Shown here in pieces: positions 1 to 64,000 of a DNA stretch of 64,000 nt. Under the pieces are notes generated by a model, which saw only the letters and a program-made list of their open reading frames with translations, made no database searches and was not told the origin of the DNA. Both the position numbers and the translations under genes were made by a program. This DNA comes from a virus (lineage: Duplodnaviria > Caudoviricetes), in the IMG/VR virus record IMGVR_UViG_3300026311_000012, positions 1 to 64,000 of that record. One strand, written 5' to 3'. Each line of letters starts with the position of its first letter. Position 1 is the first letter of the stretch.

Positions 1-290
1 AGTTGAATATCCGCAGAATAATTGGTAATGCTGTCACCATACTCCGAAAGCGTGACCTCAATAGAATCTAAACTCCCATTTACATTATCAAAATTAGCAT
101 CTATGACAGCTCTAACTGAAGCCCAGGTTCCGCCGGCTGGTATATTTGTTGGATCAATTGCTCCAAACATGATGCCGCTATCTTCCTCTTCTAAATATGG
201 GGTAGGATGTATATTTGTAACAATACACCCAGTTACTCCAAATATAATTAGAAGCGTAAATATTATTTTTATTAATTTAATTTTTTTCAT
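1..290 (-). CDS. Partial ORF (runs off window start), lipoprotein-like signal then possible fibre-type N-terminal motif
   Basis: Not on the ORF track. ATG at 290, open to base 1: MKKIKLIKIIFTLLIIFGVTGC...GGTWASVRAVIDANF. Same strand as the structural operon. Confidence 0.7.
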   Translation of the reverse strand, partial: MKKIKLIKIIFTLLIIFGVTGCIVTNIHPTPYLEEEDSGIMFGAIDPTNIPAGGTWASVRAVIDANFDNVNGSLDSIEVTLSEYGDSITNYSADIQ

Positions 291-292
291 TA

Positions 293-817
293 TTATACGA
301 GTATTCTGTTATCTTTCATATATCCTGTATCCATCATTGTTGTACCCCAGTATTGCACCCACAGTTTGAAATATATATTTAATTCTATTTTATCGTCATC
401 TGTTAAAGTCTCTCCATCTTTTAATATACCTATAGCAGATACATTAAATGGGTCAAAATCATTATATTTTACAAATGTTTGCATTGTTTCACTTGCTATT
501 AAATCAGCATGTGTTATAGATTGCAAAACATCCGTTGCATCAAACCAAAAATCATCTGTACCATCAGCTGCAAGATATGTAGCATTATCAGGAACAGAAA
601 AAGTGGCAGAAGTAGTAGAAGGTATAATTAAACCTACCCAATCCTTTCCAGTAACAGTAATCACATCAGAACTTATATCTGACAATAAATTATCTCCATC
701 ATACCTGCCAGTCCACAAATATAGAAACTTAGCTAGCAATAATGGAGATAACTTACTTTTAGGTTTTTTAGCACCTACCCTTAAACCAATAACTTTACCT
801 ATCCCAGCCATTGTCAA
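293..817 (-). CDS. Hypothetical virion-module protein
   Basis: 174 aa, overlaps upstream ORF by 4 nt in the structural operon. Confidence 0.65.
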   Translation of the reverse strand: MTMAGIGKVIGLRVGAKKPKSKLSPLLLAKFLYLWTGRYDGDNLLSDISSDVITVTGKDWVGLIIPSTTSATFSVPDNATYLAADGTDDFWFDATDVLQSITHADLIASETMQTFVKYNDFDPFNVSAIGILKDGETLTDDDKIELNIYFKLWVQYWGTTMMDTGYMKDNRILV

Positions 818-1119
818 GCCTTATAGCAAATCAATGTACCGGCGGATATAGTTATACTTTTATATTTTATGAAATATGTTTGTCCTGCGACAAAAGAAAA
901 AGCTGTTAATGTTCCTGTGTAAAGAGGAGCATATACTCCATAATCTATATCGGTAATAGTTACGCCAGTTTCTCCAACCTCAAATGCGTAGTAGTCACCA
1001 TCTGGGCAAGCCGCAGCGGTGGTAAGAAAATGCACACCTTGTTCAGCGTGTGATTTATAGTTCATGGTGTTTACAACACCTTTCTTAATTCCCTTAAGAA
1101 TTACGTCTTCGTTCTTCAT
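814..1119 (-). CDS. Hypothetical small structural protein
   Basis: 101 aa, operon context. Confidence 0.65.
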   Translation of the reverse strand: MKNEDVILKGIKKGVVNTMNYKSHAEQGVHFLTTAAACPDGDYYAFEVGETGVTITDIDYGVYAPLYTGTLTAFSFVAGQTYFIKYKSITISAGTLICYKA

Positions 1120-1131
1120 GTTAAATTTAAT

Positions 1132-1154
1132 AAAAGGGGGAGTTACCCCCCTAT
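1132..1154 (-). terminator. Intrinsic terminator
   Basis: AGGGGG-AGTTA-CCCCC hairpin with T-tract on the minus strand after the 1158..1802 stop. Confidence 0.6.
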
Positions 1155-1157
1155 TGT

Positions 1158-1802
1158 CTAAAGTCCAGTCTCGTGGACAGTGTAAGTAATTTGAAGTCTA
1201 CATACTCCAGTACCAGTGGCAAACGGTGCACCAGCATTAGTAATCACCAATGGTGTATTCACAGGCATTGTAAGACCTCCTGCAGCATTTAACCTTTCAA
1301 AGTTATATATTTTATCTCCAGGCTCTGTTAAAAATGTAGCAGCCAAGTTAGAGGATTGAGCAGCACCACCTGACCCATAATTTATAGTAATTACTCCGCC
1401 ATTAGTAAAAGCTGTTGAAGTAGAATCATAGATAAGTACAGCGTTTCTAAAATTCAAAGCATATCCTGCTCCAGGTGCTGCAACAACTGTTACAGGAGTA
1501 GTATTCATTGCTATAAGATTAGCTGCAGTAAGAGCAACTTCGACTGTTTTTTCAACAACCTTACTAGTTCCTGTTGAAATACCTTCTGAAATAGCTCCAT
1601 CTTTTATTAAAAGACCATCTATAGTAACCCCAGATCCTGATGTTTGTTCAGCAATAGTATCTAAATTAGCCGTGCCATCAGAAGGAAGTGACTCATCCAA
1701 ATCATCCATTAAATCATTCCAATATCTAACTTTTACTGTTTTATTATCACCAGCCTTTGGATATGTATCGTGAAGAAGTGTAGTTATTTTAGTTCGCTTC
1801 AT
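1158..1802 (-). CDS. Putative head decoration/fibre structural protein
   Basis: 214 aa, Thr/Gly/Ala-rich, likely beta-rich; downstream of capsid genes. Confidence 0.55.
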   Translation of the reverse strand: MKRTKITTLLHDTYPKAGDNKTVKVRYWNDLMDDLDESLPSDGTANLDTIAEQTSGSGVTIDGLLIKDGAISEGISTGTSKVVEKTVEVALTAANLIAMNTTPVTVVAAPGAGYALNFRNAVLIYDSTSTAFTNGGVITINYGSGGAAQSSNLAATFLTEPGDKIYNFERLNAAGGLTMPVNTPLVITNAGAPFATGTGVCRLQITYTVHETGL

Positions 1803-1834
1803 TTTTTAAGTTTTAAAAGGGGGAGATTAATCCC

Positions 1835-3016
1835 CTACCCTACATTAAAGAATATTTTATCAAGGTTTGCAGTAAGGTTAGCCCCAGCTGCACAAATCAT
1901 GAGAGTAATAAATGAATCGGCTGTTCCACCAATCGTCTTAGTACTTTCTTCTTTAAACTCAGCTACATATGTAGTATAAGTTTCTCCAGAAGTTGCACCA
2001 AGTGCTGAATTTATATCAATCGGATATTCTGCAATCCTAAAGGCTTCTCTACGGTTACCAAGTAAGAACCATTCTTTTTCAGCAATATCCTTATATGTAC
2101 CAATACCTCTTGCAGCAACAGTATTTACTGTGACAGGGGTTGAACCAAAATCTACAGATAAACCAACATCAAAAAGTGTAGGATTGAATGCCCATTTACC
2201 AACTTCAAATGGTTTGTTGCTATCCATTGCAGTTATTAACAGCCCCCAGTTACCTTCAGTTAGAGTTTCAACATCTGTATGAGCAATAGTTGCTGAAGTA
2301 CCCTGATAAGGTTGATCAAGAACTATAGTAAGCCCATCTGAACTAATAGATTCAACTTTATACACAGGAGCTGCACCAGCACCAGTTGTACCAAGTCTTA
2401 AGAAACTACCAGCAGGGCAGGTACTACTTTCATCTTCACTTAATGTTACAACTTTAGATCCATTAACAACAGTAGCAGTAGCAGATGCCATAGCATTAAG
2501 CTGTGCACCAGAATTTATTTTTTCTACCTTAAACATTACATACGGATCTTTAGCAATCGAAGCTAACAGAGTAGTCTGAATACCATCTGCTATTTCATAC
2601 TGAGTTGCAGTAGCATCAGCAGTATACTGGCCATATTTATAAAGCCTTTTATTAAACTGCTTCATCCCTTCTCTATACCCAATAGTAAGCAAATATTCAC
2701 CGCCATTGTTAACCTCAATCGAACCAGTTGTGCCATTATAACCAACTGCTACAACTTGAGCGGCATCAGCACTAGCTGCTAATTTACTAACTTTAACCAG
2801 ATTATCCCAAAAAAGAACAGGGGACACCTGAAGTTTACTATTAGCATCAAGATAAAGAATCTGAAAACCATCTCCAGCAGTAATTGCTTCTACTGAACAA
2901 AGTTGTTCACCTATTTTTTTCATACCCATTGTTCTTGCAACAGTCGGAGCAGCAGTCGTTACAGCTGCAGTGTTACTACAAACATACATGTGGGTCACAT
3001 TGTTTTGTGCAATCAT
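1835..3016 (-). CDS. Conserved crAss-type structural protein downstream of MCP (auxiliary capsid-like)
   Basis: 393 aa Ala/Thr-rich; position in the MCP gene block. Confidence 0.55.
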   Translation of the reverse strand: MIAQNNVTHMYVCSNTAAVTTAAPTVARTMGMKKIGEQLCSVEAITAGDGFQILYLDANSKLQVSPVLFWDNLVKVSKLAASADAAQVVAVGYNGTTGSIEVNNGGEYLLTIGYREGMKQFNKRLYKYGQYTADATATQYEIADGIQTTLLASIAKDPYVMFKVEKINSGAQLNAMASATATVVNGSKVVTLSEDESSTCPAGSFLRLGTTGAGAAPVYKVESISSDGLTIVLDQPYQGTSATIAHTDVETLTEGNWGLLITAMDSNKPFEVGKWAFNPTLFDVGLSVDFGSTPVTVNTVAARGIGTYKDIAEKEWFLLGNRREAFRIAEYPIDINSALGATSGETYTTYVAEFKEESTKTIGGTADSFITLMICAAGANLTANLDKIFFNVG

Positions 3017-3047
3017 TTTTTGCGTGTTTTAAAATTAATAATTGTGT

Positions 3048-3740
3048 TTATAAATCAGAAGTTTTTTCATTCATAGCTACCTGGTAACCTTCGTCATTTA
3101 AAGCAGCTACTATCATTTTAATAGTTTCGGACACAATTTCATCTTGAAAATTATCATCTAATATTTCACAATCTACTGATCCAATAACCATATCAACTGG
3201 AAACCTTAAATAAGAAATAATATAATCTCCTATAGTATCTGTTCCATCAGTAATAAGTTCAACAACATAATGATCATCGTCTTCAACAGAATAATCCATT
3301 CTCCAAATAAGTCCTTCATAAGGCTTTTTATATCTGCTGTTATAGTTCTTACTATAATAATCATAAGTTATAGGAAAAACTAATACTGGATCACTATACA
3401 CTGCTGGTGCAGTTAATAATTTTACATACTCTTCTGTTAAAAATCCTACATCGTCTGGAAGACTATACAGTGTTCCATTTGGATGAACGTAGGGAATTAA
3501 CGTCACATCTGTTGTTAATGTTATATCTCCTTCTAACAATGATCCTCGTTTATTCAAAGGAGCTAGCATCCGTTTTACAGTTTCATCACGATCATATACC
3601 TTCTTTTTTTCTTTAAACACACGTCTTTGTGCTTTATTTAGAAACGTCTGAATCTGAAGGTTGTTATAACCAGGCGCTGTATTTTCAAATATACTGTCTA
3701 TTCCTAATAGAACAGCAAATTTCATTTCGGCTGCTGTCAT
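3048..3740 (-). CDS. Putative head-tail ring/adaptor protein
   Basis: 230 aa with FLNKAQ and YLRFP..M..CEI motifs typical of crAss-like ring proteins; synteny. Confidence 0.55.
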   Translation of the reverse strand: MTAAEMKFAVLLGIDSIFENTAPGYNNLQIQTFLNKAQRRVFKEKKKVYDRDETVKRMLAPLNKRGSLLEGDITLTTDVTLIPYVHPNGTLYSLPDDVGFLTEEYVKLLTAPAVYSDPVLVFPITYDYYSKNYNSRYKKPYEGLIWRMDYSVEDDDHYVVELITDGTDTIGDYIISYLRFPVDMVIGSVDCEILDDNFQDEIVSETIKMIVAALNDEGYQVAMNEKTSDL

Positions 3741-4585
3741 TATTTATTATTCTTAATCCTTTCCTCTATAAGAAGTTTGGTTTGCTGGTTTTTAGGGTTA
3801 TTTAAGAACGATATCGCTTGATCATGATCATATCCTATAACATCTCCAGCCCTTAATTTATACGTAGTTCCTTCTATAAATATTTCACCTATTTCTATAG
3901 CGTCAAGTAAAAATATTTTTATATCAAAATTGGGATCATTCGCAACTCTAATAAAATCAGTAGTCCCAGGAACCCCATGTATCTGCTCTTTCTGTTCAAT
4001 TACTTTTACAAGTTCTGCTTTTAACCATTTAGTATTTGCATCTGAAGGAATGTTTCCTTTTCCAAGTAAACGAAGAACACTTTTCATTTTTTTATCAGAC
4101 TTAGATATCTTAGAAAACAATAATGAAGCTTCTTCATATTTTTCTGCTAACCTACTATCTACTTCTTGTTCTTCTTCTTCAGTCACCATGTAAAAGTCAT
4201 GAATCATTGGATTAATTTCACTTTTAGAATTAGCAATTGTATTACTTGCTAAAAGAACCTTCCAAGATAAAAAATCTTCAGGATCTGATAAATCCAATAT
4301 CTTTCCTTTTTTGTCAAGAATTACTTTAAATTCTCTCCAAAAATTATTTTTTCTAGCACTAGCCGCTAAAGAACCAGTCTCTAATCCCATTTCTTTCTCA
4401 AACCAAGCTTGTTCATCTTTATTCAACAATTGAATAATTCTATCAAATTGATTTGTTGGTGCCTGATAAGTTCTTCTACAACCTGTCCATATTGTGTTAC
4501 CATCTGAGTTTTTAAGGAAACCCGACCTTTGTTTTTCAACTATCTTTACAGATACTTTCTTGTTTTGTAAATAATTTGTCTCCAT
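3740..4585 (-). CDS. Conserved crAss-like protein immediately downstream of MCP
   Basis: 281 aa, NNFW..F.V.L and LDLSDPED motifs; synteny. Confidence 0.6.
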   Translation of the reverse strand: METNYLQNKKVSVKIVEKQRSGFLKNSDGNTIWTGCRRTYQAPTNQFDRIIQLLNKDEQAWFEKEMGLETGSLAASARKNNFWREFKVILDKKGKILDLSDPEDFLSWKVLLASNTIANSKSEINPMIHDFYMVTEEEEQEVDSRLAEKYEEASLLFSKISKSDKKMKSVLRLLGKGNIPSDANTKWLKAELVKVIEQKEQIHGVPGTTDFIRVANDPNFDIKIFLLDAIEIGEIFIEGTTYKLRAGDVIGYDHDQAISFLNNPKNQQTKLLIEERIKNNK

Positions 4586-4596
4586 TTTCCGTATTT

Positions 4597-4635
4597 TAAA
4601 AATAAGGGAGGAGGGATTATAATCTCCTCCCTATT
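4597..4635 (-). terminator. Intrinsic terminator after MCP
   Basis: AGGGAGGAGGGATT/AATCTCCTCCCT hairpin plus T-tract on the minus strand. Confidence 0.7.
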
Positions 4636-4651
4636 AAATTTCATAACTATC

Positions 4652-6145
4652 TTATGCTAAGGCAGTTGGGACCCACTCACCTAAGCGCATGGGGTTTCTT
4701 ATCATAATTCCAAGCCAATCAGCCTTGTGTATTTCATAGCCATCAACAGGAGTAACCATTACCTTCGGCTTACCCTTACCGCCAGTTGAGAAAGGATCAC
4801 GAAGCCCAGGTATATAACCATGTTCTTCAGCCTGGCCTTTAATACGAACTAACTGAATGTTAGGTGCATTTCCTGCAGTACCAAAGTCCATAATAGTTAA
4901 CCTACGTGATTCCCAAACACCACCTTCAGGATGAGGAAGCTTATTTCTTACCTCATTATCGTAATCAGGAATATGAATAAATTCAAACTGAATACCATTT
5001 ATATCAGCTACGCTAATATACTGAGGTTTGTTATAAGAAGCCTTAGATCCACTAGTAAGAGCATTTACCCTGTTATATGTGATAGCAGCTGCACCAGCAT
5101 ATGCTTCAATAGCAGCAGATACCATAGCCAATCCATATTCACCAGTACCAATTACAAAACGCCTACGGTCTTCAGGAAGTTTACCAACTGACAAACCAAG
5201 AGCGTATTTAACAAGACTTTCTATGTTAAAAGTATTGTAATAAAACAGGTTAGAAGGAGCAATTTGTTCCCTGAGACCAAGACCTGCCTTGATTTCATAA
5301 CCTGAAGTACCAAACTGAGCATAAGTTCCGTCTTCTCTCCTATTCGATGTTCCATAGAATAAAAGCCTAGCTTTTTCCCTACGGAAAGCTTTCATAAATT
5401 CCCAATCCAGTTTATTGATCCAGCTAGTGTGTTTCACACCATCTTGATCCATAAATGTAAATGCAAGCGGATTGTTGACGCCCTTCATAATCATATTACC
5501 GGGGACAACATGCTTTTTACGAATCATAGAAAGCCTGTTACTCATTTTAAACGGAGAGGTAAAGCTAATATCAGAAGCATCCTTCGAAAGAGTCTGCTCA
5601 CTAATTGAGTATTCAACACTCCACAGAGTACCAGCAGCTAATTCATCATAAGGAATAAATGCATTCGGGTTTCCAGTAAAGAGTTCGCATTCATACAACC
5701 AACCTGTCCCATACTGTTCTCCTTCTTTCCTAATCCTGATTTTATACAGGTCAGGCTTCATACCAACTATGATATGAGTTACAAAGAACATCTTTTCAGG
5801 AAACAGCATGTAAAACAGTTCACCATTCTTACCAATCTGTGGTGTAGCAGCAGTCACAGCGGTAAGAGCAGCAGATGCATTCTTCACATAAGCTGAAATA
5901 AGAGGAATATTTTTTTCATCAGATCCTTGCAGCATCCATTCATACTCTCTATCATCTTCTATTTCATGTGTAGGATATTTATTGAGCAACGTCAACATAT
6001 CGTCCGGAAGGTTAACTTCATATAACCTTTCGATATACTGAGATATCTGAATGGGCTTCTCCTGAAAGAGAGCACCTAGGTTATTTTCAGTAACCAAGCC
6101 AGAGAAATCCTTAGGTTCATAAACTTGATTTGGAAAAACTTTCAT
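4652..6145 (-). CDS. Major capsid protein (crAss-like)
   Basis: 497 aa; size, order portal-scaffold-MCP, motifs such as GYIPGLRDPF. Confidence 0.85.
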   Translation of the reverse strand: MKVFPNQVYEPKDFSGLVTENNLGALFQEKPIQISQYIERLYEVNLPDDMLTLLNKYPTHEIEDDREYEWMLQGSDEKNIPLISAYVKNASAALTAVTAATPQIGKNGELFYMLFPEKMFFVTHIIVGMKPDLYKIRIRKEGEQYGTGWLYECELFTGNPNAFIPYDELAAGTLWSVEYSISEQTLSKDASDISFTSPFKMSNRLSMIRKKHVVPGNMIMKGVNNPLAFTFMDQDGVKHTSWINKLDWEFMKAFRREKARLLFYGTSNRREDGTYAQFGTSGYEIKAGLGLREQIAPSNLFYYNTFNIESLVKYALGLSVGKLPEDRRRFVIGTGEYGLAMVSAAIEAYAGAAAITYNRVNALTSGSKASYNKPQYISVADINGIQFEFIHIPDYDNEVRNKLPHPEGGVWESRRLTIMDFGTAGNAPNIQLVRIKGQAEEHGYIPGLRDPFSTGGKGKPKVMVTPVDGYEIHKADWLGIMIRNPMRLGEWVPTALA

Positions 6146-6167
6146 TGTTATATATATTTAAAAATGT

Positions 6168-7325
6168 TTATTTAATGTTAAATGTCTTTGTTATACTATT
6201 GATAAATTTATCTGTACGCCTTTTATCTGGCTTATCCTGCACTGTTCCATCAACTGACCTATCTAATCTAGTTGCTGCATCTTCAAACTCTCTAATCGAA
6301 TCTTTTTTACCCTTTTCTACCAGTTTGCTAAAATCTTTAAACCCCTTAGTGATCTCAAATAAATAATGTAATTTAATTTCAAAATCAATAGGATTCTCCA
6401 TTCTAGCTGCAACTATTCTGTTAACAGGATTGCCATTCATATCTTTTCCAACAGGTGTCGTTAGCGACTTAACTAAATCAGATTTTACTTTACTATTAAC
6501 TTTCATTCCAGGAATTATTTCATCCATGTCCTGTATTTTTTTGTTAAGTTCTGCTAACTCTTTTTGAGCCTGTTGTTGCGCTCTTTGCTGCGCCGCCTTA
6601 GCTTCTTCGATTGATTCTTCTTTCTCTTTAGTAATCAGATCTTTTAATTCACTTGTTGCAGAAAGGGCCTCACTTTCTAATTCTCCACTATCCTCATAGT
6701 ATTGAATCATATTTTTAATCTTTTTCTCTGAAAACTTACTTGTCTTTTTTAAATAAGTTTCCACCATTTTCTTTTGAAGATCTACATCCTCTTTTATAGT
6801 ATCTTCTGAAATTTTTTCAACTTCTACTTCTATTCTATCTATTTCAAGAAGCTTATCCAAAGGTACACCTTCTTCATAGTTGTTAATGAGATTTTTAACT
6901 CTATCTGGTAAACTATCTTTATAATATTCAACAGCCCCAATAATCTCTTCAACCATAGCCTGCTTTAAACCATCTGCAGTACCATCAAAACTCTCAAGAT
7001 CCATATTAGGAAGGATGCCCTCCTCTTTTAAAAGCTTTGCATACGGAGTTAATGGAGAAGAACTTTGCTTTTCTTTAGAATCAGAGGAGGGCTTTTCTTC
7101 CTTATCTTCTTCTGTTTCTTCTTCTTCCGTATCTTCCTGTTCAGAATCTTCTTCTAGATCTATCAGATCTTTATCATCTTCGAGCTCTTTATCGGGCTCT
7201 TCTTTTTCAGTTCTTTGTTCAAACGCTCCTGGGATCAAACTAGCCCCATCGTCTACTCCGTCTACCTCAATAGGACTATCTCCAATAAGAGATCCTAAAT
7301 CAGTTGTAAATATATTCTTCTCCAT
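6168..7325 (-). CDS. Putative capsid scaffolding protein
   Basis: 385 aa, very acidic N-terminus and coiled-coil, directly upstream of MCP. Confidence 0.7.
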   Translation of the reverse strand: MEKNIFTTDLGSLIGDSPIEVDGVDDGASLIPGAFEQRTEKEEPDKELEDDKDLIDLEEDSEQEDTEEEETEEDKEEKPSSDSKEKQSSSPLTPYAKLLKEEGILPNMDLESFDGTADGLKQAMVEEIIGAVEYYKDSLPDRVKNLINNYEEGVPLDKLLEIDRIEVEVEKISEDTIKEDVDLQKKMVETYLKKTSKFSEKKIKNMIQYYEDSGELESEALSATSELKDLITKEKEESIEEAKAAQQRAQQQAQKELAELNKKIQDMDEIIPGMKVNSKVKSDLVKSLTTPVGKDMNGNPVNRIVAARMENPIDFEIKLHYLFEITKGFKDFSKLVEKGKKDSIREFEDAATRLDRSVDGTVQDKPDKRRTDKFINSITKTFNIK

Positions 7326-7341
7326 AACTTAAATTATTATA

Positions 7342-7409
7342 CAAAATTACAAAATTCTATTATTACATCCAAATTTTCAGCCATTTGACTGACCAATATA
7401 TAAACTTTA
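7342..7409 (-). promoter_or_regulatory. Bacteroidota sigma70-type promoter plus upstream 15-bp box
   Basis: Minus strand TTTG-N20-TAATTTTG (7373..7342); AATATATAAACTTTA at 7395..7409. Confidence 0.7.
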
Positions 7410-7439
7410 GTTATACATTTTCTAAGATTTAATCTTAGA

Positions 7440-8366
7440 TTAACGTGGTACAGGTGATGTTAAATTAGCTCTTTTTTCTTTTGGATAAATATTTTTTCTA
7501 TCTCTAGTATAAGAACTTCCACAATTATTACAACGATATGCTCTATATTTCCCAGAATTAGTTGTATAATAACCATCAGGAACTAAATCATCACTACCAC
7601 ATACTGTACAAACTTTATCATCTGATTCCATATATACTCCAACATTAGGGTGACCTTTTATCCAAGGTCTCATTTTCAAATACACTTTTTCCAATAATTC
7701 CACATCTCCACGATTATATTCTTCCATTTTTCTGAGAGCCTCATCGTCACCATTTTTACATCGTCTCCACAGATCAAACCCAGTTTCCATTTTTTCACCA
7801 AGCCCAAATACTCTTCCAAGAGCATTTAAACTATTATGGCTAAACCCAAATTGTCTTTGTGCTACTTTTAATGTATCAATTGTTCTATAAGGTCTGGTAG
7901 GTGATAACCCATTGACTAAAAACCTAGTATTTAAATTCGGAATATCAAACATATCTCCATTATGGGCTATTACAATATCAGCTTCATCTAATAAACCCCA
8001 TATTCCTGCTACAATCCTACTATCATCTTCTCTAATGGCTTCATCCCCTGTTAATCTCATAGATATTAATTTACTGTCCCCAAGCCATTTCCCAGACCAC
8101 GACAACATATACCACCTAGATATTACATTATCGTCACTAACTCTAGCTTTCCATACTTGTGTTTGCCAAACATATGCTTCTAAAGGAGTTGTTTCAATAT
8201 CAAATACTAATACTTTAACCTTTCTTTTAATAGTTTCTCTAGCTATATCTTTAGCTGTATATATAGTTTCTCTTGTTGTTTTAAACCTTTTTGAAAGTTT
8301 GCCTGCCCCCATTTCTAGTATATAAGGACGGGACTTCATTAAGTCAACTATAGCCTCTAATGTCAT
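7440..8366 (-). CDS. DEDD/RNase H-like 3'-5' exonuclease with C-terminal Zn ribbon
   Basis: FDIET, AHNGDMFD and YNRGDV motifs; CTVC...CNNC. Confidence 0.8.
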   Translation of the reverse strand: MTLEAIVDLMKSRPYILEMGAGKLSKRFKTTRETIYTAKDIARETIKRKVKVLVFDIETTPLEAYVWQTQVWKARVSDDNVISRWYMLSWSGKWLGDSKLISMRLTGDEAIREDDSRIVAGIWGLLDEADIVIAHNGDMFDIPNLNTRFLVNGLSPTRPYRTIDTLKVAQRQFGFSHNSLNALGRVFGLGEKMETGFDLWRRCKNGDDEALRKMEEYNRGDVELLEKVYLKMRPWIKGHPNVGVYMESDDKVCTVCGSDDLVPDGYYTTNSGKYRAYRCNNCGSSYTRDRKNIYPKEKRANLTSPVPR

Positions 8367-10699
8367 TTGCTTACAGTATTTTGTTTTCTAACTTTTTCTT
8401 TATTATTTCTTTCAGTTTCTTGTTCACTAGCTTTATTGTGACGCTTAGTTTCTTCTAATTGTTTTTCTTGAAGAGCCACTTTAGCTTCATGCTCTTTCAT
8501 TTTTAAAGCAAGATCATTTTGCCCATTTGAATTTTCAAGTTTTAATAACTCTATTTGATAATCCATATCTATCTCATATTTTTTAAGTTGTCTATCTTTT
8601 TCTTTATCTTCAAGCTGCATTTGTATCATTCTTTCTTGATTTTCCATTTTAGCTTGTTCTAATTGTTCTGCTTGTTGAGCACGAAGTTCTTCGTCTTCTT
8701 CTAATAAATGAGACATTTCTGCAATACTTTCTGATTTCATAACATTAAGAAGAACTGATGCAGAAGATCCATTTTGAACAAATGATTGAGCAAGAGATTC
8801 AAAGGTTTGACGAATACGAGCATCTTCAGATGAAGTATTTACAAATACATCTAAATCAGCATTTGCTATATCATCTCCATTTATATCAAGCAACATTCTT
8901 GAAGTGTCATCTAATATAAAGTCAGCTTTAAGATTTTTACCTCTATACACTTGTTTGGCTACATCTATACAAGCCTGTAACACTCTACGCTTAGTATCTT
9001 CATGAAATACAAACCATTTTTCTGTAGTATGCGAAGACTGAGTAATAGCTCTTTCTACACCACCTACTGTTTCACGATTGTCAATTTGACCTTCTCTTTG
9101 TTTAGTTATCCCAGCTATAGTACCAAGTTGCTGCTCAATATAATTAAGCATTGCTATATTCTGTTGAATAAACTGTCCTATTTCCGGAGATATAGCTTTA
9201 TTTGTTGTATTAAAGTTACCTGCTAATTTTCCTTGAGCTTGCCCCTTCTTACCTTCATTAAATGGATCTACAATCATGTATCCAAGAATATGCAGGTAAT
9301 ACATCCATTTATCAAGATCCCAATCATCAGGAATCTTAGACATATCTAATTCTATAATGGGACCACCAAACCTGGCAACTAATAATTCCAGTCTTCTCAT
9401 ATAAACATTATATGCAAACTGAAATGGTGCCATTCTAGTCATCATAGAAACTCCACAGTCAGTACCTATGTACCCAAGATCACATTTAGATTTATTATTT
9501 ATACCACGTATTTGGAAAGGACGAGCTTGCATTTTAACATGAATATGACCACCGAGCTTAGTTCCTTCATAAGCCTCGTTTATCCACATCCATTTAACAG
9601 TTTCACCTAACTCTTTATTTGGCTTATAGTGCTCAGAAACCCATCTTTCAGCTTGATCTCCATAATCATCAAAATAAGAAAGTTTACCTATTTTTCTACG
9701 ACCACGCCAACGAGTTCTAACAACTCTAACATTTCCCTTAGAATCAAAAGGTCCTACAAATCCATAATTTGTAAAACCATTATCTACTTCAATTAACCTG
9801 GGATCTTGTTCTGAAAGTGTAAGAGGATAATACATCCTGGGATTGACATATGCATAATTCAAAACAGAATTCCCCTGTTTATCAGAAATACCACCTTCAA
9901 GATATGCTATATCTGATTCTTTTAAATACTCATAAAATTCATCAATAACTTTTCCAATAGGAAGATATTGAACTTGTATAATTATATCAGAATCTTCTAT
10001 TTTAAAGTCTTTAGTTAGCCCCATTGCATATACTGTTCTAGGATCTACTTTCTCTACAACAATATCTCCAGCAACACTATCTATTCTGTATATCTCTCTG
10101 GAAGATACAAGAAGGTCTAACATACCTTCATTAAACTTCTTTTTAAGATTCTGTTCCTTATACACATAATGCATAAGCCTTGACGCAGCTAATTCTGCAC
10201 TATCCTTCCAACTATATTTTAAATATTTACCAAGCTTTTGTATTTTTGCAGAAGCTTCTTCCTCAGAAAAAGACTGATTTTTAAGCTCTTCTTGCACAAG
10301 CTCCATAAGCATTTGCTGCTGCATATCTTGTTTAGAAGAAACAGCAGATTCATTTACACTTCTTATTACCCAGTTATCCTTTCTTAAATATTCTTCTCCA
10401 ACAATAAGATCTATTTTAGGAGCGCATACTGGATAATTTTTAGCCTCTGAAGGAAATGTAACCCCCTCTATATCCATAGGATTGAACATTTTTTCCATAT
10501 CTTCTGGAATAGCCAATCCATTATAAATATTGTAATTTCTTTCTATTTCCTCCATCTTATCTCTGTTCATACCATTACGATAATACAACATAGATTCAGC
10601 AGCGTCTACACATCTCTTATACCAATCTTCAGTTTTGGTTTTTGTAGAAACTTTTTGAGCGGGGAAATATATTTGATTATGTGAACCTAATATATCCAT
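8363..10699 (-). CDS. Portal protein
   Basis: 778 aa, FPAQK N-terminus, GITKQREG..RETVGGVERA motif, follows TerL. Confidence 0.85.
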   Translation of the reverse strand: MDILGSHNQIYFPAQKVSTKTKTEDWYKRCVDAAESMLYYRNGMNRDKMEEIERNYNIYNGLAIPEDMEKMFNPMDIEGVTFPSEAKNYPVCAPKIDLIVGEEYLRKDNWVIRSVNESAVSSKQDMQQQMLMELVQEELKNQSFSEEEASAKIQKLGKYLKYSWKDSAELAASRLMHYVYKEQNLKKKFNEGMLDLLVSSREIYRIDSVAGDIVVEKVDPRTVYAMGLTKDFKIEDSDIIIQVQYLPIGKVIDEFYEYLKESDIAYLEGGISDKQGNSVLNYAYVNPRMYYPLTLSEQDPRLIEVDNGFTNYGFVGPFDSKGNVRVVRTRWRGRRKIGKLSYFDDYGDQAERWVSEHYKPNKELGETVKWMWINEAYEGTKLGGHIHVKMQARPFQIRGINNKSKCDLGYIGTDCGVSMMTRMAPFQFAYNVYMRRLELLVARFGGPIIELDMSKIPDDWDLDKWMYYLHILGYMIVDPFNEGKKGQAQGKLAGNFNTTNKAISPEIGQFIQQNIAMLNYIEQQLGTIAGITKQREGQIDNRETVGGVERAITQSSHTTEKWFVFHEDTKRRVLQACIDVAKQVYRGKNLKADFILDDTSRMLLDINGDDIANADLDVFVNTSSEDARIRQTFESLAQSFVQNGSSASVLLNVMKSESIAEMSHLLEEDEELRAQQAEQLEQAKMENQERMIQMQLEDKEKDRQLKKYEIDMDYQIELLKLENSNGQNDLALKMKEHEAKVALQEKQLEETKRHNKASEQETERNNKEKVRKQNTVSK

Positions 10700-10716
10700 T
10701 TTAATAAAATTTGTTG

Positions 10717-10784
10717 CAAAGTTAATATTTTTAAATAAATCAACCTAATTTTTAGTGATATTTTTGACTAATGTATAAACTTTA
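10717..10784 (-). promoter_or_regulatory. Bacteroidota-type promoter plus upstream 15-bp box
   Basis: TAACTTTG (10724..10717) on the minus strand; AATGTATAAACTTTA at 10770..10784. Confidence 0.65.
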
Positions 10785-13700
10785 CATTGTCGTTTTATAA
10801 TATTTAATTTTAGGGTTTTTATATGCCTTATCCCAAAATGTATTGGATGTTACCGTTTTAATCTGTTTTTGTCTTGAATTTTGAGTAAGAGTTATACGAT
10901 CTTCACGTAATATCATTAAGTAAATTAATGAAGAAACTCGGTCAGCATTTATTTCATTATTATAAGAAATAAGTTCTTGTATAAGAGCTGGAGATCGTAT
11001 GGTTTGTAAATTAGTTACAATATCCTCTTCAGCTTCCTCATCCTCGTTAGCCGCATATGCTCTTTTTTCTAACCAGGAAAGTATCAATTCTATCCCCCAA
11101 TTTATAACCGGAACTGAACCATGTGTGCCTTTAGATTGATTTCCAGTACCACCTCCTTTTACTAAACCCTTCTCTTTTAATACGTCTGGTTCATCGCATA
11201 ATAAAAATAAACTATTAGAATTCTTCATATGTGGATAAAATCCCTTTAAGTTTCTTTCATAGTTACACATTGCATTATAATATAATAAACATCTACGCCA
11301 CTGTTCATAAAAATCTTCAGTAAGCTTTGTTCTACCAGTGTATTCAACTACTATTTTATCTGTCCAACTATCTAAAATAAATCCTGATAAAAGAGAATGA
11401 TCTACATCATCTCCTCCATCATTATCAACTGGGTCAAGTGAAGCTAAATATCTACCAAAAGGAGGTTTGCCAGAAGAATCAGTTTTTGGTAATTCCCATA
11501 TTTCAATTGCAGTATCTAAAATATCTCCACGTCTATGAGGAAATTCACGAAGTACAGGCTTATCAGATAATGACCAATCTATCTTTCCATCTTTAATAAA
11601 AAATTGAACCTTCCAAGAAGCCTCTAATATTTTTTTATTTTGCTCAATCTCACCTAGTTGTTGACGTAAGTCTTCTATTGGGAAAAAATTTCCTTCTACA
11701 GTAAGAAATATATCTGATGGTTTTAACGGCTTGTTAATAATCTCAGCCATATACTTTCTTCTGTTACCAGAAGATTTAGCTTTATCAATTTCTTCTTCTA
11801 TATATCTTTTAGAATTATCTTCATCTGTTATCATATTAGGACCCTTTTTAAACTTATTTATAGTATGAGTCCCAGGAATAAAAAAACCTATTTTTCCTTT
11901 ATTTTCCCAAATATCTTCAAATGACAAACAGTTAAACTCTTCAGGATTGTAAAAAATTTCTTTTGTATAAGTAACAGCACCATGTGTAGAAAGACCACCA
12001 GTACCTAATCCATATATTACCAAGTTCTTATAATCAGAAGAAGCTTGAGTAGATTCAAGAGCTCCCCAAACTTCAACAAGATTGTTCATAAAACCAACCT
12101 CTTCTAAAAAGACACGATTAGGACGAGTTCCGTTAGCAGCTAATGGATCATCCATAAAAGTTCTATGATTTATAACAGATCCTAAATATGAAGATAACGT
12201 TTTTCCAGAGGCCAATGACCCAGAAAAACTAACATATAGTGGAGATGGATATATCTCTGAATTTATTATTTGTTTATCAGGAAGATGCTCCATAGCAATC
12301 TTAACCTTTTTTAACAAATCATCAGAATATTTACTTTCAATTGCTCCTACTACAGTATCTGATGTTAAAGGGGATTTATTGATTTTATTTTCAAGATATA
12401 CATCATAATCAAATGCGCCATCAAAAAGAAAGTTATGAAGTATTAATGCACTAGACCAATAACTATTGTGAGTAACAACGAAATCTCTTGTAAGATAAGT
12501 ATGATCCTTATTATCTACCATTATACAAGAAGATTCTTCTTGATAATCTAGCTTTTTAATATTTACAATAGATACCCAATTTTTTCTCTTCATTGGGCGA
12601 ATGCGTTCTAGTTTTCTAGGTAATTTAAACACAGGAAGGTCTGTCCTCAAATAGGCTCTATATATTATACTTCTATAACAATCATGTCCTTTTATATTGT
12701 GTAATTGATCTGATCTATTATCAATTCCTTTCCTACATTGTATCCCTAAACTTCTAGCTACTTCAATTAGATCATCTACTAATGTTTCATTTGTATTAGT
12801 AAACTCTATACTTCCTTCTATTGTTATTGAACCATCTGTATCAAGTAATCCCTGTAATAATGACAAACGTTGCTCTATAGATCCTAATTTATATATTTCT
12901 GGAATAAATTTTTCAGAGCATTTTTTATTAATACCTAAAGAAACTATAGCATTATGAAGAGGATTTGTTTGAATTTTATCTTTTCTGATTTTACATTTGT
13001 CATCACCTATATATTTTAAAGTATAGTTGTTTGTTGTAGAAGTGTCATAATTTAGACTATATTTATATTCTAATAACTTATTGATTTCTTCTAGTATAAA
13101 TAAGTCAGAACTAGACAGTTTTGGAGTGATTGTTGTCATCATTCCATCTCCTAACAATACTCCTAGTACATAAGGATCTATAGGTAAATCTTTCTCAATA
13201 TATTCTACTGGACTATTATTTTTAATTTTAAACCTATATGAATTACCACCATTTTTTGTATGTTTATAGGTCAAACCAAGTTTTAATAAATCTTTAGTTT
13301 CTAAAACTCTTTTATTTTTACCATCAAAAACTTCCCATTGATGCTCTAAACCACATCTAACTTTTCTTCCATCGTGTAATTCGAGTTCATAAACATCATC
13401 CATTCCTTGATAAAAAACTTTTATAACTCTGGTGGGTAGACCATCTGAACCAACCACAAAATCTCCTTCTTTTATATTACCCATTATGGTATAACCAGTA
13501 GGAGTTATAAGTATTTCAGAATGAGGAAGTTGCTTGCCGCCTCCTCTCGCTTCAAGGTCTAATACATTCTTAGCCTGATTATTATATAATGGTTTGCCCA
13601 TATCTCCAGGATGTATCTTCCTTAAATACTCTCTTGCTGGGACATATATCCTTTTCTTTACTTCATCTTCTGTAATCCAACCATATCTAAGTGCCTTTTC

Positions 13701-14045
13701 TTTTTCAGGACCATAGTTTCTATCACATGTATGAAGCGTATCATCACTAAAACCAGAAAAGCCCATAGCTTCTTCATAAACATATGCTTTCTCCCATTCA
13801 ATATCTCTAAGCCATGGTCTACCAAGTTTTCTAGAGGCAGCTCCAGCTTCTTCAAATCTTATAGTATGAAAATTAACATAATAATATAAAGTCCCAGGCA
13901 TCCATTTACCTGAGACCCAATAGCCTTCCACACACCTGCGTTTTTGTATTTTCCAATAGGTTAATCTATCATACTTTTGAGAAATTGCATGAAATTTAGG
14001 AATATGTGGTTCTATGAAGTTTGAGTTGTTAATCATATTCCCCAA
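10782..14045 (-). CDS. terL: Terminase large subunit, intein-containing
   Basis: Walker A ARGGGK/S split by the intein; Walker B VFLEEVG; nuclease motifs LDPVD and NADRVS. Confidence 0.9.
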   Translation of the reverse strand: MGNMINNSNFIEPHIPKFHAISQKYDRLTYWKIQKRRCVEGYWVSGKWMPGTLYYYVNFHTIRFEEAGAASRKLGRPWLRDIEWEKAYVYEEAMGFSGFSDDTLHTCDRNYGPEKEKALRYGWITEDEVKKRIYVPAREYLRKIHPGDMGKPLYNNQAKNVLDLEARGGGKQLPHSEILITPTGYTIMGNIKEGDFVVGSDGLPTRVIKVFYQGMDDVYELELHDGRKVRCGLEHQWEVFDGKNKRVLETKDLLKLGLTYKHTKNGGNSYRFKIKNNSPVEYIEKDLPIDPYVLGVLLGDGMMTTITPKLSSSDLFILEEINKLLEYKYSLNYDTSTTNNYTLKYIGDDKCKIRKDKIQTNPLHNAIVSLGINKKCSEKFIPEIYKLGSIEQRLSLLQGLLDTDGSITIEGSIEFTNTNETLVDDLIEVARSLGIQCRKGIDNRSDQLHNIKGHDCYRSIIYRAYLRTDLPVFKLPRKLERIRPMKRKNWVSIVNIKKLDYQEESSCIMVDNKDHTYLTRDFVVTHNSYWSSALILHNFLFDGAFDYDVYLENKINKSPLTSDTVVGAIESKYSDDLLKKVKIAMEHLPDKQIINSEIYPSPLYVSFSGSLASGKTLSSYLGSVINHRTFMDDPLAANGTRPNRVFLEEVGFMNNLVEVWGALESTQASSDYKNLVIYGLGTGGLSTHGAVTYTKEIFYNPEEFNCLSFEDIWENKGKIGFFIPGTHTINKFKKGPNMITDEDNSKRYIEEEIDKAKSSGNRRKYMAEIINKPLKPSDIFLTVEGNFFPIEDLRQQLGEIEQNKKILEASWKVQFFIKDGKIDWSLSDKPVLREFPHRRGDILDTAIEIWELPKTDSSGKPPFGRYLASLDPVDNDGGDDVDHSLLSGFILDSWTDKIVVEYTGRTKLTEDFYEQWRRCLLYYNAMCNYERNLKGFYPHMKNSNSLFLLCDEPDVLKEKGLVKGGGTGNQSKGTHGSVPVINWGIELILSWLEKRAYAANEDEEAEEDIVTNLQTIRSPALIQELISYNNEINADRVSSLIYLMILREDRITLTQNSRQKQIKTVTSNTFWDKAYKNPKIKYYKTTM
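12465..13532 (-). mobile_element. Class 3 intein (356 aa) with LAGLIDADG homing endonuclease
   Basis: Begins with Gln after GGGK, ends VVTHN/S; WCT triplet (EHQW, SSCIMV, VTHN); LAGLIDADG blocks YVLGVLLGDG and LLQGLLDTDGS. Confidence 0.85.
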
Positions 14046-14287
14046 AAATTCCTGATATAATAATATGAAGTATTTGTCATAAAATCTTCAAACAACCTTT
14101 TAACAGATGTTTCATAATCTCCATTTACATCCCGCTTTATAAAAAAATTACCTATTCCTAATTTTATTTGAAGTTTGCCATCTACTTCTTCTTCTTGAAA
14201 TTGAATATTTTTGATATCTCTTTTCATACTATTAAGATACCTATCAACTCTACTTTTATTTATTTCTTTAGACTTCATTTGTTTCAC
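14033..14287 (-). CDS. Hypothetical protein
   Basis: 84 aa, overlaps both neighbours. Confidence 0.6.
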   Translation of the reverse strand: MKQMKSKEINKSRVDRYLNSMKRDIKNIQFQEEEVDGKLQIKLGIGNFFIKRDVNGDYETSVKRLFEDFMTNTSYYYIRNFWGI

Positions 14288-14852
14288 TCATTGATTTTGG
14301 TTTATTACCTCTACCTCTTTTAATTTCATCCTCTTCTATTTCCTTTTTTATTTTTTGGAAATCAGAATACATTTTAGGAGTAGTACTAAAAGCTTTATCT
14401 AATTGTTCAGCTGTACCTTTGATTGTGACAAATTGACCTGTTCTTGTCAAAACGTTATCTCCATTGTCGTTTGTGGCATATTTATCAAAGTAATAATCTT
14501 GTGTTTTCAAGTATTTATCTCTTTTGAACATCAATTCCTCCCATGCCAAAAGAGACCGTTCTGCTTGAGTAAGTACTGATTGTTTAAACATACTAACAAT
14601 GTCGTCGTAATCATCCCAATTAATATCCTTTTTTACAATATCCTTAGCTGCAAGTTCCCACTTATTTGGTAAATTATACATCGGGGAATCTCTCTTAACA
14701 CAAAATGCTATCGCCCACATTATATTAGAAGAAAATGTTTTATTTTTCTCTTTTTTATAAAACTTATCAAATAGATCTATAATTCGAAAATGTGGAAAAG
14801 TCTCCCAAAAATTATTAGAACTATTCCATTTTTCAATCATGTTTTCATTCAT
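14268..14852 (-). CDS. Hypothetical protein (candidate terminase small subunit)
   Basis: 194 aa, probably helical, just upstream of TerL; function inferred from position only. Confidence 0.45.
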   Translation of the reverse strand: MNENMIEKWNSSNNFWETFPHFRIIDLFDKFYKKEKNKTFSSNIMWAIAFCVKRDSPMYNLPNKWELAAKDIVKKDINWDDYDDIVSMFKQSVLTQAERSLLAWEELMFKRDKYLKTQDYYFDKYATNDNGDNVLTRTGQFVTIKGTAEQLDKAFSTTPKMYSDFQKIKKEIEEDEIKRGRGNKPKSMSETNEV

Positions 14853-14891
14853 AATAACTTTAATCTCTTTAATTTATTACTATTACTTGGA

Positions 14892-15194
14892 TTAATCCTC
14901 ACAATCATCAAATTCCTCTTCTTGATCTTCTCCACTATTATCAAGATTTTGTTGTTTTCTAATTTTAGCATTTTCTATTGCAAGTATTACTTTTTCAGAA
15001 AAATAAAATGTACCAAGATGTTTTAATAATATATTATGATAAGAATCTAAATTTGCCTTATCACCAGTTTCCATACAATCTCTTAAAAATTCAAATTGAT
15101 GATAAAAGATATCTTCGACAAGCTGATATGATTTACCTGTTTCAGCAGCTACTTCTTTTATGATGTTTCTAACTAACAGTTGGGTACTTCTCAT
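14892..15194 (-). CDS. IHF/HU-like DNA-binding protein
   Basis: IIKEVAAETG...ILLKHLGTF pattern; usual crAss position near TerL. Confidence 0.7.
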   Translation of the reverse strand: MRSTQLLVRNIIKEVAAETGKSYQLVEDIFYHQFEFLRDCMETGDKANLDSYHNILLKHLGTFYFSEKVILAIENAKIRKQQNLDNSGEDQEEEFDDCED

Positions 15195-15345
15195 GTAATT
15201 TTTTTACATAGTTAAGTATTTCATCTAAATCTATTAATACATCTTCTACATTACCAGAACTATCTAATATGTACAATGCTACTTTTTTCACATCTTCATA
15301 TTCTGTAGAAAAGAACTCATCGACAAGCTCATCATCTAAGAACAT
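15169..15345 (-). CDS. Small acidic hypothetical protein (58 aa)
   Basis: Not on the track: MFLDDELVDEFF...EKYPTVS, fills the gap between neighbours. Confidence 0.5.
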   Translation of the reverse strand: MFLDDELVDEFFSTEYEDVKKVALYILDSSGNVEDVLIDLDEILNYVKKLHEKYPTVS

Positions 15346-15706
15346 TTTTCTCTATATTAAAGTTAAATTCTATTTTATATGTATCTCCAGGAAATATTTG
15401 AAGCATTGTAACTAATCTACCTGTGTTATCAATTAATCCAGTCTTCCTGATAAGAGATAGATTATTATTAAACACATCTTCTTTCATCCCTATATATCCT
15501 CTTATCTCTTTTCTAGTAATTTTATTATTTATAACCCTCCACCGAACATCTTCTTCAAGATCCTTATATAAATAATTATAATACATTATACTAGATAACA
15601 CGTCAAGTTCCTTATTGCGAAGTTTATCAAGAGGTGGAAAACTATGTAACACCTCTAATATTTGTCTAAAAAACTTCCTATCATCCGTTGCTATTGCCAA
15701 CTTCAT
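15332..15706 (-). CDS. Putative winged-HTH protein
   Basis: 124 aa, RKEIRGYIGM...NNLSLIRKTGLI. Confidence 0.5.
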   Translation of the reverse strand: MKLAIATDDRKFFRQILEVLHSFPPLDKLRNKELDVLSSIMYYNYLYKDLEEDVRWRVINNKITRKEIRGYIGMKEDVFNNNLSLIRKTGLIDNTGRLVTMLQIFPGDTYKIEFNFNIEKNVLR

Positions 15707-15893
15707 TTTTCAACTCCCTTATAAAATTTTCTAAAAAAAATCTTTCTTCTTTTGTATATCCATTTCTGAATCCTTTCTTAGATGCATCCTTATGAACTTT
15801 ATCCATTATCCCCATAAACACTGACAATGTAGGAAATTCAGAAGTATTAGTTAATTTAAAAGAAAGACTGTCTTCTCTAGTTATCTCCATCAT
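15681..15893 (-). CDS. Hypothetical protein
   Basis: 70 aa, overlapping operon. Confidence 0.55.
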   Translation of the reverse strand: MMEITREDSLSFKLTNTSEFPTLSVFMGIMDKVHKDASKKGFRNGYTKEERFFLENFIRELKNEVGNSNG

Positions 15894-16128
15894 ATTTCTT
15901 ATTGTTTTTAATTAACGTCCAATACAGGGATAACTGAAGTTCTGTTAAGTTTTCCACAGTATTTCCCTGTATTGGCGTTAAAGGCGACTCTATTGCTGTC
16001 TTAAATTCTTCTCCATCATATAAGACTATATCTCCATTTGAAGTCGCATAAAGTTCTCCAACCACAAGTTTATTTGCCTTTTTTAGAGGCGATTCTCCGT
16101 ATTCATATATAACATTAAAATTTTCCAT
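15877..16128 (-). CDS. Hypothetical protein
   Basis: 83 aa, directly behind a promoter. Confidence 0.6.
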   Translation of the reverse strand: MENFNVIYEYGESPLKKANKLVVGELYATSNGDIVLYDGEEFKTAIESPLTPIQGNTVENLTELQLSLYWTLIKNNKKYDGDN

Positions 16129-16133
16129 TTGTG

Positions 16134-16166
16134 CAAAGATACAAAATTATTTTTAAATATCCTAAT
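16134..16166 (-). promoter_or_regulatory. Bacteroidota-type promoter
   Basis: TATCTTTG (16141..16134) with ATTAGG at the same spacing as at 7349, 10724 and 18974. Confidence 0.6.
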
Positions 16167-16455
16167 TTTTTGTTATTAGTACTGTTAAAAGACCATCCTC
16201 TAATGTAGCCAATGACTCAATTTTGTTAATATTGCTCGGTAAAGGATAAACATATATAAAAGGATCACAAAAGTGATTACCCTCGAATACCACTTTTAAA
16301 TGCTCTTTGGACATTAATATCTTAAATACTTCTGTTGATTGAGCACCAGGTACTGCGAGGGTAATAACAATTTGTTTATCTGTCTCTTCTTCCCTATAAT
16401 ATTTCTCTCCGAGACCGAGTGTTTTTTGTAATTGATATATACCTCTTGTTAGCAC
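16162..16455 (-). CDS. Hsp20/alpha-crystallin-like chaperone
   Basis: EETDKQIVITLAVPG and ATLEDGLLTVLITK motifs. Confidence 0.7.
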   Translation of the reverse strand: MLTRGIYQLQKTLGLGEKYYREEETDKQIVITLAVPGAQSTEVFKILMSKEHLKVVFEGNHFCDPFIYVYPLPSNINKIESLATLEDGLLTVLITKN

Positions 16456-16790
16456 TAAAGTCGTATTTTAGAGGCAAGTTCATCAGGGTCTATAAAATTA
16501 TCAGGATGCACAGCAATCTGTACAGCACCTCTATGAATAAGCCCATATTGTTTTTCTGTACCATCTGGCATCTTTACAGGCCATCCATAAAACTTACCTG
16601 ATATCTTAATCAATATATCCCCCTCTTTTATATCAGTAATTGATTCATGAGCATGCAAAACAATTGCATATGCATCAGGAGATTCTGCTCCTTCAGGCGT
16701 AATTATCATTCTTTTTTTAGGCTCTTTCATTTCAATAATCATATGCCCTTCTGGTAAAATTGATTTCTTAAGATCTTTAATTTTTTCCAT
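16455..16790 (-). CDS. GroES-like co-chaperonin
   Basis: ILPEGHMIIE, IITP, DIKEGDIL patterns. Confidence 0.6.
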   Translation of the reverse strand: MEKIKDLKKSILPEGHMIIEMKEPKKRMIITPEGAESPDAYAIVLHAHESITDIKEGDILIKISGKFYGWPVKMPDGTEKQYGLIHRGAVQIAVHPDNFIDPDELASKIRL

Positions 16791-16856
16791 TATCTACCTT
16801 GTTTATTATATGGTTTAACATAATTTTTACTATGCTTATTTTTACTATCTTTTTTA

Positions 16857-17210
16857 TTAGCTTTTCCCGTCTTCTTGGAATTCGATTTGTAACTGCTCAT
16901 CTGAGCTTTGTCCTTTACTGCCATTTATTTTATTTTTTTCATACCAACTTAAAAATACTAAATTACACATTGCGTGAGATAAATGAGATAATCCTGATTC
17001 AGGATCTATCTTTTCTCCATTTCTCCAGGAAACTATATGCCTCATAAGAGCTGCAAAATATCTCTCTTCAAAAGGTGTAACATTTTGCCAATTATTATCT
17101 CCGTACTTAGTGCTACCAAAACTAAGTATCTTCACTACATCTTCTATACACTCCATTGGTAGAAGATCCCAACGAAGTTTACCTGTATCATACTTTAGAC
17201 CTGGCCCCAT
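16857..17210 (-). CDS. dATP/dGTP diphosphohydrolase domain protein (DUF5664-type)
   Basis: KYDTGKLRWDLLP...KYGDNNW...AALMRH...DPESGLSHLSHA. Confidence 0.85.
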   Translation of the reverse strand: MGPGLKYDTGKLRWDLLPMECIEDVVKILSFGSTKYGDNNWQNVTPFEERYFAALMRHIVSWRNGEKIDPESGLSHLSHAMCNLVFLSWYEKNKINGSKGQSSDEQLQIEFQEDGKS

Positions 17211-17533
17211 GCTACCAATGAATTAATATTATCAAACACTGGAATGTCGTTCTCTCTGGCGAGAGCTATTTCCCTTTTAGTTCCTTCTGAACTTCCCCAA
17301 CCTGGGGTAAGAAACACTGCGTCTGACGCAAGTAACCATGGCTGAGAGTTATCAAAGTAATCATTGTATTCAAATCCTCCATCAACCAATCCTTCTAGAA
17401 AATCGATACAAGGAACATATACACTAAATCCTGCTGATCTTACTTCCTTTGCCGTTTTAATCATTTTGTGACAATTCTTAATGTATCCTACGGCTGTATC
17501 ATTAAGCTTTCCTGCAATGTAAATTTTCTTCAT
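17195..17533 (-). CDS. DUF4406 / nucleoside deoxyribosyltransferase-like protein
   Basis: KIYIAG...DAVFLTPGWGSSEGTKREIALA. Confidence 0.75.
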   Translation of the reverse strand: MKKIYIAGKLNDTAVGYIKNCHKMIKTAKEVRSAGFSVYVPCIDFLEGLVDGGFEYNDYFDNSQPWLLASDAVFLTPGWGSSEGTKREIALARENDIPVFDNINSLVAWGQV

Positions 17534-17742
17534 TCTGTTTTTCTTTTTACTTCGTATACTTGCCCATGAAATGTAAAATGGGTATACCCTTTCAAATAAG
17601 CTTTTAAATGAGCTTTCTCAAAGTTTCTAGTTATTCTTATAACATCCTTATTCTGCTCAGGAGTAAATTCTTTAATTTGATGGCTTTTCATTATATTCCA
17701 ATCGAGAATGCCATTAAATGTTTGCTTTTTTTCTTCTTCCAT
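17530..17742 (-). CDS. Hypothetical protein
   Basis: 70 aa, EKAHLKAYLKG. Confidence 0.6.
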   Translation of the reverse strand: MEEEKKQTFNGILDWNIMKSHQIKEFTPEQNKDVIRITRNFEKAHLKAYLKGYTHFTFHGQVYEVKRKTE

Positions 17743-17760
17743 ATATTTTAAATTTCAATA

Positions 17761-17795
17761 CAAAGGTACAACATATTTCTAATATATGCAACAAA
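17761..17795 (-). promoter_or_regulatory. Bacteroidota-type promoter
   Basis: TACCTTTG (17768..17761) just upstream of the 17742 start. Confidence 0.55.
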
Positions 17796-17893
17796 AAAAA
17801 GGAGAAATTTTTGTTTCTCCCTACATTTTTATTACTAACAGAATCTAGATAAGAATTACTAGACTTTATCTGTTTAGATAACATTATAAACTT

Positions 17894-18664
17894 TTATTTC
17901 AATTTTTCTATTAATTCCTTAACAGTAATATCTTCCGCCCATTGTGGAAATTCAAGTATTCCTTTTTTAAAAAGAATTCTCTCTTTTCTCTTTCTTATAT
18001 TTTCTAATCTTTTAGAACTACAAGCTTTCTCAATTTTATCCTCTATCTCTTCTGGCTTGAGCTCATCATTTTTAATCTCTTCGGTTTTAATTTTTTCTAT
18101 GAACCAATTTATTTTATTTTTATCTATTCCGGTTCTAGAAGCAACTTCCACTAATATTTCCTTTTCTAATAATCTATCCCCATAATTATTATAAAGAGCA
18201 GCAATTATCCAAAGAGGTTTATAGTGTCTTTTTTTAATTAATTTTTTTAAACTTGATATCCGCTTTCTAAGATCTACTTTAAATATATCGTTACTGGGTA
18301 TTTCAAATTTTATATCACTTAAATCCTTATTTATATTATTAACATATAAAACTGTTACATCTTCAGTATTTCCTAATTTGTCTAAAAATATTACTTGATT
18401 TGGTCTTAAACTATCCCCATCTAATTTTATCTCTACGAAACTGATTAGCTTATCTTTTCTTAATAATAGATCTGGGTACCCAGAATCATAAGCTCTAAAA
18501 AGGGATCTAATATTATCATTAGAAGATATCCTATTATTTTTGATTTTTGAAGCATATCTAAAAAACACTTGATATCCTTGCTTCTTAAAGTATTCAGCAA
18601 TACTCTTTTCAGTCTCTTTATTAGTAGATACTAATTGTTCTACTTTGTAACTTACTTTCCTCAT
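17894..18664 (-). CDS. VRR-NUC (PD-(D/E)xK) nuclease domain protein
   Basis: GYPDLLL...FVEIK...LRPNQ. Confidence 0.75.
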   Translation of the reverse strand: MRKVSYKVEQLVSTNKETEKSIAEYFKKQGYQVFFRYASKIKNNRISSNDNIRSLFRAYDSGYPDLLLRKDKLISFVEIKLDGDSLRPNQVIFLDKLGNTEDVTVLYVNNINKDLSDIKFEIPSNDIFKVDLRKRISSLKKLIKKRHYKPLWIIAALYNNYGDRLLEKEILVEVASRTGIDKNKINWFIEKIKTEEIKNDELKPEEIEDKIEKACSSKRLENIRKRKERILFKKGILEFPQWAEDITVKELIEKLK

Positions 18665-18966
18665 AACTAATGAATCTTTACTTATTTATATAGTTTTTCC
18701 CTACTTAACAGAGAGTTAATTCATCAGTTATTAAAACTGAGCTACCTTAATTTTAAATCTTTTTCCTAACCAGTGCTGACCTATTTGCCTACCTCTGGAC
18801 ACTTCCATTCAATTGTTCTCTTCCTGTTAATTCAGGGACGTATACTACCGCCATCTGTGCCCAACAATTAGTACTTAAATTTAAAATCTCAGAGAAACCG
18901 CTCTTTATAAGCTGAGAAGCTCCCCTCTCTTCCATGTAAGGATACCCTACATTAATGAAATTTATG

Positions 18967-19033
18967 CAAAGATAATACATTTTTCGATAGCATCCAAATA
19001 TTTTGATAAAAAATTAGCAATATATGAACTTTA
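18967..19033 (-). promoter_or_regulatory. Bacteroidota-type promoter plus upstream 15-bp box
   Basis: TTTG-N20-TATCTTTG (18998..18967); AATATATGAACTTTA at 19019..19033. Confidence 0.7.
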
Positions 19034-19039
19034 TTTGAT

Positions 19040-19250
19040 AAAAATCTAAGATTCAATTTTAGAACTTAATATTTTTCTATAAAAAATACCCCCCTTTTTC
19101 TATATAAAATTTAGTACCCCCTGTAAAATACACCCCCCATGGGTTTTGGGGGAGAGGGATAGTGGGACTATTCCAGTCTACACCCCTACGGAAATTAGTG
19201 TTTGGGTTATACCCGATAGTGTTTTTTAGTATTAATTAAAATTGAGAAAT
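19040..19250. other. Divergent strand-switch region with C/G tracts (candidate origin or genome terminus)
   Basis: Non-coding; repeated TACCCCC-like tracts then G-tracts; gene orientation flips here. Confidence 0.4.
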
Positions 19251-19251
19251 T

Positions 19252-19527
19252 ATGAAATTGAATTTCTTTACAGTTGAAAGTGGCAACAAAGTTTGCCCAA
19301 CCTCAGAAGGTCTTATTGTTGCCAAAGGTGACATGAGTGATGAGGCTATCGCAGATGCACTCGAGAATGGTGACTGCAGAGTTGTTGAAGGTGAATGGAA
19401 AGGCAAACCTTCGAAGAGTATACTTGTGGGCTTTGGTTCACAGAATACTGTATCCATCGAAGTTAAGAAACTACAGGCTCGCAAGAGTACACCTGTAGTT
19501 GAGGTGGAGATTACATACCTTGACTAA
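19252..19527 (+). CDS. First early-region small protein
   Basis: 91 aa with A-rich leader and its own terminator. Confidence 0.7.
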   Translation: MKLNFFTVESGNKVCPTSEGLIVAKGDMSDEAIADALENGDCRVVEGEWKGKPSKSILVGFGSQNTVSIEVKKLQARKSTPVVEVEITYLD

Positions 19528-19530
19528 GGA

Positions 19531-19553
19531 AAGAGGAGCTTTGCTCCTTTTTT
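19531..19553 (+). terminator. Intrinsic terminator
   Basis: AGGAGC-TTT-GCTCCT-TTTTT. Confidence 0.75.
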
Positions 19554-20196
19554 CGTCGTAGGGTGGGTGGGTATCATTGGGCCAATATATCACCAAAGAA
19601 AGAGAAAAAGTAATATAAAAAGAGAAAGAAAGATTTAAGAATGTATATATATGGCTGTTCCAGCCAACATTGCTAACGCAATCCTTCCTCCCTTTACGGT
19701 TCCTTCCTAAAGGCGGAACCAAAGTTTATTTTTTTCCTTTATATCACCAAAGAACTCACCTAAAGTACTGAGAGAGAGAATGATACAGAGGGGAATACCC
19801 TTTCCCTTCCCCCTTTTTAATATATTTTACGATGTCCTTTTTATTCTCTCTCTCTTTCTTTTTATAAACTTTACTAAAACAGTTCTATTATGAAGCGGTA
19901 AGTATACATAAGTTCATATATTCATAATTATTGTAATGTGCCTCACAACAGGTACTAATGTTGTCGATGATTATTAGCCTGACGAGAAACGACTAATGAT
20001 TATGAATATTAGTGGCGAACAAGCCTGTTATTTAAGTCGTAAGTTTTATAAACATTTACTCGGAAAGCCCACATACACGTAGCGCAGCGTGTACAATTAA
20101 CTTGAGATCTATTGTGGCTGTGATCTCTTGTAAACTCCACCAGCAATGGGCAATTGGACAATCTACTGTGGTGAATAGCTTGGGTAGATATTTAAA

Positions 20197-20541
20197 TTGA
20201 AATCAATAATACAATATATGAAAAGACTCTTTAAAATAAAAATATGTAGGTCATGGTTTTCAGATAAATTTGCTGTTATTAGATATAGCACAAATGGAAT
20301 ATTTTGGCATACTATAAAAGAATATGATTATGATTATGTTGAAGAATGGCCTTATTTTTCAAATATGTTAATATATATCTCAGATGTTCCTAATGTAATA
20401 TCTAGATTTAAATCTTTAGCAGATATTAAAAATTTTGAAGATGAGGAACTTAAAAAAGTAATCAATCATAGAAAAGAGGTATCTGCTCGGAATAAAAAAG
20501 AAAAAGAACAAATAAAAAATATATACAAAAAATATTCATAG
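20197..20541 (+). CDS. Hypothetical protein
   Basis: About 110 aa; ATG start probably at 20218. Confidence 0.6.
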   Translation: MKSIIQYMKRLFKIKICRSWFSDKFAVIRYSTNGIFWHTIKEYDYDYVEEWPYFSNMLIYISDVPNVISRFKSLADIKNFEDEELKKVINHRKEVSARNKKEKEQIKNIYKKYS

Positions 20542-20601
20542 TATTTAGTAGTGATAACACTAATATGTGCCTCACAAAAAATAACCTAAACTAAAAATAT
20601 T

Positions 20602-20745
20602 ATGAAAAAAACAAATAAAATCCTAATTACCATAGGTATAATATTTATGATATTAGGTGTTCTATCTGATCCATCATCTCCTATTCTTTTAGGAGTAGGT
20701 GCTGGATTGATAGTAATAAGTATTTGGAAAGATTTTGAAGATTAA
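20602..20745 (+). CDS. Small 2-TM membrane protein (47 aa)
   Basis: Not on the track: MKKTNKILITIGIIFMILGVLSDP...; paralog of 21072. Confidence 0.65.
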   Translation: MKKTNKILITIGIIFMILGVLSDPSSPILLGVGAGLIVISIWKDFED

Positions 20746-20769
20746 TATTAATTAAACTACTGTAATCCT

Positions 20770-21048
20770 ATGGGAAAAAACAGAAAGATTGAGAGTGTTG
20801 AATCACGTCTTAATCGCACATCGTTTGATGTTCAGCCTTACACGCAGGCAGTACACACTGCTCCTGCTAGAATTTTCAAAGAGAAGTATCTTACTAAGAA
20901 AGGTAAGAAACTTATGGCTCTCGCTACTACAGATAAAGAAAGAAAGATTATCCGTAGTAAATATGAAAAAAACAGATATGTAGCTAATCCTGAATGTAAG
21001 CTCTTTCGTAATCCAAATGGAAAAGTACGTAGAATTAAACATACATAA
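20770..21048 (+). CDS. Basic hypothetical protein
   Basis: 92 aa, K/R-rich. Confidence 0.65.
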   Translation: MGKNRKIESVESRLNRTSFDVQPYTQAVHTAPARIFKEKYLTKKGKKLMALATTDKERKIIRSKYEKNRYVANPECKLFRNPNGKVRRIKHT

Positions 21049-21071
21049 TCATGGATAAATTAACCTATAAT

Positions 21072-21212
21072 ATGAAAAAGAAAAATCGTATACTAGCAAT
21101 AATAGGTTTTATAGCTTTTATTCTTGGATTTATAGCAGAGCCTATATATGTTCCATTTGTATTTATTGGATTAGTATTAATAATATTTGGAATTGCACTT
21201 GAATATGAATAA
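21072..21212 (+). CDS. Small 2-TM membrane protein (46 aa)
   Basis: Not on the track: MKKKNRILAIIGFIAFILGFIAEP... Confidence 0.65.
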   Translation: MKKKNRILAIIGFIAFILGFIAEPIYVPFVFIGLVLIIFGIALEYE

Positions 21213-21438
21213 AGTATTTAACATAGGAGATTTAGTCCAAAGCGTTAATTCAGGTAATATTGTCAAAGTGACAAGAGATGAAGGAAAAGATTCTTTTTTT
21301 TTCGCTGGAGAAGTTGTAATTTCTACTAAAGGTAAAGGATTTTCTTATTATAAACCAGGATATAAATCTAGTGAATGGATTAAAATGTTCTTTAAAATGT
21401 ATAAACCAGTTTCATTTAATAAAATGAAAATAATATGA
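21205..21438 (+). CDS. KOW/SH3-like small protein, KMKII tail
   Basis: FNIGDLV motif; ATG at 21205 preferred to the TTG on the track. Confidence 0.65.
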   Translation: MNKVFNIGDLVQSVNSGNIVKVTRDEGKDSFFFAGEVVISTKGKGFSYYKPGYKSSEWIKMFFKMYKPVSFNKMKII

Positions 21439-21539
21439 AAACATCAGTAAAAGGAGGAATTATGGCTTTTATAGTCATTGCCTTATGTATAATTATTGCT
21501 TATCTTATCTGGTCTAATCCGGGAACAATCATTAACTAA
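21435..21539 (+). CDS. Single-TM micro-protein (34 aa)
   Basis: ...IAYLIWSNPGTIIN; paralog of 22473. Confidence 0.6.
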   Translation: MKTSVKGGIMAFIVIALCIIIAYLIWSNPGTIIN

Positions 21540-21634
21540 CAAATATCTCAGAAGACTAAAAATTATTTGGTTGAACACAATTTAGAACCAGATTTTGTAC
21601 CCCAATCCAGGGCGGTATGACTCATGTTATATTT

Positions 21635-21719
21635 GCCCCAGTGTCGTAATTGGTAGCCGAGACAGACTTAAAATCTGTTGATTCTTGTGGTCGTGGAGGT
21701 TCAAGTCCTCTCTGGGGCA
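21635..21719 (+). tRNA. tRNA-Leu(TAA)
   Basis: GCCCCAG/CTGGGGC acceptor, ACAGA-CTTAAAA-TCTGT anticodon arm, long variable arm, GGTTCAAGTCC. Confidence 0.9.
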
Positions 21720-21957
21720 CACGTTTTTAATCATTTTAAATATTAACTAAACTGTAATGCTATGGATAAACTTACATGGGTACATATATTAGATATGCGT
21801 ATGATTCAAGAATGTAATATTATCTTGAAATATAAATATACACGTAAAAGAATAAAAAAATGAAAAAATATTATGCTGAAATAATCGCAATAATAGTAAT
21901 GTTATTTTTTATTTCTATTACTATATATGCTTGTATATTTTTATAAAATAAAATAAG

Positions 21958-22251
21958 ATGCGAGATACAATTTTATTAAAAAAAGGTCAAAAAATACGTA
22001 TAAAACCATTTGATCAATGTCTTGAAGAAGGATATATCTTCTCTTCTGATGAAGATGCATATTGGGAATTTGAAAATGTAAAAAATAATCCAGGAGCAAG
22101 TAAATCTATGACTAAATATTTTGGTGGTATTTATACATTTCTTAGTTATAGTTTTGACTATTACGTATTACTTAAAGAAATTCCTGGGTATGTATGGCCT
22201 ATTGAGGTATTAGACCTACCTATGTCTTTATCTAAATTAAAAATATTATGA
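21958..22251 (+). CDS. KOW-like small protein, KLKIL tail
   Basis: LKKGQKIRIK. Confidence 0.65.
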   Translation: MRDTILLKKGQKIRIKPFDQCLEEGYIFSSDEDAYWEFENVKNNPGASKSMTKYFGGIYTFLSYSFDYYVLLKEIPGYVWPIEVLDLPMSLSKLKIL

Positions 22252-22460
22252 AAACTAAAAATGATTTAATTAATTGGTCAAGATTCTTTTTGTTTATAGT
22301 TATAATATTAGTTGTCAACATAATAGTATATTTAATGACAGCTTTTGTAACTTGGGAAGCTAATCCATCTTTTTGGGATATAAAAGCTAGATTTATAACT
22401 ATACTTAGTATGGTAGTTCTTGACGTAGGAATATTGTTTTTATATTTAGATGAATCTTAA
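22248..22460 (+). CDS. 2-TM membrane protein
   Basis: 70 aa, two hydrophobic stretches. Confidence 0.65.
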   Translation: MKTKNDLINWSRFFLFIVIILVVNIIVYLMTAFVTWEANPSFWDIKARFITILSMVVLDVGILFLYLDES

Positions 22461-22472
22461 AAACCTACAAAT

Positions 22473-22574
22473 ATGAAAAAAGAAAAAGATTATAGTACAT
22501 TGATTGTAATAGGGCTGTTAATGGCAGCAGGTATAGTGGCTTACATAATGTGGACTAATCCTGGAACACTATGA
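22473..22574 (+). CDS. Single-TM micro-protein (33 aa)
   Basis: ...VAYIMWTNPGTL. Confidence 0.6.
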   Translation: MKKEKDYSTLIVIGLLMAAGIVAYIMWTNPGTL

Positions 22575-22807
22575 AAAAGCTATTGTTTATATTAGCTATC
22601 GCATGTATATTTTCATGTGAACCAATGGAATCTCCTGTGGATAAATGTGTAACATGTACAATACATGTATACAGTCCATCTAAACTGATGCCTGACAGGT
22701 ATTCAACTAAAGAACTATGTACAGATGAAGAAAAAGCTAAATATCCAGTAGGAGTGCATGCTTCAATTGCTTGTGATGATTGTAGAGTTCAAACAGGATG
22801 TATATGA
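22571..22807 (+). CDS. Cys-rich lipoprotein
   Basis: MKKLLFILAIACIFSC lipobox; six further Cys. Confidence 0.7.
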   Translation: MKKLLFILAIACIFSCEPMESPVDKCVTCTIHVYSPSKLMPDRYSTKELCTDEEKAKYPVGVHASIACDDCRVQTGCI

Positions 22808-23103
22808 AAACATTTCTTGTTATTTTATTGATTATTGCTATTATATTATTTATAATATATGGGCAATATATAGAACTTAAATACAGAGAAAGTAAAAAAG
22901 CTTTGTTAAATGATCTGAAGACATTTTCTTATTTTGTAGGAAATTGTAAAATCACTTCTGAAAATAAAGAATTAATATTAACTCGTATTAAGGAATATCG
23001 ATCTAAAAATGTTCTTTATGAATCTAAAGAATATAGCGATCTAATATTTGACATATTTACATTATATGTTAAAAGATTTTATAAGACTGAGACTACTCTT
23101 TAA
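22798..23103 (+). CDS. Membrane-anchored hypothetical protein
   Basis: N-terminal TM helix. Confidence 0.6.
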   Translation: MYMKTFLVILLIIAIILFIIYGQYIELKYRESKKALLNDLKTFSYFVGNCKITSENKELILTRIKEYRSKNVLYESKEYSDLIFDIFTLYVKRFYKTETTL

Positions 23104-23383
23104 GCTAGTCTACAGGGGTGCGTCTGTTCTAACGCACAAGATGATATTTCACACCAATTTGTTTCCGATTTTGTTTATTGGTGGAGAGTATAAATCTGAT
23201 ATATATCAGAGGTGGCAGCATATATTGTTGATTGTTTATTGTGTATTAGGGTTAGAGATTTAATTATAATTGTTTTATTATGCAATAATATATGCCTTAG
23301 TTATAGTAATATATCTAAGTAGCTAGAAATAGCATTGTGCGAGGGATAGGATGTCTATCCCTAATACTTTAAATAATAATGTT

Positions 23384-23611
23384 ATGAAAATTCTATGTAT
23401 AAATGATAGACAATTTAATATTAATAAAAATAAATATAGTATTAAAAAAGCAAAATCTATTACTAAAAATAATATATATACTATAGATAAAATAGAAAAA
23501 GTAAATGGCGAAAAACACTATTGGATTACAACAGATAGTGGTTGGAAAAATTATTATCATCATAGCAGATTTATAAAATTATCTTTACCAAACAAACTAA
23601 AATTACTGTAA
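23384..23611 (+). CDS. SH3-like small protein, KLKLL tail
   Basis: MKILCIND...ITKNNIYTI...YWITTDSG; resembles the N-terminus of 29353. Confidence 0.6.
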   Translation: MKILCINDRQFNINKNKYSIKKAKSITKNNIYTIDKIEKVNGEKHYWITTDSGWKNYYHHSRFIKLSLPNKLKLL

Positions 23612-23943
23612 TGAATTCAGAAAAACAAGTGGCACTGACTGTAAAATTCAGAGGTGTCCAAACCTCACGTGGGTTGTATGACTATTACAAAGTTAAGACA
23701 TCAGAAGGTGTCAAAGAAGGAATTGTTACTGAAAAAAAGCCAACATTTTCAGCAGTATCTAAACAAATGATTCTTAAAGAACATTTTATAGAAGCCGCTT
23801 TAGAAGAAGCTCCATCGTCTATGAAAATGAGACCAGAACAATGGAAAAAACTTTCTGAAAATAACAGAATTGGACTTCATGTTGTTAGTCTGGTAAAAGA
23901 ATTATATCCAGATCGTATAGGATATTCATACGAAATAATATAA
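23611..23943 (+). CDS. Hypothetical protein
   Basis: 110 aa. Confidence 0.65.
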   Translation: MNSEKQVALTVKFRGVQTSRGLYDYYKVKTSEGVKEGIVTEKKPTFSAVSKQMILKEHFIEAALEEAPSSMKMRPEQWKKLSENNRIGLHVVSLVKELYPDRIGYSYEII

Positions 23944-24063
23944 ATTAAAATCCTAGGAATAAAGTATAATATTGAAATTGAGGTCGTTGAAAACAATCCT
24001 TATATTTGATATAAGAAAGTGAGTATATCGAGAGTGAAAGTAGAATATTAACTTTTAGGTGAT

Positions 24064-24135
24064 AGCGGGGTAGAGCAGTGGTAGCTCGTGAGTTTCATAA
24101 TCTCAAGGCCGATAGTTCGAATCTATCCCCCGCTA
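24064..24135 (+). tRNA. tRNA with CAT anticodon (Met; Ile2 not excluded)
   Basis: AGCGGGG/CCCCGCT acceptor, TTCATAA loop, GTTCGAATC; T-T mismatch closing the anticodon stem. Confidence 0.85.
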
Positions 24136-24168
24136 CTAGTATTAACTATAAATATAATATTTAAAAAT

Positions 24169-24441
24169 ATGTTTACTTCATACCCAACTAAAATATATAC
24201 TTCGAATATTAAATATAGAAAATATATTGAAAAAGTATTAGGAATTGATGACAGATATCATTATTTAAATGAATTATGCAGTAAGTGTGGATACCCAAGA
24301 GGACCTCATTATTATCTTAATGGCAATACTTCCATATGTCCAACAAAAGAGGATGTAGAAAAAGATAGATATGGAATGTTTGAAAATCCTAATCTAATAC
24401 CTGAGTTTTATAAATCTCTTACTTTAATTAAAATATTATAA
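24169..24441 (+). CDS. CxxC-H-C zinc-finger protein, LIKIL tail
   Basis: LCSKCGYPRGPHY...CPT; ATG at 24169 (the track start lies inside the tRNA). Confidence 0.65.
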   Translation: MFTSYPTKIYTSNIKYRKYIEKVLGIDDRYHYLNELCSKCGYPRGPHYYLNGNTSICPTKEDVEKDRYGMFENPNLIPEFYKSLTLIKIL

Positions 24442-24442
24442 T

Positions 24443-24667
24443 ATGTTTACACCATATAGACCAGAAAGAATTCATTGTCAATATTTTGATAAAATACATG
24501 ACTTTGAAGATTCTGATTTTACAATGAGCAAGCTATGTAGAAAATGTGGTTATCCATATGGTTTACATTATGGAAACAAATGTCCTACTCGAAAAGATAT
24601 TGCAGATAGAGAAATATTACCGGAATTTCATTTAAGTATTGATAAATCATTATTAAAAGTATTATGA
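24443..24667 (+). CDS. CxxC-H-C zinc-finger protein, LLKVL tail
   Basis: LCRKCGYPYGLHYGNKCPT; tandem paralog of the previous gene. Confidence 0.7.
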   Translation: MFTPYRPERIHCQYFDKIHDFEDSDFTMSKLCRKCGYPYGLHYGNKCPTRKDIADREILPEFHLSIDKSLLKVL

Positions 24668-25014
24668 AAGCAAAAACTAATTTATTCTATCCAAACACAA
24701 AATTAGAATTTACTAATTCATGCTTAAAAATACATGTATGTTTATGTATATCTAAAGATGTATATATTGTATTAAAAAATTTGGGTAAAAGATGTAAAAA
24801 AACAAAATATCGTTATACGGTATCTTTAATTTTTGCCACTAAAGATTACTCTAGAGACAATATTATACGAATTCAGGACTTTCTCCTTACTCAGTTAATG
24901 AAATTGATTAGAGAGGCTAAAAAAGGTATGTTAGAGCAATCTATTAATAATTTATCAAATGAATTAAATAGAAAAGTTAAATTTAATCACGATCAACAAT
25001 TAAAATTATTTTAA
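24664..25014 (+). CDS. Hypothetical protein with beta-clamp-like C-terminus
   Basis: Ends QQLKLF. Confidence 0.6.
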   Translation: MKAKTNLFYPNTKLEFTNSCLKIHVCLCISKDVYIVLKNLGKRCKKTKYRYTVSLIFATKDYSRDNIIRIQDFLLTQLMKLIREAKKGMLEQSINNLSNELNRKVKFNHDQQLKLF

Positions 25015-25016
25015 TT

Positions 25017-25370
25017 ATGAGTATTCCGACTCACATAAGAATGAGGGAGATTGAATTAGGTGAAATATCTAAACCTAGATCTAAACATATCCCAATTGTT
25101 CATGAAGATGAAATATCTGGTTTAAGAAGAGAACCAAAAGAAAAAAAGATGTTGTATTTTTATAAGTTTAAATATGAAATACAATCACCAAATGGTATAC
25201 CTACTTCATTTATTACGAAAGAAGGGGAAAAAGATATTCATGTTAAATGTAATACTAATCTATCTAAAGCTGAAGTTGATAAGATGGCATTAAAAAAACT
25301 TGAATCATCTTTCTTTAGTAATGAACGATTAATTGATAGCAAAATACTATTCAAGAAGAAAATATTTTAA
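25017..25370 (+). CDS. Hypothetical protein
   Basis: 117 aa, ends KKKIF. Confidence 0.6.
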   Translation: MSIPTHIRMREIELGEISKPRSKHIPIVHEDEISGLRREPKEKKMLYFYKFKYEIQSPNGIPTSFITKEGEKDIHVKCNTNLSKAEVDKMALKKLESSFFSNERLIDSKILFKKKIF

Positions 25371-25376
25371 TGGTGC

Positions 25377-25449
25377 TGTCCTGTGGTGTAATTGGCAACA
25401 CGTCTCACTTTGAATGAGAAGAGTTCAAGTTCAAATCTTGGCAGGACAA
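25377..25449 (+). tRNA. tRNA-Gln(TTG)
   Basis: TGTCCTG/CAGGACA acceptor, TCTCA-CTTTGAA-TGAGA arm, GTTCAAATC. Confidence 0.85.
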
Positions 25450-25494
25450 CTAAATGTGAAAAGCAGCATAAAAGATGCCAAAAAAATTCATACA

Positions 25495-25866
25495 ATGAAA
25501 GTAAGCATAGTTATTCCGACGTACAACGCAGGGCGCAAGATCGTCCGGGCGTTACATTCTGTGTGGCAACAGACAGCGTGGCGGAAGGGCCACACCTACG
25601 AAATACTAATCTGTGACGACGGATCAACCGACAACTCTATAGCGTTCGCCCGTCTGTACGCTAACGTCCGCATCTTAGCCTCAGAGACAAACACCGGAGG
25701 GCCAAACGCCGGACGCAACCGGGGCATACAGGGAGCCACAGGGGATGTGATTGCATTCTTGGATCAGGACGATGAGTGGCTGCCTAATAAGATTGAGAAA
25801 CAACTTGAACAAATCAAACAAGGTTATGAGTTCATCTATTCATCGTGCCGTAAGGAGTTGGAATAA
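25495..25866 (+). CDS. Glycosyltransferase family 2, N-terminal part
   Basis: VSIVIPTYN, DDGSTD, GPNAGRNRG, FLDQDD. Confidence 0.85.
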   Translation: MKVSIVIPTYNAGRKIVRALHSVWQQTAWRKGHTYEILICDDGSTDNSIAFARLYANVRILASETNTGGPNAGRNRGIQGATGDVIAFLDQDDEWLPNKIEKQLEQIKQGYEFIYSSCRKELE

Positions 25867-25870
25867 AAGC

Positions 25871-26287
25871 ATGGCATGGCCGTACATCAGCTCAATCATG
25901 GTCGTCAATCATGACGTTCCGCTGTTTTCAGACCCGCAGTGTGACTACCAGTGGGTGCTGGACGTAACAGAAAACCGCAACTGCAAAGAGATATCCCCGT
26001 GTGTTATCCGGTGGGTTGACGGCAAGAACCTCAGTCTCGACGGCGATTACCGCCGCAGGGATTTCTCAATCATCTACGATCAACTCAGGCGTGACGGTGA
26101 TAAGGCCGGAATCCGTCGGCTGTTTGCCTCATATGGTAAATACTTCTACAAGATGCAAGACTATCAGGCTGCAAGGCATTACTTCTACCGGAGTGACCGG
26201 AGCCTGAAGAACATCATGTACATCATCACTTCTTTCTGCCCTCCCGTTGCAAGGTGGGTAGTAAGGAAGTTCAACGTGTTTGGATAA
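25871..26287 (+). CDS. Probable C-terminal part of the split GT2
   Basis: SSIMV...CDYQW...RWVDGKNLS; starts 4 nt after the GT2 stop. Confidence 0.55.
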   Translation: MAWPYISSIMVVNHDVPLFSDPQCDYQWVLDVTENRNCKEISPCVIRWVDGKNLSLDGDYRRRDFSIIYDQLRRDGDKAGIRRLFASYGKYFYKMQDYQAARHYFYRSDRSLKNIMYIITSFCPPVARWVVRKFNVFG

Positions 26288-26406
26288 TCACTAACAACAA
26301 CTGCAATGGAGCAAAATGAAATTACAAAAGAACGTTACGCCCTAAAGTTGCTAAATGCAATGGAGGACGCTGACATGACCAACTCCGAGCGGGTAAAGCA
26401 CAAGAG

Positions 26407-27126
26407 ATGAAAAGAGAAGAATTACTTACAGATGCGATGCTGTTTTTTTCTCCGAATGAGAGAAGCATAACAGTAGAAAATGGAGCAAGATATTACCGGG
26501 AAGATGTTGTTTTAAAAGCAATGGAATTAGCCGGTAAAGAAACGCCACTCCCTCCCGCCGAGGGTGCGGAGGAGATTTTACATAAATATGTTCACACAAT
26601 AAATAGTGATGGAACGTCCTTAGTTACATTTATGGGAGCTTTAAAAGCCATGCGTGAGTTTGCCGCCCAGCAGAAGCCCACATCATCGGCCACGGCAGAG
26701 GAGATACTTCAAAAGTATATGGACATGAGTATGATAATATGCCCTCTCCATGTAGTACCCAGAACCGTTGCGTTGGATGCCATGCACGAGTTTGCCGCCC
26801 TCCAAAACAAGCCCCAGCCGACAGCCGAGGGTGCAGAGGAGATAAAAACACTGGTAACACAATGGGAACAATTCAAAAATGAAAGATGGTGGAATAGTGA
26901 AGCCATTGATGTATTGGCGGTTCTTATAAATGAATTTTCATTATCTGCGGGTTATTCCTTACGCCATGATGCCACCCTCCACGCCCAGAAGATAGCCGAT
27001 AAGATGGTGGAGGAGAGGTTAGAAATCGAGCTGATAAAGTATGATACATGGTTATGTTCGCATAGTGACGTTGTAATATCAAAGCACTACAATATTAATG
27101 AATACCTTAAAAGCAGAGAGAAATGA
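26407..27126 (+). CDS. Hypothetical protein with internal repeats
   Basis: Repeated AEEIL.KY...AM.EFAA modules. Confidence 0.65.
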   Translation: MKREELLTDAMLFFSPNERSITVENGARYYREDVVLKAMELAGKETPLPPAEGAEEILHKYVHTINSDGTSLVTFMGALKAMREFAAQQKPTSSATAEEILQKYMDMSMIICPLHVVPRTVALDAMHEFAALQNKPQPTAEGAEEIKTLVTQWEQFKNERWWNSEAIDVLAVLINEFSLSAGYSLRHDATLHAQKIADKMVEERLEIELIKYDTWLCSHSDVVISKHYNINEYLKSREK

Positions 27127-27341
27127 TAAAAGAAGTAACAATGTTTGCAATGTTCTGCGATAACTGTGGCAAACAGTGCGATGATGAAGACGCTGGTATT
27201 TGTGCGTGGAGCGATGAAGTAGGAGCAAGGGAATCGGCTTGTGAAAGCGGATGGTATAACGATGATGATAAATACTATTGCCCTGACTGCTATTCTTTTG
27301 ATGATGATGACAACCTTGTACTTAAAACTATTGAGCCATGA
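27123..27341 (+). CDS. Zn-finger small protein
   Basis: CDNCG...GW...YCPDC. Confidence 0.65.
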   Translation: MIKEVTMFAMFCDNCGKQCDDEDAGICAWSDEVGARESACESGWYNDDDKYYCPDCYSFDDDDNLVLKTIEP

Positions 27342-27652
27342 CACCATCAGATAAACTCAGAGAGATAGTTGAGAAGACGTTTCCGCTTTTTGGATCAAGA
27401 CTTGACGAATGGAGGGAGGTGGAGCGAGACAGGCTTCTTTCCGACCTCACCGCCCTCATCAGCGAACACTATGTAGAAAAGAAAGATGCAGGCTACCCGC
27501 TTGAATTTGTTGAGTGGCTGATTAAAGATCAGGAGATATTCTTCGGTGAATTAAATGAGGAGTATATACTCAATGATAACATCCATATAGGAGGACGTAA
27601 ATTACAAACTATTGATGAACTTTATGAATACTGGAAGGAGAACGAGCAATGA
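27338..27652 (+). CDS. Hypothetical protein
   Basis: EFVEW...TIDELYEYW, a common phage motif. Confidence 0.6.
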   Translation: MTPSDKLREIVEKTFPLFGSRLDEWREVERDRLLSDLTALISEHYVEKKDAGYPLEFVEWLIKDQEIFFGELNEEYILNDNIHIGGRKLQTIDELYEYWKENEQ

Positions 27653-27933
27653 AGAAAATAGGGATGTTGCGAGTTATCAGAAGAATACGGAATATTCCAC
27701 GATTTATAATCGAATCATTTACATGGGAATACGAAAGCTGTATAATATGTGGTAATAGTTTTCGGATAAGATGGCAAGTAAAAGATGAATTATGGCAAAA
27801 GGTTATGAACGTTACAGATGAAACAGGAGGCTCTTTATGCTTGGATTGTTTTATCAAAAAAGCTGAACAAAAAGGAATCACCATAAATCAATGTGACATA
27901 GAAATGGAAATTTTTAAAACTAACGAGCCATGA
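27649..27933 (+). CDS. Zn-finger small protein
   Basis: CIICG...LW...LCLDCF. Confidence 0.65.
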   Translation: MKKIGMLRVIRRIRNIPRFIIESFTWEYESCIICGNSFRIRWQVKDELWQKVMNVTDETGGSLCLDCFIKKAEQKGITINQCDIEMEIFKTNEP

Positions 27934-28118
27934 AAGAACTAACAAGAAACAAACTCCTTGCTGCATGGCAATACTGTGATGATGAGGACAAATCAACAGA
28001 ATTTATGATACAATTTATGATGGATAATGCGAAGGTTGATATGGATTGTGTTGTAAATTTTATTGAGAAAACAACTGATGAAGAAAGAGTTGAATGGCTT
28101 AAAAACATAAAGCAATGA
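27930..28118 (+). CDS. Hypothetical protein
   Basis: 62 aa, ATGA-coupled. Confidence 0.6.
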   Translation: MKELTRNKLLAAWQYCDDEDKSTEFMIQFMMDNAKVDMDCVVNFIEKTTDEERVEWLKNIKQ

Positions 28119-28465
28119 AAGAACTTGGAATAACAAAGGGAGAATGGCAGTATCGTGACCATTTTTCAGACGGCATAATTGAAACAGAAGAAACTATTAT
28201 TGGGCATTTAATGAAGTGGGGTAGCCCTGAAGATGAGTTGCAGTCTAATGCCATATTAATCATTGACGCCGGTAACACCGCCCAGAAGTGTGGCTTACTA
28301 CCCTCTGAGCTACTTCGGCAGCGGGATGAACTGAGGGAGGCGTTTAATCAGATGAGACAGTATTGGAGTTTAATTGACAGTGAGGCAGATGCGGAGCAAA
28401 TAGCAGGGAGTTTGTGGGAGGTATTAGCAATCGCTGAAGCCGCAATCAAAAACACAGATGGTTAG
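28115..28465 (+). CDS. Hypothetical phage protein (TxGxW...NAxLI family)
   Basis: ITKGEW...NAILIIDAG...PSELL. Confidence 0.65.
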   Translation: MKELGITKGEWQYRDHFSDGIIETEETIIGHLMKWGSPEDELQSNAILIIDAGNTAQKCGLLPSELLRQRDELREAFNQMRQYWSLIDSEADAEQIAGSLWEVLAIAEAAIKNTDG

Positions 28466-28477
28466 CGGCAGCGCTTG

Positions 28478-28571
28478 CACCTAACGGTCGGCAATATGAA
28501 ACGGTTGCCTTGTAGTTCGTTTCACAATATAGATGCAGTTTCTGGCAACTGTTTTATATTGCTTGTTATAG
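28478..28571 (+). repeat. attC-like palindromic recombination site
   Basis: CCTAAC...19-bp imperfect arms (28491..28509 / 28544..28562)...GTTATAG. Confidence 0.55.
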
Positions 28572-28590
28572 CCAGTTAATTTTTAAAACT

Positions 28591-28821
28591 ATGTATAAAA
28601 AAGTAGAAACAGACAAAAAAGCCGTTTTAAATAACGGAGTAGAATTTACACCAGTTGCAACATTAGAAAGTGAAAACGGTGGTAGATGTCAAATTAGTAT
28701 TGATGACCATTGTTATAAGTTATCGTTAAAACAGGAAGATGGGACATATAAGACAACCCCATATATTTTTCCAGAGGCTTTTTTGGTTTTACGAGAACTA
28801 CCTGAATTGACTATGCCTTAA
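28591..28821 (+). CDS. Cassette-borne hypothetical protein
   Basis: 76 aa, bracketed by GTTATAGCCAGTTAA and TTAATTGGCTATAAC. Confidence 0.65.
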   Translation: MYKKVETDKKAVLNNGVEFTPVATLESENGGRCQISIDDHCYKLSLKQEDGTYKTTPYIFPEAFLVLRELPELTMP

Positions 28822-28896
28822 TTGGCTATAACTATGTTATATGTACACTAAAGGTTAACATATAAAACCATGGATAGAAAATAAAAACACCGAGAG

Positions 28897-29163
28897 ATGA
28901 AAGAGAAGATCGACGAACTCCCAATCATGATTTGCGAATGCAATTCATACGAACATCAGATTCATGTTTGGCATGAACCCGAGAGTGATGAGCTATATTT
29001 TGAAATACATCTTACTACCCGTCACGGCTTACTTTGGAGGTTATGGCGTGCCTTTAAGTACACCTTCGGCTATAAGTCGAGATATGGAGATTGGGATGAG
29101 TTTCTCATGAAGCCGGAGGACAGAAAAAAGTTGCTTGAGTTTTTAAAACAAACGGTGAGATGA
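28897..29163 (+). CDS. Hypothetical phage protein
   Basis: ICECNSYEH...RLWRAFKYTFGYKSRYG. Confidence 0.65.
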   Translation: MKEKIDELPIMICECNSYEHQIHVWHEPESDELYFEIHLTTRHGLLWRLWRAFKYTFGYKSRYGDWDEFLMKPEDRKKLLEFLKQTVR

Positions 29164-29327
29164 AAGAGAAAATACCAGAGGAACTCCGCAAAGAATTTGA
29201 GCAGGCAGTCTTAAATGCGGATTTGGATCATTGGATGGTGGATAACGATCGCCAATTCTTAGATAAGATTTGGGACGCAGTTGACAAGCTGTTCAATCAG
29301 GAGGTGGAGAAACGGATGTTAAAATAA
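29160..29327 (+). CDS. Hypothetical protein (55 aa)
   Basis: Not on the track; ATGA-coupled MKEKIPEELRKEF... Confidence 0.55.
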   Translation: MKEKIPEELRKEFEQAVLNADLDHWMVDNDRQFLDKIWDAVDKLFNQEVEKRMLK

Positions 29328-29352
29328 ACTATAAATTTAAAAATTAAATAAA

Positions 29353-30000
29353 ATGCTTAAATGTAATTCAAAAAATCCAAAATTTAAAAATCTTACAATT
29401 GGCAAAAATTATGAAGGAACGCTTGATGGTGATTTCGCTGAAGTAGTAAATGATGCTGGAGTTAAATCCAAGTATCATAAAAAATATTTCAGTGAAGTTA
29501 CTGAAGAAACAGAAGTTAGTGAAACTATATTATCATTAAATGATATTTTAGATAGATTAAATATAACAGTTTCAGGAGAACATGAAGATGAACGTGTTAT
29601 TCAAGTAGTATATAATAATAGAATTAATAGTTATGTTTATGTTGAAAGTGCACAAAACACTTGCGGGATATTAGAACTTGATGGAATGAATAATATTGCA
29701 GATTTAACCAGTTCTATTATAAGAGATCTTAATACTTCTACTATTAAAACTACATCTGTTACTGAATCTGAATTATTTAATGCTATTATGATTCGTGTTT
29801 TAGATTATATTTCTGAAGAACATAGTGAACCATTTTATATGCTTACTACAAATAGTCCTGATTCATCAATATTTTCAGTATTTACTGAAAAAGTTACTAA
29901 TACATATGGTTGTTTCAGATCTCTCCCAAAAGAAAATCCTAATAGCGGAAACGATATAGCTGTTTGGCTTATTGACATTGCAGAGTTTTTTAGAAATTAA
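29353..30000 (+). CDS. Hypothetical protein (SH3-like N-domain plus CG...NPNSGN domain)
   Basis: 215 aa; AT-rich composition resumes. Confidence 0.65.
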   Translation: MLKCNSKNPKFKNLTIGKNYEGTLDGDFAEVVNDAGVKSKYHKKYFSEVTEETEVSETILSLNDILDRLNITVSGEHEDERVIQVVYNNRINSYVYVESAQNTCGILELDGMNNIADLTSSIIRDLNTSTIKTTSVTESELFNAIMIRVLDYISEEHSEPFYMLTTNSPDSSIFSVFTEKVTNTYGCFRSLPKENPNSGNDIAVWLIDIAEFFRN

Positions 30001-30012
30001 ATAAATAATAAA

Positions 30013-30294
30013 ATGTTTAGAATTAACGGTTTAACAATAAAGTTTCAGCATAATTATATATATCATATAGATTCTCATGGTCATAATACCAAGACACCTG
30101 TTTCTACAAAAGCTGTAATAATTGATAAAGATGGACAAGTAGTTGCTGAAAAAGTAGCAATATGTTCATCAAAAGATACTTTTGAAAAAGCGAAAGGTCG
30201 TAAAATTGCTTTATCTAGAGCTTTAATGGCTTCTCATTTTTCTAAAGAAGAAAGAAAAGAAATATGGAACAGATATTTAAAAAAAGATGAATAA
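30013..30294 (+). CDS. Small conserved phage protein
   Basis: AICSSKDTFEKAKGRKIALSRA motif. Confidence 0.65.
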   Translation: MFRINGLTIKFQHNYIYHIDSHGHNTKTPVSTKAVIIDKDGQVVAEKVAICSSKDTFEKAKGRKIALSRALMASHFSKEERKEIWNRYLKKDE

Positions 30295-30475
30295 AACAAA
30301 AGAATTATTTGAAGAGACATATACTATTTCAAAAAATTCATGGAGATATAACAATTTGATGAAAGTCAAATCTAAAACAGATGAAGGAGACCATTATAAA
30401 ATTGTCTTTTTTTCTGTAACAGAAACTTATAGCTCCATAAAAGAAAATCGTTTAACGTATATCTTGCCAAAATGA
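30287..30475 (+). CDS. Hypothetical protein
   Basis: 62 aa, coupled. Confidence 0.55.
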   Translation: MNKTKELFEETYTISKNSWRYNNLMKVKSKTDEGDHYKIVFFSVTETYSSIKENRLTYILPK

Positions 30476-31104
30476 AAGTAGGAATAGTAGGTTCAATCAG
30501 GGGAGATATACTGGGTATCCCTCTTTCATATGCTGAGTATATTAAATCTGTTTTGGGTGGAGAAATAATTATATTATCTCAAACTAGTTCTATCCAAGAT
30601 CTTGATTTATTAATACTCCCAGGTGGAGCTGATGTAAATCCTGAAAGATATGGGGCTATTCCTGATTTTAATACTGGTACTCCTGATATATTAAAAGAAT
30701 ATTTTGATATTCATCATTTACCCTTGTATATATCAAAAAAAACACCTATCTTTGCAATCTGTAGAGGATTCCAAAGTATTAATACTTTGTTACATGGAAC
30801 ATTAATACAAAATATGTATCATGAAACTAATACAAAGGATAACCCTTATGATGCCGTACATCCAGTATTTGATTATAAGGATAAAAGCAGAGCAGTATTT
30901 AAAGTAAATAGCAGACATCATCAGGCTATTGATATATTAGGAGATGGATTAATACCTTTGTTACATCATAAAGATGAAACAATTGAAGCTTTTTGGCATA
31001 ATGATTTGCCAATATTTGGGGTACAATGGCATCCAGAAGATTTATACGATATAGATTCAACAGAATGGATTAAAAACAAATTAAATACAATTATGGAGAA
31101 ATAG
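30472..31104 (+). CDS. Peptidase C26 / gamma-glutamyl hydrolase (class I GATase fold)
   Basis: LPGGADV, AICRGFQ, VNSRHHQ, GVQWHPE (Cys-His-Glu triad). Confidence 0.9.
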   Translation: MKVGIVGSIRGDILGIPLSYAEYIKSVLGGEIIILSQTSSIQDLDLLILPGGADVNPERYGAIPDFNTGTPDILKEYFDIHHLPLYISKKTPIFAICRGFQSINTLLHGTLIQNMYHETNTKDNPYDAVHPVFDYKDKSRAVFKVNSRHHQAIDILGDGLIPLLHHKDETIEAFWHNDLPIFGVQWHPEDLYDIDSTEWIKNKLNTIMEK

Positions 31105-31106
31105 AA

Positions 31107-31652
31107 ATGGAATTTTCGTGTAACATTGATGAGTTAGATGAGATGGGTTTAACCTTTACCGAATATCTTATATTATTTAGTATTTACAATCAAGTAATAT
31201 ATAAAAATATACAGATAAATGAAAAGGTTTATGAGCAGTTGGAAAGAAAAGGTTACATTAGAAAAGAAGAAGAAGTTTATGTATTAACAGACAAGGGATT
31301 TGATTTTTTTGTCCCGCCAGAAAACTTATTTGCAGAATTTATAACAACTTTTCCGACAAGAGTAGTAGATCCCATTAATGGAGCAGTTAGAATTTTAAGT
31401 CCAGCTAAATCTGAAACAGTAGCTGGTAAAAAACTGAAACATAAATGGGATACTGCTACTAAAGGAAGATTAGAAACACAAAAACATATATTAGCATGTT
31501 TAAAAGCAGAGATTCAACATAGAACAAACACAAATAGTCTGCAATGGATGAGAAATGCAGAAACATGGTTAAATAATGGAACTTGGGAAGATTTTGAATA
31601 TCTTCTTAATACACCATCTCCAACAATATCCTCTAAAGATATACGATTATGA
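31107..31652 (+). CDS. Putative replication initiator/helicase loader
   Basis: wHTH-like N-terminus, AETWLNN..WED C-terminal motif, precedes the helicase. Confidence 0.55.
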   Translation: MEFSCNIDELDEMGLTFTEYLILFSIYNQVIYKNIQINEKVYEQLERKGYIRKEEEVYVLTDKGFDFFVPPENLFAEFITTFPTRVVDPINGAVRILSPAKSETVAGKKLKHKWDTATKGRLETQKHILACLKAEIQHRTNTNSLQWMRNAETWLNNGTWEDFEYLLNTPSPTISSKDIRL

Positions 31653-32728
31653 TAGCAAATTCTGTATTATCACAAATTCGTAAAAATAGAGAAAGAAGGT
31701 TAAATGGAGAATTAATTGCAATACCTTGGAGTCTTAGTAATTTTTCAACTATAGTTCCAGGTGTAGAACAAGCTAAAATGTATCTAATATCTGCTAATCC
31801 AAAAGCAGGTAAATCTCAATTATGTGATTTTTTATTTGTGTATGAACCATTTGAATGGTATTTACGTAATAAAAATCATCATATAATACCAAGAATCTTA
31901 TATTTTTCTTTAGAAATGTCTCGTCAAAGTAAGATATATCAAGCTATGTCTTATAAATTAAATAGAGATTACAATATTGTTATTTCTCCTCAACATCTTA
32001 AATCAACATTTGCTGATTATATATTAGATGAAAGAATTCTTAATATAATAGAGTCAACAGAATTTAGAATATGGTTAAAAGATTTTGAGGAAGCAGTAAC
32101 ATTAATAGATAATATAAGAAGTCCAAATGATATATATGACTATGTAAAACATTATGCATTAACTCATGGCAGATTAAATGAAAAAACAGGAGAATATTTT
32201 CCAGATAATCCAGATGAATATGTTATAATTATAGTAGATCACGTATCCTTGCTTACTCCAAATAAAGGAAACAGTTTATTTGACGCTATATATGATTATT
32301 CAGCATATAAATGTTTGGAATTTAGAGATAAATTTGGATACACTCCTGTTATTGTTCAGCAACAATCAGCAGATTCAGGTAAACAACAATTTGATTATAG
32401 AGGTAATTCTATAATAGAAAAAATAAGACCTAGTCCTGATGGTTTAGCTGATTGCAGATTAACTTCAAGAGATACAAATATAATGTTAAGTTTGTTTAAT
32501 CCTACAAGTTATAATTTATCTGAATATGAAGGATTAGATTTAAATAAAATAGGAAGATGGCATAGAGAATTATATTTAAACCTCAACCGTGATGGTTTGA
32601 GCAATGTCCAGGTTCAGTTGTTCTTTAATGGAGCATGTAATGAATTTATTGAATTACCAAGACGGATGATTGATAATAAAGAAGTGTATAATATGATAGA
32701 AAATAAGGTTAAATCAATAAAAATGTAA
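31649..32728 (+). CDS. DnaB-like replicative helicase
   Basis: ANPKAGKS, YFSLEM, IIVDH, VQQQ, LNRDG. Confidence 0.8.
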   Translation: MIANSVLSQIRKNRERRLNGELIAIPWSLSNFSTIVPGVEQAKMYLISANPKAGKSQLCDFLFVYEPFEWYLRNKNHHIIPRILYFSLEMSRQSKIYQAMSYKLNRDYNIVISPQHLKSTFADYILDERILNIIESTEFRIWLKDFEEAVTLIDNIRSPNDIYDYVKHYALTHGRLNEKTGEYFPDNPDEYVIIIVDHVSLLTPNKGNSLFDAIYDYSAYKCLEFRDKFGYTPVIVQQQSADSGKQQFDYRGNSIIEKIRPSPDGLADCRLTSRDTNIMLSLFNPTSYNLSEYEGLDLNKIGRWHRELYLNLNRDGLSNVQVQLFFNGACNEFIELPRRMIDNKEVYNMIENKVKSIKM

Positions 32729-32729
32729 A

Positions 32730-33458
32730 ATGGAACTACCAACAGAAAAAAGAAAAGTATTAAGACAAAATCCCAAATTTATGGTAATCTTTGGGAAACC
32801 CAAGGTAGGGGGAAAAACTACAGCAATGTCTCTATTAGAGAATAATCTAATAATTGAAATGGAAGATAGAGGAGCTGATTTTGTATCAGGTCTTGTAGTA
32901 AATGCTGCAACAACAAGAGACTTATTTGAAATATATGAAGCTATAAAAGCTGCTGGAAATCCATATAAATATATTACTTTGGATACAGCTACTGCAATGG
33001 AAGATAATATTATTCAATCTCTTGCTGCTAAATTTTATAAAAGCACTCCTATGGGAAAAGCTTATACAGGAGATGATATAAGAAGGCTTCCACAGGGTGC
33101 AGGATGGACATATTGGCGTCAGGCATTTAATTATATTATTGATATGTTTACTCCTTTATGTGATTGTTTGATTCTTGTTGCACACTGTAATGAGAAACAA
33201 ATAGACAAAGAAGGAAAAGAAATGTATGAATTTGAACTTGATTTAAGTGGTAAACTCAAAAAGATTATTGCAGCAAGAGCTGATGCTATTGGGTATACCT
33301 ACAGAAAAGGTAATCAAACTATTATTAATTTTAATGGTGGTAGCGATTTTATAGTTGGAGCAAGATCTGAACATTTAGCTGACAAAGAATTTGTTCTTGT
33401 TGAAAAAACAGAAAAAGGTTTTATTCATAACTGGGATCAAATATTTATAAACAAATAG
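32730..33458 (+). CDS. AAA-family ATPase (Sak4-like)
   Basis: GKPKVGGKTT, TLDT, ILVAH, ADAIGY. Confidence 0.8.
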   Translation: MELPTEKRKVLRQNPKFMVIFGKPKVGGKTTAMSLLENNLIIEMEDRGADFVSGLVVNAATTRDLFEIYEAIKAAGNPYKYITLDTATAMEDNIIQSLAAKFYKSTPMGKAYTGDDIRRLPQGAGWTYWRQAFNYIIDMFTPLCDCLILVAHCNEKQIDKEGKEMYEFELDLSGKLKKIIAARADAIGYTYRKGNQTIINFNGGSDFIVGARSEHLADKEFVLVEKTEKGFIHNWDQIFINK

Positions 33459-33461
33459 ACT

Positions 33462-33989
33462 ATGGAATATTTTAGTAAACTAACAATTGACAAAGAAAAA
33501 AAAATATTAATTTTAAATGAAGAAGCTCTTCAGAGTTTAGATGCTGACTCTGGAAATGCTAAAATAATAATATTAGCACCTTTAAAAGAAGAAGGTGCAG
33601 ATGAAAAAGCACTTTATCTCATTAATGTTAAAGGATCTAGTATCGGTTCTGATAAAGAAGAAAATAAATATTTACAAGAAATTTTTCCACTTGATAAAGT
33701 AAGATCAATAGAAATAATTAATGATGAAGAACCGCATGGTATCGTTAGTATTTCAGATGATGTTATTAAATCATTTGAAAAAGTTTTTGGAGACAAAGCT
33801 GAAGAATTTAAATTGGCATACCAAGAGAATGTTGTTGGAGATATGAAAGCCCTTAAAGACATTTATGGAGTAAATGGAATTTATCATAAAATAACTAAGA
33901 TAACGTTTAAAAAAAATGTTATTGGTAAATCAAATGATGTAGAAAGTGTTGAAGAGATAGTTAAACTTACAAAAACAGAAACAGTATGA
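33462..33989 (+). CDS. Hypothetical protein
   Basis: 175 aa in the replication operon. Confidence 0.6.
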   Translation: MEYFSKLTIDKEKKILILNEEALQSLDADSGNAKIIILAPLKEEGADEKALYLINVKGSSIGSDKEENKYLQEIFPLDKVRSIEIINDEEPHGIVSISDDVIKSFEKVFGDKAEEFKLAYQENVVGDMKALKDIYGVNGIYHKITKITFKKNVIGKSNDVESVEEIVKLTKTETV

Positions 33990-34564
33990 GTTATGAAGTA
34001 AAAAAAGGTGGGGCTTATAAGCCAATGGTTATTACGAGTGAAAATGCAATTAGTGAAGGTAGATATCTTAACCGTATCGAGTTTAGAAAAACTGAGAAGG
34101 CTAAGTGGTTAACATTGGAGGTGAAAGATAAAGATGGAGGTATAGCAAGAAAGTCCTACTTTGAGCCCAAAATGGGTAACTTTATAGACACACCTGAAAA
34201 ACTTGCAAAAGAACAAGGTAAATTTAGTGGAGTAATGCGTAGCTTAACAAGAGCTATGCTTTCTGATAATTATGAAACTGGTAAAATAGATTCTTTTGAA
34301 GAATTTTGTCTTAAAATACAACACGATATTCCTGATAGTCTTTTTAATAAAGAACTCAGAGTAAAATGTATTTATGACAAGAATAACAATCCTTCACTTC
34401 CTAATTTTGGGGTAGTGTTTGAAGATCCTACAAAAGTTCCTCTTGAACAGAGTAAAATAAGAATATCAGATAGAGATATAGTAGAAAAAATAGAAGTAGA
34501 CGAAGATGTTGCAGATGTTCCTACTACTACAGCTCCTATTACGAAAGATGATTTACCTTTTTAG
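33986..34564 (+). CDS. Putative ssDNA-binding protein
   Basis: Acidic tail ending DDLPF; next to the Sak4-like ATPase. Confidence 0.7.
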   Translation: MSYEVKKGGAYKPMVITSENAISEGRYLNRIEFRKTEKAKWLTLEVKDKDGGIARKSYFEPKMGNFIDTPEKLAKEQGKFSGVMRSLTRAMLSDNYETGKIDSFEEFCLKIQHDIPDSLFNKELRVKCIYDKNNNPSLPNFGVVFEDPTKVPLEQSKIRISDRDIVEKIEVDEDVADVPTTTAPITKDDLPF

Positions 34565-34589
34565 TAATAATTAAAATTTGATTATGGTA

Positions 34590-34664
34590 AGTATGGTAGC
34601 TTTAATTGGATTAGAGTCCTGACTTTTAATCAGGGGGGTGTGGGTTCGAGTCCCACCCATACTT
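34590..34664 (+). tRNA. tRNA-Lys(TTT)
   Basis: AGTATGG/CCATACT acceptor, CCTGA-CTTTTAA-TCAGG, GGTTCGAGTCC. Confidence 0.85.
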
Positions 34665-34668
34665 CTGA

Positions 34669-34824
34669 AATATTTAAGGTCCTGAACTAAGCGGTAAACA
34701 GGTTAAATTATACCGGTCTGGCAAATAAGCTGAAAAGTCGATCAACCAGCAAAGTAAATGCTCCTCATGCCTGTAAGGGTTTCGACCAGGGAGTATGAGC
34801 CTGATAAACAAAGCCTTAAATATT
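34669..34824 (+). ncRNA. Candidate structured ncRNA between two tRNAs
   Basis: Perfect 11-bp closing stem AATATTTAAGG/CCTTAAATATT enclosing three hairpins; no ORF. Confidence 0.55.
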
Positions 34825-34828
34825 CTAT

Positions 34829-34901
34829 GCTTCCTTAGCTCAGTTGGTAGAGTGTCTGATTTGTACTCAGAAGGTCGTAGGTTCGATGCCTGCAGGAAGC
34901 T
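34829..34901 (+). tRNA. tRNA-Thr(TGT)
   Basis: GCTTCCT/AGGAAGC acceptor, TCTGA-TTTGTAC-TCAGA, GGTTCGATGCC. Confidence 0.9.
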
Positions 34902-34915
34902 CTAAAAAATAAAAT

Positions 34916-35878
34916 ATGTATGAAATTTCTGCTGATTTATCAAAGGAGAATCTATTATCTAGAATAGATAGTTATAGTATATTTAAATACTATTGTCCTA
35001 ATTTTAAAAAAATAAATAAACCATTTAAATCACCTTTCCATGAAGACAAGCACCCAAGTGCATTTATTATATATTATGAAGGTGATTTTTTATTTAAAGA
35101 TTTTGGTGGAGACTCTTTAAGAGCTATAGATTTTGTAATGAAAATGTATAATCTTTCATTTAGAGATGCTCTTGAAAAAATAAATTATGATTTTGGATTA
35201 GGATTAAGTGGAAAAGAAGGAACTAATGTTGAAATTCCTGAATTAGATGATACTATAGTATACGAGAAAACTACATCCATTATTAAAATAAAAAGAAGAG
35301 ATTGGAACGAAAAAGATTTATCCTATTGGGGCAGCTTTGGAATAGGATATAAAACTTTGAACAAGTTTAATGTAGTTCCGATCTCTTACTTTTCTATTAA
35401 TGAATATATGTATAAAGCTGAAGAATTGGCCTATTCATATGAGTATTATTGGGAAGATAGTATATTTAGAAGAAAAATATATCAACCACTGTCTAAAAAT
35501 AAATGGTATAGTAATGGAGGAAATGTAGTTCAAGGAGAAGGAGTACTTCCAAAATTTGGTGAATTGTTAATAATAACATCGTCCTTAAAGGATGTTATGA
35601 CATTATATGAATTAGGATACATTGCAATAGCTCCTACATCTGAATCTACTTTTGTTCCAGATACTTATTTTGAAAAACAACACAAAAGATTTAAAAAGAT
35701 TATTCTTTTTATGGATTCTGATACTACTGGAATAAAACGTAGTTTAGAATTAAATAGAAAATGGGGGTTAGACTATATTTTAATTCCAAAGGAGTATAAT
35801 AAAAAAGATATATCTGATTATAGTAAAACATTTGGAAAAGAAATGACTAAATTATTATTAAAAACATTAATAAGATGA
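34916..35878 (+). CDS. DnaG-type primase
   Basis: SPFHEDKHPS..FKDFG; TOPRIM SSLKD and FMDSD.TG, KDISD. Confidence 0.85.
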   Translation: MYEISADLSKENLLSRIDSYSIFKYYCPNFKKINKPFKSPFHEDKHPSAFIIYYEGDFLFKDFGGDSLRAIDFVMKMYNLSFRDALEKINYDFGLGLSGKEGTNVEIPELDDTIVYEKTTSIIKIKRRDWNEKDLSYWGSFGIGYKTLNKFNVVPISYFSINEYMYKAEELAYSYEYYWEDSIFRRKIYQPLSKNKWYSNGGNVVQGEGVLPKFGELLIITSSLKDVMTLYELGYIAIAPTSESTFVPDTYFEKQHKRFKKIILFMDSDTTGIKRSLELNRKWGLDYILIPKEYNKKDISDYSKTFGKEMTKLLLKTLIR

Positions 35879-36246
35879 GGTATTTAATTAAAGACAAACT
35901 TTTTGAAATATTACTAGAGTTTTCAAAAGGTACACCACATTATTCTTTAGATGTAATTATTATAAAAAAAGTACCAAAACCATATGTAGGACATGGAAAA
36001 ATATTTCAAATATATGATGAGGATAATGTAGTTGCAGTTACTGTAGCTTCTGTAAGATCTTCTGAAATTAATACTACTTCTAATGAATTAGAAATATATT
36101 TAAATGGAGTAAATGATCATATGAATAGTTCTACAATACATGCAACATTATGGAATCTACATAATAAAGATATTTATCATATTTTTAAATTACTAAAACA
36201 ATATTCATGTAATTCTTTTAAAAAATTAAAATATTATGATATTTAA
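35875..36246 (+). CDS. Hypothetical protein
   Basis: 123 aa; ends KKLKYYDI (one A short of KKLKIL-stop). Confidence 0.6.
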   Translation: MRYLIKDKLFEILLEFSKGTPHYSLDVIIIKKVPKPYVGHGKIFQIYDEDNVVAVTVASVRSSEINTTSNELEIYLNGVNDHMNSSTIHATLWNLHNKDIYHIFKLLKQYSCNSFKKLKYYDI

Positions 36247-36538
36247 GTTAGGTGATATAGTTAAAGTTACAAAGAAAGAATATACATATGGTAGGTATGA
36301 TATAATCTTTAAATTATTTAATTTTAAAAATGAAGAAATAAATGAATGGAATAACTATTCTAGTAAAGAAACTGAATTATTTCAAATAACAAATTTAATT
36401 GAACATCCTCATCAGTATGAAGAAATTAAAATAATATTATATAAAATAGTTGGATTAATAACACGAAGAGAATTTTTAATAGATCAAAGAGGTTTAAAAT
36501 TAATAAAATCTTATAATTTTAAATTAAAAATAATATAA
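36236..36538 (+). CDS. KOW-like small protein, KLKII tail
   Basis: FKLGDIVKV; paralog of 36924. Confidence 0.65.
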   Translation: MIFKLGDIVKVTKKEYTYGRYDIIFKLFNFKNEEINEWNNYSSKETELFQITNLIEHPHQYEEIKIILYKIVGLITRREFLIDQRGLKLIKSYNFKLKII

Positions 36539-36937
36539 ATGAAGAAATTAGTAACAGTTTATGGAAGTCTTTTAAAAGGACTTGGAAATTGGCATTGGCA
36601 TCTTAACAATCCTAATTCCAAGTTATTAGGAGAACATACTTTAAATGGTGGTTTTGTAATGGTATCACTAGGAGGATTTCCTGGTCTCATTCCTGATGAA
36701 AAATCAGATTCTAAGGTATTTGTAGAGACGTATGAAGTAACAGACGATGTATATAGAAGTATAGAACATCTTGAAGGTTATCCTCATTTCTATGATAAAC
36801 AAAAAATACAAACACCTTTTGGAGAATCTGAAGTATATGTTTTAGGAGATAATTACTATAGAGAACATGCCTTAGTGCCTGAAACAGATGGTGTTGTTAA
36901 CTGGAGAAAATATAAAGGAAGTTATGAAACCTTTTAA
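36539..36937 (+). CDS. Gamma-glutamylcyclotransferase (AIG2-like)
   Basis: VYGSLLKG, FPGL, LEGYPHFY. Confidence 0.85.
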   Translation: MKKLVTVYGSLLKGLGNWHWHLNNPNSKLLGEHTLNGGFVMVSLGGFPGLIPDEKSDSKVFVETYEVTDDVYRSIEHLEGYPHFYDKQKIQTPFGESEVYVLGDNYYREHALVPETDGVVNWRKYKGSYETF

Positions 36938-37235
36938 ATACAGAGAAGGACAAATAGTAAAAATTATAAATGGTGGATTAACATATCCAAGGTATAGAAA
37001 ATATTTTATCTCTATGGGTTTTAAAAATCAACAATATAATTCTTGGAGTAGATGGTATAATTATATTGAAGATTGCAATGAAAAATTTATAATAGATAAT
37101 TATGATGTACATGAAAATGGATTTACTCATATGTATAAAATAACTTGTATAAGTAATCCAGATATAGAATTTTTAATTGAAGAATCTGGAATTAAATTAG
37201 TAGGTATGTTTTTTAATAAAATAAAAATAATATGA
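36924..37235 (+). CDS. KOW-like small protein, KIKII tail
   Basis: YREGQIVKI; ATG at 36924 preferred. Confidence 0.65.
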   Translation: MKPFKYREGQIVKIINGGLTYPRYRKYFISMGFKNQQYNSWSRWYNYIEDCNEKFIIDNYDVHENGFTHMYKITCISNPDIEFLIEESGIKLVGMFFNKIKII

Positions 37236-37630
37236 ATATGAAAGAATTAAATATAAATCAAGAACTTAGAGATAAAATTATATTTAAGGAAAATCTTCCA
37301 AAATATATGGGAGGAATTGCACATTTTGAACATTTAGGTATATGGGATTTAGAAGAATTGATTAAAAATAATTTTATTGATTTAGAAGATTCCCAAAACA
37401 ATTCTCCAACAGCCAAAGAATTTTATGAATTTATAAAAAACAATGGTTTTACTGGAGACTTTCATGGATATGTTGTAGATAAATCTAGATCTGATTATAG
37501 GGTAACTATAGAAGGTATAGAAGTGAATTCAGAAATTGAAATAGATACATTAATACAATTTTCAAATTTATTTAGAGATGCTGATGAATTTATTTGTATT
37601 GCTAATCATTTATATTGCTGGTATGATTAA
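37232..37630 (+). CDS. Hypothetical phage protein
   Basis: QNNSPT..EF, HGYVV..R.DYRVTIEG, ends WYD. Confidence 0.7.
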   Translation: MNMKELNINQELRDKIIFKENLPKYMGGIAHFEHLGIWDLEELIKNNFIDLEDSQNNSPTAKEFYEFIKNNGFTGDFHGYVVDKSRSDYRVTIEGIEVNSEIEIDTLIQFSNLFRDADEFICIANHLYCWYD

Positions 37631-37644
37631 TAAATATAAATAAT

Positions 37645-37758
37645 ATGAAAAAATTATTTTGTACTATATGTGATAGTTGTAGAAAACTATGTGAAGGCCC
37701 ATTTAAATATGAATTTGTAACAAAAATTACTAAATCTTTAAATTTAAAATTTATATAA
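37645..37758 (+). CDS. Cys-rich micro-protein (37 aa), NLKFI tail
   Basis: Not on the track: MKKLFCTICDSCRKLCEG...NLKFI; TAATG-coupled to the ATP-grasp gene. Confidence 0.45.
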   Translation: MKKLFCTICDSCRKLCEGPFKYEFVTKITKSLNLKFI

Positions 37759-38513
37759 TGTACGCACAAGTAAGAACAAAAAATCCAACTGCTGCTCCTC
37801 TTAGAAGGAGTATTATTGTTCCTAGACGTTCTGTAGTAAGACTCGGATCTAGAACTGCCACTGAAGCCTGTTTTCCTGGCCGTAGAGACATTATAGAGGT
37901 TAATACAGTAGATAGTATTGAAAACAGTAGAGATAAGCTTAGAATGAAAGAATGCTTCTCTAGATTTGATGTACCACAAGCTGAGTGGTGGAGAATATCT
38001 GAAATTCCAGAAAGATTAGAATTTCCATTAGTAGGAAAGCAAATAGTAGGTTTTAAAGGGCATGGAATGAGATTAATTGAAAATGAAGAACAATTAAGAA
38101 CATTTCGTACAACCCATCTGAGTGGTTACTTTATAGAGAAATTCTATAATTATGCTCGTGAATACCGATTACATACTACAAGAGATCATGTATTCTTATC
38201 ATGGAGAAAACTTAGAAGATCTGATGCCACCGAGAGGTGGTTTTTTAATTCTACTAACTGTAATTGGGTAGGAGAAGCTCATGAATTATTTCAAAGACCT
38301 GATAATTGGAGTGAACTTGAAGCTTCTGCCATAAATGCAGTAAGAGCAGTTGGTCTTGACATTGGTGCTGTAGATATAAGAGTACAATCAAGAAGCAACC
38401 CAGATTATATAGTATGTGAAGTAAATAGTGCTCCTGCGTTGGGAGATATTGGAATTGAAACATATAGAAACGAAATTAGAAATATAATAATTAATAAAAG
38501 CAATGACAGATAG
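37758..38513 (+). CDS. ATP-grasp peptide ligase (RimK-like)
   Basis: DKLRMKE, EYRLH, GLDIGAVDI, CEVNSAP. Confidence 0.85.
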   Translation: MYAQVRTKNPTAAPLRRSIIVPRRSVVRLGSRTATEACFPGRRDIIEVNTVDSIENSRDKLRMKECFSRFDVPQAEWWRISEIPERLEFPLVGKQIVGFKGHGMRLIENEEQLRTFRTTHLSGYFIEKFYNYAREYRLHTTRDHVFLSWRKLRRSDATERWFFNSTNCNWVGEAHELFQRPDNWSELEASAINAVRAVGLDIGAVDIRVQSRSNPDYIVCEVNSAPALGDIGIETYRNEIRNIIINKSNDR

Positions 38514-39519
38514 TTATTTTTTATACAAATATAAATCTACTGATAAACAGTTTAATTTTAAAGCTTTTGGATGTTGTGAAACATCAGGTTCTTGGTTCAA
38601 AAGCATTACAGTTCCTGATGATGAAACCTCTAATGATGATTTTATTGTCCTTGAGTTGATTTCTATAAATGAAATAAAAAACGAAGCGTTAAAAGATCCA
38701 ATAATAATAGAAGAATATTTATTATTAATTTCGGAATTTTTAGATATTCCTATTAAAAAAATAAATAATCCTGCTGTAAGTGATATAAGCAATCCACATT
38801 ATAAATTTTCCAGCATATCTGAAGAAGAATGGAATCAAAATTACCTATGTTTTCAGATTGGTAAGTTTATGTCAAATAAACATTTTGTAGCAATGCATAC
38901 TCTTATCAGATATTTATGGTATGAATATGATAATGTTATTAATGCTTCTGTAAATTTGAGAAGACTTTTTCCAGAAATTCCAATAGAAGATGTATTTGCA
39001 ATAGCTCATTCTTTTCAGGAAAGAAATCATAGAGCATTAACTGGTAAAAATCAATTAGATACATTAGGTTTCATATATTTTAGAAAAAAAAAAGAGTATC
39101 TTAAGGAGTTAAAAAAAGATATAAATTTTAATACTGTTTTTGATAGTTATAATGTTGTAATTATTCCAAAAGTTAAAATTAAAGGAAGTTTCTTTGAAGA
39201 TTCTGAAATATTGTTAGAATCTAAACAGTTTATATCTTTTTTGACTGATTCTGGTTCAGACAATACAATAGTTTCTAGAAGAGCTTTTCATCGAGTAATA
39301 GAAATATATAATGAATATAAGTCTTTATTTGAATATATATCCACATTAAAGCTTAAAAACTTAAGTTTACATCATATAACAACGTGTGATATTATTGTAG
39401 AAGATTCAGCTTTGGAAAAAATTGAATTTGAAACAATAAATCATGTTAGTGGTATACGTAGCACTAGTAAATTTACATCAATTGAAAAATTTAAAGAATA
39501 TTTAACAAATAAAGTTTAA
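38503..39519 (+). CDS. Hypothetical protein in the ligase cluster
   Basis: 338 aa, TLIRYLW. Confidence 0.65.
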   Translation: MTDSYFLYKYKSTDKQFNFKAFGCCETSGSWFKSITVPDDETSNDDFIVLELISINEIKNEALKDPIIIEEYLLLISEFLDIPIKKINNPAVSDISNPHYKFSSISEEEWNQNYLCFQIGKFMSNKHFVAMHTLIRYLWYEYDNVINASVNLRRLFPEIPIEDVFAIAHSFQERNHRALTGKNQLDTLGFIYFRKKKEYLKELKKDINFNTVFDSYNVVIIPKVKIKGSFFEDSEILLESKQFISFLTDSGSDNTIVSRRAFHRVIEIYNEYKSLFEYISTLKLKNLSLHHITTCDIIVEDSALEKIEFETINHVSGIRSTSKFTSIEKFKEYLTNKV

Positions 39520-39522
39520 AAA

Positions 39523-40377
39523 ATGATTAAGAATATAACATTTGGAAGTGATCCTGAATATTTTCTTAAAAACAAAAATGAAAATATTATTTTATCAGCA
39601 ATTCCATTTATTAAAGGAGATAAGCATTCTCCTCAAAGTTTAGGAAATGGTTTTTATATTTTAAAAGATAATATTTTAGTAGAAGGTAATGTTCCACCAA
39701 CGTCAGACCCTGTTAAGTTTATGAATAATTTAATAGAATTAAAAACAAGAATAAATAAATATTTTTCTTATATTAATTCTACTTTAACTGTTCATCATGA
39801 TGATTGTTTAGATATAGCTCCTCATTTTCTTACACATCCTGAAGCACTTATGTTTGGATGTAGTCCCTATATTAATGCTTGGGATGATAATGAACACAGA
39901 GCTAATGACTTATCATCAGAAAATTTCAGAACTGCAGGATTTCATATACATATTGGATACGAACTTACTTCAGATAATCCTTTTACAAAAGAAATTTTTA
40001 ATAAAATTATAGCAAAAGCTTTTGATATATTTGTTATAATTCCGTCTTTAGAAATTAAAGCCGATAGACGTAGATTTGAAAATTATGGGGGACTTGGCCA
40101 ATATCGTAATACTTCATATGGTGTTGAATGTAGGTCATTAGGGGGATTTTTTGTTGACGAACAATATCTTCCATGGGTTATAGAACAAGTTTGTAGAATG
40201 TTATCATATTTAAAAGACTATGGAAATGCTTCTTCAGTTTTAGCTATAGATAAACCAGTGGTTAAATTTATTTCTGAAGATACTGTAACATTTGAAGCTA
40301 ATATTTATGAAGATCTTCAATTGAGTTACAGAGAACAATTGTTTAATGATAAATATAAAATATATGCAACTGTATAA
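39523..40377 (+). CDS. phiEco32-like COOH-NH2 ligase type 2
   Basis: GSDPEYFL, DNILVEGN, FGCSP, RTAGFHIHIG, YGVECRSL. Confidence 0.85.
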   Translation: MIKNITFGSDPEYFLKNKNENIILSAIPFIKGDKHSPQSLGNGFYILKDNILVEGNVPPTSDPVKFMNNLIELKTRINKYFSYINSTLTVHHDDCLDIAPHFLTHPEALMFGCSPYINAWDDNEHRANDLSSENFRTAGFHIHIGYELTSDNPFTKEIFNKIIAKAFDIFVIIPSLEIKADRRRFENYGGLGQYRNTSYGVECRSLGGFFVDEQYLPWVIEQVCRMLSYLKDYGNASSVLAIDKPVVKFISEDTVTFEANIYEDLQLSYREQLFNDKYKIYATV

Positions 40378-42262
40378 TATAATATTAATATATCTAATAA
40401 TAGGAATATTTGTAAATTACATTTTTAAAATTAATTTTTCCGTTTTGAGTTGTGGGATTTTTGCGTGGGTAGGAAAAGACATTAAATATTTCAGAAAAGA
40501 CCTATTTAATATCCTTGGAATGTACAATGATAATCGTGGTGGGGATGCATGTGGATTATATTATGACGATTCTTGGTACAAGGGAATAGGTAATACTGCG
40601 AAATATGAAAAGTTAATTGTAGAGAATGATTTACATAATACTCTAAAACTAAAAAAGTATCCTGTAATAATAGGACATGATAGAAAAACATCTGTAGGAC
40701 ATGACACTATTGTAAATGCTCAACCTGTTGTTTTATTAGATTTTAATACAGAAGAAGTATTATTGGTTCAAGCACATAATGGTACTATAACTAATTATCG
40801 TGAATTATCCAAAAAATATAGTATTGAATTAATAACTGGGGAAAGCGATAGTATAGCTATTGCTAAATTAATAGATACTGTTGGATGGAAAGTTCTTGGT
40901 GAATATGAAGGATCTGGAGCATTTGTAATAAACAAAAAAGATGAACCAAATGTATTATATGCATTTCATGGTAGATCAAAAGTTACTGAAAATTCTACAA
41001 CTTTAACAGATGAAAGACCTCTTGCATACCTTACATTTCCAGGAAAAGGTACGTTTATTTCATCAGATATAAATCATTTAAAAAGTATATCTGTTCCCAA
41101 AAAAGAAATAATTCCTTGTGAATTTAGATATAATGTATTATATAAATTAGAAGGAGATTCAGTTATTGAATTTTTGGAAATAGATCGAACTACTATTAAA
41201 CCAATGTTTAAATCTGTAACATATTCTTCTGGTTCTTCTAATAGTGTGCATAATACTTTTTCAAAACATCCTATTTCTTATGGAGATGATGCAACTAAAA
41301 GAGCTATAAGATATTATAAAGGATTGTTTCATATAAATGATGAACCTGCACATGGTACATATATAGTAGATGCTTGGGGATGGCCTATTGTTGAATCAAT
41401 TAAATTTAGTCGTGATAAACATTTTGAATTATCATTTATCTATGGTATTTTGATGAAAAATAGAGTATCGTATGAAATAATGTTAAAGATCATCAATGAT
41501 GCAAAGATAAATGATGTTGATGAATTTTATCAACAAAGAAATTGGTGGGAATTAAAACTTTCAGATAATTTAAAGAAATACTCATTATTTCCTTTCTGGA
41601 GATATAATGAAATTGGCAACTTTGCAGGATTTATAAAACCCAATCATTGGACAAATATTTTCAAACAAGCTGGATATTATTTCTTTGATGGAAATTTTAA
41701 ACCAATTTTTTCAAGACTAGATTTTAGAGTATATACTGGTCAAATTAATTCAGTAGATGAAAAATCAGTTTTATATTCTTTAAATGATTTTATACTAAAG
41801 AGAGAAGTTGATCCACTTGTATATGATTTTTCAGAAACTTCTGATAAAAAACTAGAACAGATTAAAAGTATAGTTTATGCTGAAGATAAAAATAGTACAG
41901 AAAAAGAAGCAAGTTCAATTATTTTACCAACAAATCTTAAAATTGTAAAAAAGAATAAAGACAAATGGAATATGGTTGATTGTGAAACATGTGAAGCATG
42001 GAAAGACAATCCAGATCTATGTAAAAAATGTGTAGAAGAATATAATTCTGATGAAGAAGAATCAATTGTAGATAGAGCATACAAACAATATGAAGAAGAT
42101 TTAGGAGTTACTGTTATGGTAGATTCCTTTAAACTTATATTAGATGCTATAGATGATGCGATTGATACTTATGAATCATTAGCTATAAATCTTAAAGGTG
42201 ACGATATTGAAGATATACTTGACGATTTTAGAAACCTCCAAACAAAATTAACAAAATACTAA
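40364..42262 (+). CDS. Class II (Ntn) glutamine amidotransferase with hydrophobic leader
   Basis: CGIF, RGGDACG, GHDRK, NAQP, HNGTITN, SDS, ERPL. Confidence 0.85.
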   Translation: MQLYNIILIYLIIGIFVNYIFKINFSVLSCGIFAWVGKDIKYFRKDLFNILGMYNDNRGGDACGLYYDDSWYKGIGNTAKYEKLIVENDLHNTLKLKKYPVIIGHDRKTSVGHDTIVNAQPVVLLDFNTEEVLLVQAHNGTITNYRELSKKYSIELITGESDSIAIAKLIDTVGWKVLGEYEGSGAFVINKKDEPNVLYAFHGRSKVTENSTTLTDERPLAYLTFPGKGTFISSDINHLKSISVPKKEIIPCEFRYNVLYKLEGDSVIEFLEIDRTTIKPMFKSVTYSSGSSNSVHNTFSKHPISYGDDATKRAIRYYKGLFHINDEPAHGTYIVDAWGWPIVESIKFSRDKHFELSFIYGILMKNRVSYEIMLKIINDAKINDVDEFYQQRNWWELKLSDNLKKYSLFPFWRYNEIGNFAGFIKPNHWTNIFKQAGYYFFDGNFKPIFSRLDFRVYTGQINSVDEKSVLYSLNDFILKREVDPLVYDFSETSDKKLEQIKSIVYAEDKNSTEKEASSIILPTNLKIVKKNKDKWNMVDCETCEAWKDNPDLCKKCVEEYNSDEEESIVDRAYKQYEEDLGVTVMVDSFKLILDAIDDAIDTYESLAINLKGDDIEDILDDFRNLQTKLTKY

Positions 42263-42265
42263 TAA

Positions 42266-43699
42266 ATGGAAAATTATATTATTACTTACAATGGAGAGAA
42301 AGCTCTCAAAAAGAATTGTAGATTTATAAAAGGTGAATTCTATATTAAAAATAAACAATGTTTCAATATAGATGGAACTTGGTATAGAATAAATAGTGGT
42401 TATATTGCAAAAGATCATGAGACAAATAAATATGTACTTATAAAAGGAAGTAATTTAGTACGTGGTATTGTTGAATATGATCCTGAAAATGATAATATTA
42501 CTATTGGATATTTTACTCCGAATGACATGAAAAATGTCATAGTTGTAACTCCAACAGGAAATTATACAGCCATTAGTAAAGATATATTAAAAAATAATTT
42601 TTATTTTGATTTATATAATTTACAGTATACTCACTATAGTATAAAGAAAAGTCCAAACTGGAATAAAATAAATGAACATGGAAATTTATCATCAAATCCT
42701 TACAAAAACCTTCAATATAATTTACGTAATATAGATAATAAAATTGTAGATGAAGTAAGAGATATTTCTGATTTGTTTATTGAAAAATATATTCCAAGAG
42801 AAGAAATTTCTCGTCAAGTAAATTCATTACCTAATTATACATATGGTCTTGAATTTGAAACAAATAGTGGGATTATTCCTGAAAATGAATTAGCAGAAGC
42901 TGGTATGTTTCCTCTTAGAGATGGTAGTATTAGAGGAATTGAATATGTAACACTTCCTCACTCAAGTAAAAATATAGGAAAAGCTGTATCAAAAGCATGT
43001 AGTACTCTCAATACTTTTACAAAAATTAGTACAAATGAAAGTTTACATCTTCATATTGGAAATATTAAAAAAGTAGATCAAAAATTTGTAGGAATTCTAT
43101 ATACATTGTGTTGCATTTTGGAAAAAGAAATCTTTCTAATGTTTCCAAAGTATTATGCACAAACTAGTAAATTTAAAGTAAGAGGGAAGGATTATAATAA
43201 GCCTCTTATTAAAGCACTAGTTGATCCTGATCCACTGGTTACTTTTGATAATGTTTCTACATATCTTGCTGCAGGTAAGAAGTTTAGTGGCTTTGGTTCT
43301 GCACATCCTTCTGATCCTGACGGTTCCCACAAATGGGCAGTTGAGACACGTTACCATTACATGAATATAATCAATCTTTTATTTGGAAATAATAAAACTG
43401 TTGAATTTAGAGTTCATGTTCCAACTAAGAATCCAATAAAGATAATGAATTGGATATTTATCTGTTCAGCCATTGTAAAATATGCTGAGTATCTTGCTAG
43501 TAATGATGTATCTATGGATTCAATAAGAGATGTTAAATTAGATAGTATTCTGACTAAATTATATGATCGTAAACTATCAGTTTATTTATCTGATTATATT
43601 CATTATAGAAAAATAATGAGAAGTAAAGATGATAGTTATGAAGATTATATTGGAACCAGAGAAATAGAAGAAGATTTGCTTTATAATATTGATTTTTAG
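42266..43699 (+). CDS. Putative amidoligase (glutamine-synthetase-like fold)
   Basis: YGLEFET, DGSI.GIEYVT, LHLHIG, RYHYMN, TVEFRVH. Confidence 0.85.
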   Translation: MENYIITYNGEKALKKNCRFIKGEFYIKNKQCFNIDGTWYRINSGYIAKDHETNKYVLIKGSNLVRGIVEYDPENDNITIGYFTPNDMKNVIVVTPTGNYTAISKDILKNNFYFDLYNLQYTHYSIKKSPNWNKINEHGNLSSNPYKNLQYNLRNIDNKIVDEVRDISDLFIEKYIPREEISRQVNSLPNYTYGLEFETNSGIIPENELAEAGMFPLRDGSIRGIEYVTLPHSSKNIGKAVSKACSTLNTFTKISTNESLHLHIGNIKKVDQKFVGILYTLCCILEKEIFLMFPKYYAQTSKFKVRGKDYNKPLIKALVDPDPLVTFDNVSTYLAAGKKFSGFGSAHPSDPDGSHKWAVETRYHYMNIINLLFGNNKTVEFRVHVPTKNPIKIMNWIFICSAIVKYAEYLASNDVSMDSIRDVKLDSILTKLYDRKLSVYLSDYIHYRKIMRSKDDSYEDYIGTREIEEDLLYNIDF

Positions 43700-43702
43700 A
43701 GT

Positions 43703-43737
43703 GAAGGGGAGAATTTACTCCCCTTTATTTTTTTATT
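43703..43737 (+). terminator. Intrinsic terminator
   Basis: AAGGGGAG-AATTTA-CTCCCCTT then T-tract. Confidence 0.75.
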
Positions 43738-43751
43738 TCAAAAATAATACA

Positions 43752-43759
43752 TATCTTTG
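43752..43759 (+). promoter_or_regulatory. Bacteroidota -7 promoter element
   Basis: TATCTTTG right after the terminator, 15 nt before the ATG at 43775. Confidence 0.55.
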
Positions 43760-43774
43760 CAAAAAAGTAAAGAT

Positions 43775-44149
43775 ATGATATTTATTAAAGGAAATGTTCC
43801 TAGTTCTAAGAACAATAAAGTATGGACTGGCAGATTTTTAATATGGAGTAAAAGAGCTCTTCAATATAGAAAAGAGACTAAAGATCAATTTATTGAAAAT
43901 AAAGATATATTCCTAACTATGCTAAAGGATCATAGGGAGCCTTATATTATAGGTTTTCATTTTGTTAGAAATAATAAACATAAATTTGATTTTGTTAATA
44001 TGGTTCAAACAATACAAGATCTTATGGTTGAATATGAATACATAACTGATGATAACTGTGATATAATGCTCCCTTTTCCTTTTAAAATTAATGAAAAATA
44101 CTATACAATAGATAAAGAAAATCCTGGGGTATATATAAAACTTATGTAA
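43775..44149 (+). CDS. RusA-like Holliday junction resolvase
   Basis: VPSSKN, KFDFVN..Q..QD..I.DDN. Confidence 0.7.
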   Translation: MIFIKGNVPSSKNNKVWTGRFLIWSKRALQYRKETKDQFIENKDIFLTMLKDHREPYIIGFHFVRNNKHKFDFVNMVQTIQDLMVEYEYITDDNCDIMLPFPFKINEKYYTIDKENPGVYIKLM

Positions 44150-44341
44150 ATGAAATACTTAAAAATTCGAGTGCCAGAAATGTCTTGTGAAGGGTGTATA
44201 TTTTTTATAAAATCCTCAGAAGGAGCATGTAGAAATGTTACTCATAGTATACTAAATGAAGATTGTGTAAGTATAAATAGAGATGGTCATTTTACAAATT
44301 ATATATTTAAAATAAAATATGATAAATTAAAAATACTATGA
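44150..44341 (+). CDS. Cys-rich small protein, KLKIL tail
   Basis: SCEGCIF...C...C. Confidence 0.6.
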   Translation: MKYLKIRVPEMSCEGCIFFIKSSEGACRNVTHSILNEDCVSINRDGHFTNYIFKIKYDKLKIL

Positions 44342-45366
44342 AATTTAAAAATTTTATAAAATGGATGTCTGATATAGATTACAGAAATTTTCCAGGATTT
44401 AGTCAATCAATTCTTAAAGGATTGGCAGACGATGGACCATCTTCTTTATTAGATAAAAAAGAAATTAAATCTACAGCATTAGAATTTGGATCACTAGTAG
44501 ATATAATAATAACAGATCCTGAAAACAGAGATAATATATTTTATACAAATTCTATAGAAAAACCTACAGCTAGTTTACTAGTATTGGCTGATGAATTATT
44601 AAAAGATCATTATGCTCTTGGCTATACATATGAACAAATAACAGATAAAGAATATGTTATAGAAAAAATTAAAAATTTAGGATTATGGAGTAAATCTAAA
44701 GATGATAATTTACTTTCGAAATTTGATAATGATCTATTTTATACATATATATATTCTGTTATTGATGCCGAAGGTAAAATAATATGTACTCCAGCTTTAG
44801 TAGAAGCTGCAGAACATTGTGCAGATGTATTACTTACTCATCCGTATACTAAAGAATTATTTGATGAAACAGATGATATAGAAGTTTTAAAACAAGTACC
44901 TGTCTTCTATAAAATTAATGGGGAAGAAGGAAAAGGTAAGATAGACTTATTGAGAATTGACCATAAAAAGAAACTGATTTCAATATATGACATTAAAACA
45001 GGTAGCGAATTACCAAGCAATTTTGAAAATAGTTTTTATTTTTTTAAATATTATCTTCAAGTGATATCATATATACTGGGAGTTCAATACATGATTGAAA
45101 CTATACCAGAATTAAACGAATATAGTATAGATAAATTCAGATTTATTTATATAAGTAAAAAGCTTCCGGATACTCCTTGTATATATGAGGTTAATGAGGA
45201 ATTACTTCTTTCATTCTTGGATGGATGGAGAGATGGTACAGGAAGATATAATAAAGGATTTATCCAATTAGTTGATGAATATAGTTTTTATATTAAAAAT
45301 GGGATATACAATACAGAAAAGAAAATATTGGATAATAATGGAATCTTAAATATAACTTTATCATGA
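44338..45366 (+). CDS. PD-(D/E)xK exonuclease (RecE/ExoVIII-like)
   Basis: SQS.LK, FGSLVD, KGKIDLL, YDIKT, YYLQ..Y. Confidence 0.8.
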   Translation: MKFKNFIKWMSDIDYRNFPGFSQSILKGLADDGPSSLLDKKEIKSTALEFGSLVDIIITDPENRDNIFYTNSIEKPTASLLVLADELLKDHYALGYTYEQITDKEYVIEKIKNLGLWSKSKDDNLLSKFDNDLFYTYIYSVIDAEGKIICTPALVEAAEHCADVLLTHPYTKELFDETDDIEVLKQVPVFYKINGEEGKGKIDLLRIDHKKKLISIYDIKTGSELPSNFENSFYFFKYYLQVISYILGVQYMIETIPELNEYSIDKFRFIYISKKLPDTPCIYEVNEELLLSFLDGWRDGTGRYNKGFIQLVDEYSFYIKNGIYNTEKKILDNNGILNITLS

Positions 45367-45911
45367 TAATGACAAAAGATATAGGAAATAAAGTTATGGT
45401 TAACAAAAGTAAATCTTATTTGTTACCACTATTAAATGAACATGTAAAAATAGAATATTTATATCTTTTAGAAAATACTTTTATTAATATCAAATCATAT
45501 TTGGAATGTATTGGGTTACTTTTCAAAATATCAGATGATATAAATTTTATAAGATATTGTAATAATTTGGAAGAACATCCTCTTTTTAAAGAATGTATAT
45601 GTACTAAAAATCATATGCTATTTGTTTTCCATTTCCCAGAACAATTTCTTAATGAATATAAGTATTTTAAACTAGGTAGATATTCAAGATTTTCGCATGA
45701 TGCAAAGAAGAAAATAGTTAAGTTTTTTTCACATAATTATCAATACCCAGAACTTGTACAAGAGTTAGTACATATTCTTTATAAAAACCGTTCTAGAAAA
45801 GAAAGATTGGAAAAAGAATTGGGTATAATATTAACTGATGAAGATGAACTAACTAGTATTATAGACGAAGAAGAAGAAACATTTAAATCAGAAAATTATG
45901 AATATTTATGA
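45363..45911 (+). CDS. Hypothetical protein
   Basis: 182 aa, FKLGRYSRFS. Confidence 0.65.
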   Translation: MIMTKDIGNKVMVNKSKSYLLPLLNEHVKIEYLYLLENTFINIKSYLECIGLLFKISDDINFIRYCNNLEEHPLFKECICTKNHMLFVFHFPEQFLNEYKYFKLGRYSRFSHDAKKKIVKFFSHNYQYPELVQELVHILYKNRSRKERLEKELGIILTDEDELTSIIDEEEETFKSENYEYL

Positions 45912-46128
45912 TATAAAGAGATGTCATGTATGCCATGGAGATAATTTAATTGAAACTCATCTTGTTATAGAAGATTTATTTGGTAATGTCTTTGAAAGAC
46001 CTGTTAAAATTTGTAAAGATTGTGATACCATACATTATGTTCATAATAATTCTGTATTTTATGAATTTTCTTTAAAAGTAAATAAATCTTATAAACCAAA
46101 AGAAAAAATAATTTATACAGATGAATGA
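45898..46128 (+). CDS. Zn-ribbon small protein
   Basis: CHVC...CKDC. Confidence 0.6.
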   Translation: MNIYDIKRCHVCHGDNLIETHLVIEDLFGNVFERPVKICKDCDTIHYVHNNSVFYEFSLKVNKSYKPKEKIIYTDE

Positions 46129-46330
46129 AGGTTATGAGTATAGTGGTACTTCTACTAGTAGTACTACATATAGCAATGAAGAAAATCTTTATTCATGGAT
46201 TGGATATGAAGAATATCAATTTTACAATAGAATAAAAGATAGATATTTATTATATAGAATTGATCCATTTTTTGAAGAATCTAAATCAGATACATTAAAA
46301 AATAATACAAAACTTTTAAAAATATTATGA
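46121..46330 (+). CDS. Small protein, LLKIL tail
   Basis: 69 aa, coupled to the RNR gene. Confidence 0.55.
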   Translation: MNEGYEYSGTSTSSTTYSNEENLYSWIGYEEYQFYNRIKDRYLLYRIDPFFEESKSDTLKNNTKLLKIL

Positions 46331-48684
46331 AGAATGCAATAGAGTGGTTTAATGGAGACGAGTTAGCAGCTCATGTGTGGAAGGATAAATATGCATTAAA
46401 AGGAATTGAAAAAACGCCAGATGATACAATTAGTAGAATAACAGATGAATTCTTCAGAATAGAACAAAAATATTCAAATTCATTATCTAGAGAAGAGATA
46501 TACGAGTTGTTTAAAGGTTTTAAAAAGATAATTCCTGCTGGGTCACCTCTTTTTGGTATTGGAAATAATACTGCTATAACTTCTTTATCAAATTGTTATG
46601 TAGTAGATTCTCCTGTAGACTCATATGGAGGAATATTAAAAACTGATGAAGAGTTAGTTCAATTAATGAAACGTAGGGGAGGAGTTGGTGTAGATATTTC
46701 AACAATAAGGCCATCAGGAACCCATGTAAGCAACTCTGCTGGTACTTCTACAGGTATACTACCTTTTATGGATAGATATTCTAATTCAACAAAAGAAGTA
46801 GCTCAGGAAGGAAGACGTGGTGCATTAATCATTACTATAAGAGTTGATCATCCAGATATAAAACAATTTATTACGGCAAAAGATGATCTTACAAAAATTA
46901 ATGGAGCTAATATTTCTATAAAGATTACAGATGAATTTATGAAAGCTGTTGAAGGTGATTATGGATATGAATTACATCATCCAAAACAGAAAGGAAAAAA
47001 ACCAATTATTGTTAATGCTAGAGAAATCTTCAACTTAATAGTACATCAAGCTTGGAAATCAGCAGAACCAGGAGTATTATTTTGGGATAAAATAATTGAA
47101 GAATCTCCTGCAGATTCCTACTCTTATTTTAAAACCATATCTACAAATCCTTGTGCTGAATTACCACTTTGTGCTTATGACAGCTGTAGATTAATGCATA
47201 TTAATGTTTATGAATATGTAAAAAATCCATTTCAAAAATCTGCATATTTTGATATAGAATCTTATAAAGAAGATGTATATGCAGCGCAACGTTTAATGGA
47301 TGATATGGTTGATCTTGAAGAAGAAAAAATTAATAGTATATTAAAGAAGATTGAAAGTGATCCAGAAGATGCTGGGATTAAATTTAGAGAATTTCAATTA
47401 TGGACAAAAATAAAATCTAAATTAATTCATGGTCGTAGAACGGGATTAAATCCTTTACTTGGATTAGCTGATGCATTTGCTGCATTAAATTTAAAGTATG
47501 ACTCAGATGAAGCTATAGCTGTAGGGGAAATGATAGCTGCTACTGCAGCAATAGAATCCTACAGATCTAGCATAAATTTGGCTCAGGAGCGAGGATCTTT
47601 TAAGGAGTGGAAGTATGATACAGAAATAGGAAATCCTTTCTTAGAACGAATATTTGATGCCTTATTTGAGAAATATCCTGAGTATGCTAATCTATATAGA
47701 GTATATGGAAGAAGAAATATAGCAAACTTAACAATTCCTCCATCTGGGTCTATAGCAATATTAGCACAAGTATCTTCTGGAATAGAACCTGTATTTAATT
47801 TATCTTATACTAGAAAAAGAAAAGTAAACCTTGAATATGATGGCAAAAAATTTCAGGATGCTAATGGTGAATGGTGGGAAGAATATACAGTGTATCATCC
47901 TAAATTTCAAACTTGGAAGCTTCAACATAAAGAAGGTACATCACCATATGAAGGTGCCACAACAAATGAAATAAACCCTTTACAAAAAGTAAGACTTCAA
48001 GGAGTTATACAAAGATGGATTGATCATAGTATTAGTATTACCAATAATCTTCCTGAATCAGCTACAGAACAACAAGTAGCTGATATTTATATGGAAGCTT
48101 GGAAAACAGGATGTAAGGGATGTACAATATATAGAGAAGGTTCTAGAGAAGGTATTCTTACTAATAAAAAGAAAATTGTATTTGAACAATATGATGCACC
48201 AAAACGTCCAAAAGTTCTTCCACATAATATATATAATGTTGTTTCAAAAGGACAAAAATGGACTATATGTGTTGGATTATTAGATCATAAACCATATGAA
48301 GTATTTGCTTTAAATCATTTAAATTTAAGTGGTAGATTAGATGGAGATATAATTAAACAATCAAAAGGTAAATATGATTTGAATATAAAAGATATAGGAT
48401 ATTTTGAAAATATAACACAAAATTGTTCAGATGAAGAAAATCTTTTAACTAGAATGATTTCTACATCCCTTAGACATGGAGCAAATATACAATTTGTTGT
48501 AGACCAACTTGATAAATCAAAAGGAGATATTACATCTTTTGGTAAAGCTATTTCAAGAATTCTCAAAAAGTATACAATTCCTACAGTTAGTAAAGAATTA
48601 TGTCCTGTATGTAGTCATAATTATTTAATATACGAAGGAGGTTGCTCTATATGTCCTAATTGTGGATATAGTAGATGTTCATAA
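46327..48684 (+). CDS. nrdJ: Class II (adenosylcobalamin-dependent) ribonucleotide reductase
   Basis: SLSNCYV, TNPCAE, PPSGS, IDHSIS, KGCTIYREGSR, C-terminal Zn ribbon; no NrdB seen. Confidence 0.9.
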   Translation: MKNAIEWFNGDELAAHVWKDKYALKGIEKTPDDTISRITDEFFRIEQKYSNSLSREEIYELFKGFKKIIPAGSPLFGIGNNTAITSLSNCYVVDSPVDSYGGILKTDEELVQLMKRRGGVGVDISTIRPSGTHVSNSAGTSTGILPFMDRYSNSTKEVAQEGRRGALIITIRVDHPDIKQFITAKDDLTKINGANISIKITDEFMKAVEGDYGYELHHPKQKGKKPIIVNAREIFNLIVHQAWKSAEPGVLFWDKIIEESPADSYSYFKTISTNPCAELPLCAYDSCRLMHINVYEYVKNPFQKSAYFDIESYKEDVYAAQRLMDDMVDLEEEKINSILKKIESDPEDAGIKFREFQLWTKIKSKLIHGRRTGLNPLLGLADAFAALNLKYDSDEAIAVGEMIAATAAIESYRSSINLAQERGSFKEWKYDTEIGNPFLERIFDALFEKYPEYANLYRVYGRRNIANLTIPPSGSIAILAQVSSGIEPVFNLSYTRKRKVNLEYDGKKFQDANGEWWEEYTVYHPKFQTWKLQHKEGTSPYEGATTNEINPLQKVRLQGVIQRWIDHSISITNNLPESATEQQVADIYMEAWKTGCKGCTIYREGSREGILTNKKKIVFEQYDAPKRPKVLPHNIYNVVSKGQKWTICVGLLDHKPYEVFALNHLNLSGRLDGDIIKQSKGKYDLNIKDIGYFENITQNCSDEENLLTRMISTSLRHGANIQFVVDQLDKSKGDITSFGKAISRILKKYTIPTVSKELCPVCSHNYLIYEGGCSICPNCGYSRCS

Positions 48685-48749
48685 ATAATATAAATATGAC
48701 AAAAAAAATAACATTTAAAGATATTACAAATAAAATAAAATAACAGCCT

Positions 48750-49331
48750 ATGCGTATAAAACACTTATTGTTGACATTAGTTATTGTATCAATATCTTTT
48801 AATCTACATGCCCCAATTAGAGTTGTCGACATTACAGAAGAAATAGAAATGTACAATAAAGTACAAAAAGAAAATAAATATTTTAAACTCTATAAAGAGT
48901 CATTAATTGTCTTGAAAGAGTTTGAAGGATTTAGTCTAACTTCGTATATTGATGTCAATGGTAAGTCTATAGGATACGGTCATCACATACAAAAATACGA
49001 AAATATTCCCAATATTATTACTGAAGAATATGCAGAAATATTATTAAGAATTGATTTTGAACATGCAATAAGTACTGTTGAGCAACTTACCGAACTTGAT
49101 AGATTTAATAATCCAGAAAAAGTATTAGCATTAGCTCACTTTGTTTATAATCTAGGATCTGGTAATTTTGCCAACAGTACTTTATTACAAAATGTTAAAA
49201 ATAATAAATGCATAGCTTCAGAAATTATTAAATGGACTAAAATAAAAGTAGATAATACTATTATATATAGTAATCACTTATATAAAAGAAGACTTTATGA
49301 ATTAATGTTATACCAAAATGACCAGATATAA
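48750..49331 (+). CDS. GH24 lysozyme with N-terminal signal
   Basis: FEGF..Y.D...SIGYGH, FVYNLG, STLL, RR. Confidence 0.8.
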   Translation: MRIKHLLLTLVIVSISFNLHAPIRVVDITEEIEMYNKVQKENKYFKLYKESLIVLKEFEGFSLTSYIDVNGKSIGYGHHIQKYENIPNIITEEYAEILLRIDFEHAISTVEQLTELDRFNNPEKVLALAHFVYNLGSGNFANSTLLQNVKNNKCIASEIIKWTKIKVDNTIIYSNHLYKRRLYELMLYQNDQI

Positions 49332-49551
49332 AAAGAATGATGAAGTAAAAATCATAAATAATACGGTAGGTCATGGATTTAAAAACGGAGAAATTGTAAA
49401 AATAACTCATGTAGATAAATATTATAATTATCGTACTAAAAAAACAATAGATGAATATGTAGCTACAAGCTTAAAATCTGGAGAAAGGTATTGGATTCAT
49501 AATGATGATGTTACTCCAACAAATGTATGTAAAAAGTTGAAAATATTATGA
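49318..49551 (+). CDS. KOW-like small protein, KLKIL tail
   Basis: YKKNDEVKII...FKNGEIVKI. Confidence 0.65.
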   Translation: MTRYKKNDEVKIINNTVGHGFKNGEIVKITHVDKYYNYRTKKTIDEYVATSLKSGERYWIHNDDVTPTNVCKKLKIL

Positions 49552-51404
49552 CACTGTGGTTTTATGATTTGGAAGTATTAGGAAAATCATTTTTTTCAGG
49601 AACATTTATAAATTCTAAAACAAATGAATTAGTCCAATTATATAAATTAAATGATACAGAATATAATCTAGATAAATTATCTTATTTTACAAATGAAGCG
49701 TTTTTAATAGGGTACAATAATAAAATGTATGATGATCCTATTATGAATATGATTAGAAAAGAAGGAGTTAATACTAATAAGATATATGAACTATCTCAAG
49801 AATTGATTAATTCACAAAGAACTGGTATACCTGTATGGAAAAATGATAAAATACTTCCTTATCTAAGATATGGTGTTAAGTCATTAGATTTAATGAAAAT
49901 TTTAGCATTTGATAAGCAAAAGGTGAGTCTTAAACAATGTGCAGTAAATCTGCATCATCCAATCATACAAGATCTCCCTTTTGCTTATAATTATGATCCT
50001 CTTCCTGAAGATATACCTACTATCCTTAAATATAATAAAAATGATGTAGATATTACTATTCGATTATTCAAATCTATTAAAGAAGAAATTGAATTAAGAA
50101 TAGATTATTCTAATGAATATAGAGTAGATGTATTAAATGCATCTAGAACATATATAGGAAAACAAACTTTAAATAATTATTACGAAAAGCATACTGGGTT
50201 AACTATTTGGGATTTTAAAGATAAACGTACACATCGTAGTATAATTCATGTAGGCGAATGTATTTCTGATAAAATAGTGTTTAAGTCAAAAGAAATGAAC
50301 ACTATGCTTGATTATTTTAAAAAATACTCTGTTAAACAAATAGATGATGGTATAAATTATCTTGTTTTGTTTAATAACAAAGGTTATCAAATGGGTTTTG
50401 GAGGACTTCATTCTGTTGATAGACCTAAAATATATACATCTACTGATGATTTATATATACTCGATGGAGACGTCGATTCATATTATCCAAATGTAATGTT
50501 AAAGTATAAAATTAAACCAGCGCATGTAGAAAACGAATTTTTTGAAGCTCTCCAAATAATAACAGATAAACGATTAAAAGCAAAAGCTGAAAAGGATAAA
50601 ATAACGGCAGATACATTAAAAATTACTGTTAATTCTATATTTGGTCTTTTAAATTTTCCTAATTATTGGTTATATGATCCTAAAGCTGCTCTTTCTGTTA
50701 CAATAAATGGGCAAATGTTTTTATTAATGTTAATTGAAGCACTAGAGTTAGAAGGTTTTGAAGTAATTTCTGCAAATACTGATGGTGTTACTACAATAGT
50801 ACCAAAGGATAGATTTTATCAATATAAAGAAGTATGTAGAAAATGGGAAGAATACTGCAAGTTTAATCTATCTTTTACAAAATATTTAAAATATATACGA
50901 AGAGACGTTAATAATTATGTTAGTGAATCTGAATATGATATAAAACAAAAGGGATGCTTTCTAGCTAAACAAAAATTAGATAAAGGATATAACACCGCAA
51001 TAATACCTAAAGCTTTAAATAATTATTTTCTTAAAGGAATTCCTGTAGAAGAAACAATAACATCTGGTACAGATATATTTGACTATTGTTTAAGTGAAAA
51101 AACAGGATCACAATTTGTAATGGAGTATCATTACTTAGATGGAGATCAAAAAATAATCCAACGTTTACAAAAAACTAATAGATTTTTTATATCCAAATCT
51201 GGTGGTACTTTAATGAAACATAAAAACGATGATACTTATCATAATGCAGCACTTGGTTGGACTGTAACATTATTAAATGTTTATGAAGAAGATAAGTTAA
51301 AAGAGTATTTAAGTAATATAGATTACAAATATTATGTTTCAGAAGCTAGAAAAATAATCGAACAAATAGAAGAAAAACAATTAACATTAGATATATGGAA
51401 ATAG
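49548..51404 (+). CDS. Family B DNA polymerase
   Basis: Exo motifs YDLE, YNNKMYD, YNKND; pol motifs DVDSYYPN, KITVNSIFG, ANTDG; clamp-like KQLTLD tail. Confidence 0.9.
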   Translation: MTLWFYDLEVLGKSFFSGTFINSKTNELVQLYKLNDTEYNLDKLSYFTNEAFLIGYNNKMYDDPIMNMIRKEGVNTNKIYELSQELINSQRTGIPVWKNDKILPYLRYGVKSLDLMKILAFDKQKVSLKQCAVNLHHPIIQDLPFAYNYDPLPEDIPTILKYNKNDVDITIRLFKSIKEEIELRIDYSNEYRVDVLNASRTYIGKQTLNNYYEKHTGLTIWDFKDKRTHRSIIHVGECISDKIVFKSKEMNTMLDYFKKYSVKQIDDGINYLVLFNNKGYQMGFGGLHSVDRPKIYTSTDDLYILDGDVDSYYPNVMLKYKIKPAHVENEFFEALQIITDKRLKAKAEKDKITADTLKITVNSIFGLLNFPNYWLYDPKAALSVTINGQMFLLMLIEALELEGFEVISANTDGVTTIVPKDRFYQYKEVCRKWEEYCKFNLSFTKYLKYIRRDVNNYVSESEYDIKQKGCFLAKQKLDKGYNTAIIPKALNNYFLKGIPVEETITSGTDIFDYCLSEKTGSQFVMEYHYLDGDQKIIQRLQKTNRFFISKSGGTLMKHKNDDTYHNAALGWTVTLLNVYEEDKLKEYLSNIDYKYYVSEARKIIEQIEEKQLTLDIWK

Positions 51405-51910
51405 GTGATAAAGTTAAATTTAATATACATGTTCCAATCTCTGAAGATGGTAATACAAAATTAATAGATACTATTATTACTCATAGGTTAATAGATATTT
51501 CAACAAATGAAGAACAAAGTATTACTAGAAAGGTAAAAGTATCTCCTTGGAATATTACACAAACTGACTCAACAGTATCATGGAATATTAAAAAAATAAA
51601 AATACCGGAAAAAGAAGGAATATATATCGGATCATTAAGAAAAAAATTATCAAGATCTTATAAACGCAGAATACAATCTAGTATAACTGATACTCCAGTA
51701 ACTCCAGGGATTGGAAATCGGTTGTTTGAAGTTGAAGGGGTATCTCGTCCAAGACCCAGAAATTGGACTTCTAGAAATCCTAGAAGAATAGATAATCCAA
51801 ATAAATTAGACGAACTTGCTATAATTGCAGTATCTAAAAGTAAAAGATATGTTGTAGATATGAAAGATCTTGTCGAATACAATATAAAAAATAAAGTAAA
51901 AATAATATGA
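51395..51910 (+). CDS. Hypothetical protein, KVKII tail
   Basis: MEIGDKVKF. Confidence 0.65.
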   Translation: MEIGDKVKFNIHVPISEDGNTKLIDTIITHRLIDISTNEEQSITRKVKVSPWNITQTDSTVSWNIKKIKIPEKEGIYIGSLRKKLSRSYKRRIQSSITDTPVTPGIGNRLFEVEGVSRPRPRNWTSRNPRRIDNPNKLDELAIIAVSKSKRYVVDMKDLVEYNIKNKVKII

Positions 51911-52512
51911 AAACTATAAATATTGAAGACTCTAGTAAATTATACTTTACATCGGATTTACATTTTGGTCATGATAGAATAATAGAATATTGCAATAGAC
52001 CATTTAGTTCAGTTCATGAAATGAACAAAACTTTAACCAATAATTGGAATAGTGTAGTTGGACCTGATGATACTATAATAATAGCTGGAGATTTTTGTTT
52101 GGCCGGAAAACAGATGTGGGGTAAATATTTAAATCATCTAAATGGAATAAAAATATTAGTTGAAGGAAATCACGATCATAGGGTTCCAGAAGAATATTTT
52201 AAATTAGTAACTCAATTATTAAATTTAGATGTTTTAGATGTTGAAACTAATAAAAGACAAAGAATTACTGTATGCCACTATGCTATGTTATCTTGGTATC
52301 AATCGCATAGAGGAGCATGGCAATTATTTGGCCACTGGCATGGGAAAAGTCTTATAAATTCAGATAGAACAGATATTAAAGATTTTATTAAAGAGGAACA
52401 AACACAAGTAACAAAAGTTAATTATTCCCGACAATATGATGTAGGAGTAGATAATAATAATTATTACCCAATTTCTTACAAAGATATTAAAACTATACTA
52501 AATAAAAGCTAA
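51907..52512 (+). CDS. Calcineurin-like metallophosphoesterase
   Basis: SDLHFGH, GDF, GNHD, GHWH. Confidence 0.9.
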   Translation: MKTINIEDSSKLYFTSDLHFGHDRIIEYCNRPFSSVHEMNKTLTNNWNSVVGPDDTIIIAGDFCLAGKQMWGKYLNHLNGIKILVEGNHDHRVPEEYFKLVTQLLNLDVLDVETNKRQRITVCHYAMLSWYQSHRGAWQLFGHWHGKSLINSDRTDIKDFIKEEQTQVTKVNYSRQYDVGVDNNNYYPISYKDIKTILNKS

Positions 52513-53243
52513 TGGAAAAAATATTAACAATAGGAGATATACATGGAAAAGATGTATGGAAAAAATTGACATTAGATACGTATGATAAAGTCGTATTTAT
52601 TGGGGATTATGTAGATGCTTTTGATATATCAGACGATCAAATGGTTAATAATTTACTTGATATTATTGAATTTAAAAAAAGTAATCCTCATAATATTATA
52701 TTATTAATTGGAAATCACGAATTAAATTATTTTCCTAAGTTTGGATATAAGTTTTATGGGAGGAGTAGTGGATTTAGACCTCAATTAGAAAATGTTTTAA
52801 AAGACATCTTTGCAAAAAATATTAGATTATTTCAATATGCTTATCAATTATCAGATGATGTGAGAATATATCTTTGGACACATGCTGGAGTAAGCAATGG
52901 ATGGTATCATAAGGTATTCAAAACACAATTTGATTCAATAAACACAGTAATAGAGGACTCTATGAATTTAGCTGATAGAATGAATTTGTTGTTTGAAGAA
53001 AGATTTGATTGTATGACACAGGTAGGGTGGAAACGTGGAGGACAATATAAATATGGTTCTCCAATATGGGCTGACAAAAGTGAATTTTTATCAACAAGTA
53101 TTCCTTTACGTGGATACTATCAGATTGTAGGACATAATCCTGTTAAAGATATTAAAATACATATGGTAGACGATGATGCTACAATAGTATTTACTGATTG
53201 TCTGGGTAATAAAGAAAAAGGTTATATTATAAAAGTAACTTAA
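52512..53243 (+). CDS. Calcineurin-like metallophosphoesterase
   Basis: GDIHG, GDYVD, GNHE, THAG, VGH. Confidence 0.9.
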   Translation: MEKILTIGDIHGKDVWKKLTLDTYDKVVFIGDYVDAFDISDDQMVNNLLDIIEFKKSNPHNIILLIGNHELNYFPKFGYKFYGRSSGFRPQLENVLKDIFAKNIRLFQYAYQLSDDVRIYLWTHAGVSNGWYHKVFKTQFDSINTVIEDSMNLADRMNLLFEERFDCMTQVGWKRGGQYKYGSPIWADKSEFLSTSIPLRGYYQIVGHNPVKDIKIHMVDDDATIVFTDCLGNKEKGYIIKVT

Positions 53244-53248
53244 ATAAC

Positions 53249-53440
53249 ATGAGAATAATTAGAAAATGTCCCATTTGTAAATCTACTGATTTAGAATATT
53301 TGGCAAGAGCGAAATGGAATGAAAGTGAACAAAAATTTGAAATAATATATGTGGAAGATGGTTATCCATATTGTCCAAATTGTGGAGAACACATAAATGA
53401 AGATATAATAGAAATAACTAATTTAGTAAAAGTTTTATAA
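53249..53440 (+). CDS. Zn-ribbon small protein, LVKVL tail
   Basis: CPIC...CPNC. Confidence 0.65.
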   Translation: MRIIRKCPICKSTDLEYLARAKWNESEQKFEIIYVEDGYPYCPNCGEHINEDIIEITNLVKVL

Positions 53441-53465
53441 AATATAACATTTTTCAATTTTAATT

Positions 53466-53510
53466 AAAAAGAGAGAGGGAAGACTTCACACACCTTCCCT
53501 CTTTTATTTA
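53466..53510. terminator. Bidirectional terminator at convergent junction
   Basis: A-tract, AGAGGGAAG/CTTCCCTCT stem, T-tract. Confidence 0.7.
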
Positions 53511-56500
53511 TTGTGCTATAACTGGAGTATATGGTGATTTTTTGTATTCATCGAAAATTTCAAATACTCTACCTAATTGTGAACCACCAGGTATCCATTG
53601 CATAAAATAATAAAAAGATGGTGTTTTATCTTGAGGAGAGTTTTCTCCACGAGCCCAGTCTCTCATCTCATCAGAAAAGTTTCTTATACTTTTTTCAGTA
53701 AGACTTAACAAGGATGCAATAGGAACAGGGTTAGCTACTAATTTTAAAAATTCACTCGGTGTCCACATAAAAGCAAGTTCTGATTCAGCTTTTGTAAGAA
53801 TTTTATACAGGTTTCTAGTAAAAATATTACTCATATATCTTTTTTCACCATCGTCTCCTTCGCCACCAAGTAGTACAATAAGTCCAATAAATCCTAATAT
53901 AACACGTAATTCTACTAATACGGCTTTCATTTGTCCCTGTTTAACTTCAAGAAAATCTTCAAAAGTTGTTTTATCAATCATATCAGGATTCTGTGCTAAC
54001 CAATTTTGGTATTTCAAAAGAGCTCTTTCTCTATTAACTCTTTCAAATCCAAACACTCCATATTTATTTAAAAGACCAAATGTTGTTAAATCCGCAACAA
54101 GTTTACCTATTTCTGGTATTAATACTTTTTTAGTAAACTTAAACATTTGTGCTGTAAATTTAACATCTTCTTCAGTAAGATCATATCTTTTAAATTGATC
54201 AACAAGAGCTGCAAATCTACCCCATCTCATTGCTCTTAAATCATCATCAAAACGAAGTTTACCAGTACGTTCTCTAACAACACCTGGCATCCAAGTTTTG
54301 AACTGCATCATAATATTTTGAGTAAGAGATATATCAGTAGCAGAAATATCTTCTGGGTTCATATTACCTATAACTCCAGAAGCTGTAGTTTTTATAGCAT
54401 TTCTAAAAGAGATAAATGCTTCTTTGGTCATATTTATTTTAACCTCACCAGTAGCAGGATCTACTTCAAATGCTTCAGCTATTGGAGTATACAATGATGC
54501 ATCTACGCCTGGTCTGTTTAACCGTTCTATGTTGCCTTCAGAATCAACTCCAAAGTTATGCATCATTGCTACAGTAATGTGATTCATTATCTTTTTATCT
54601 GCTTCACGAAGAGGCCAGAATGCTGCACGTTCTGAGATAAGTTTTCTTTTTGCAGTTGCAGATTTTGCTCTAAATGTTCTCTCATAAGCATCATCATTAT
54701 AAGGATCAAAATATTCAATAGATGCTAAATATTTTTTAGGATGGGTTATAAGTTCCCATTGGGCTTGTCTCCATTGCTTTTCATCATAGGATATTCCTTT
54801 TTTACTTTCAAAGTAAGTACCTATTTTACCAGCAGTAAGAGCACCAGCAGCAGGAATAACAGCAAAGCCAAGTCGTACTATTCCATGATAGTTTTTAATT
54901 TTGACAAGAGCTTTAGTTGTATTATAATTCTCAGACAAACTTTTTACTTTATACTTTATTCCATACATATAAAAATCTGTAAAATCTTCAAGTAATCTAT
55001 AAGTATCAGTATTAAATCCCTTTTTTGTTAAGAATTCTTGTATTTTTCCTTTAACAGGCTTACCTCTTTGATCAGTAACAGCCAATTTTTCATATTCTGA
55101 TATTGGATGAGCCAATAAAAGCTTTATAGCACGTATTTTAGGCTCTATGTTATTTACATGTTCATAATTAAGAGCCATTTCAGTAAACATTAATAAAGAT
55201 GCTGTAAGATCGTATGACTTTCGTTCATTATCTATATTTCCATCTTTATCTCTAAAAGGATTAAGATACATTATACGTATCTTTTTTACGGGTTCTCCAG
55301 TAGTTTCATCTATCTCAGTTAAATAAGAATCATCTTCTCTAGTGTTAAAAGAGTCCATAAATTCATTAATAGCGGCTCCAAAATGTAACCCGTCTTTTGC
55401 AAAGTGTTCTATAATTTCTTTTCTTACATTTGGTATAAATTCTGGACGTATATCTTCATATGGAGACATTCCTATTTTTTTAGTAAGAATAGGAATATAT
55501 TTTGTCCACATGTCATAATAATCAGATAATGCTTTATTAGCTTTTATATATTTGTATTCTTCAGATAGATTTTTTTCAAATATTTCAGGTTTTATTTCAC
55601 ACCAACGTCTAATAGTATATTTATTAGTCCATGCTGAATTAAGAGATAAATCATTAGATTCTATCCATTTTCTTAATTGATCTTCATATCTGGTTTTAAA
55701 TACCTCTGCAGAAGTTGTTATTTCTCCATCCTCTTCAAGATCTTCAAGATTATTATTTTTAGCTTTTAATTCTTTTTTCTTTTCTTCTAACAGTTCTGCA
55801 TATTCTTTAGCCTGTTTTTCTTTATCTTTTATCTGATAGATTTCTTTTGATTTTTGATAACTTATTTTTGTAGGATCATGAAATAAATCATATAGTGTTT
55901 GTCTAAATTCTTTATTTAATTTAGAATGAAGTGCCCCATTTTCTGGATTAATTAGCTTTCTATAAGCACTCATCCTATCTATATTATTAGCATTAGCCCA
56001 TTTAAATAACTCTTCGGTTATTGACCATACTTCTTTAGTTATTTTTTCAAATTCTTTCTTTTTGTCATATTGATAAGACTGAATTAATTTCCAAGCTTCT
56101 TTAAAAATTGGATTATCTATTTCTGAAAAATGTAAAGTTCTAGAATCTAACCATTTTAATTCTTCGAGGGTTTTTAAAGAACCATCAGGATTATACATAG
56201 ATGTTTTCATTTCACTCATTATCATCTCTTGAATTCTCTTTGATACTTCATAGGAATATCTCCCTATTCGGTTATCTATTTTTATGAAACGAGCATCTAT
56301 TTTTTTGAATTCTTCTGGGTTTGTCTTTTTTAAATCAGCAAAGTATGTTTGTGTTTGGTCAGATATATTTGCATATACAGATAACCACTCTAAATACTTT
56401 AACATCTCTCCATAAGAAGGATAATGAATATTTTTACTACCATCTGGATTAGTTTCTGGTTGACGTAAAGCAATTTGTACTTCTTCAAGAAGTTTGACAA

Positions 56501-57590
56501 TATCATCAAATGTCATAGTCATATCTTCTCTAAGAGTAGTATTCTTTATGGCTGCTTGTAATAATCTAATACGTTGTTGTACTTTAGGAATGTCGTCTTT
56601 AGGAACTTTCTTTTCGTCAAGAGCTTTACGTAATTTTGATAATTGTGATATTTGATTTGTGATAAGCTTATTAAGTCCTTCAAATCTTGTTTTTTCACCA
56701 ACAGGTAGTTGTGATAAAAATGGAGACATTGTCTCACTTGCTTCAACTTTTACAAGTCTATTTCCAAATGTATTACCTTCAGACTTCTTTTCAGACGGGA
56801 GTCTATTAAATTCAATATATACTGGTACTAGTCTATTTTGTCTTATTCCTTTAACATTATTTCTTTCAGTAAGAGTTTCTGCATAACCTTCCATAGCTAC
56901 ATCATAAGACGATACAGTATCATATGTTATAAGATCAGAAATAATTCCATAAGAACCATCTTCTCTGTATCCTGTTTTAACATAACCAGACTCTTTATCG
57001 TATGCTGCTCGTGTTTTATAATCATATTGTGCTCCTGTACCATCAGAAAATAATGCGAATAAATCAATAGTACCCCCTGTATTAGTAATAGGGTCTAAGA
57101 CAAATAACTCAGGATGTATAATAGCTTTTCCTTTTGGGTCTATACCTTTTTGAATTTCTTCTATTTGAGATATCATTTCTTTAGCAAGTCGTTGAAGAGC
57201 TTCAAATCCTAATTTAGGCATACCAAAAGATCCTTCAAATGCCTTTTTTTCAATACTAGACATTGAACCTTTTTTATTATAATAGAAGTCTACAAGATCG
57301 CTAAGAATTTCATGAATTTCTACTCCAGCTACACGACCTTTTTCATTATCTTCTGTTAATGACCTAAGTTTTAAACCCTTTTTCCTTTTAGCTACTTCTG
57401 ATCTACGGTATTTAACAGCTATATCATCAAATAAAAAATACTTCTCATCTACTTTAGAATGAGCATTATGTACAGATAACAATTGATCATAGATTTCTTG
57501 TTGAGAAAGACTTTTATTTTTCTCAAAAATTAACCCACGATTTCTTATAGCATTGTTAACTTTTGTTTTTGATAGTGGTTCGCAACCCAT
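53508..57590 (-). CDS. Large virion-delivered (cargo) protein
   Basis: 1360 aa after the RNAP gene; N-terminal GTID...YDYKT nuclease-like motif; hydrophobic segment near the C-terminus. Confidence 0.65.
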   Translation of the reverse strand: MGCEPLSKTKVNNAIRNRGLIFEKNKSLSQQEIYDQLLSVHNAHSKVDEKYFLFDDIAVKYRRSEVAKRKKGLKLRSLTEDNEKGRVAGVEIHEILSDLVDFYYNKKGSMSSIEKKAFEGSFGMPKLGFEALQRLAKEMISQIEEIQKGIDPKGKAIIHPELFVLDPITNTGGTIDLFALFSDGTGAQYDYKTRAAYDKESGYVKTGYREDGSYGIISDLITYDTVSSYDVAMEGYAETLTERNNVKGIRQNRLVPVYIEFNRLPSEKKSEGNTFGNRLVKVEASETMSPFLSQLPVGEKTRFEGLNKLITNQISQLSKLRKALDEKKVPKDDIPKVQQRIRLLQAAIKNTTLREDMTMTFDDIVKLLEEVQIALRQPETNPDGSKNIHYPSYGEMLKYLEWLSVYANISDQTQTYFADLKKTNPEEFKKIDARFIKIDNRIGRYSYEVSKRIQEMIMSEMKTSMYNPDGSLKTLEELKWLDSRTLHFSEIDNPIFKEAWKLIQSYQYDKKKEFEKITKEVWSITEELFKWANANNIDRMSAYRKLINPENGALHSKLNKEFRQTLYDLFHDPTKISYQKSKEIYQIKDKEKQAKEYAELLEEKKKELKAKNNNLEDLEEDGEITTSAEVFKTRYEDQLRKWIESNDLSLNSAWTNKYTIRRWCEIKPEIFEKNLSEEYKYIKANKALSDYYDMWTKYIPILTKKIGMSPYEDIRPEFIPNVRKEIIEHFAKDGLHFGAAINEFMDSFNTREDDSYLTEIDETTGEPVKKIRIMYLNPFRDKDGNIDNERKSYDLTASLLMFTEMALNYEHVNNIEPKIRAIKLLLAHPISEYEKLAVTDQRGKPVKGKIQEFLTKKGFNTDTYRLLEDFTDFYMYGIKYKVKSLSENYNTTKALVKIKNYHGIVRLGFAVIPAAGALTAGKIGTYFESKKGISYDEKQWRQAQWELITHPKKYLASIEYFDPYNDDAYERTFRAKSATAKRKLISERAAFWPLREADKKIMNHITVAMMHNFGVDSEGNIERLNRPGVDASLYTPIAEAFEVDPATGEVKINMTKEAFISFRNAIKTTASGVIGNMNPEDISATDISLTQNIMMQFKTWMPGVVRERTGKLRFDDDLRAMRWGRFAALVDQFKRYDLTEEDVKFTAQMFKFTKKVLIPEIGKLVADLTTFGLLNKYGVFGFERVNRERALLKYQNWLAQNPDMIDKTTFEDFLEVKQGQMKAVLVELRVILGFIGLIVLLGGEGDDGEKRYMSNIFTRNLYKILTKAESELAFMWTPSEFLKLVANPVPIASLLSLTEKSIRNFSDEMRDWARGENSPQDKTPSFYYFMQWIPGGSQLGRVFEIFDEYKKSPYTPVIAQ

Positions 57591-57601
57591 ATTAATTTAT
57601 T

Positions 57602-60600
57602 TTATATTCCACAAGCAATTTCAACATGACCGTAAAGAGTAGCTTCAAGTAAAGCTATTTTTTCATTTTCGTTTCTCCATGATTCATTAGGAAAAAGAGT
57701 ATCAAAATTAGCTAATAAAGATGGCATATCTAAAGTATCAATTTCTTTTGAAAATTCATCTATATTTTCATTTGTTTGTTTTACTTGTTCAATATCACTT
57801 GTAATTTCTTCTTTAGTGTTAACAAGTAATTCATCTATTTTATTATTAAGAATATCATAAGCAACTTTAGCATATGGATCGGATATTCTTTTATTAAACA
57901 AGTTTTTAATCCAATTCCAAAGAATATTCCACCATGTTTTAGCCTGCTGTTCTAATCTTTCATTAGCTGAATATTGATTAATTATTTGTTTTGCTATAAC
58001 TTGCCCAATAGCCTCAGTTCTAAATTCTTCATCTGTTGTATATACATCTTTATATTTCTCTTTAACTTCACCATATATAGGATGATTAACAATATTAGTC
58101 ATCATTGATTTATACAGTCCTGTTGTTTTATCTAAAAGATGTACATAAAAATGAGCAGCTTCTTCAGGAAGAGTTTGAATATTCATTTCTCCTTCAAGAA
58201 CTTTAACTGTCATATTTGTAAGATCTGATATAGCAATAGCTGTTTTATCTCCAAACTTATTCTTAAGAACTTTAGTTTCTTCAAATGTAACATTTAGTTT
58301 ATTAAGAAAATCTTTCATTTTATTATCAAGCTCTGTTACATTTTCTTCAGATATATCAGAATTTAATAATTGATAATTTTCTTTAGCTTCATTAAATTGA
58401 GCATTTATATTATCTATTTCATCAAAAACGGTTGTAACACCTCTGGTTTCTATTAATTTTCCTAAACCTATTAAAAGCCTTATATCACTTAATTTAAATA
58501 AGTCTGTTGATAAACCACTTAATGATCCTGATTTAAAATCAACAACAAATTTACCTTTACTATGCTCTATTGTATACCTTCCAGTATTAGTTTTTACTTT
58601 AGCCCAATCTAAGGCTGCAGACATTTGTCTAGTAAATTCTGTACTACCTCCCAAATATATTTTTATGTCTTTAATATTATCTAAAACATATTTCATATCT
58701 TCATTTCTTGTATCTTCTGAAACATTTGTTGGATTAAAATTAGTATTAGGACCAATATCTTCAGAAATCTGGACAGAACTCATTTTTTGTTTAGTATTAA
58801 TATAATCGTTTTCAGTTAATATACTTGGTGGAGAATCAGGAAATGTTCCTATTGTGTCATAATATTCAGCAGGTGAAACTGCATCTGTATAATATTCAAG
58901 AAATCTAAAGCCATCTCCAAGCTTGTTTACTCTACGATAAATCGCCATAGGTGAATTATATTTTGGATCAGGATCAGTCATTCTAACAAATTCAAATAAC
59001 ACATGCTCTACAGGTACTTTTCTATTAAATCTAGTCTTAGCCTTGTATTCAGCATAAGGTGTTTCAATCCTGACATTTACATATCTTGCACCAACATTTC
59101 TACTTAAGTACATTTTAATATTACCATCTTTATCTTCTACTTGATTAGATATTACTAATCTACCATCTTTTGTTTTTTCTGCAAATTTATGATGTTTAGG
59201 TACAAAATTGATATCATTACTATTAACTTTTCCAAATTGATTTGCAAAACCAAGCATTAATTCTTCTACGTTTGGTCTATTAAAAAATTCAATAATATAA
59301 TTATCCATTTCAGAAATATACTTAGAAGATGGAAGATATCTGGCATATGATATAGGAGAATCACTTAATCCATTCTGAATAAGACCTAACTCATAAATAC
59401 CCATGCCTAATTTACGAATCTCTTCTATTGAAGAGTTCATCATCATTTCTATAGCATTTGTAAGGTCATTTTCTTCAGAAATATCATGTCTTTTAGTAAA
59501 TGTAGTTATATAAGAATTATCTCTAGTCTTACCAGTTGTATTAGAAAACTCATTTATAACAGGACGAAGTATTTTAACAAGAGCTGGATTTAATACACCT
59601 TTTTTTCTAAGAGCATTAAATCTATTTGGAATACTATCTTTGCCAAGTAACAATTTTTTATATACAGTTCTTTGGAGATTAACATCACCATTATACTTAA
59701 TCGTCATATAAATGTATTGGTAAAAATCATTTTCTACTTTAGTTAATGCTTTTTCCATACTTTTTGCATCTCTTCTTATATTGAATGATGGATTTCTTGG
59801 ATTATTTAATACATCTGCCATCATTTTTTGAAATAAGGCCCTTCTCGTCTCATCTGAGAGAATATAAGAACTCCATTGATACATTCTTCCACTTTCATAA
59901 TAAGTGTCTAAAAACGCATTTAAATAGGATTCTCGATTATATTTTATAATATCTGAAACATTAAATATCTTAGAATCTAAATTAAAATAACCATCTAACT
60001 TACTATTCATAGAAGTTATACTTTTTGGAAAAGCTGCCGAAGCATCAAATCTCAAATATTTCTGCAAACGTACTTCTTCCATAGCTGCACGTTGATAAAT
60101 AAGAAAGTTATCAAGTATTTGTACAGCATTTTCAGGATTATCCATATCTGCTTCTGAAAGATATTTGTAATTAAGCTTTTCTAATTTTTCATTAAACTCA
60201 TTTTCTGCTTTTCCTCTAGCGTCTGTAGAAGATGAATATATATATTTTTCAAAAGAATTATACAATAGCTCTTTTCCTATATCTTTTATTTTTCCAGAAG
60301 AATACTTTTTAACCAGATCTGATATAATAGTTGCTTTAGAGTTATATATTCCTTTTGAGTCTTTTTTAGAATATGTGTTATTATTATAACCAATAGAATT
60401 AGATATAGATAACTCTCTTAAATATTCTCTAATAATTGGGGCATTTAAGAATTTAGCTATAGTTCTTAGACCAACTCCTTTATTTGTTCCAGTCTTATTA
60501 AGAAATGAATATATTGAATATATATTATTATCACTTAATAATGAGAATATATATGGGTCTTTAACAGCATCCACAGCAGCAACAAGAAACTGTCCATAAT

Positions 60601-63600
60601 TATCATATATTGGGTAACCATTTGTATCAACAGTGTGCCCATTAGTGTAATTACCTCCCTCTTGTTCTTTAAAAAACAAACGTAATAATGGATTATTTAT
60701 TTGTATAGGAAATTCTTGAGTTTTATTATTAACAGAACTAGCGGAAGCAATATATGCAACAAGACTTTTGCTTGCTTGAAATTCTTTAAATTTCCTTGCG
60801 TTATACCAAAACTCAGTTAAATATTGAAGATCTTCGTTTACATTGTCTTCCTTTTTATCTAATTCAGATTTTTTTCTATTTTTTGCTATTTCTTCAGCTA
60901 TATTTTTGAGTTCCGTAGATTCATGAGGACGTAAAAGGATCTCCTTACGTTCTGGCATCATCAACATTTTATAATTTATCTCATTAAATCTATTTTCTAT
61001 AGCTCGTTGTGTGTTTTGTTGTATAATAGAAAGTTTTTTAAACTCTTCTAATGTCATTGTTTGACGAGACCCAATAGGTAAATCTTTAAATATACCTGAT
61101 ACTCTATCAAGTATTTCATCTTCCTTTATTAATTCAGGATCATAATATGCTTCATATCGTTGCTCTACTGTAGAATTACTATCATCAAGATATTCTATAT
61201 ATTTAAGACCTTTTTTAGTAATTTTTACATTATTAAGATATGTAAAAAGTTTATCAATGTCAAAGTCGGATGATGTTTTAATAACAATGTCATAAGGAAG
61301 AATAATTCTTGGGCCTGCATGATATGGTAAAAACTTTTTAACTCTTACAGCTTCAAGAGTATTGGGAGCAGCAGTAGGAATACGATTTGCAGTAAAGGTA
61401 AGAATTCTTTCATCTATTTTACCTTCTTCTATCATTTTATTTAAAACATCTATTCCACCTATGCTTTCTACGTACTCAACCCATCTTTCTGGAATTGGCA
61501 CCATAATTTCCATAGGTTTCCCCTTATCATATCCAAAATCAAGAACAGGCTCACCATTATCAGAATATATCCACGATGATTCTTGTGCATACATTTCCCC
61601 ATTTACTTTAAATGCAATAGCCCTCTTTTTGGGTAACGCCATAAGCATAGACTCTACCTGTTTTTTTGTTATAAGAATATCTATAGATTTACTTTCAGAG
61701 TCAAGCACTTGAACTATACCATCGGCAACACTATCTGGCATAAGTCTGCTTTCAACCATATTTATAAGAGACTCTTTAAATATATCTACATTTTCTAAAT
61801 AATAATTTCCATCTTCAGTTATCCCTAAGCCAAAATCTTTTTTAAGTCTTTCAATTTGTCCACTTGTTAAAGCAGCAATTATATCTTTATGCTCTTGTCT
61901 AAGAGAAAGAACATCTGTATTTTTATATTTATCTAATAATTGCCCTTTGTCATGAGTTTCAACAAATAAAACTCTATTCATCTGAGTAGACTTGGTAATT
62001 CTTTGTTTATCTTCAGTGTTCATATCTGATTGAATACCAAAGTCATCAAATAAAGTAACATTGATAGGAGATTCTTTAGTTATGACCCCATACTTCCCAG
62101 ATGAAATATATGTCTCTTTTTGAACAGTTGAATCTCCAAATACATCAATATTATTAGCAAGAGCTGATAGATATATTTTTAACGAATTTCTTGGCAAAAT
62201 AGAAGGTATCAATGGAGCAACAGAGCATTTCTGAATAGTAGGTGCAAATAGATTAGTTGCATTTTGCTCTGCTCCAACACCCAGAGGTTTAATAGTAGTG
62301 ATAGTAGCCCTATTTTTAGCCATTATCTTTTCTCCTTTAAACATAGGAACATCCGGAATTGATTGATTAGTATGCTCAGAGAATATACCTGTATAAAACA
62401 TATTTTCTATATCTTCTCTAGTTCTTTCAGCAGCTTCTAATAAATCTTCATTTCCTTCTTTTAATAAAGTAAGTGCTAATAATTGAGACTCATACTGGTA
62501 ACTATTTTCCAGATTATCATTCCACAGACCTTGACGTATTTTAATAGTACGAGCAAACTCAAGTGTAGACCATAACTGACCATCAGCTACACTCATTTTT
62601 CTATTTTTATATGCACTACTATAGCGTATAATTTCATTCCATACTATACCATTGATTTGTTGTTTATGACTACCAAATGCTTGAGGATAATATTTATTAG
62701 CTAACGCTATTGTAGAAGAATCATTTGGGAGTTTAGTTCTAGTAGATGTATGTGAAGTTATACGTTTATGAAAATCTTTTGCGTTTTTAAAAAAAGCTAT
62801 ATCTCCAAGATATATCTTAAGTTGTTCTTGCGACCCAATAAAATAATTATATGCATGACGCATTAATAGTGAATTGATAGCACTATTATTTAAAGTTTTA
62901 TCGCTAGATACTGAAATTCCGAGATTCTTAAGTGTTTCAAAACTTATACCTTGAGCTTTATATTTACCATCTCCTACACGATTAATTAGTTTCCATTCCA
63001 TTAACTCTTGTAAGTTATTTGACATAAGTTCGTCAATATAATTATTAAGAGCTTCTGTGATTTCTGTAGAATAAGTATCTAAATAACTCTGAGTGTACTC
63101 TTTTATTTTATCTAGAGTTTTTCCACGCTTACCAGCCAAGAATTCTTCTATAGGTTGTATGTTTTTATTTAAGAATGAAAAAACTCTTAATTTTTTGGCA
63201 TTCTCTTTATAATTCTCATATTTACCACCAAATTTATCAGCATCCCTAATAAGAGCTACAGAAGTAATAACTTCATCATATAAATAATCATTAAGAGCTT
63301 TGATAAACATTTCTCTAGTAATGGTTTCTTCATTTGGCATAAACTTTATACCATATTCAGGACCTCTATCACCAGCTCTAAGCACAGGAATTATATTATT
63401 TAATATAGCATCAGTGGTCATCATAAGATAATCAAAATGCTCTTCATCCTTTAAATCTGTACCATCATCTTTTCTACTTTTTACTCCAAGTAATTTTATT
63501 ACAGATATTTTGTTGTATGCATTACCAGCCTTTTTATTACGTTTTGCTTCTTGGATAGCTTCATAAAATTTGCTATGTGATGTAAATAAATTACCTGTAC

Positions 63601-64000
63601 CATCTTTTGATAATGGAACAATATGTTGTAAATTTTTAGGAACGGTTTCTTCCCCACTTTCAATATATGAATTTATTCTATCTGATACTTCATGATAGTG
63701 AGAACCTCTACTTACTCCATATTCAAGATTTCCTTTAATTGTCAAATGGGTAAGATCTGAGTCATTAATGTAATCCTTTGTTGAATCATGAAGCATTGCG
63801 TCTAATTCTTTTTGATTTTCAATGCGATCTCTATTATAGAAATCATTTATGTAAATATCGCCAAGATCAGATCTTGATAATTCCTCTTTTAACCTACTAC
63901 CATATTGTACATACACATTATCAGAAGTAGTATTATAAGGAGGATTAACAATCATTCCTAATTGTTCAAGAACTATTTTAAGCTTTGTAGTAGTTTTTTC
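57602..64000 (-). CDS. Virion RNA polymerase (crAss-type), 5'-truncated by the window
   Basis: Catalytic DFDID at about 61253..61267 after NRIP; frame open to base 64000; EEAAH zincin-like C-terminal region. Confidence 0.85.
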   Translation of the reverse strand, partial: EKTTTKLKIVLEQLGMIVNPPYNTTSDNVYVQYGSRLKEELSRSDLGDIYINDFYNRDRIENQKELDAMLHDSTKDYINDSDLTHLTIKGNLEYGVSRGSHYHEVSDRINSYIESGEETVPKNLQHIVPLSKDGTGNLFTSHSKFYEAIQEAKRNKKAGNAYNKISVIKLLGVKSRKDDGTDLKDEEHFDYLMMTTDAILNNIIPVLRAGDRGPEYGIKFMPNEETITREMFIKALNDYLYDEVITSVALIRDADKFGGKYENYKENAKKLRVFSFLNKNIQPIEEFLAGKRGKTLDKIKEYTQSYLDTYSTEITEALNNYIDELMSNNLQELMEWKLINRVGDGKYKAQGISFETLKNLGISVSSDKTLNNSAINSLLMRHAYNYFIGSQEQLKIYLGDIAFFKNAKDFHKRITSHTSTRTKLPNDSSTIALANKYYPQAFGSHKQQINGIVWNEIIRYSSAYKNRKMSVADGQLWSTLEFARTIKIRQGLWNDNLENSYQYESQLLALTLLKEGNEDLLEAAERTREDIENMFYTGIFSEHTNQSIPDVPMFKGEKIMAKNRATITTIKPLGVGAEQNATNLFAPTIQKCSVAPLIPSILPRNSLKIYLSALANNIDVFGDSTVQKETYISSGKYGVITKESPINVTLFDDFGIQSDMNTEDKQRITKSTQMNRVLFVETHDKGQLLDKYKNTDVLSLRQEHKDIIAALTSGQIERLKKDFGLGITEDGNYYLENVDIFKESLINMVESRLMPDSVADGIVQVLDSESKSIDILITKKQVESMLMALPKKRAIAFKVNGEMYAQESSWIYSDNGEPVLDFGYDKGKPMEIMVPIPERWVEYVESIGGIDVLNKMIEEGKIDERILTFTANRIPTAAPNTLEAVRVKKFLPYHAGPRIILPYDIVIKTSSDFDIDKLFTYLNNVKITKKGLKYIEYLDDSNSTVEQRYEAYYDPELIKEDEILDRVSGIFKDLPIGSRQTMTLEEFKKLSIIQQNTQRAIENRFNEINYKMLMMPERKEILLRPHESTELKNIAEEIAKNRKKSELDKKEDNVNEDLQYLTEFWYNARKFKEFQASKSLVAYIASASSVNNKTQEFPIQINNPLLRLFFKEQEGGNYTNGHTVDTNGYPIYDNYGQFLVAAVDAVKDPYIFSLLSDNNIYSIYSFLNKTGTNKGVGLRTIAKFLNAPIIREYLRELSISNSIGYNNNTYSKKDSKGIYNSKATIISDLVKKYSSGKIKDIGKELLYNSFEKYIYSSSTDARGKAENEFNEKLEKLNYKYLSEADMDNPENAVQILDNFLIYQRAAMEEVRLQKYLRFDASAAFPKSITSMNSKLDGYFNLDSKIFNVSDIIKYNRESYLNAFLDTYYESGRMYQWSSYILSDETRRALFQKMMADVLNNPRNPSFNIRRDAKSMEKALTKVENDFYQYIYMTIKYNGDVNLQRTVYKKLLLGKDSIPNRFNALRKKGVLNPALVKILRPVINEFSNTTGKTRDNSYITTFTKRHDISEENDLTNAIEMMMNSSIEEIRKLGMGIYELGLIQNGLSDSPISYARYLPSSKYISEMDNYIIEFFNRPNVEELMLGFANQFGKVNSNDINFVPKHHKFAEKTKDGRLVISNQVEDKDGNIKMYLSRNVGARYVNVRIETPYAEYKAKTRFNRKVPVEHVLFEFVRMTDPDPKYNSPMAIYRRVNKLGDGFRFLEYYTDAVSPAEYYDTIGTFPDSPPSILTENDYINTKQKMSSVQISEDIGPNTNFNPTNVSEDTRNEDMKYVLDNIKDIKIYLGGSTEFTRQMSAALDWAKVKTNTGRYTIEHSKGKFVVDFKSGSLSGLSTDLFKLSDIRLLIGLGKLIETRGVTTVFDEIDNINAQFNEAKENYQLLNSDISEENVTELDNKMKDFLNKLNVTFEETKVLKNKFGDKTAIAISDLTNMTVKVLEGEMNIQTLPEEAAHFYVHLLDKTTGLYKSMMTNIVNHPIYGEVKEKYKDVYTTDEEFRTEAIGQVIAKQIINQYSANERLEQQAKTWWNILWNWIKNLFNKRISDPYAKVAYDILNNKIDELLVNTKEEITSDIEQVKQTNENIDEFSKEIDTLDMPSLLANFDTLFPNESWRNENEKIALLEATLYGHVEIACGI

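Follow-up and report, generated by a model that had tools for sequence, protein, structure and literature searches.

A shared lysine–aliphatic C-terminal tail on unrelated small proteins of a crAss-like phage clade: a candidate address tag

Introduction

Few viruses of the gut and the environment are as abundant as the crAss-like phages, and to our knowledge their small early proteins are almost wholly uncharacterised. The 64,000-nucleotide stretch of viral DNA analysed here (the window, from IMG/VR record IMGVR_UViG_3300026311_000012) raises the question of why so many such proteins, otherwise unrelated, should end in nearly the same five residues. A first-pass annotation had listed 13 stop codons preceded by this ending, and had argued for selection on the peptide and not only on the start-codon context. 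The genome bearing the tails is that of a 100-kb crAss-like phage.

Results

A recurrent C-terminal tail in the plus-strand module

The pentapeptides given in the first-pass annotation are present at every one of the 13 stops, and the related tails QLKLF and KKKIF are likewise as described (Table 1). The pattern can be written as [K/N]-hydrophobic-K-hydrophobic-hydrophobic-stop. Its core, K-[LIVMF]-[LIVMF]-stop (K-h-h-stop), closes 15 of the 62 plus-strand genes of the module, where the tripeptide's internal frequency predicts 0.5 (binomial p ~3 × 10−18), and none of the 57 minus-strand genes. At the nucleotide level, the 12-nt pattern AAANTNNTNTRA is found at 16 gene ends and elsewhere at background density, with none of its 23 minus-strand copies lying at a gene end. 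The annotation had also proposed weighing the terminal count against a null; the genome's own intergenic leaders, used for this purpose, give K-h-h at ATGA junctions in 1–2% of cases. Chance or AT composition is ruled out as the cause by the enrichment, this leader null, the fixed residue order and the tails of terminal genes (see below). Programmed frameshifting or slippage at the tail was rejected on reading the sequences, which hold no X-XXY-YYZ heptamer and only A-runs that are too short, and stop-codon recoding was rejected because code 11 leaves the late genes open.

Three borderline cases deserve comment. The gene ending at 36246 had been called one A short of the tail, which is correct: in a natural variant that is nearly identical (P0138) the end reads SFKKIKIL, in the ortholog of the relative L015 it reads QKLTKLKII, and by protein-cluster look-up the frameshifted, tail-less form is the commoner one in public assemblies. 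The YIKLM end at 44149 reads as described, yet it does not belong to the system, since it closes a RusA-like resolvase whose family ends likewise in tail-less phages (PGVYIKIY in the homologue of Cellulophaga phage phi14:2). The non-coding copy noted at 20588-20604 is real, being a startless six-codon frame, and altogether three untranslated copies of the motif persist beside start codons.

Table 1. Genes carrying the tail, and further copies of the motif, in the window
Feature	Position	Strand	Tail or motif	Junction and remarks
77-aa SH3/KOW-like small protein	21205..21438	+	KMKII	ATGA overlap with 34-aa membrane ORF
97-aa protein	21958..22251	+	KLKIL	ATGA overlap
86-aa protein	23351..23611	+	KLKLL	last codon CTG; TAATG junction
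90-aa Cys-motif protein	24169..24441	+	LIKIL	TAA-T-ATG junction; tandem paralog of 24443..24667
74-aa Cys-motif protein	24443..24667	+	LLKVL	ATGA overlap
116-aa protein	24664..25014	+	QLKLF (related tail)	perfect clamp-binding-type pentapeptide by the rule of PMC11139829
117-aa protein	25017..25370	+	KKKIF (related tail)	tRNA-Gln next, no cistron
123-aa protein	35875..36246	+	out of frame; ends KKLKYYDI	untranslated motif copy 36222-36239
100-aa SH3-like protein	36236..36538	+	KLKII	TAA-ATG junction before GGACT gene; missing in relative L015
115-aa protein	36888..37235	+	KIKII	ATGA overlap; missing in L015
37-aa Cys-rich peptide	37645..37758	+	NLKFI	TAATG junction with RimK-like ATP-grasp gene
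63-aa Cys-motif protein	44150..44341	+	KLKIL	last codon CTA; ATGA overlap with exonuclease gene
69-aa protein	46121..46330	+	LLKIL	ATGA overlap with ribonucleotide reductase
77-aa SH3-like protein	49318..49551	+	KLKIL	AAG TTG AAA ATA TTA; ATGA overlap with DNA polymerase B
171-aa conserved protein	51395..51910	+	KVKII	residues 169-171 pLDDT <50
63-aa zinc-ribbon protein	53249..53440	+	LVKVL	final gene of plus-strand operon, no start downstream; last 12 residues pLDDT <50
Untranslated motif copy	20585..20605	+	PKLKIL-stop	frame without start; leader of gene 20602
Out-of-frame motif copy	20739..20765	+	RLILIKLL-stop	directly follows gene 20602-20745; 4 nt ahead of gene 20770

The tail is specific to one clade

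Six related metagenomic lineages of crAss-like phages, whose DNA polymerases are 57–83% identical, make up the tail clade. The tail closes 60 of their 199 early-arm ORFs but only 9 of 498 in the controls (Fisher p 9 × 10−27), where some tallies count orthologs more than once and most comparison loci cover only ~20 kb. The controls include phi14:2 (29% GC, matching AT content, Bacteroidota host of the same phylum, same ligase cluster), with tails in 0 of 60, and a syntenic sister lineage (L117), with 1 of 29. Within the clade the tail comes in genome-specific flavours: it ends in I in L003 and in L in L006, L011 and L019, the L011 form being N-I-[K/Q]-I-L. Such flavours are what co-evolution with one reader predicts.

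The tailed proteins do not form a single paralogous family, since all-against-all BLASTP of those from the six loci resolves them into 37 groups, and their folds are unlike (an SH3-like beta domain versus a zinc ribbon). Ten of them matched no Pfam family, and the 171-aa family found nothing in the ESM Atlas or in a Foldseek search against the PDB. Megablast against catalogued phages gave no match, the polymerase relatives in IMG/VR are all distant, and an exact-motif scan of IMG/VR returned scattered single matches and no further genomes of the clade.

The distribution also bears on the idea that the tail is a substrate tag, its free carboxylate being modified by the phage's own cluster of ATP-grasp, COOH-NH2 ligase, amidoligase and amidotransferase enzymes. 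Such a cluster is present (GGACT, RimK-like, COOH-NH2_lig, GATase and amidoligase genes), tail genes sit inside it, and the small gene immediately before the RimK-like one has a K-h-h end in this genome and also in the sister lineage, which otherwise lacks tails. However, the link is weakened because the same five-gene cluster occurs without any tail in phi14:2 and with the single one in L117. RimK is known to extend an acidic C-terminus with glutamates; the tails are basic-aliphatic, with no acidic residue in their last four positions. We consider this explanation very improbable.

Probable selection on the peptide, and constraint on the nucleotides beneath it

The arrangement of the tails indicates that they are probably maintained by selection at the peptide level. 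They do not depend on a downstream start: five of the six operon-terminal genes, drawn from at least four unrelated families, carry the tail with no start codon following (p 1 × 10−8 versus the control rate), and additional tails stand before 40–80-nt spacers. The motif had been described as fixed relative to the stop, and conservation is indeed anchored to the stop codon rather than to the ATG; nucleotide information begins to climb near −19, shows a 3-nt periodicity, and is back at background immediately past the stop. The codon variation reported earlier also holds, since the synonyms AAG, ATT, ATC, CTA, CTG, TTG, GTT and GTG all occur in tails. At the unselected position −4, nearly all tails (48 of 51) have T as the middle base of the codon and 10 of 51 have G or C as the first, and A is not tolerated at second codon positions. 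The order of residues is equally fixed, with 28 tails of the form K-h-K-h-h and none in the nine other arrangements of two lysines and three hydrophobic residues. By comparison, of 325 intergenic leaders from control phages no more than 3 would give K-h-h if read in the ATGA frame.

Homologous families point in the same direction, the tail being among the best-conserved parts in those that evolve fast. In the 171-aa family, all 16 homologs keep Lys169, even at 31% identity. In the family encoded after the ribonucleotide reductase (RNR) gene (29–33% identity), the tail lysines Lys96, Lys97 and Lys99 are three of only ten invariant columns, and a FKK[LI]K[LIF][ILV] tail is retained over three junction types. 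The tail is restricted to soluble products, being found on 51 of 88 soluble small proteins and on 1 of 11 membrane-like ones (p 0.003). In AlphaFold models of two unrelated folds it lies in low-confidence, non-core C-terminal ends, a placement that rules out a role as a structural core strand.

The first-pass annotation had itself raised the counter-argument that an A-rich Bacteroidota initiation context could explain part of the pattern. In its full form, this says that an A/U-rich AAANTAAAAATAWT-ATG-A serves the next cistron as an efficient leader, or as the termination–reinitiation context, in a host without Shine–Dalgarno (SD) sequences, the peptide being a by-product of the ATGA overlap. 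About 70% of the tails do overlap the next start. Their synonymous sites then fall at −3, −6, −9 and −12 from the next ATG and are enriched in A at −3, −6 and −12, and A at these last three positions favours initiation in Bacteroidetes (PMC6847099), a group in which reinitiation without SD is also known (PMC6728339). The likeness of the tails in ATGA overlaps to this Kozak-like A-rich region extends to −13, the A positions coinciding with the third positions of the tail and its lysine codons. Third-base A reaches 73% in tails versus 45% in internal codons, and the −3 lysine is encoded by AAA in all 48 tails of the first set. If A is placed at every third position and the remaining positions are limited to A or T, the sense codons left are just AAA, ATA and TTA, for K, I and L. 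In unrelated viruses rich in AT, 61 of 81 ORF starts have the exact 18-mer of the motif as a plain leader, and the untranslated copies retained beside ATGs in the present genome add to the case.

Start-codon context alone is nevertheless insufficient, because of the terminal-gene tails, the conservation bounded by the stop, the fixed order, the bare control leaders and the avoidance of membrane proteins. The Bacteroidetes context is generic and unordered; it cannot account for tails without a downstream start, as a K-h-K-h-h pattern it is absent from control phages, and those whose hosts are of the same kind show tails at 1% (none of 60 in phi14:2). Sixteen ATGA overlaps of the genome, including all ten on the minus strand, are without a tail, and G or C is allowed at first codon positions whereas A at second positions is not. 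A by-product of initiation is an unlikely explanation. The earlier counter-evidence stands as far as the synonymous A-enrichment and the untranslated copies go and fails as the sole cause; conversely, the inference of selection on the peptide is supported at its core and has to be completed by a nucleotide layer.

A further possibility is that the motif offers short homology through which small gene cassettes are swapped or inserted between co-infecting phages, the cassettes carrying it along. Small tail genes are in fact gained and lost between close relatives exactly at gene junctions: 36236-36538 and 36888-37758 are missing in L015, an additional gene precedes the polymerase in L003, and one family is found at non-syntenic places. 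The gene before RNR (46121..46330) has a body that cannot be aligned with its L003 counterpart, only the last ~9 codons being kept. Against this, just 3 of 13 tail genes have a copy of the motif at the 5′ flank, copies from the same genome agree in no more than 8–12 bases, no recombinase is linked to the motif, and the tail is under purifying selection in vertically inherited families. Cassette exchange seems a far-fetched origin.

Comparison with known C-terminal motifs

The tag looks undescribed, although it is similar to known kinds of C-terminal motif. The ssrA-like C-motif 1 degron ends in L-A-A or A-A, and no tail ends in Ala. Class II PDZ ligands are hydrophobic at P0 and P-2, and in the tails P-2 is the near-invariant Lys.

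The comparison with clamp-binding motifs is closer. The beta-clamp partners' motifs and the gp45-binding tails of T4 gp43, gp33 and gp55 provide the same general picture, an aliphatic C-terminal peptide on unrelated proteins that converge on one hub. The beta-clamp partners frequently have the motif at their very C-terminus, and it engages DnaN in the cleft between domains II and III. The clamp-binding rule is Q-phi-x-[LM]-[FL], with Gln at position 1 and Asn tolerated with modest loss (PMC11139829). In the 60 tails of the clade, positions 2 and 5 agree with it: residue −4 is aliphatic (I in 29, L in 17, V in 9) and residue −1 is L in 34 and I in 18, where Phe, Leu or Ile would be expected. 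In contrast, position 1 is mostly K or N instead of Gln (K 30, N 16, Q 2), position 4 is mostly Ile or Val instead of Leu or Met (I 43, V 7, L 6, F 4), and the flanking residues, many of them K or N, are basic in character rather than acidic or neutral. The polymerases of the phage group end in QLTLF, QTSLF, QLKLW or QLTLDIWK, a partial fit to the rule that is full for QLTLF, and QLKLW shares the tail's K at position 3. A search for a phage-encoded clamp (PF00712) found none.

The resemblance to a ClpX-type degron has to be weighed as well. According to this explanation, a host AAA+ protease or unfoldase (ClpXP through C-motif 2, FtsH or Lon) reads the exposed basic-plus-aliphatic C-terminus, so that the small early proteins share one short lifetime and are cleared as the programme moves on. 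The tail is predicted to be exposed at a free C-terminus, is confined to soluble cytoplasmic proteins, and has K at −3 in 57 of 60 cases followed by aliphatics at −2 and −1, which resembles C-motif 2 as represented by the ClpX-recognised MuA tag RRKKAI (PMC5143411; PMC12723719). Short species-specific C-terminal ClpX tags, even of three residues, are also known, such as LPF in S. mutans (PMC5143411). These tags are known on single substrates, however, whereas the present one, as read from sequence, marks about a third of the genes in a module. The tailed set includes conserved proteins linked to replication, for example the 171-aa family, the genome-specific flavours and the K-to-Q change at −3 in L011 fit a highly conserved host pore poorly, and the sister lineage is nearly free of tails. 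A degron is, in our view, an improbable explanation.

Discussion

We favour the reading of the tail as a clade-specific C-terminal address tag with one putative shared partner and docking as its read-out, and would give it a probability of roughly 0.4. The tail would be a short linear motif of the free C-terminus (consensus [F/N]-[K/N]-[K/N]-[I/L/V]-K-[I/V]-[L/I]-COOH), which selection on the protein probably keeps in accessory proteins of the early/replication arm that are small and soluble and not otherwise related to one another. Placed on a flexible protein end, it could act as an address: one partner would read the aliphatic end, the −3 lysine and the free carboxylate, and the whole set would be handled as a group. 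The enrichment, the confinement to the clade and to soluble proteins, the anchoring at the stop and the independence from a following start are observed; that there is a single reader, and what it is, we infer.

The presumed read-out is docking on a common hub, which we regard as a tentative proposal of some weight, short of even odds. The most concrete candidate for the hub is the host beta sliding clamp, because the group's own B-family polymerase ends in a related motif of the clamp-binding type; the clamp itself is a doubtful choice. Timed degradation would be the next most likely read-out after docking. It is also conceivable, if rather doubtful, that a phage-specific address code with a dedicated reader arose within the clade, the reader being either encoded by the phage, as an adaptor or an enzyme, or a hub of the host put to new use. 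Were this true, 15–20 small, fast-turning-over accessory proteins would be localised, modified or cleared together, and new genes could join the set by gaining five codons, nearly free of cost from an A-rich ATGA junction.

Whatever its reader, a common tag of five to seven residues on about one third of the early-arm genes is a single experimental handle on the set, and one peptide could lead to the hub, protease or enzyme where the tailed proteins converge. Through the ATGA overlap, the nucleotides of the tail mostly serve a second time, as A-rich leader of the following cistron, a role that shapes the synonymous sites and probably seeded the motif. The case is one of clear dual coding, in which the same 15 nucleotides encode a protein motif and provide the start context for the gene that follows, and this suggests how such tags can arise.

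The tail is confined to the plus-strand arm

The window covers the initial 64 kb of a crAss-like phage genome of 99.9 kb and 32% GC, which has terminal repeats. The virion and giant RNA-polymerase proteins are encoded on its minus strand, and the early, accessory and replication genes on a plus-strand arm (~19.2-53.4 kb), which carries genes for a primase, a DnaB-like helicase, a Sak4-like annealing protein, an SSB, a ribonucleotide reductase, phosphoesterases and a B-family DNA polymerase, and a five-gene cluster (GGACT / RimK-like / COOH-NH2 ligase / amidotransferase / amidoligase). Catalogued phages are all distant: none has a polymerase more than 34% identical to that of the window, and the amidoligase shares 32% identity with its counterpart in Cellulophaga phage phi14:2.

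All 13 small proteins listed by the first-pass annotation as sharing a C-terminal tail, and the related ends, were recovered at their stops. Of the 62 plus-arm genes, 15 close in K-h-h-stop (h being L, I, V, M or F), whereas the frequency of this tripeptide inside proteins predicts 0.5 (p ~3e-18); none of the 57 minus-strand genes does. The excess also holds against overlap type, since the genome's own intergenic leaders give only 1-2% K-h-h for ATGA junctions (stop overlapping the next start). Sixteen gene ends carry the 12-nt pattern AAANTNNTNTRA, whose density elsewhere is that of background; none of its 23 minus-strand copies is at a gene end. The GC-rich foreign island is tail-less, as had been noted. 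One proposed relative, YIKLM at 44149, was ruled out, since it is the end of a RusA-like resolvase and is usual in that family even in tail-less phages.

The tail proteins of six loci fall into 37 groups by BLASTP, and a Pfam search of ten tail proteins found no family; visual inspection shows SH3/KOW-like beta domains, Cys4 zinc ribbons and others among them. In AlphaFold models of two unrelated members (shallow alignments; supportive, not decisive) the tail lies outside the fold: the 171-aa protein has a mean pLDDT of 80, with residues 169-171 below 50 past the terminal helix, and the last 12 residues of a 63-aa zinc ribbon are below 50. In its model, the 171-aa protein (51395-51910, beside the polymerase) starts with a beta domain, continues through a disordered linker (94-116) and closes with a small alpha/beta unit; Foldseek found no match for it in the PDB.

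The gene at 35875-36246, described earlier as one A short of the tail, indeed has it thrown out of frame at an A6 run (36222-36246). Since P0138, a metagenomic variant of 121 aa that is nearly identical, ends in frame with KKIKIL, the A-run is polymorphic; the tail-less form occurs on six contigs and the tailed form on one.

The tail marks a clade of related phages

Polymerase relatives of graded identity were taken from metagenomes and their surrounding loci compared. The tail is present in every lineage whose polymerase is 83, 76, 68, 59 or 57% identical, and frequently closes more genes there than in the window; pooled over this clade, it ends 60 of 199 early-arm ORFs, with the consensus [F/N]-[K/N]-[K/N]-[I/L/V]-K-[I/V]-[L/I]-stop. 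The syntenic sister lineage L018/L117 (52%), almost without small accessory genes, has it on 1 of 29 genes, and remoter relatives (48%, about 40%, 35%) and phi14:2 have it at 0-2%. Phage phi14:2 shares the ligase cluster of the window, infects a Bacteroidota host and has a GC content of 29%. Because such controls are nearly without the tail (9/498 ORFs vs 60/199, p 9e-27), it is not produced by AT richness or by the host phylum's translation system. Its flavour differs by genome (ending in I in L003 and in L in L006, L011 and L019; N-I-[K/Q]-I-L in L011), which fits co-evolution with a reader.

Probable selection on the peptide over an A-rich junction

That selection acts on the peptide, as first proposed, is supported by terminal genes, stop-anchored conservation, residue order and controls, although the supposed freedom of synonymous sites is not. 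In 5 of 6 genomes the last gene of the plus operon, with no cistron downstream, is tailed, and these genes represent four or more unrelated families (p 1e-8 vs the control rate); further tails stand before 40-80-nt spacers. A 3-periodic conservation sets in ~19 nt upstream of the stop and is back at background by the first base past it. K-h-K-h-h ends occur 28 times and the nine other orders of two K and three h never, though these are equally common inside proteins. The -4 codon, which had no role in defining the tail, has T as second base in 48/51 tails and G or C as first base in 10/51, a tolerance opposite to what a generic A/U-rich leader would show. Control-phage intergenic leaders would code K-h-h in the ATGA frame in only 3/325 cases. 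In the 171-aa family (16 homologs, down to 31% identity) the -3 lysine is among 14 invariant columns; in a ~105-aa family (29-33% identity) the tail lysines make up three of only ten, and the tail is kept with the next start overlapping, abutting or 42 nt off. Soluble small proteins bear it in 51/88 cases vs 1/11 for membrane-like ones (p 0.003). At 20602-23103, tail-bearing soluble proteins are interleaved with seven small tail-less ones (33-101 aa) of membrane or secreted type.

The tail codons vary (AAG, ATT, ATC, CTA, CTG, TTG, GTT and GTG are all seen); however, all 48 tails of the first set have AAA for the -3 lysine, Ile is coded by ATA in excess, and A as third base reaches 73% vs 45% in internal codons. 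At ATGA overlaps these third positions fall at -3, -6, -9 and -12 from the next start; initiation in Bacteroidetes is favoured by A at -3, -6, -12 and -13 (PMC6847099), and SD is unused there even for reinitiation (PMC6728339). Untranslated motif copies adjoin three start codons (Table), and the exact 18-mer of the motif serves as an ordinary leader at 61/81 ORF starts in unrelated AT-rich viruses. The earlier caveat, that A-rich initiation context could explain part of the motif, is partly right, but such a context is not the whole cause, since terminal genes are tailed. In our reading the element is dual-coded, with a protein motif that overlies, and probably arose from, the A-rich ATGA junction. 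Small tail genes are gained and lost at junctions, as if the motif were a site of gene exchange; this is unlikely to be its role, since a copy lies 5' of only 3/13 tail genes and purifying selection keeps the tail in vertical families.

The tail codons TTA and AAA are read by two of the five phage tRNAs, Leu-TAA and Lys-TTT. Two others, Gln-TTG and Thr-TGT, serve A-ending codons (CAA and ACA), and the CAT tRNA would decode ATA if lysidine-modified.

Coordinates of tRNAs, motif copies, polymerase ends and interrupted genes
Feature	Locus	Position	Detail
Phage tRNA	window	21635-21720	Leu-TAA
Phage tRNA	window	24064-24136	Met/Ile-CAT
Phage tRNA	window	25377-25450	Gln-TTG
Phage tRNA	window	34590-34665	Lys-TTT
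Phage tRNA	window	34829-34902	Thr-TGT
Untranslated motif copy	window	20585-20605	adjoins start codon
Untranslated motif copy	window	20739-20765	adjoins start codon
Untranslated motif copy	window	36222-36239	adjoins start codon
Clamp-binding-type PolB end	window	51381-51404	
Clamp-binding-type PolB end	L001	6215-6907	
Clamp-binding-type PolB end	L012	10001-11914	
Clamp-binding-type PolB end	L019	2057-3907	
Intein or split gene	L003	5082-8174	
Intein or split gene	L009	5465-8818	
Intein or split gene	L011	10001-12797	

Candidate readers of the tail

Hubs and proteases know their clients by exposed, free, ordered peptides common to many unlike proteins, and we propose the tail as an address tag with a single partner as its putative reader. 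Shared C-terminal recognition motifs are of a known kind; what is new is the tail motif itself, the scale on which a crAss-like clade uses it, and its dual coding, no description of the tail being found in the literature searched.

Docking would be the leading read-out, with the host beta clamp as the most concrete candidate hub. The ~620-aa B-family polymerases (PolB) of this group end in KQLTLF, LQTSLF, KQLKLW or KQLTLDIWK, clamp-binding-type motifs that follow the rule of PMC11139829 in part (QLTLF fully), and the ~850-aa polymerases of the 40% relatives lack such an ending. No clamp gene was found in the phage, which together with these ends suggests use of the host clamp. The protein at 24664-25014 ends in QLKLF. 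The tails resemble QLKLW in h-K-h-h but are not classed as clamp-binding motifs, as they break the rules on Gln, Leu/Met and flank charge. A further C-terminal docking peptide in the plus arm is the SSB-type acidic DDLPF end of a 192-aa protein (33986-34564), whose relatives end in DDLPF or ELPF.

Degradation comes next after docking: by analogy with MuA RRKKAI, which it resembles, the tail might act as a degron. The suggested tie to the phage's own peptide ligases is weakened, since the cluster occurs without tails in phi14:2 and sister lineage L117. A 37-aa Cys-rich peptide (NLKFI end) directly precedes the RimK-like ATP-grasp gene at a TAATG junction (37645-38513), and the otherwise tail-less L117 has a 79-aa gene ending ELKLL at the equivalent site (7211-8208); such a pair could be a precursor and its ligase, or the seed of the tail.

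Other gene-end and gene-structure features

The foreign island (27100-29165) has its own repeated junction and a distinct second gene-end motif, E-[YWIF]-[LWF]-K-x-x-x-x-stop, shared by five genes (EYLKSREK, EYWKENEQ, EIFKTNEP, EWLKNIKQ and EFLKQTVR), four of the five with an ATGA overlap, and the following genes begin MKE or MKK. The nucleotide block AAAACNNACGAGCN-ATGA is partly conserved at this junction. Inteins (HNH or LAGLIDADG) occur in the ribonucleotide reductase of relatives, and one relative has a GIY-YIG endonuclease gene that splits its polymerase; both genes are uninterrupted in the window.
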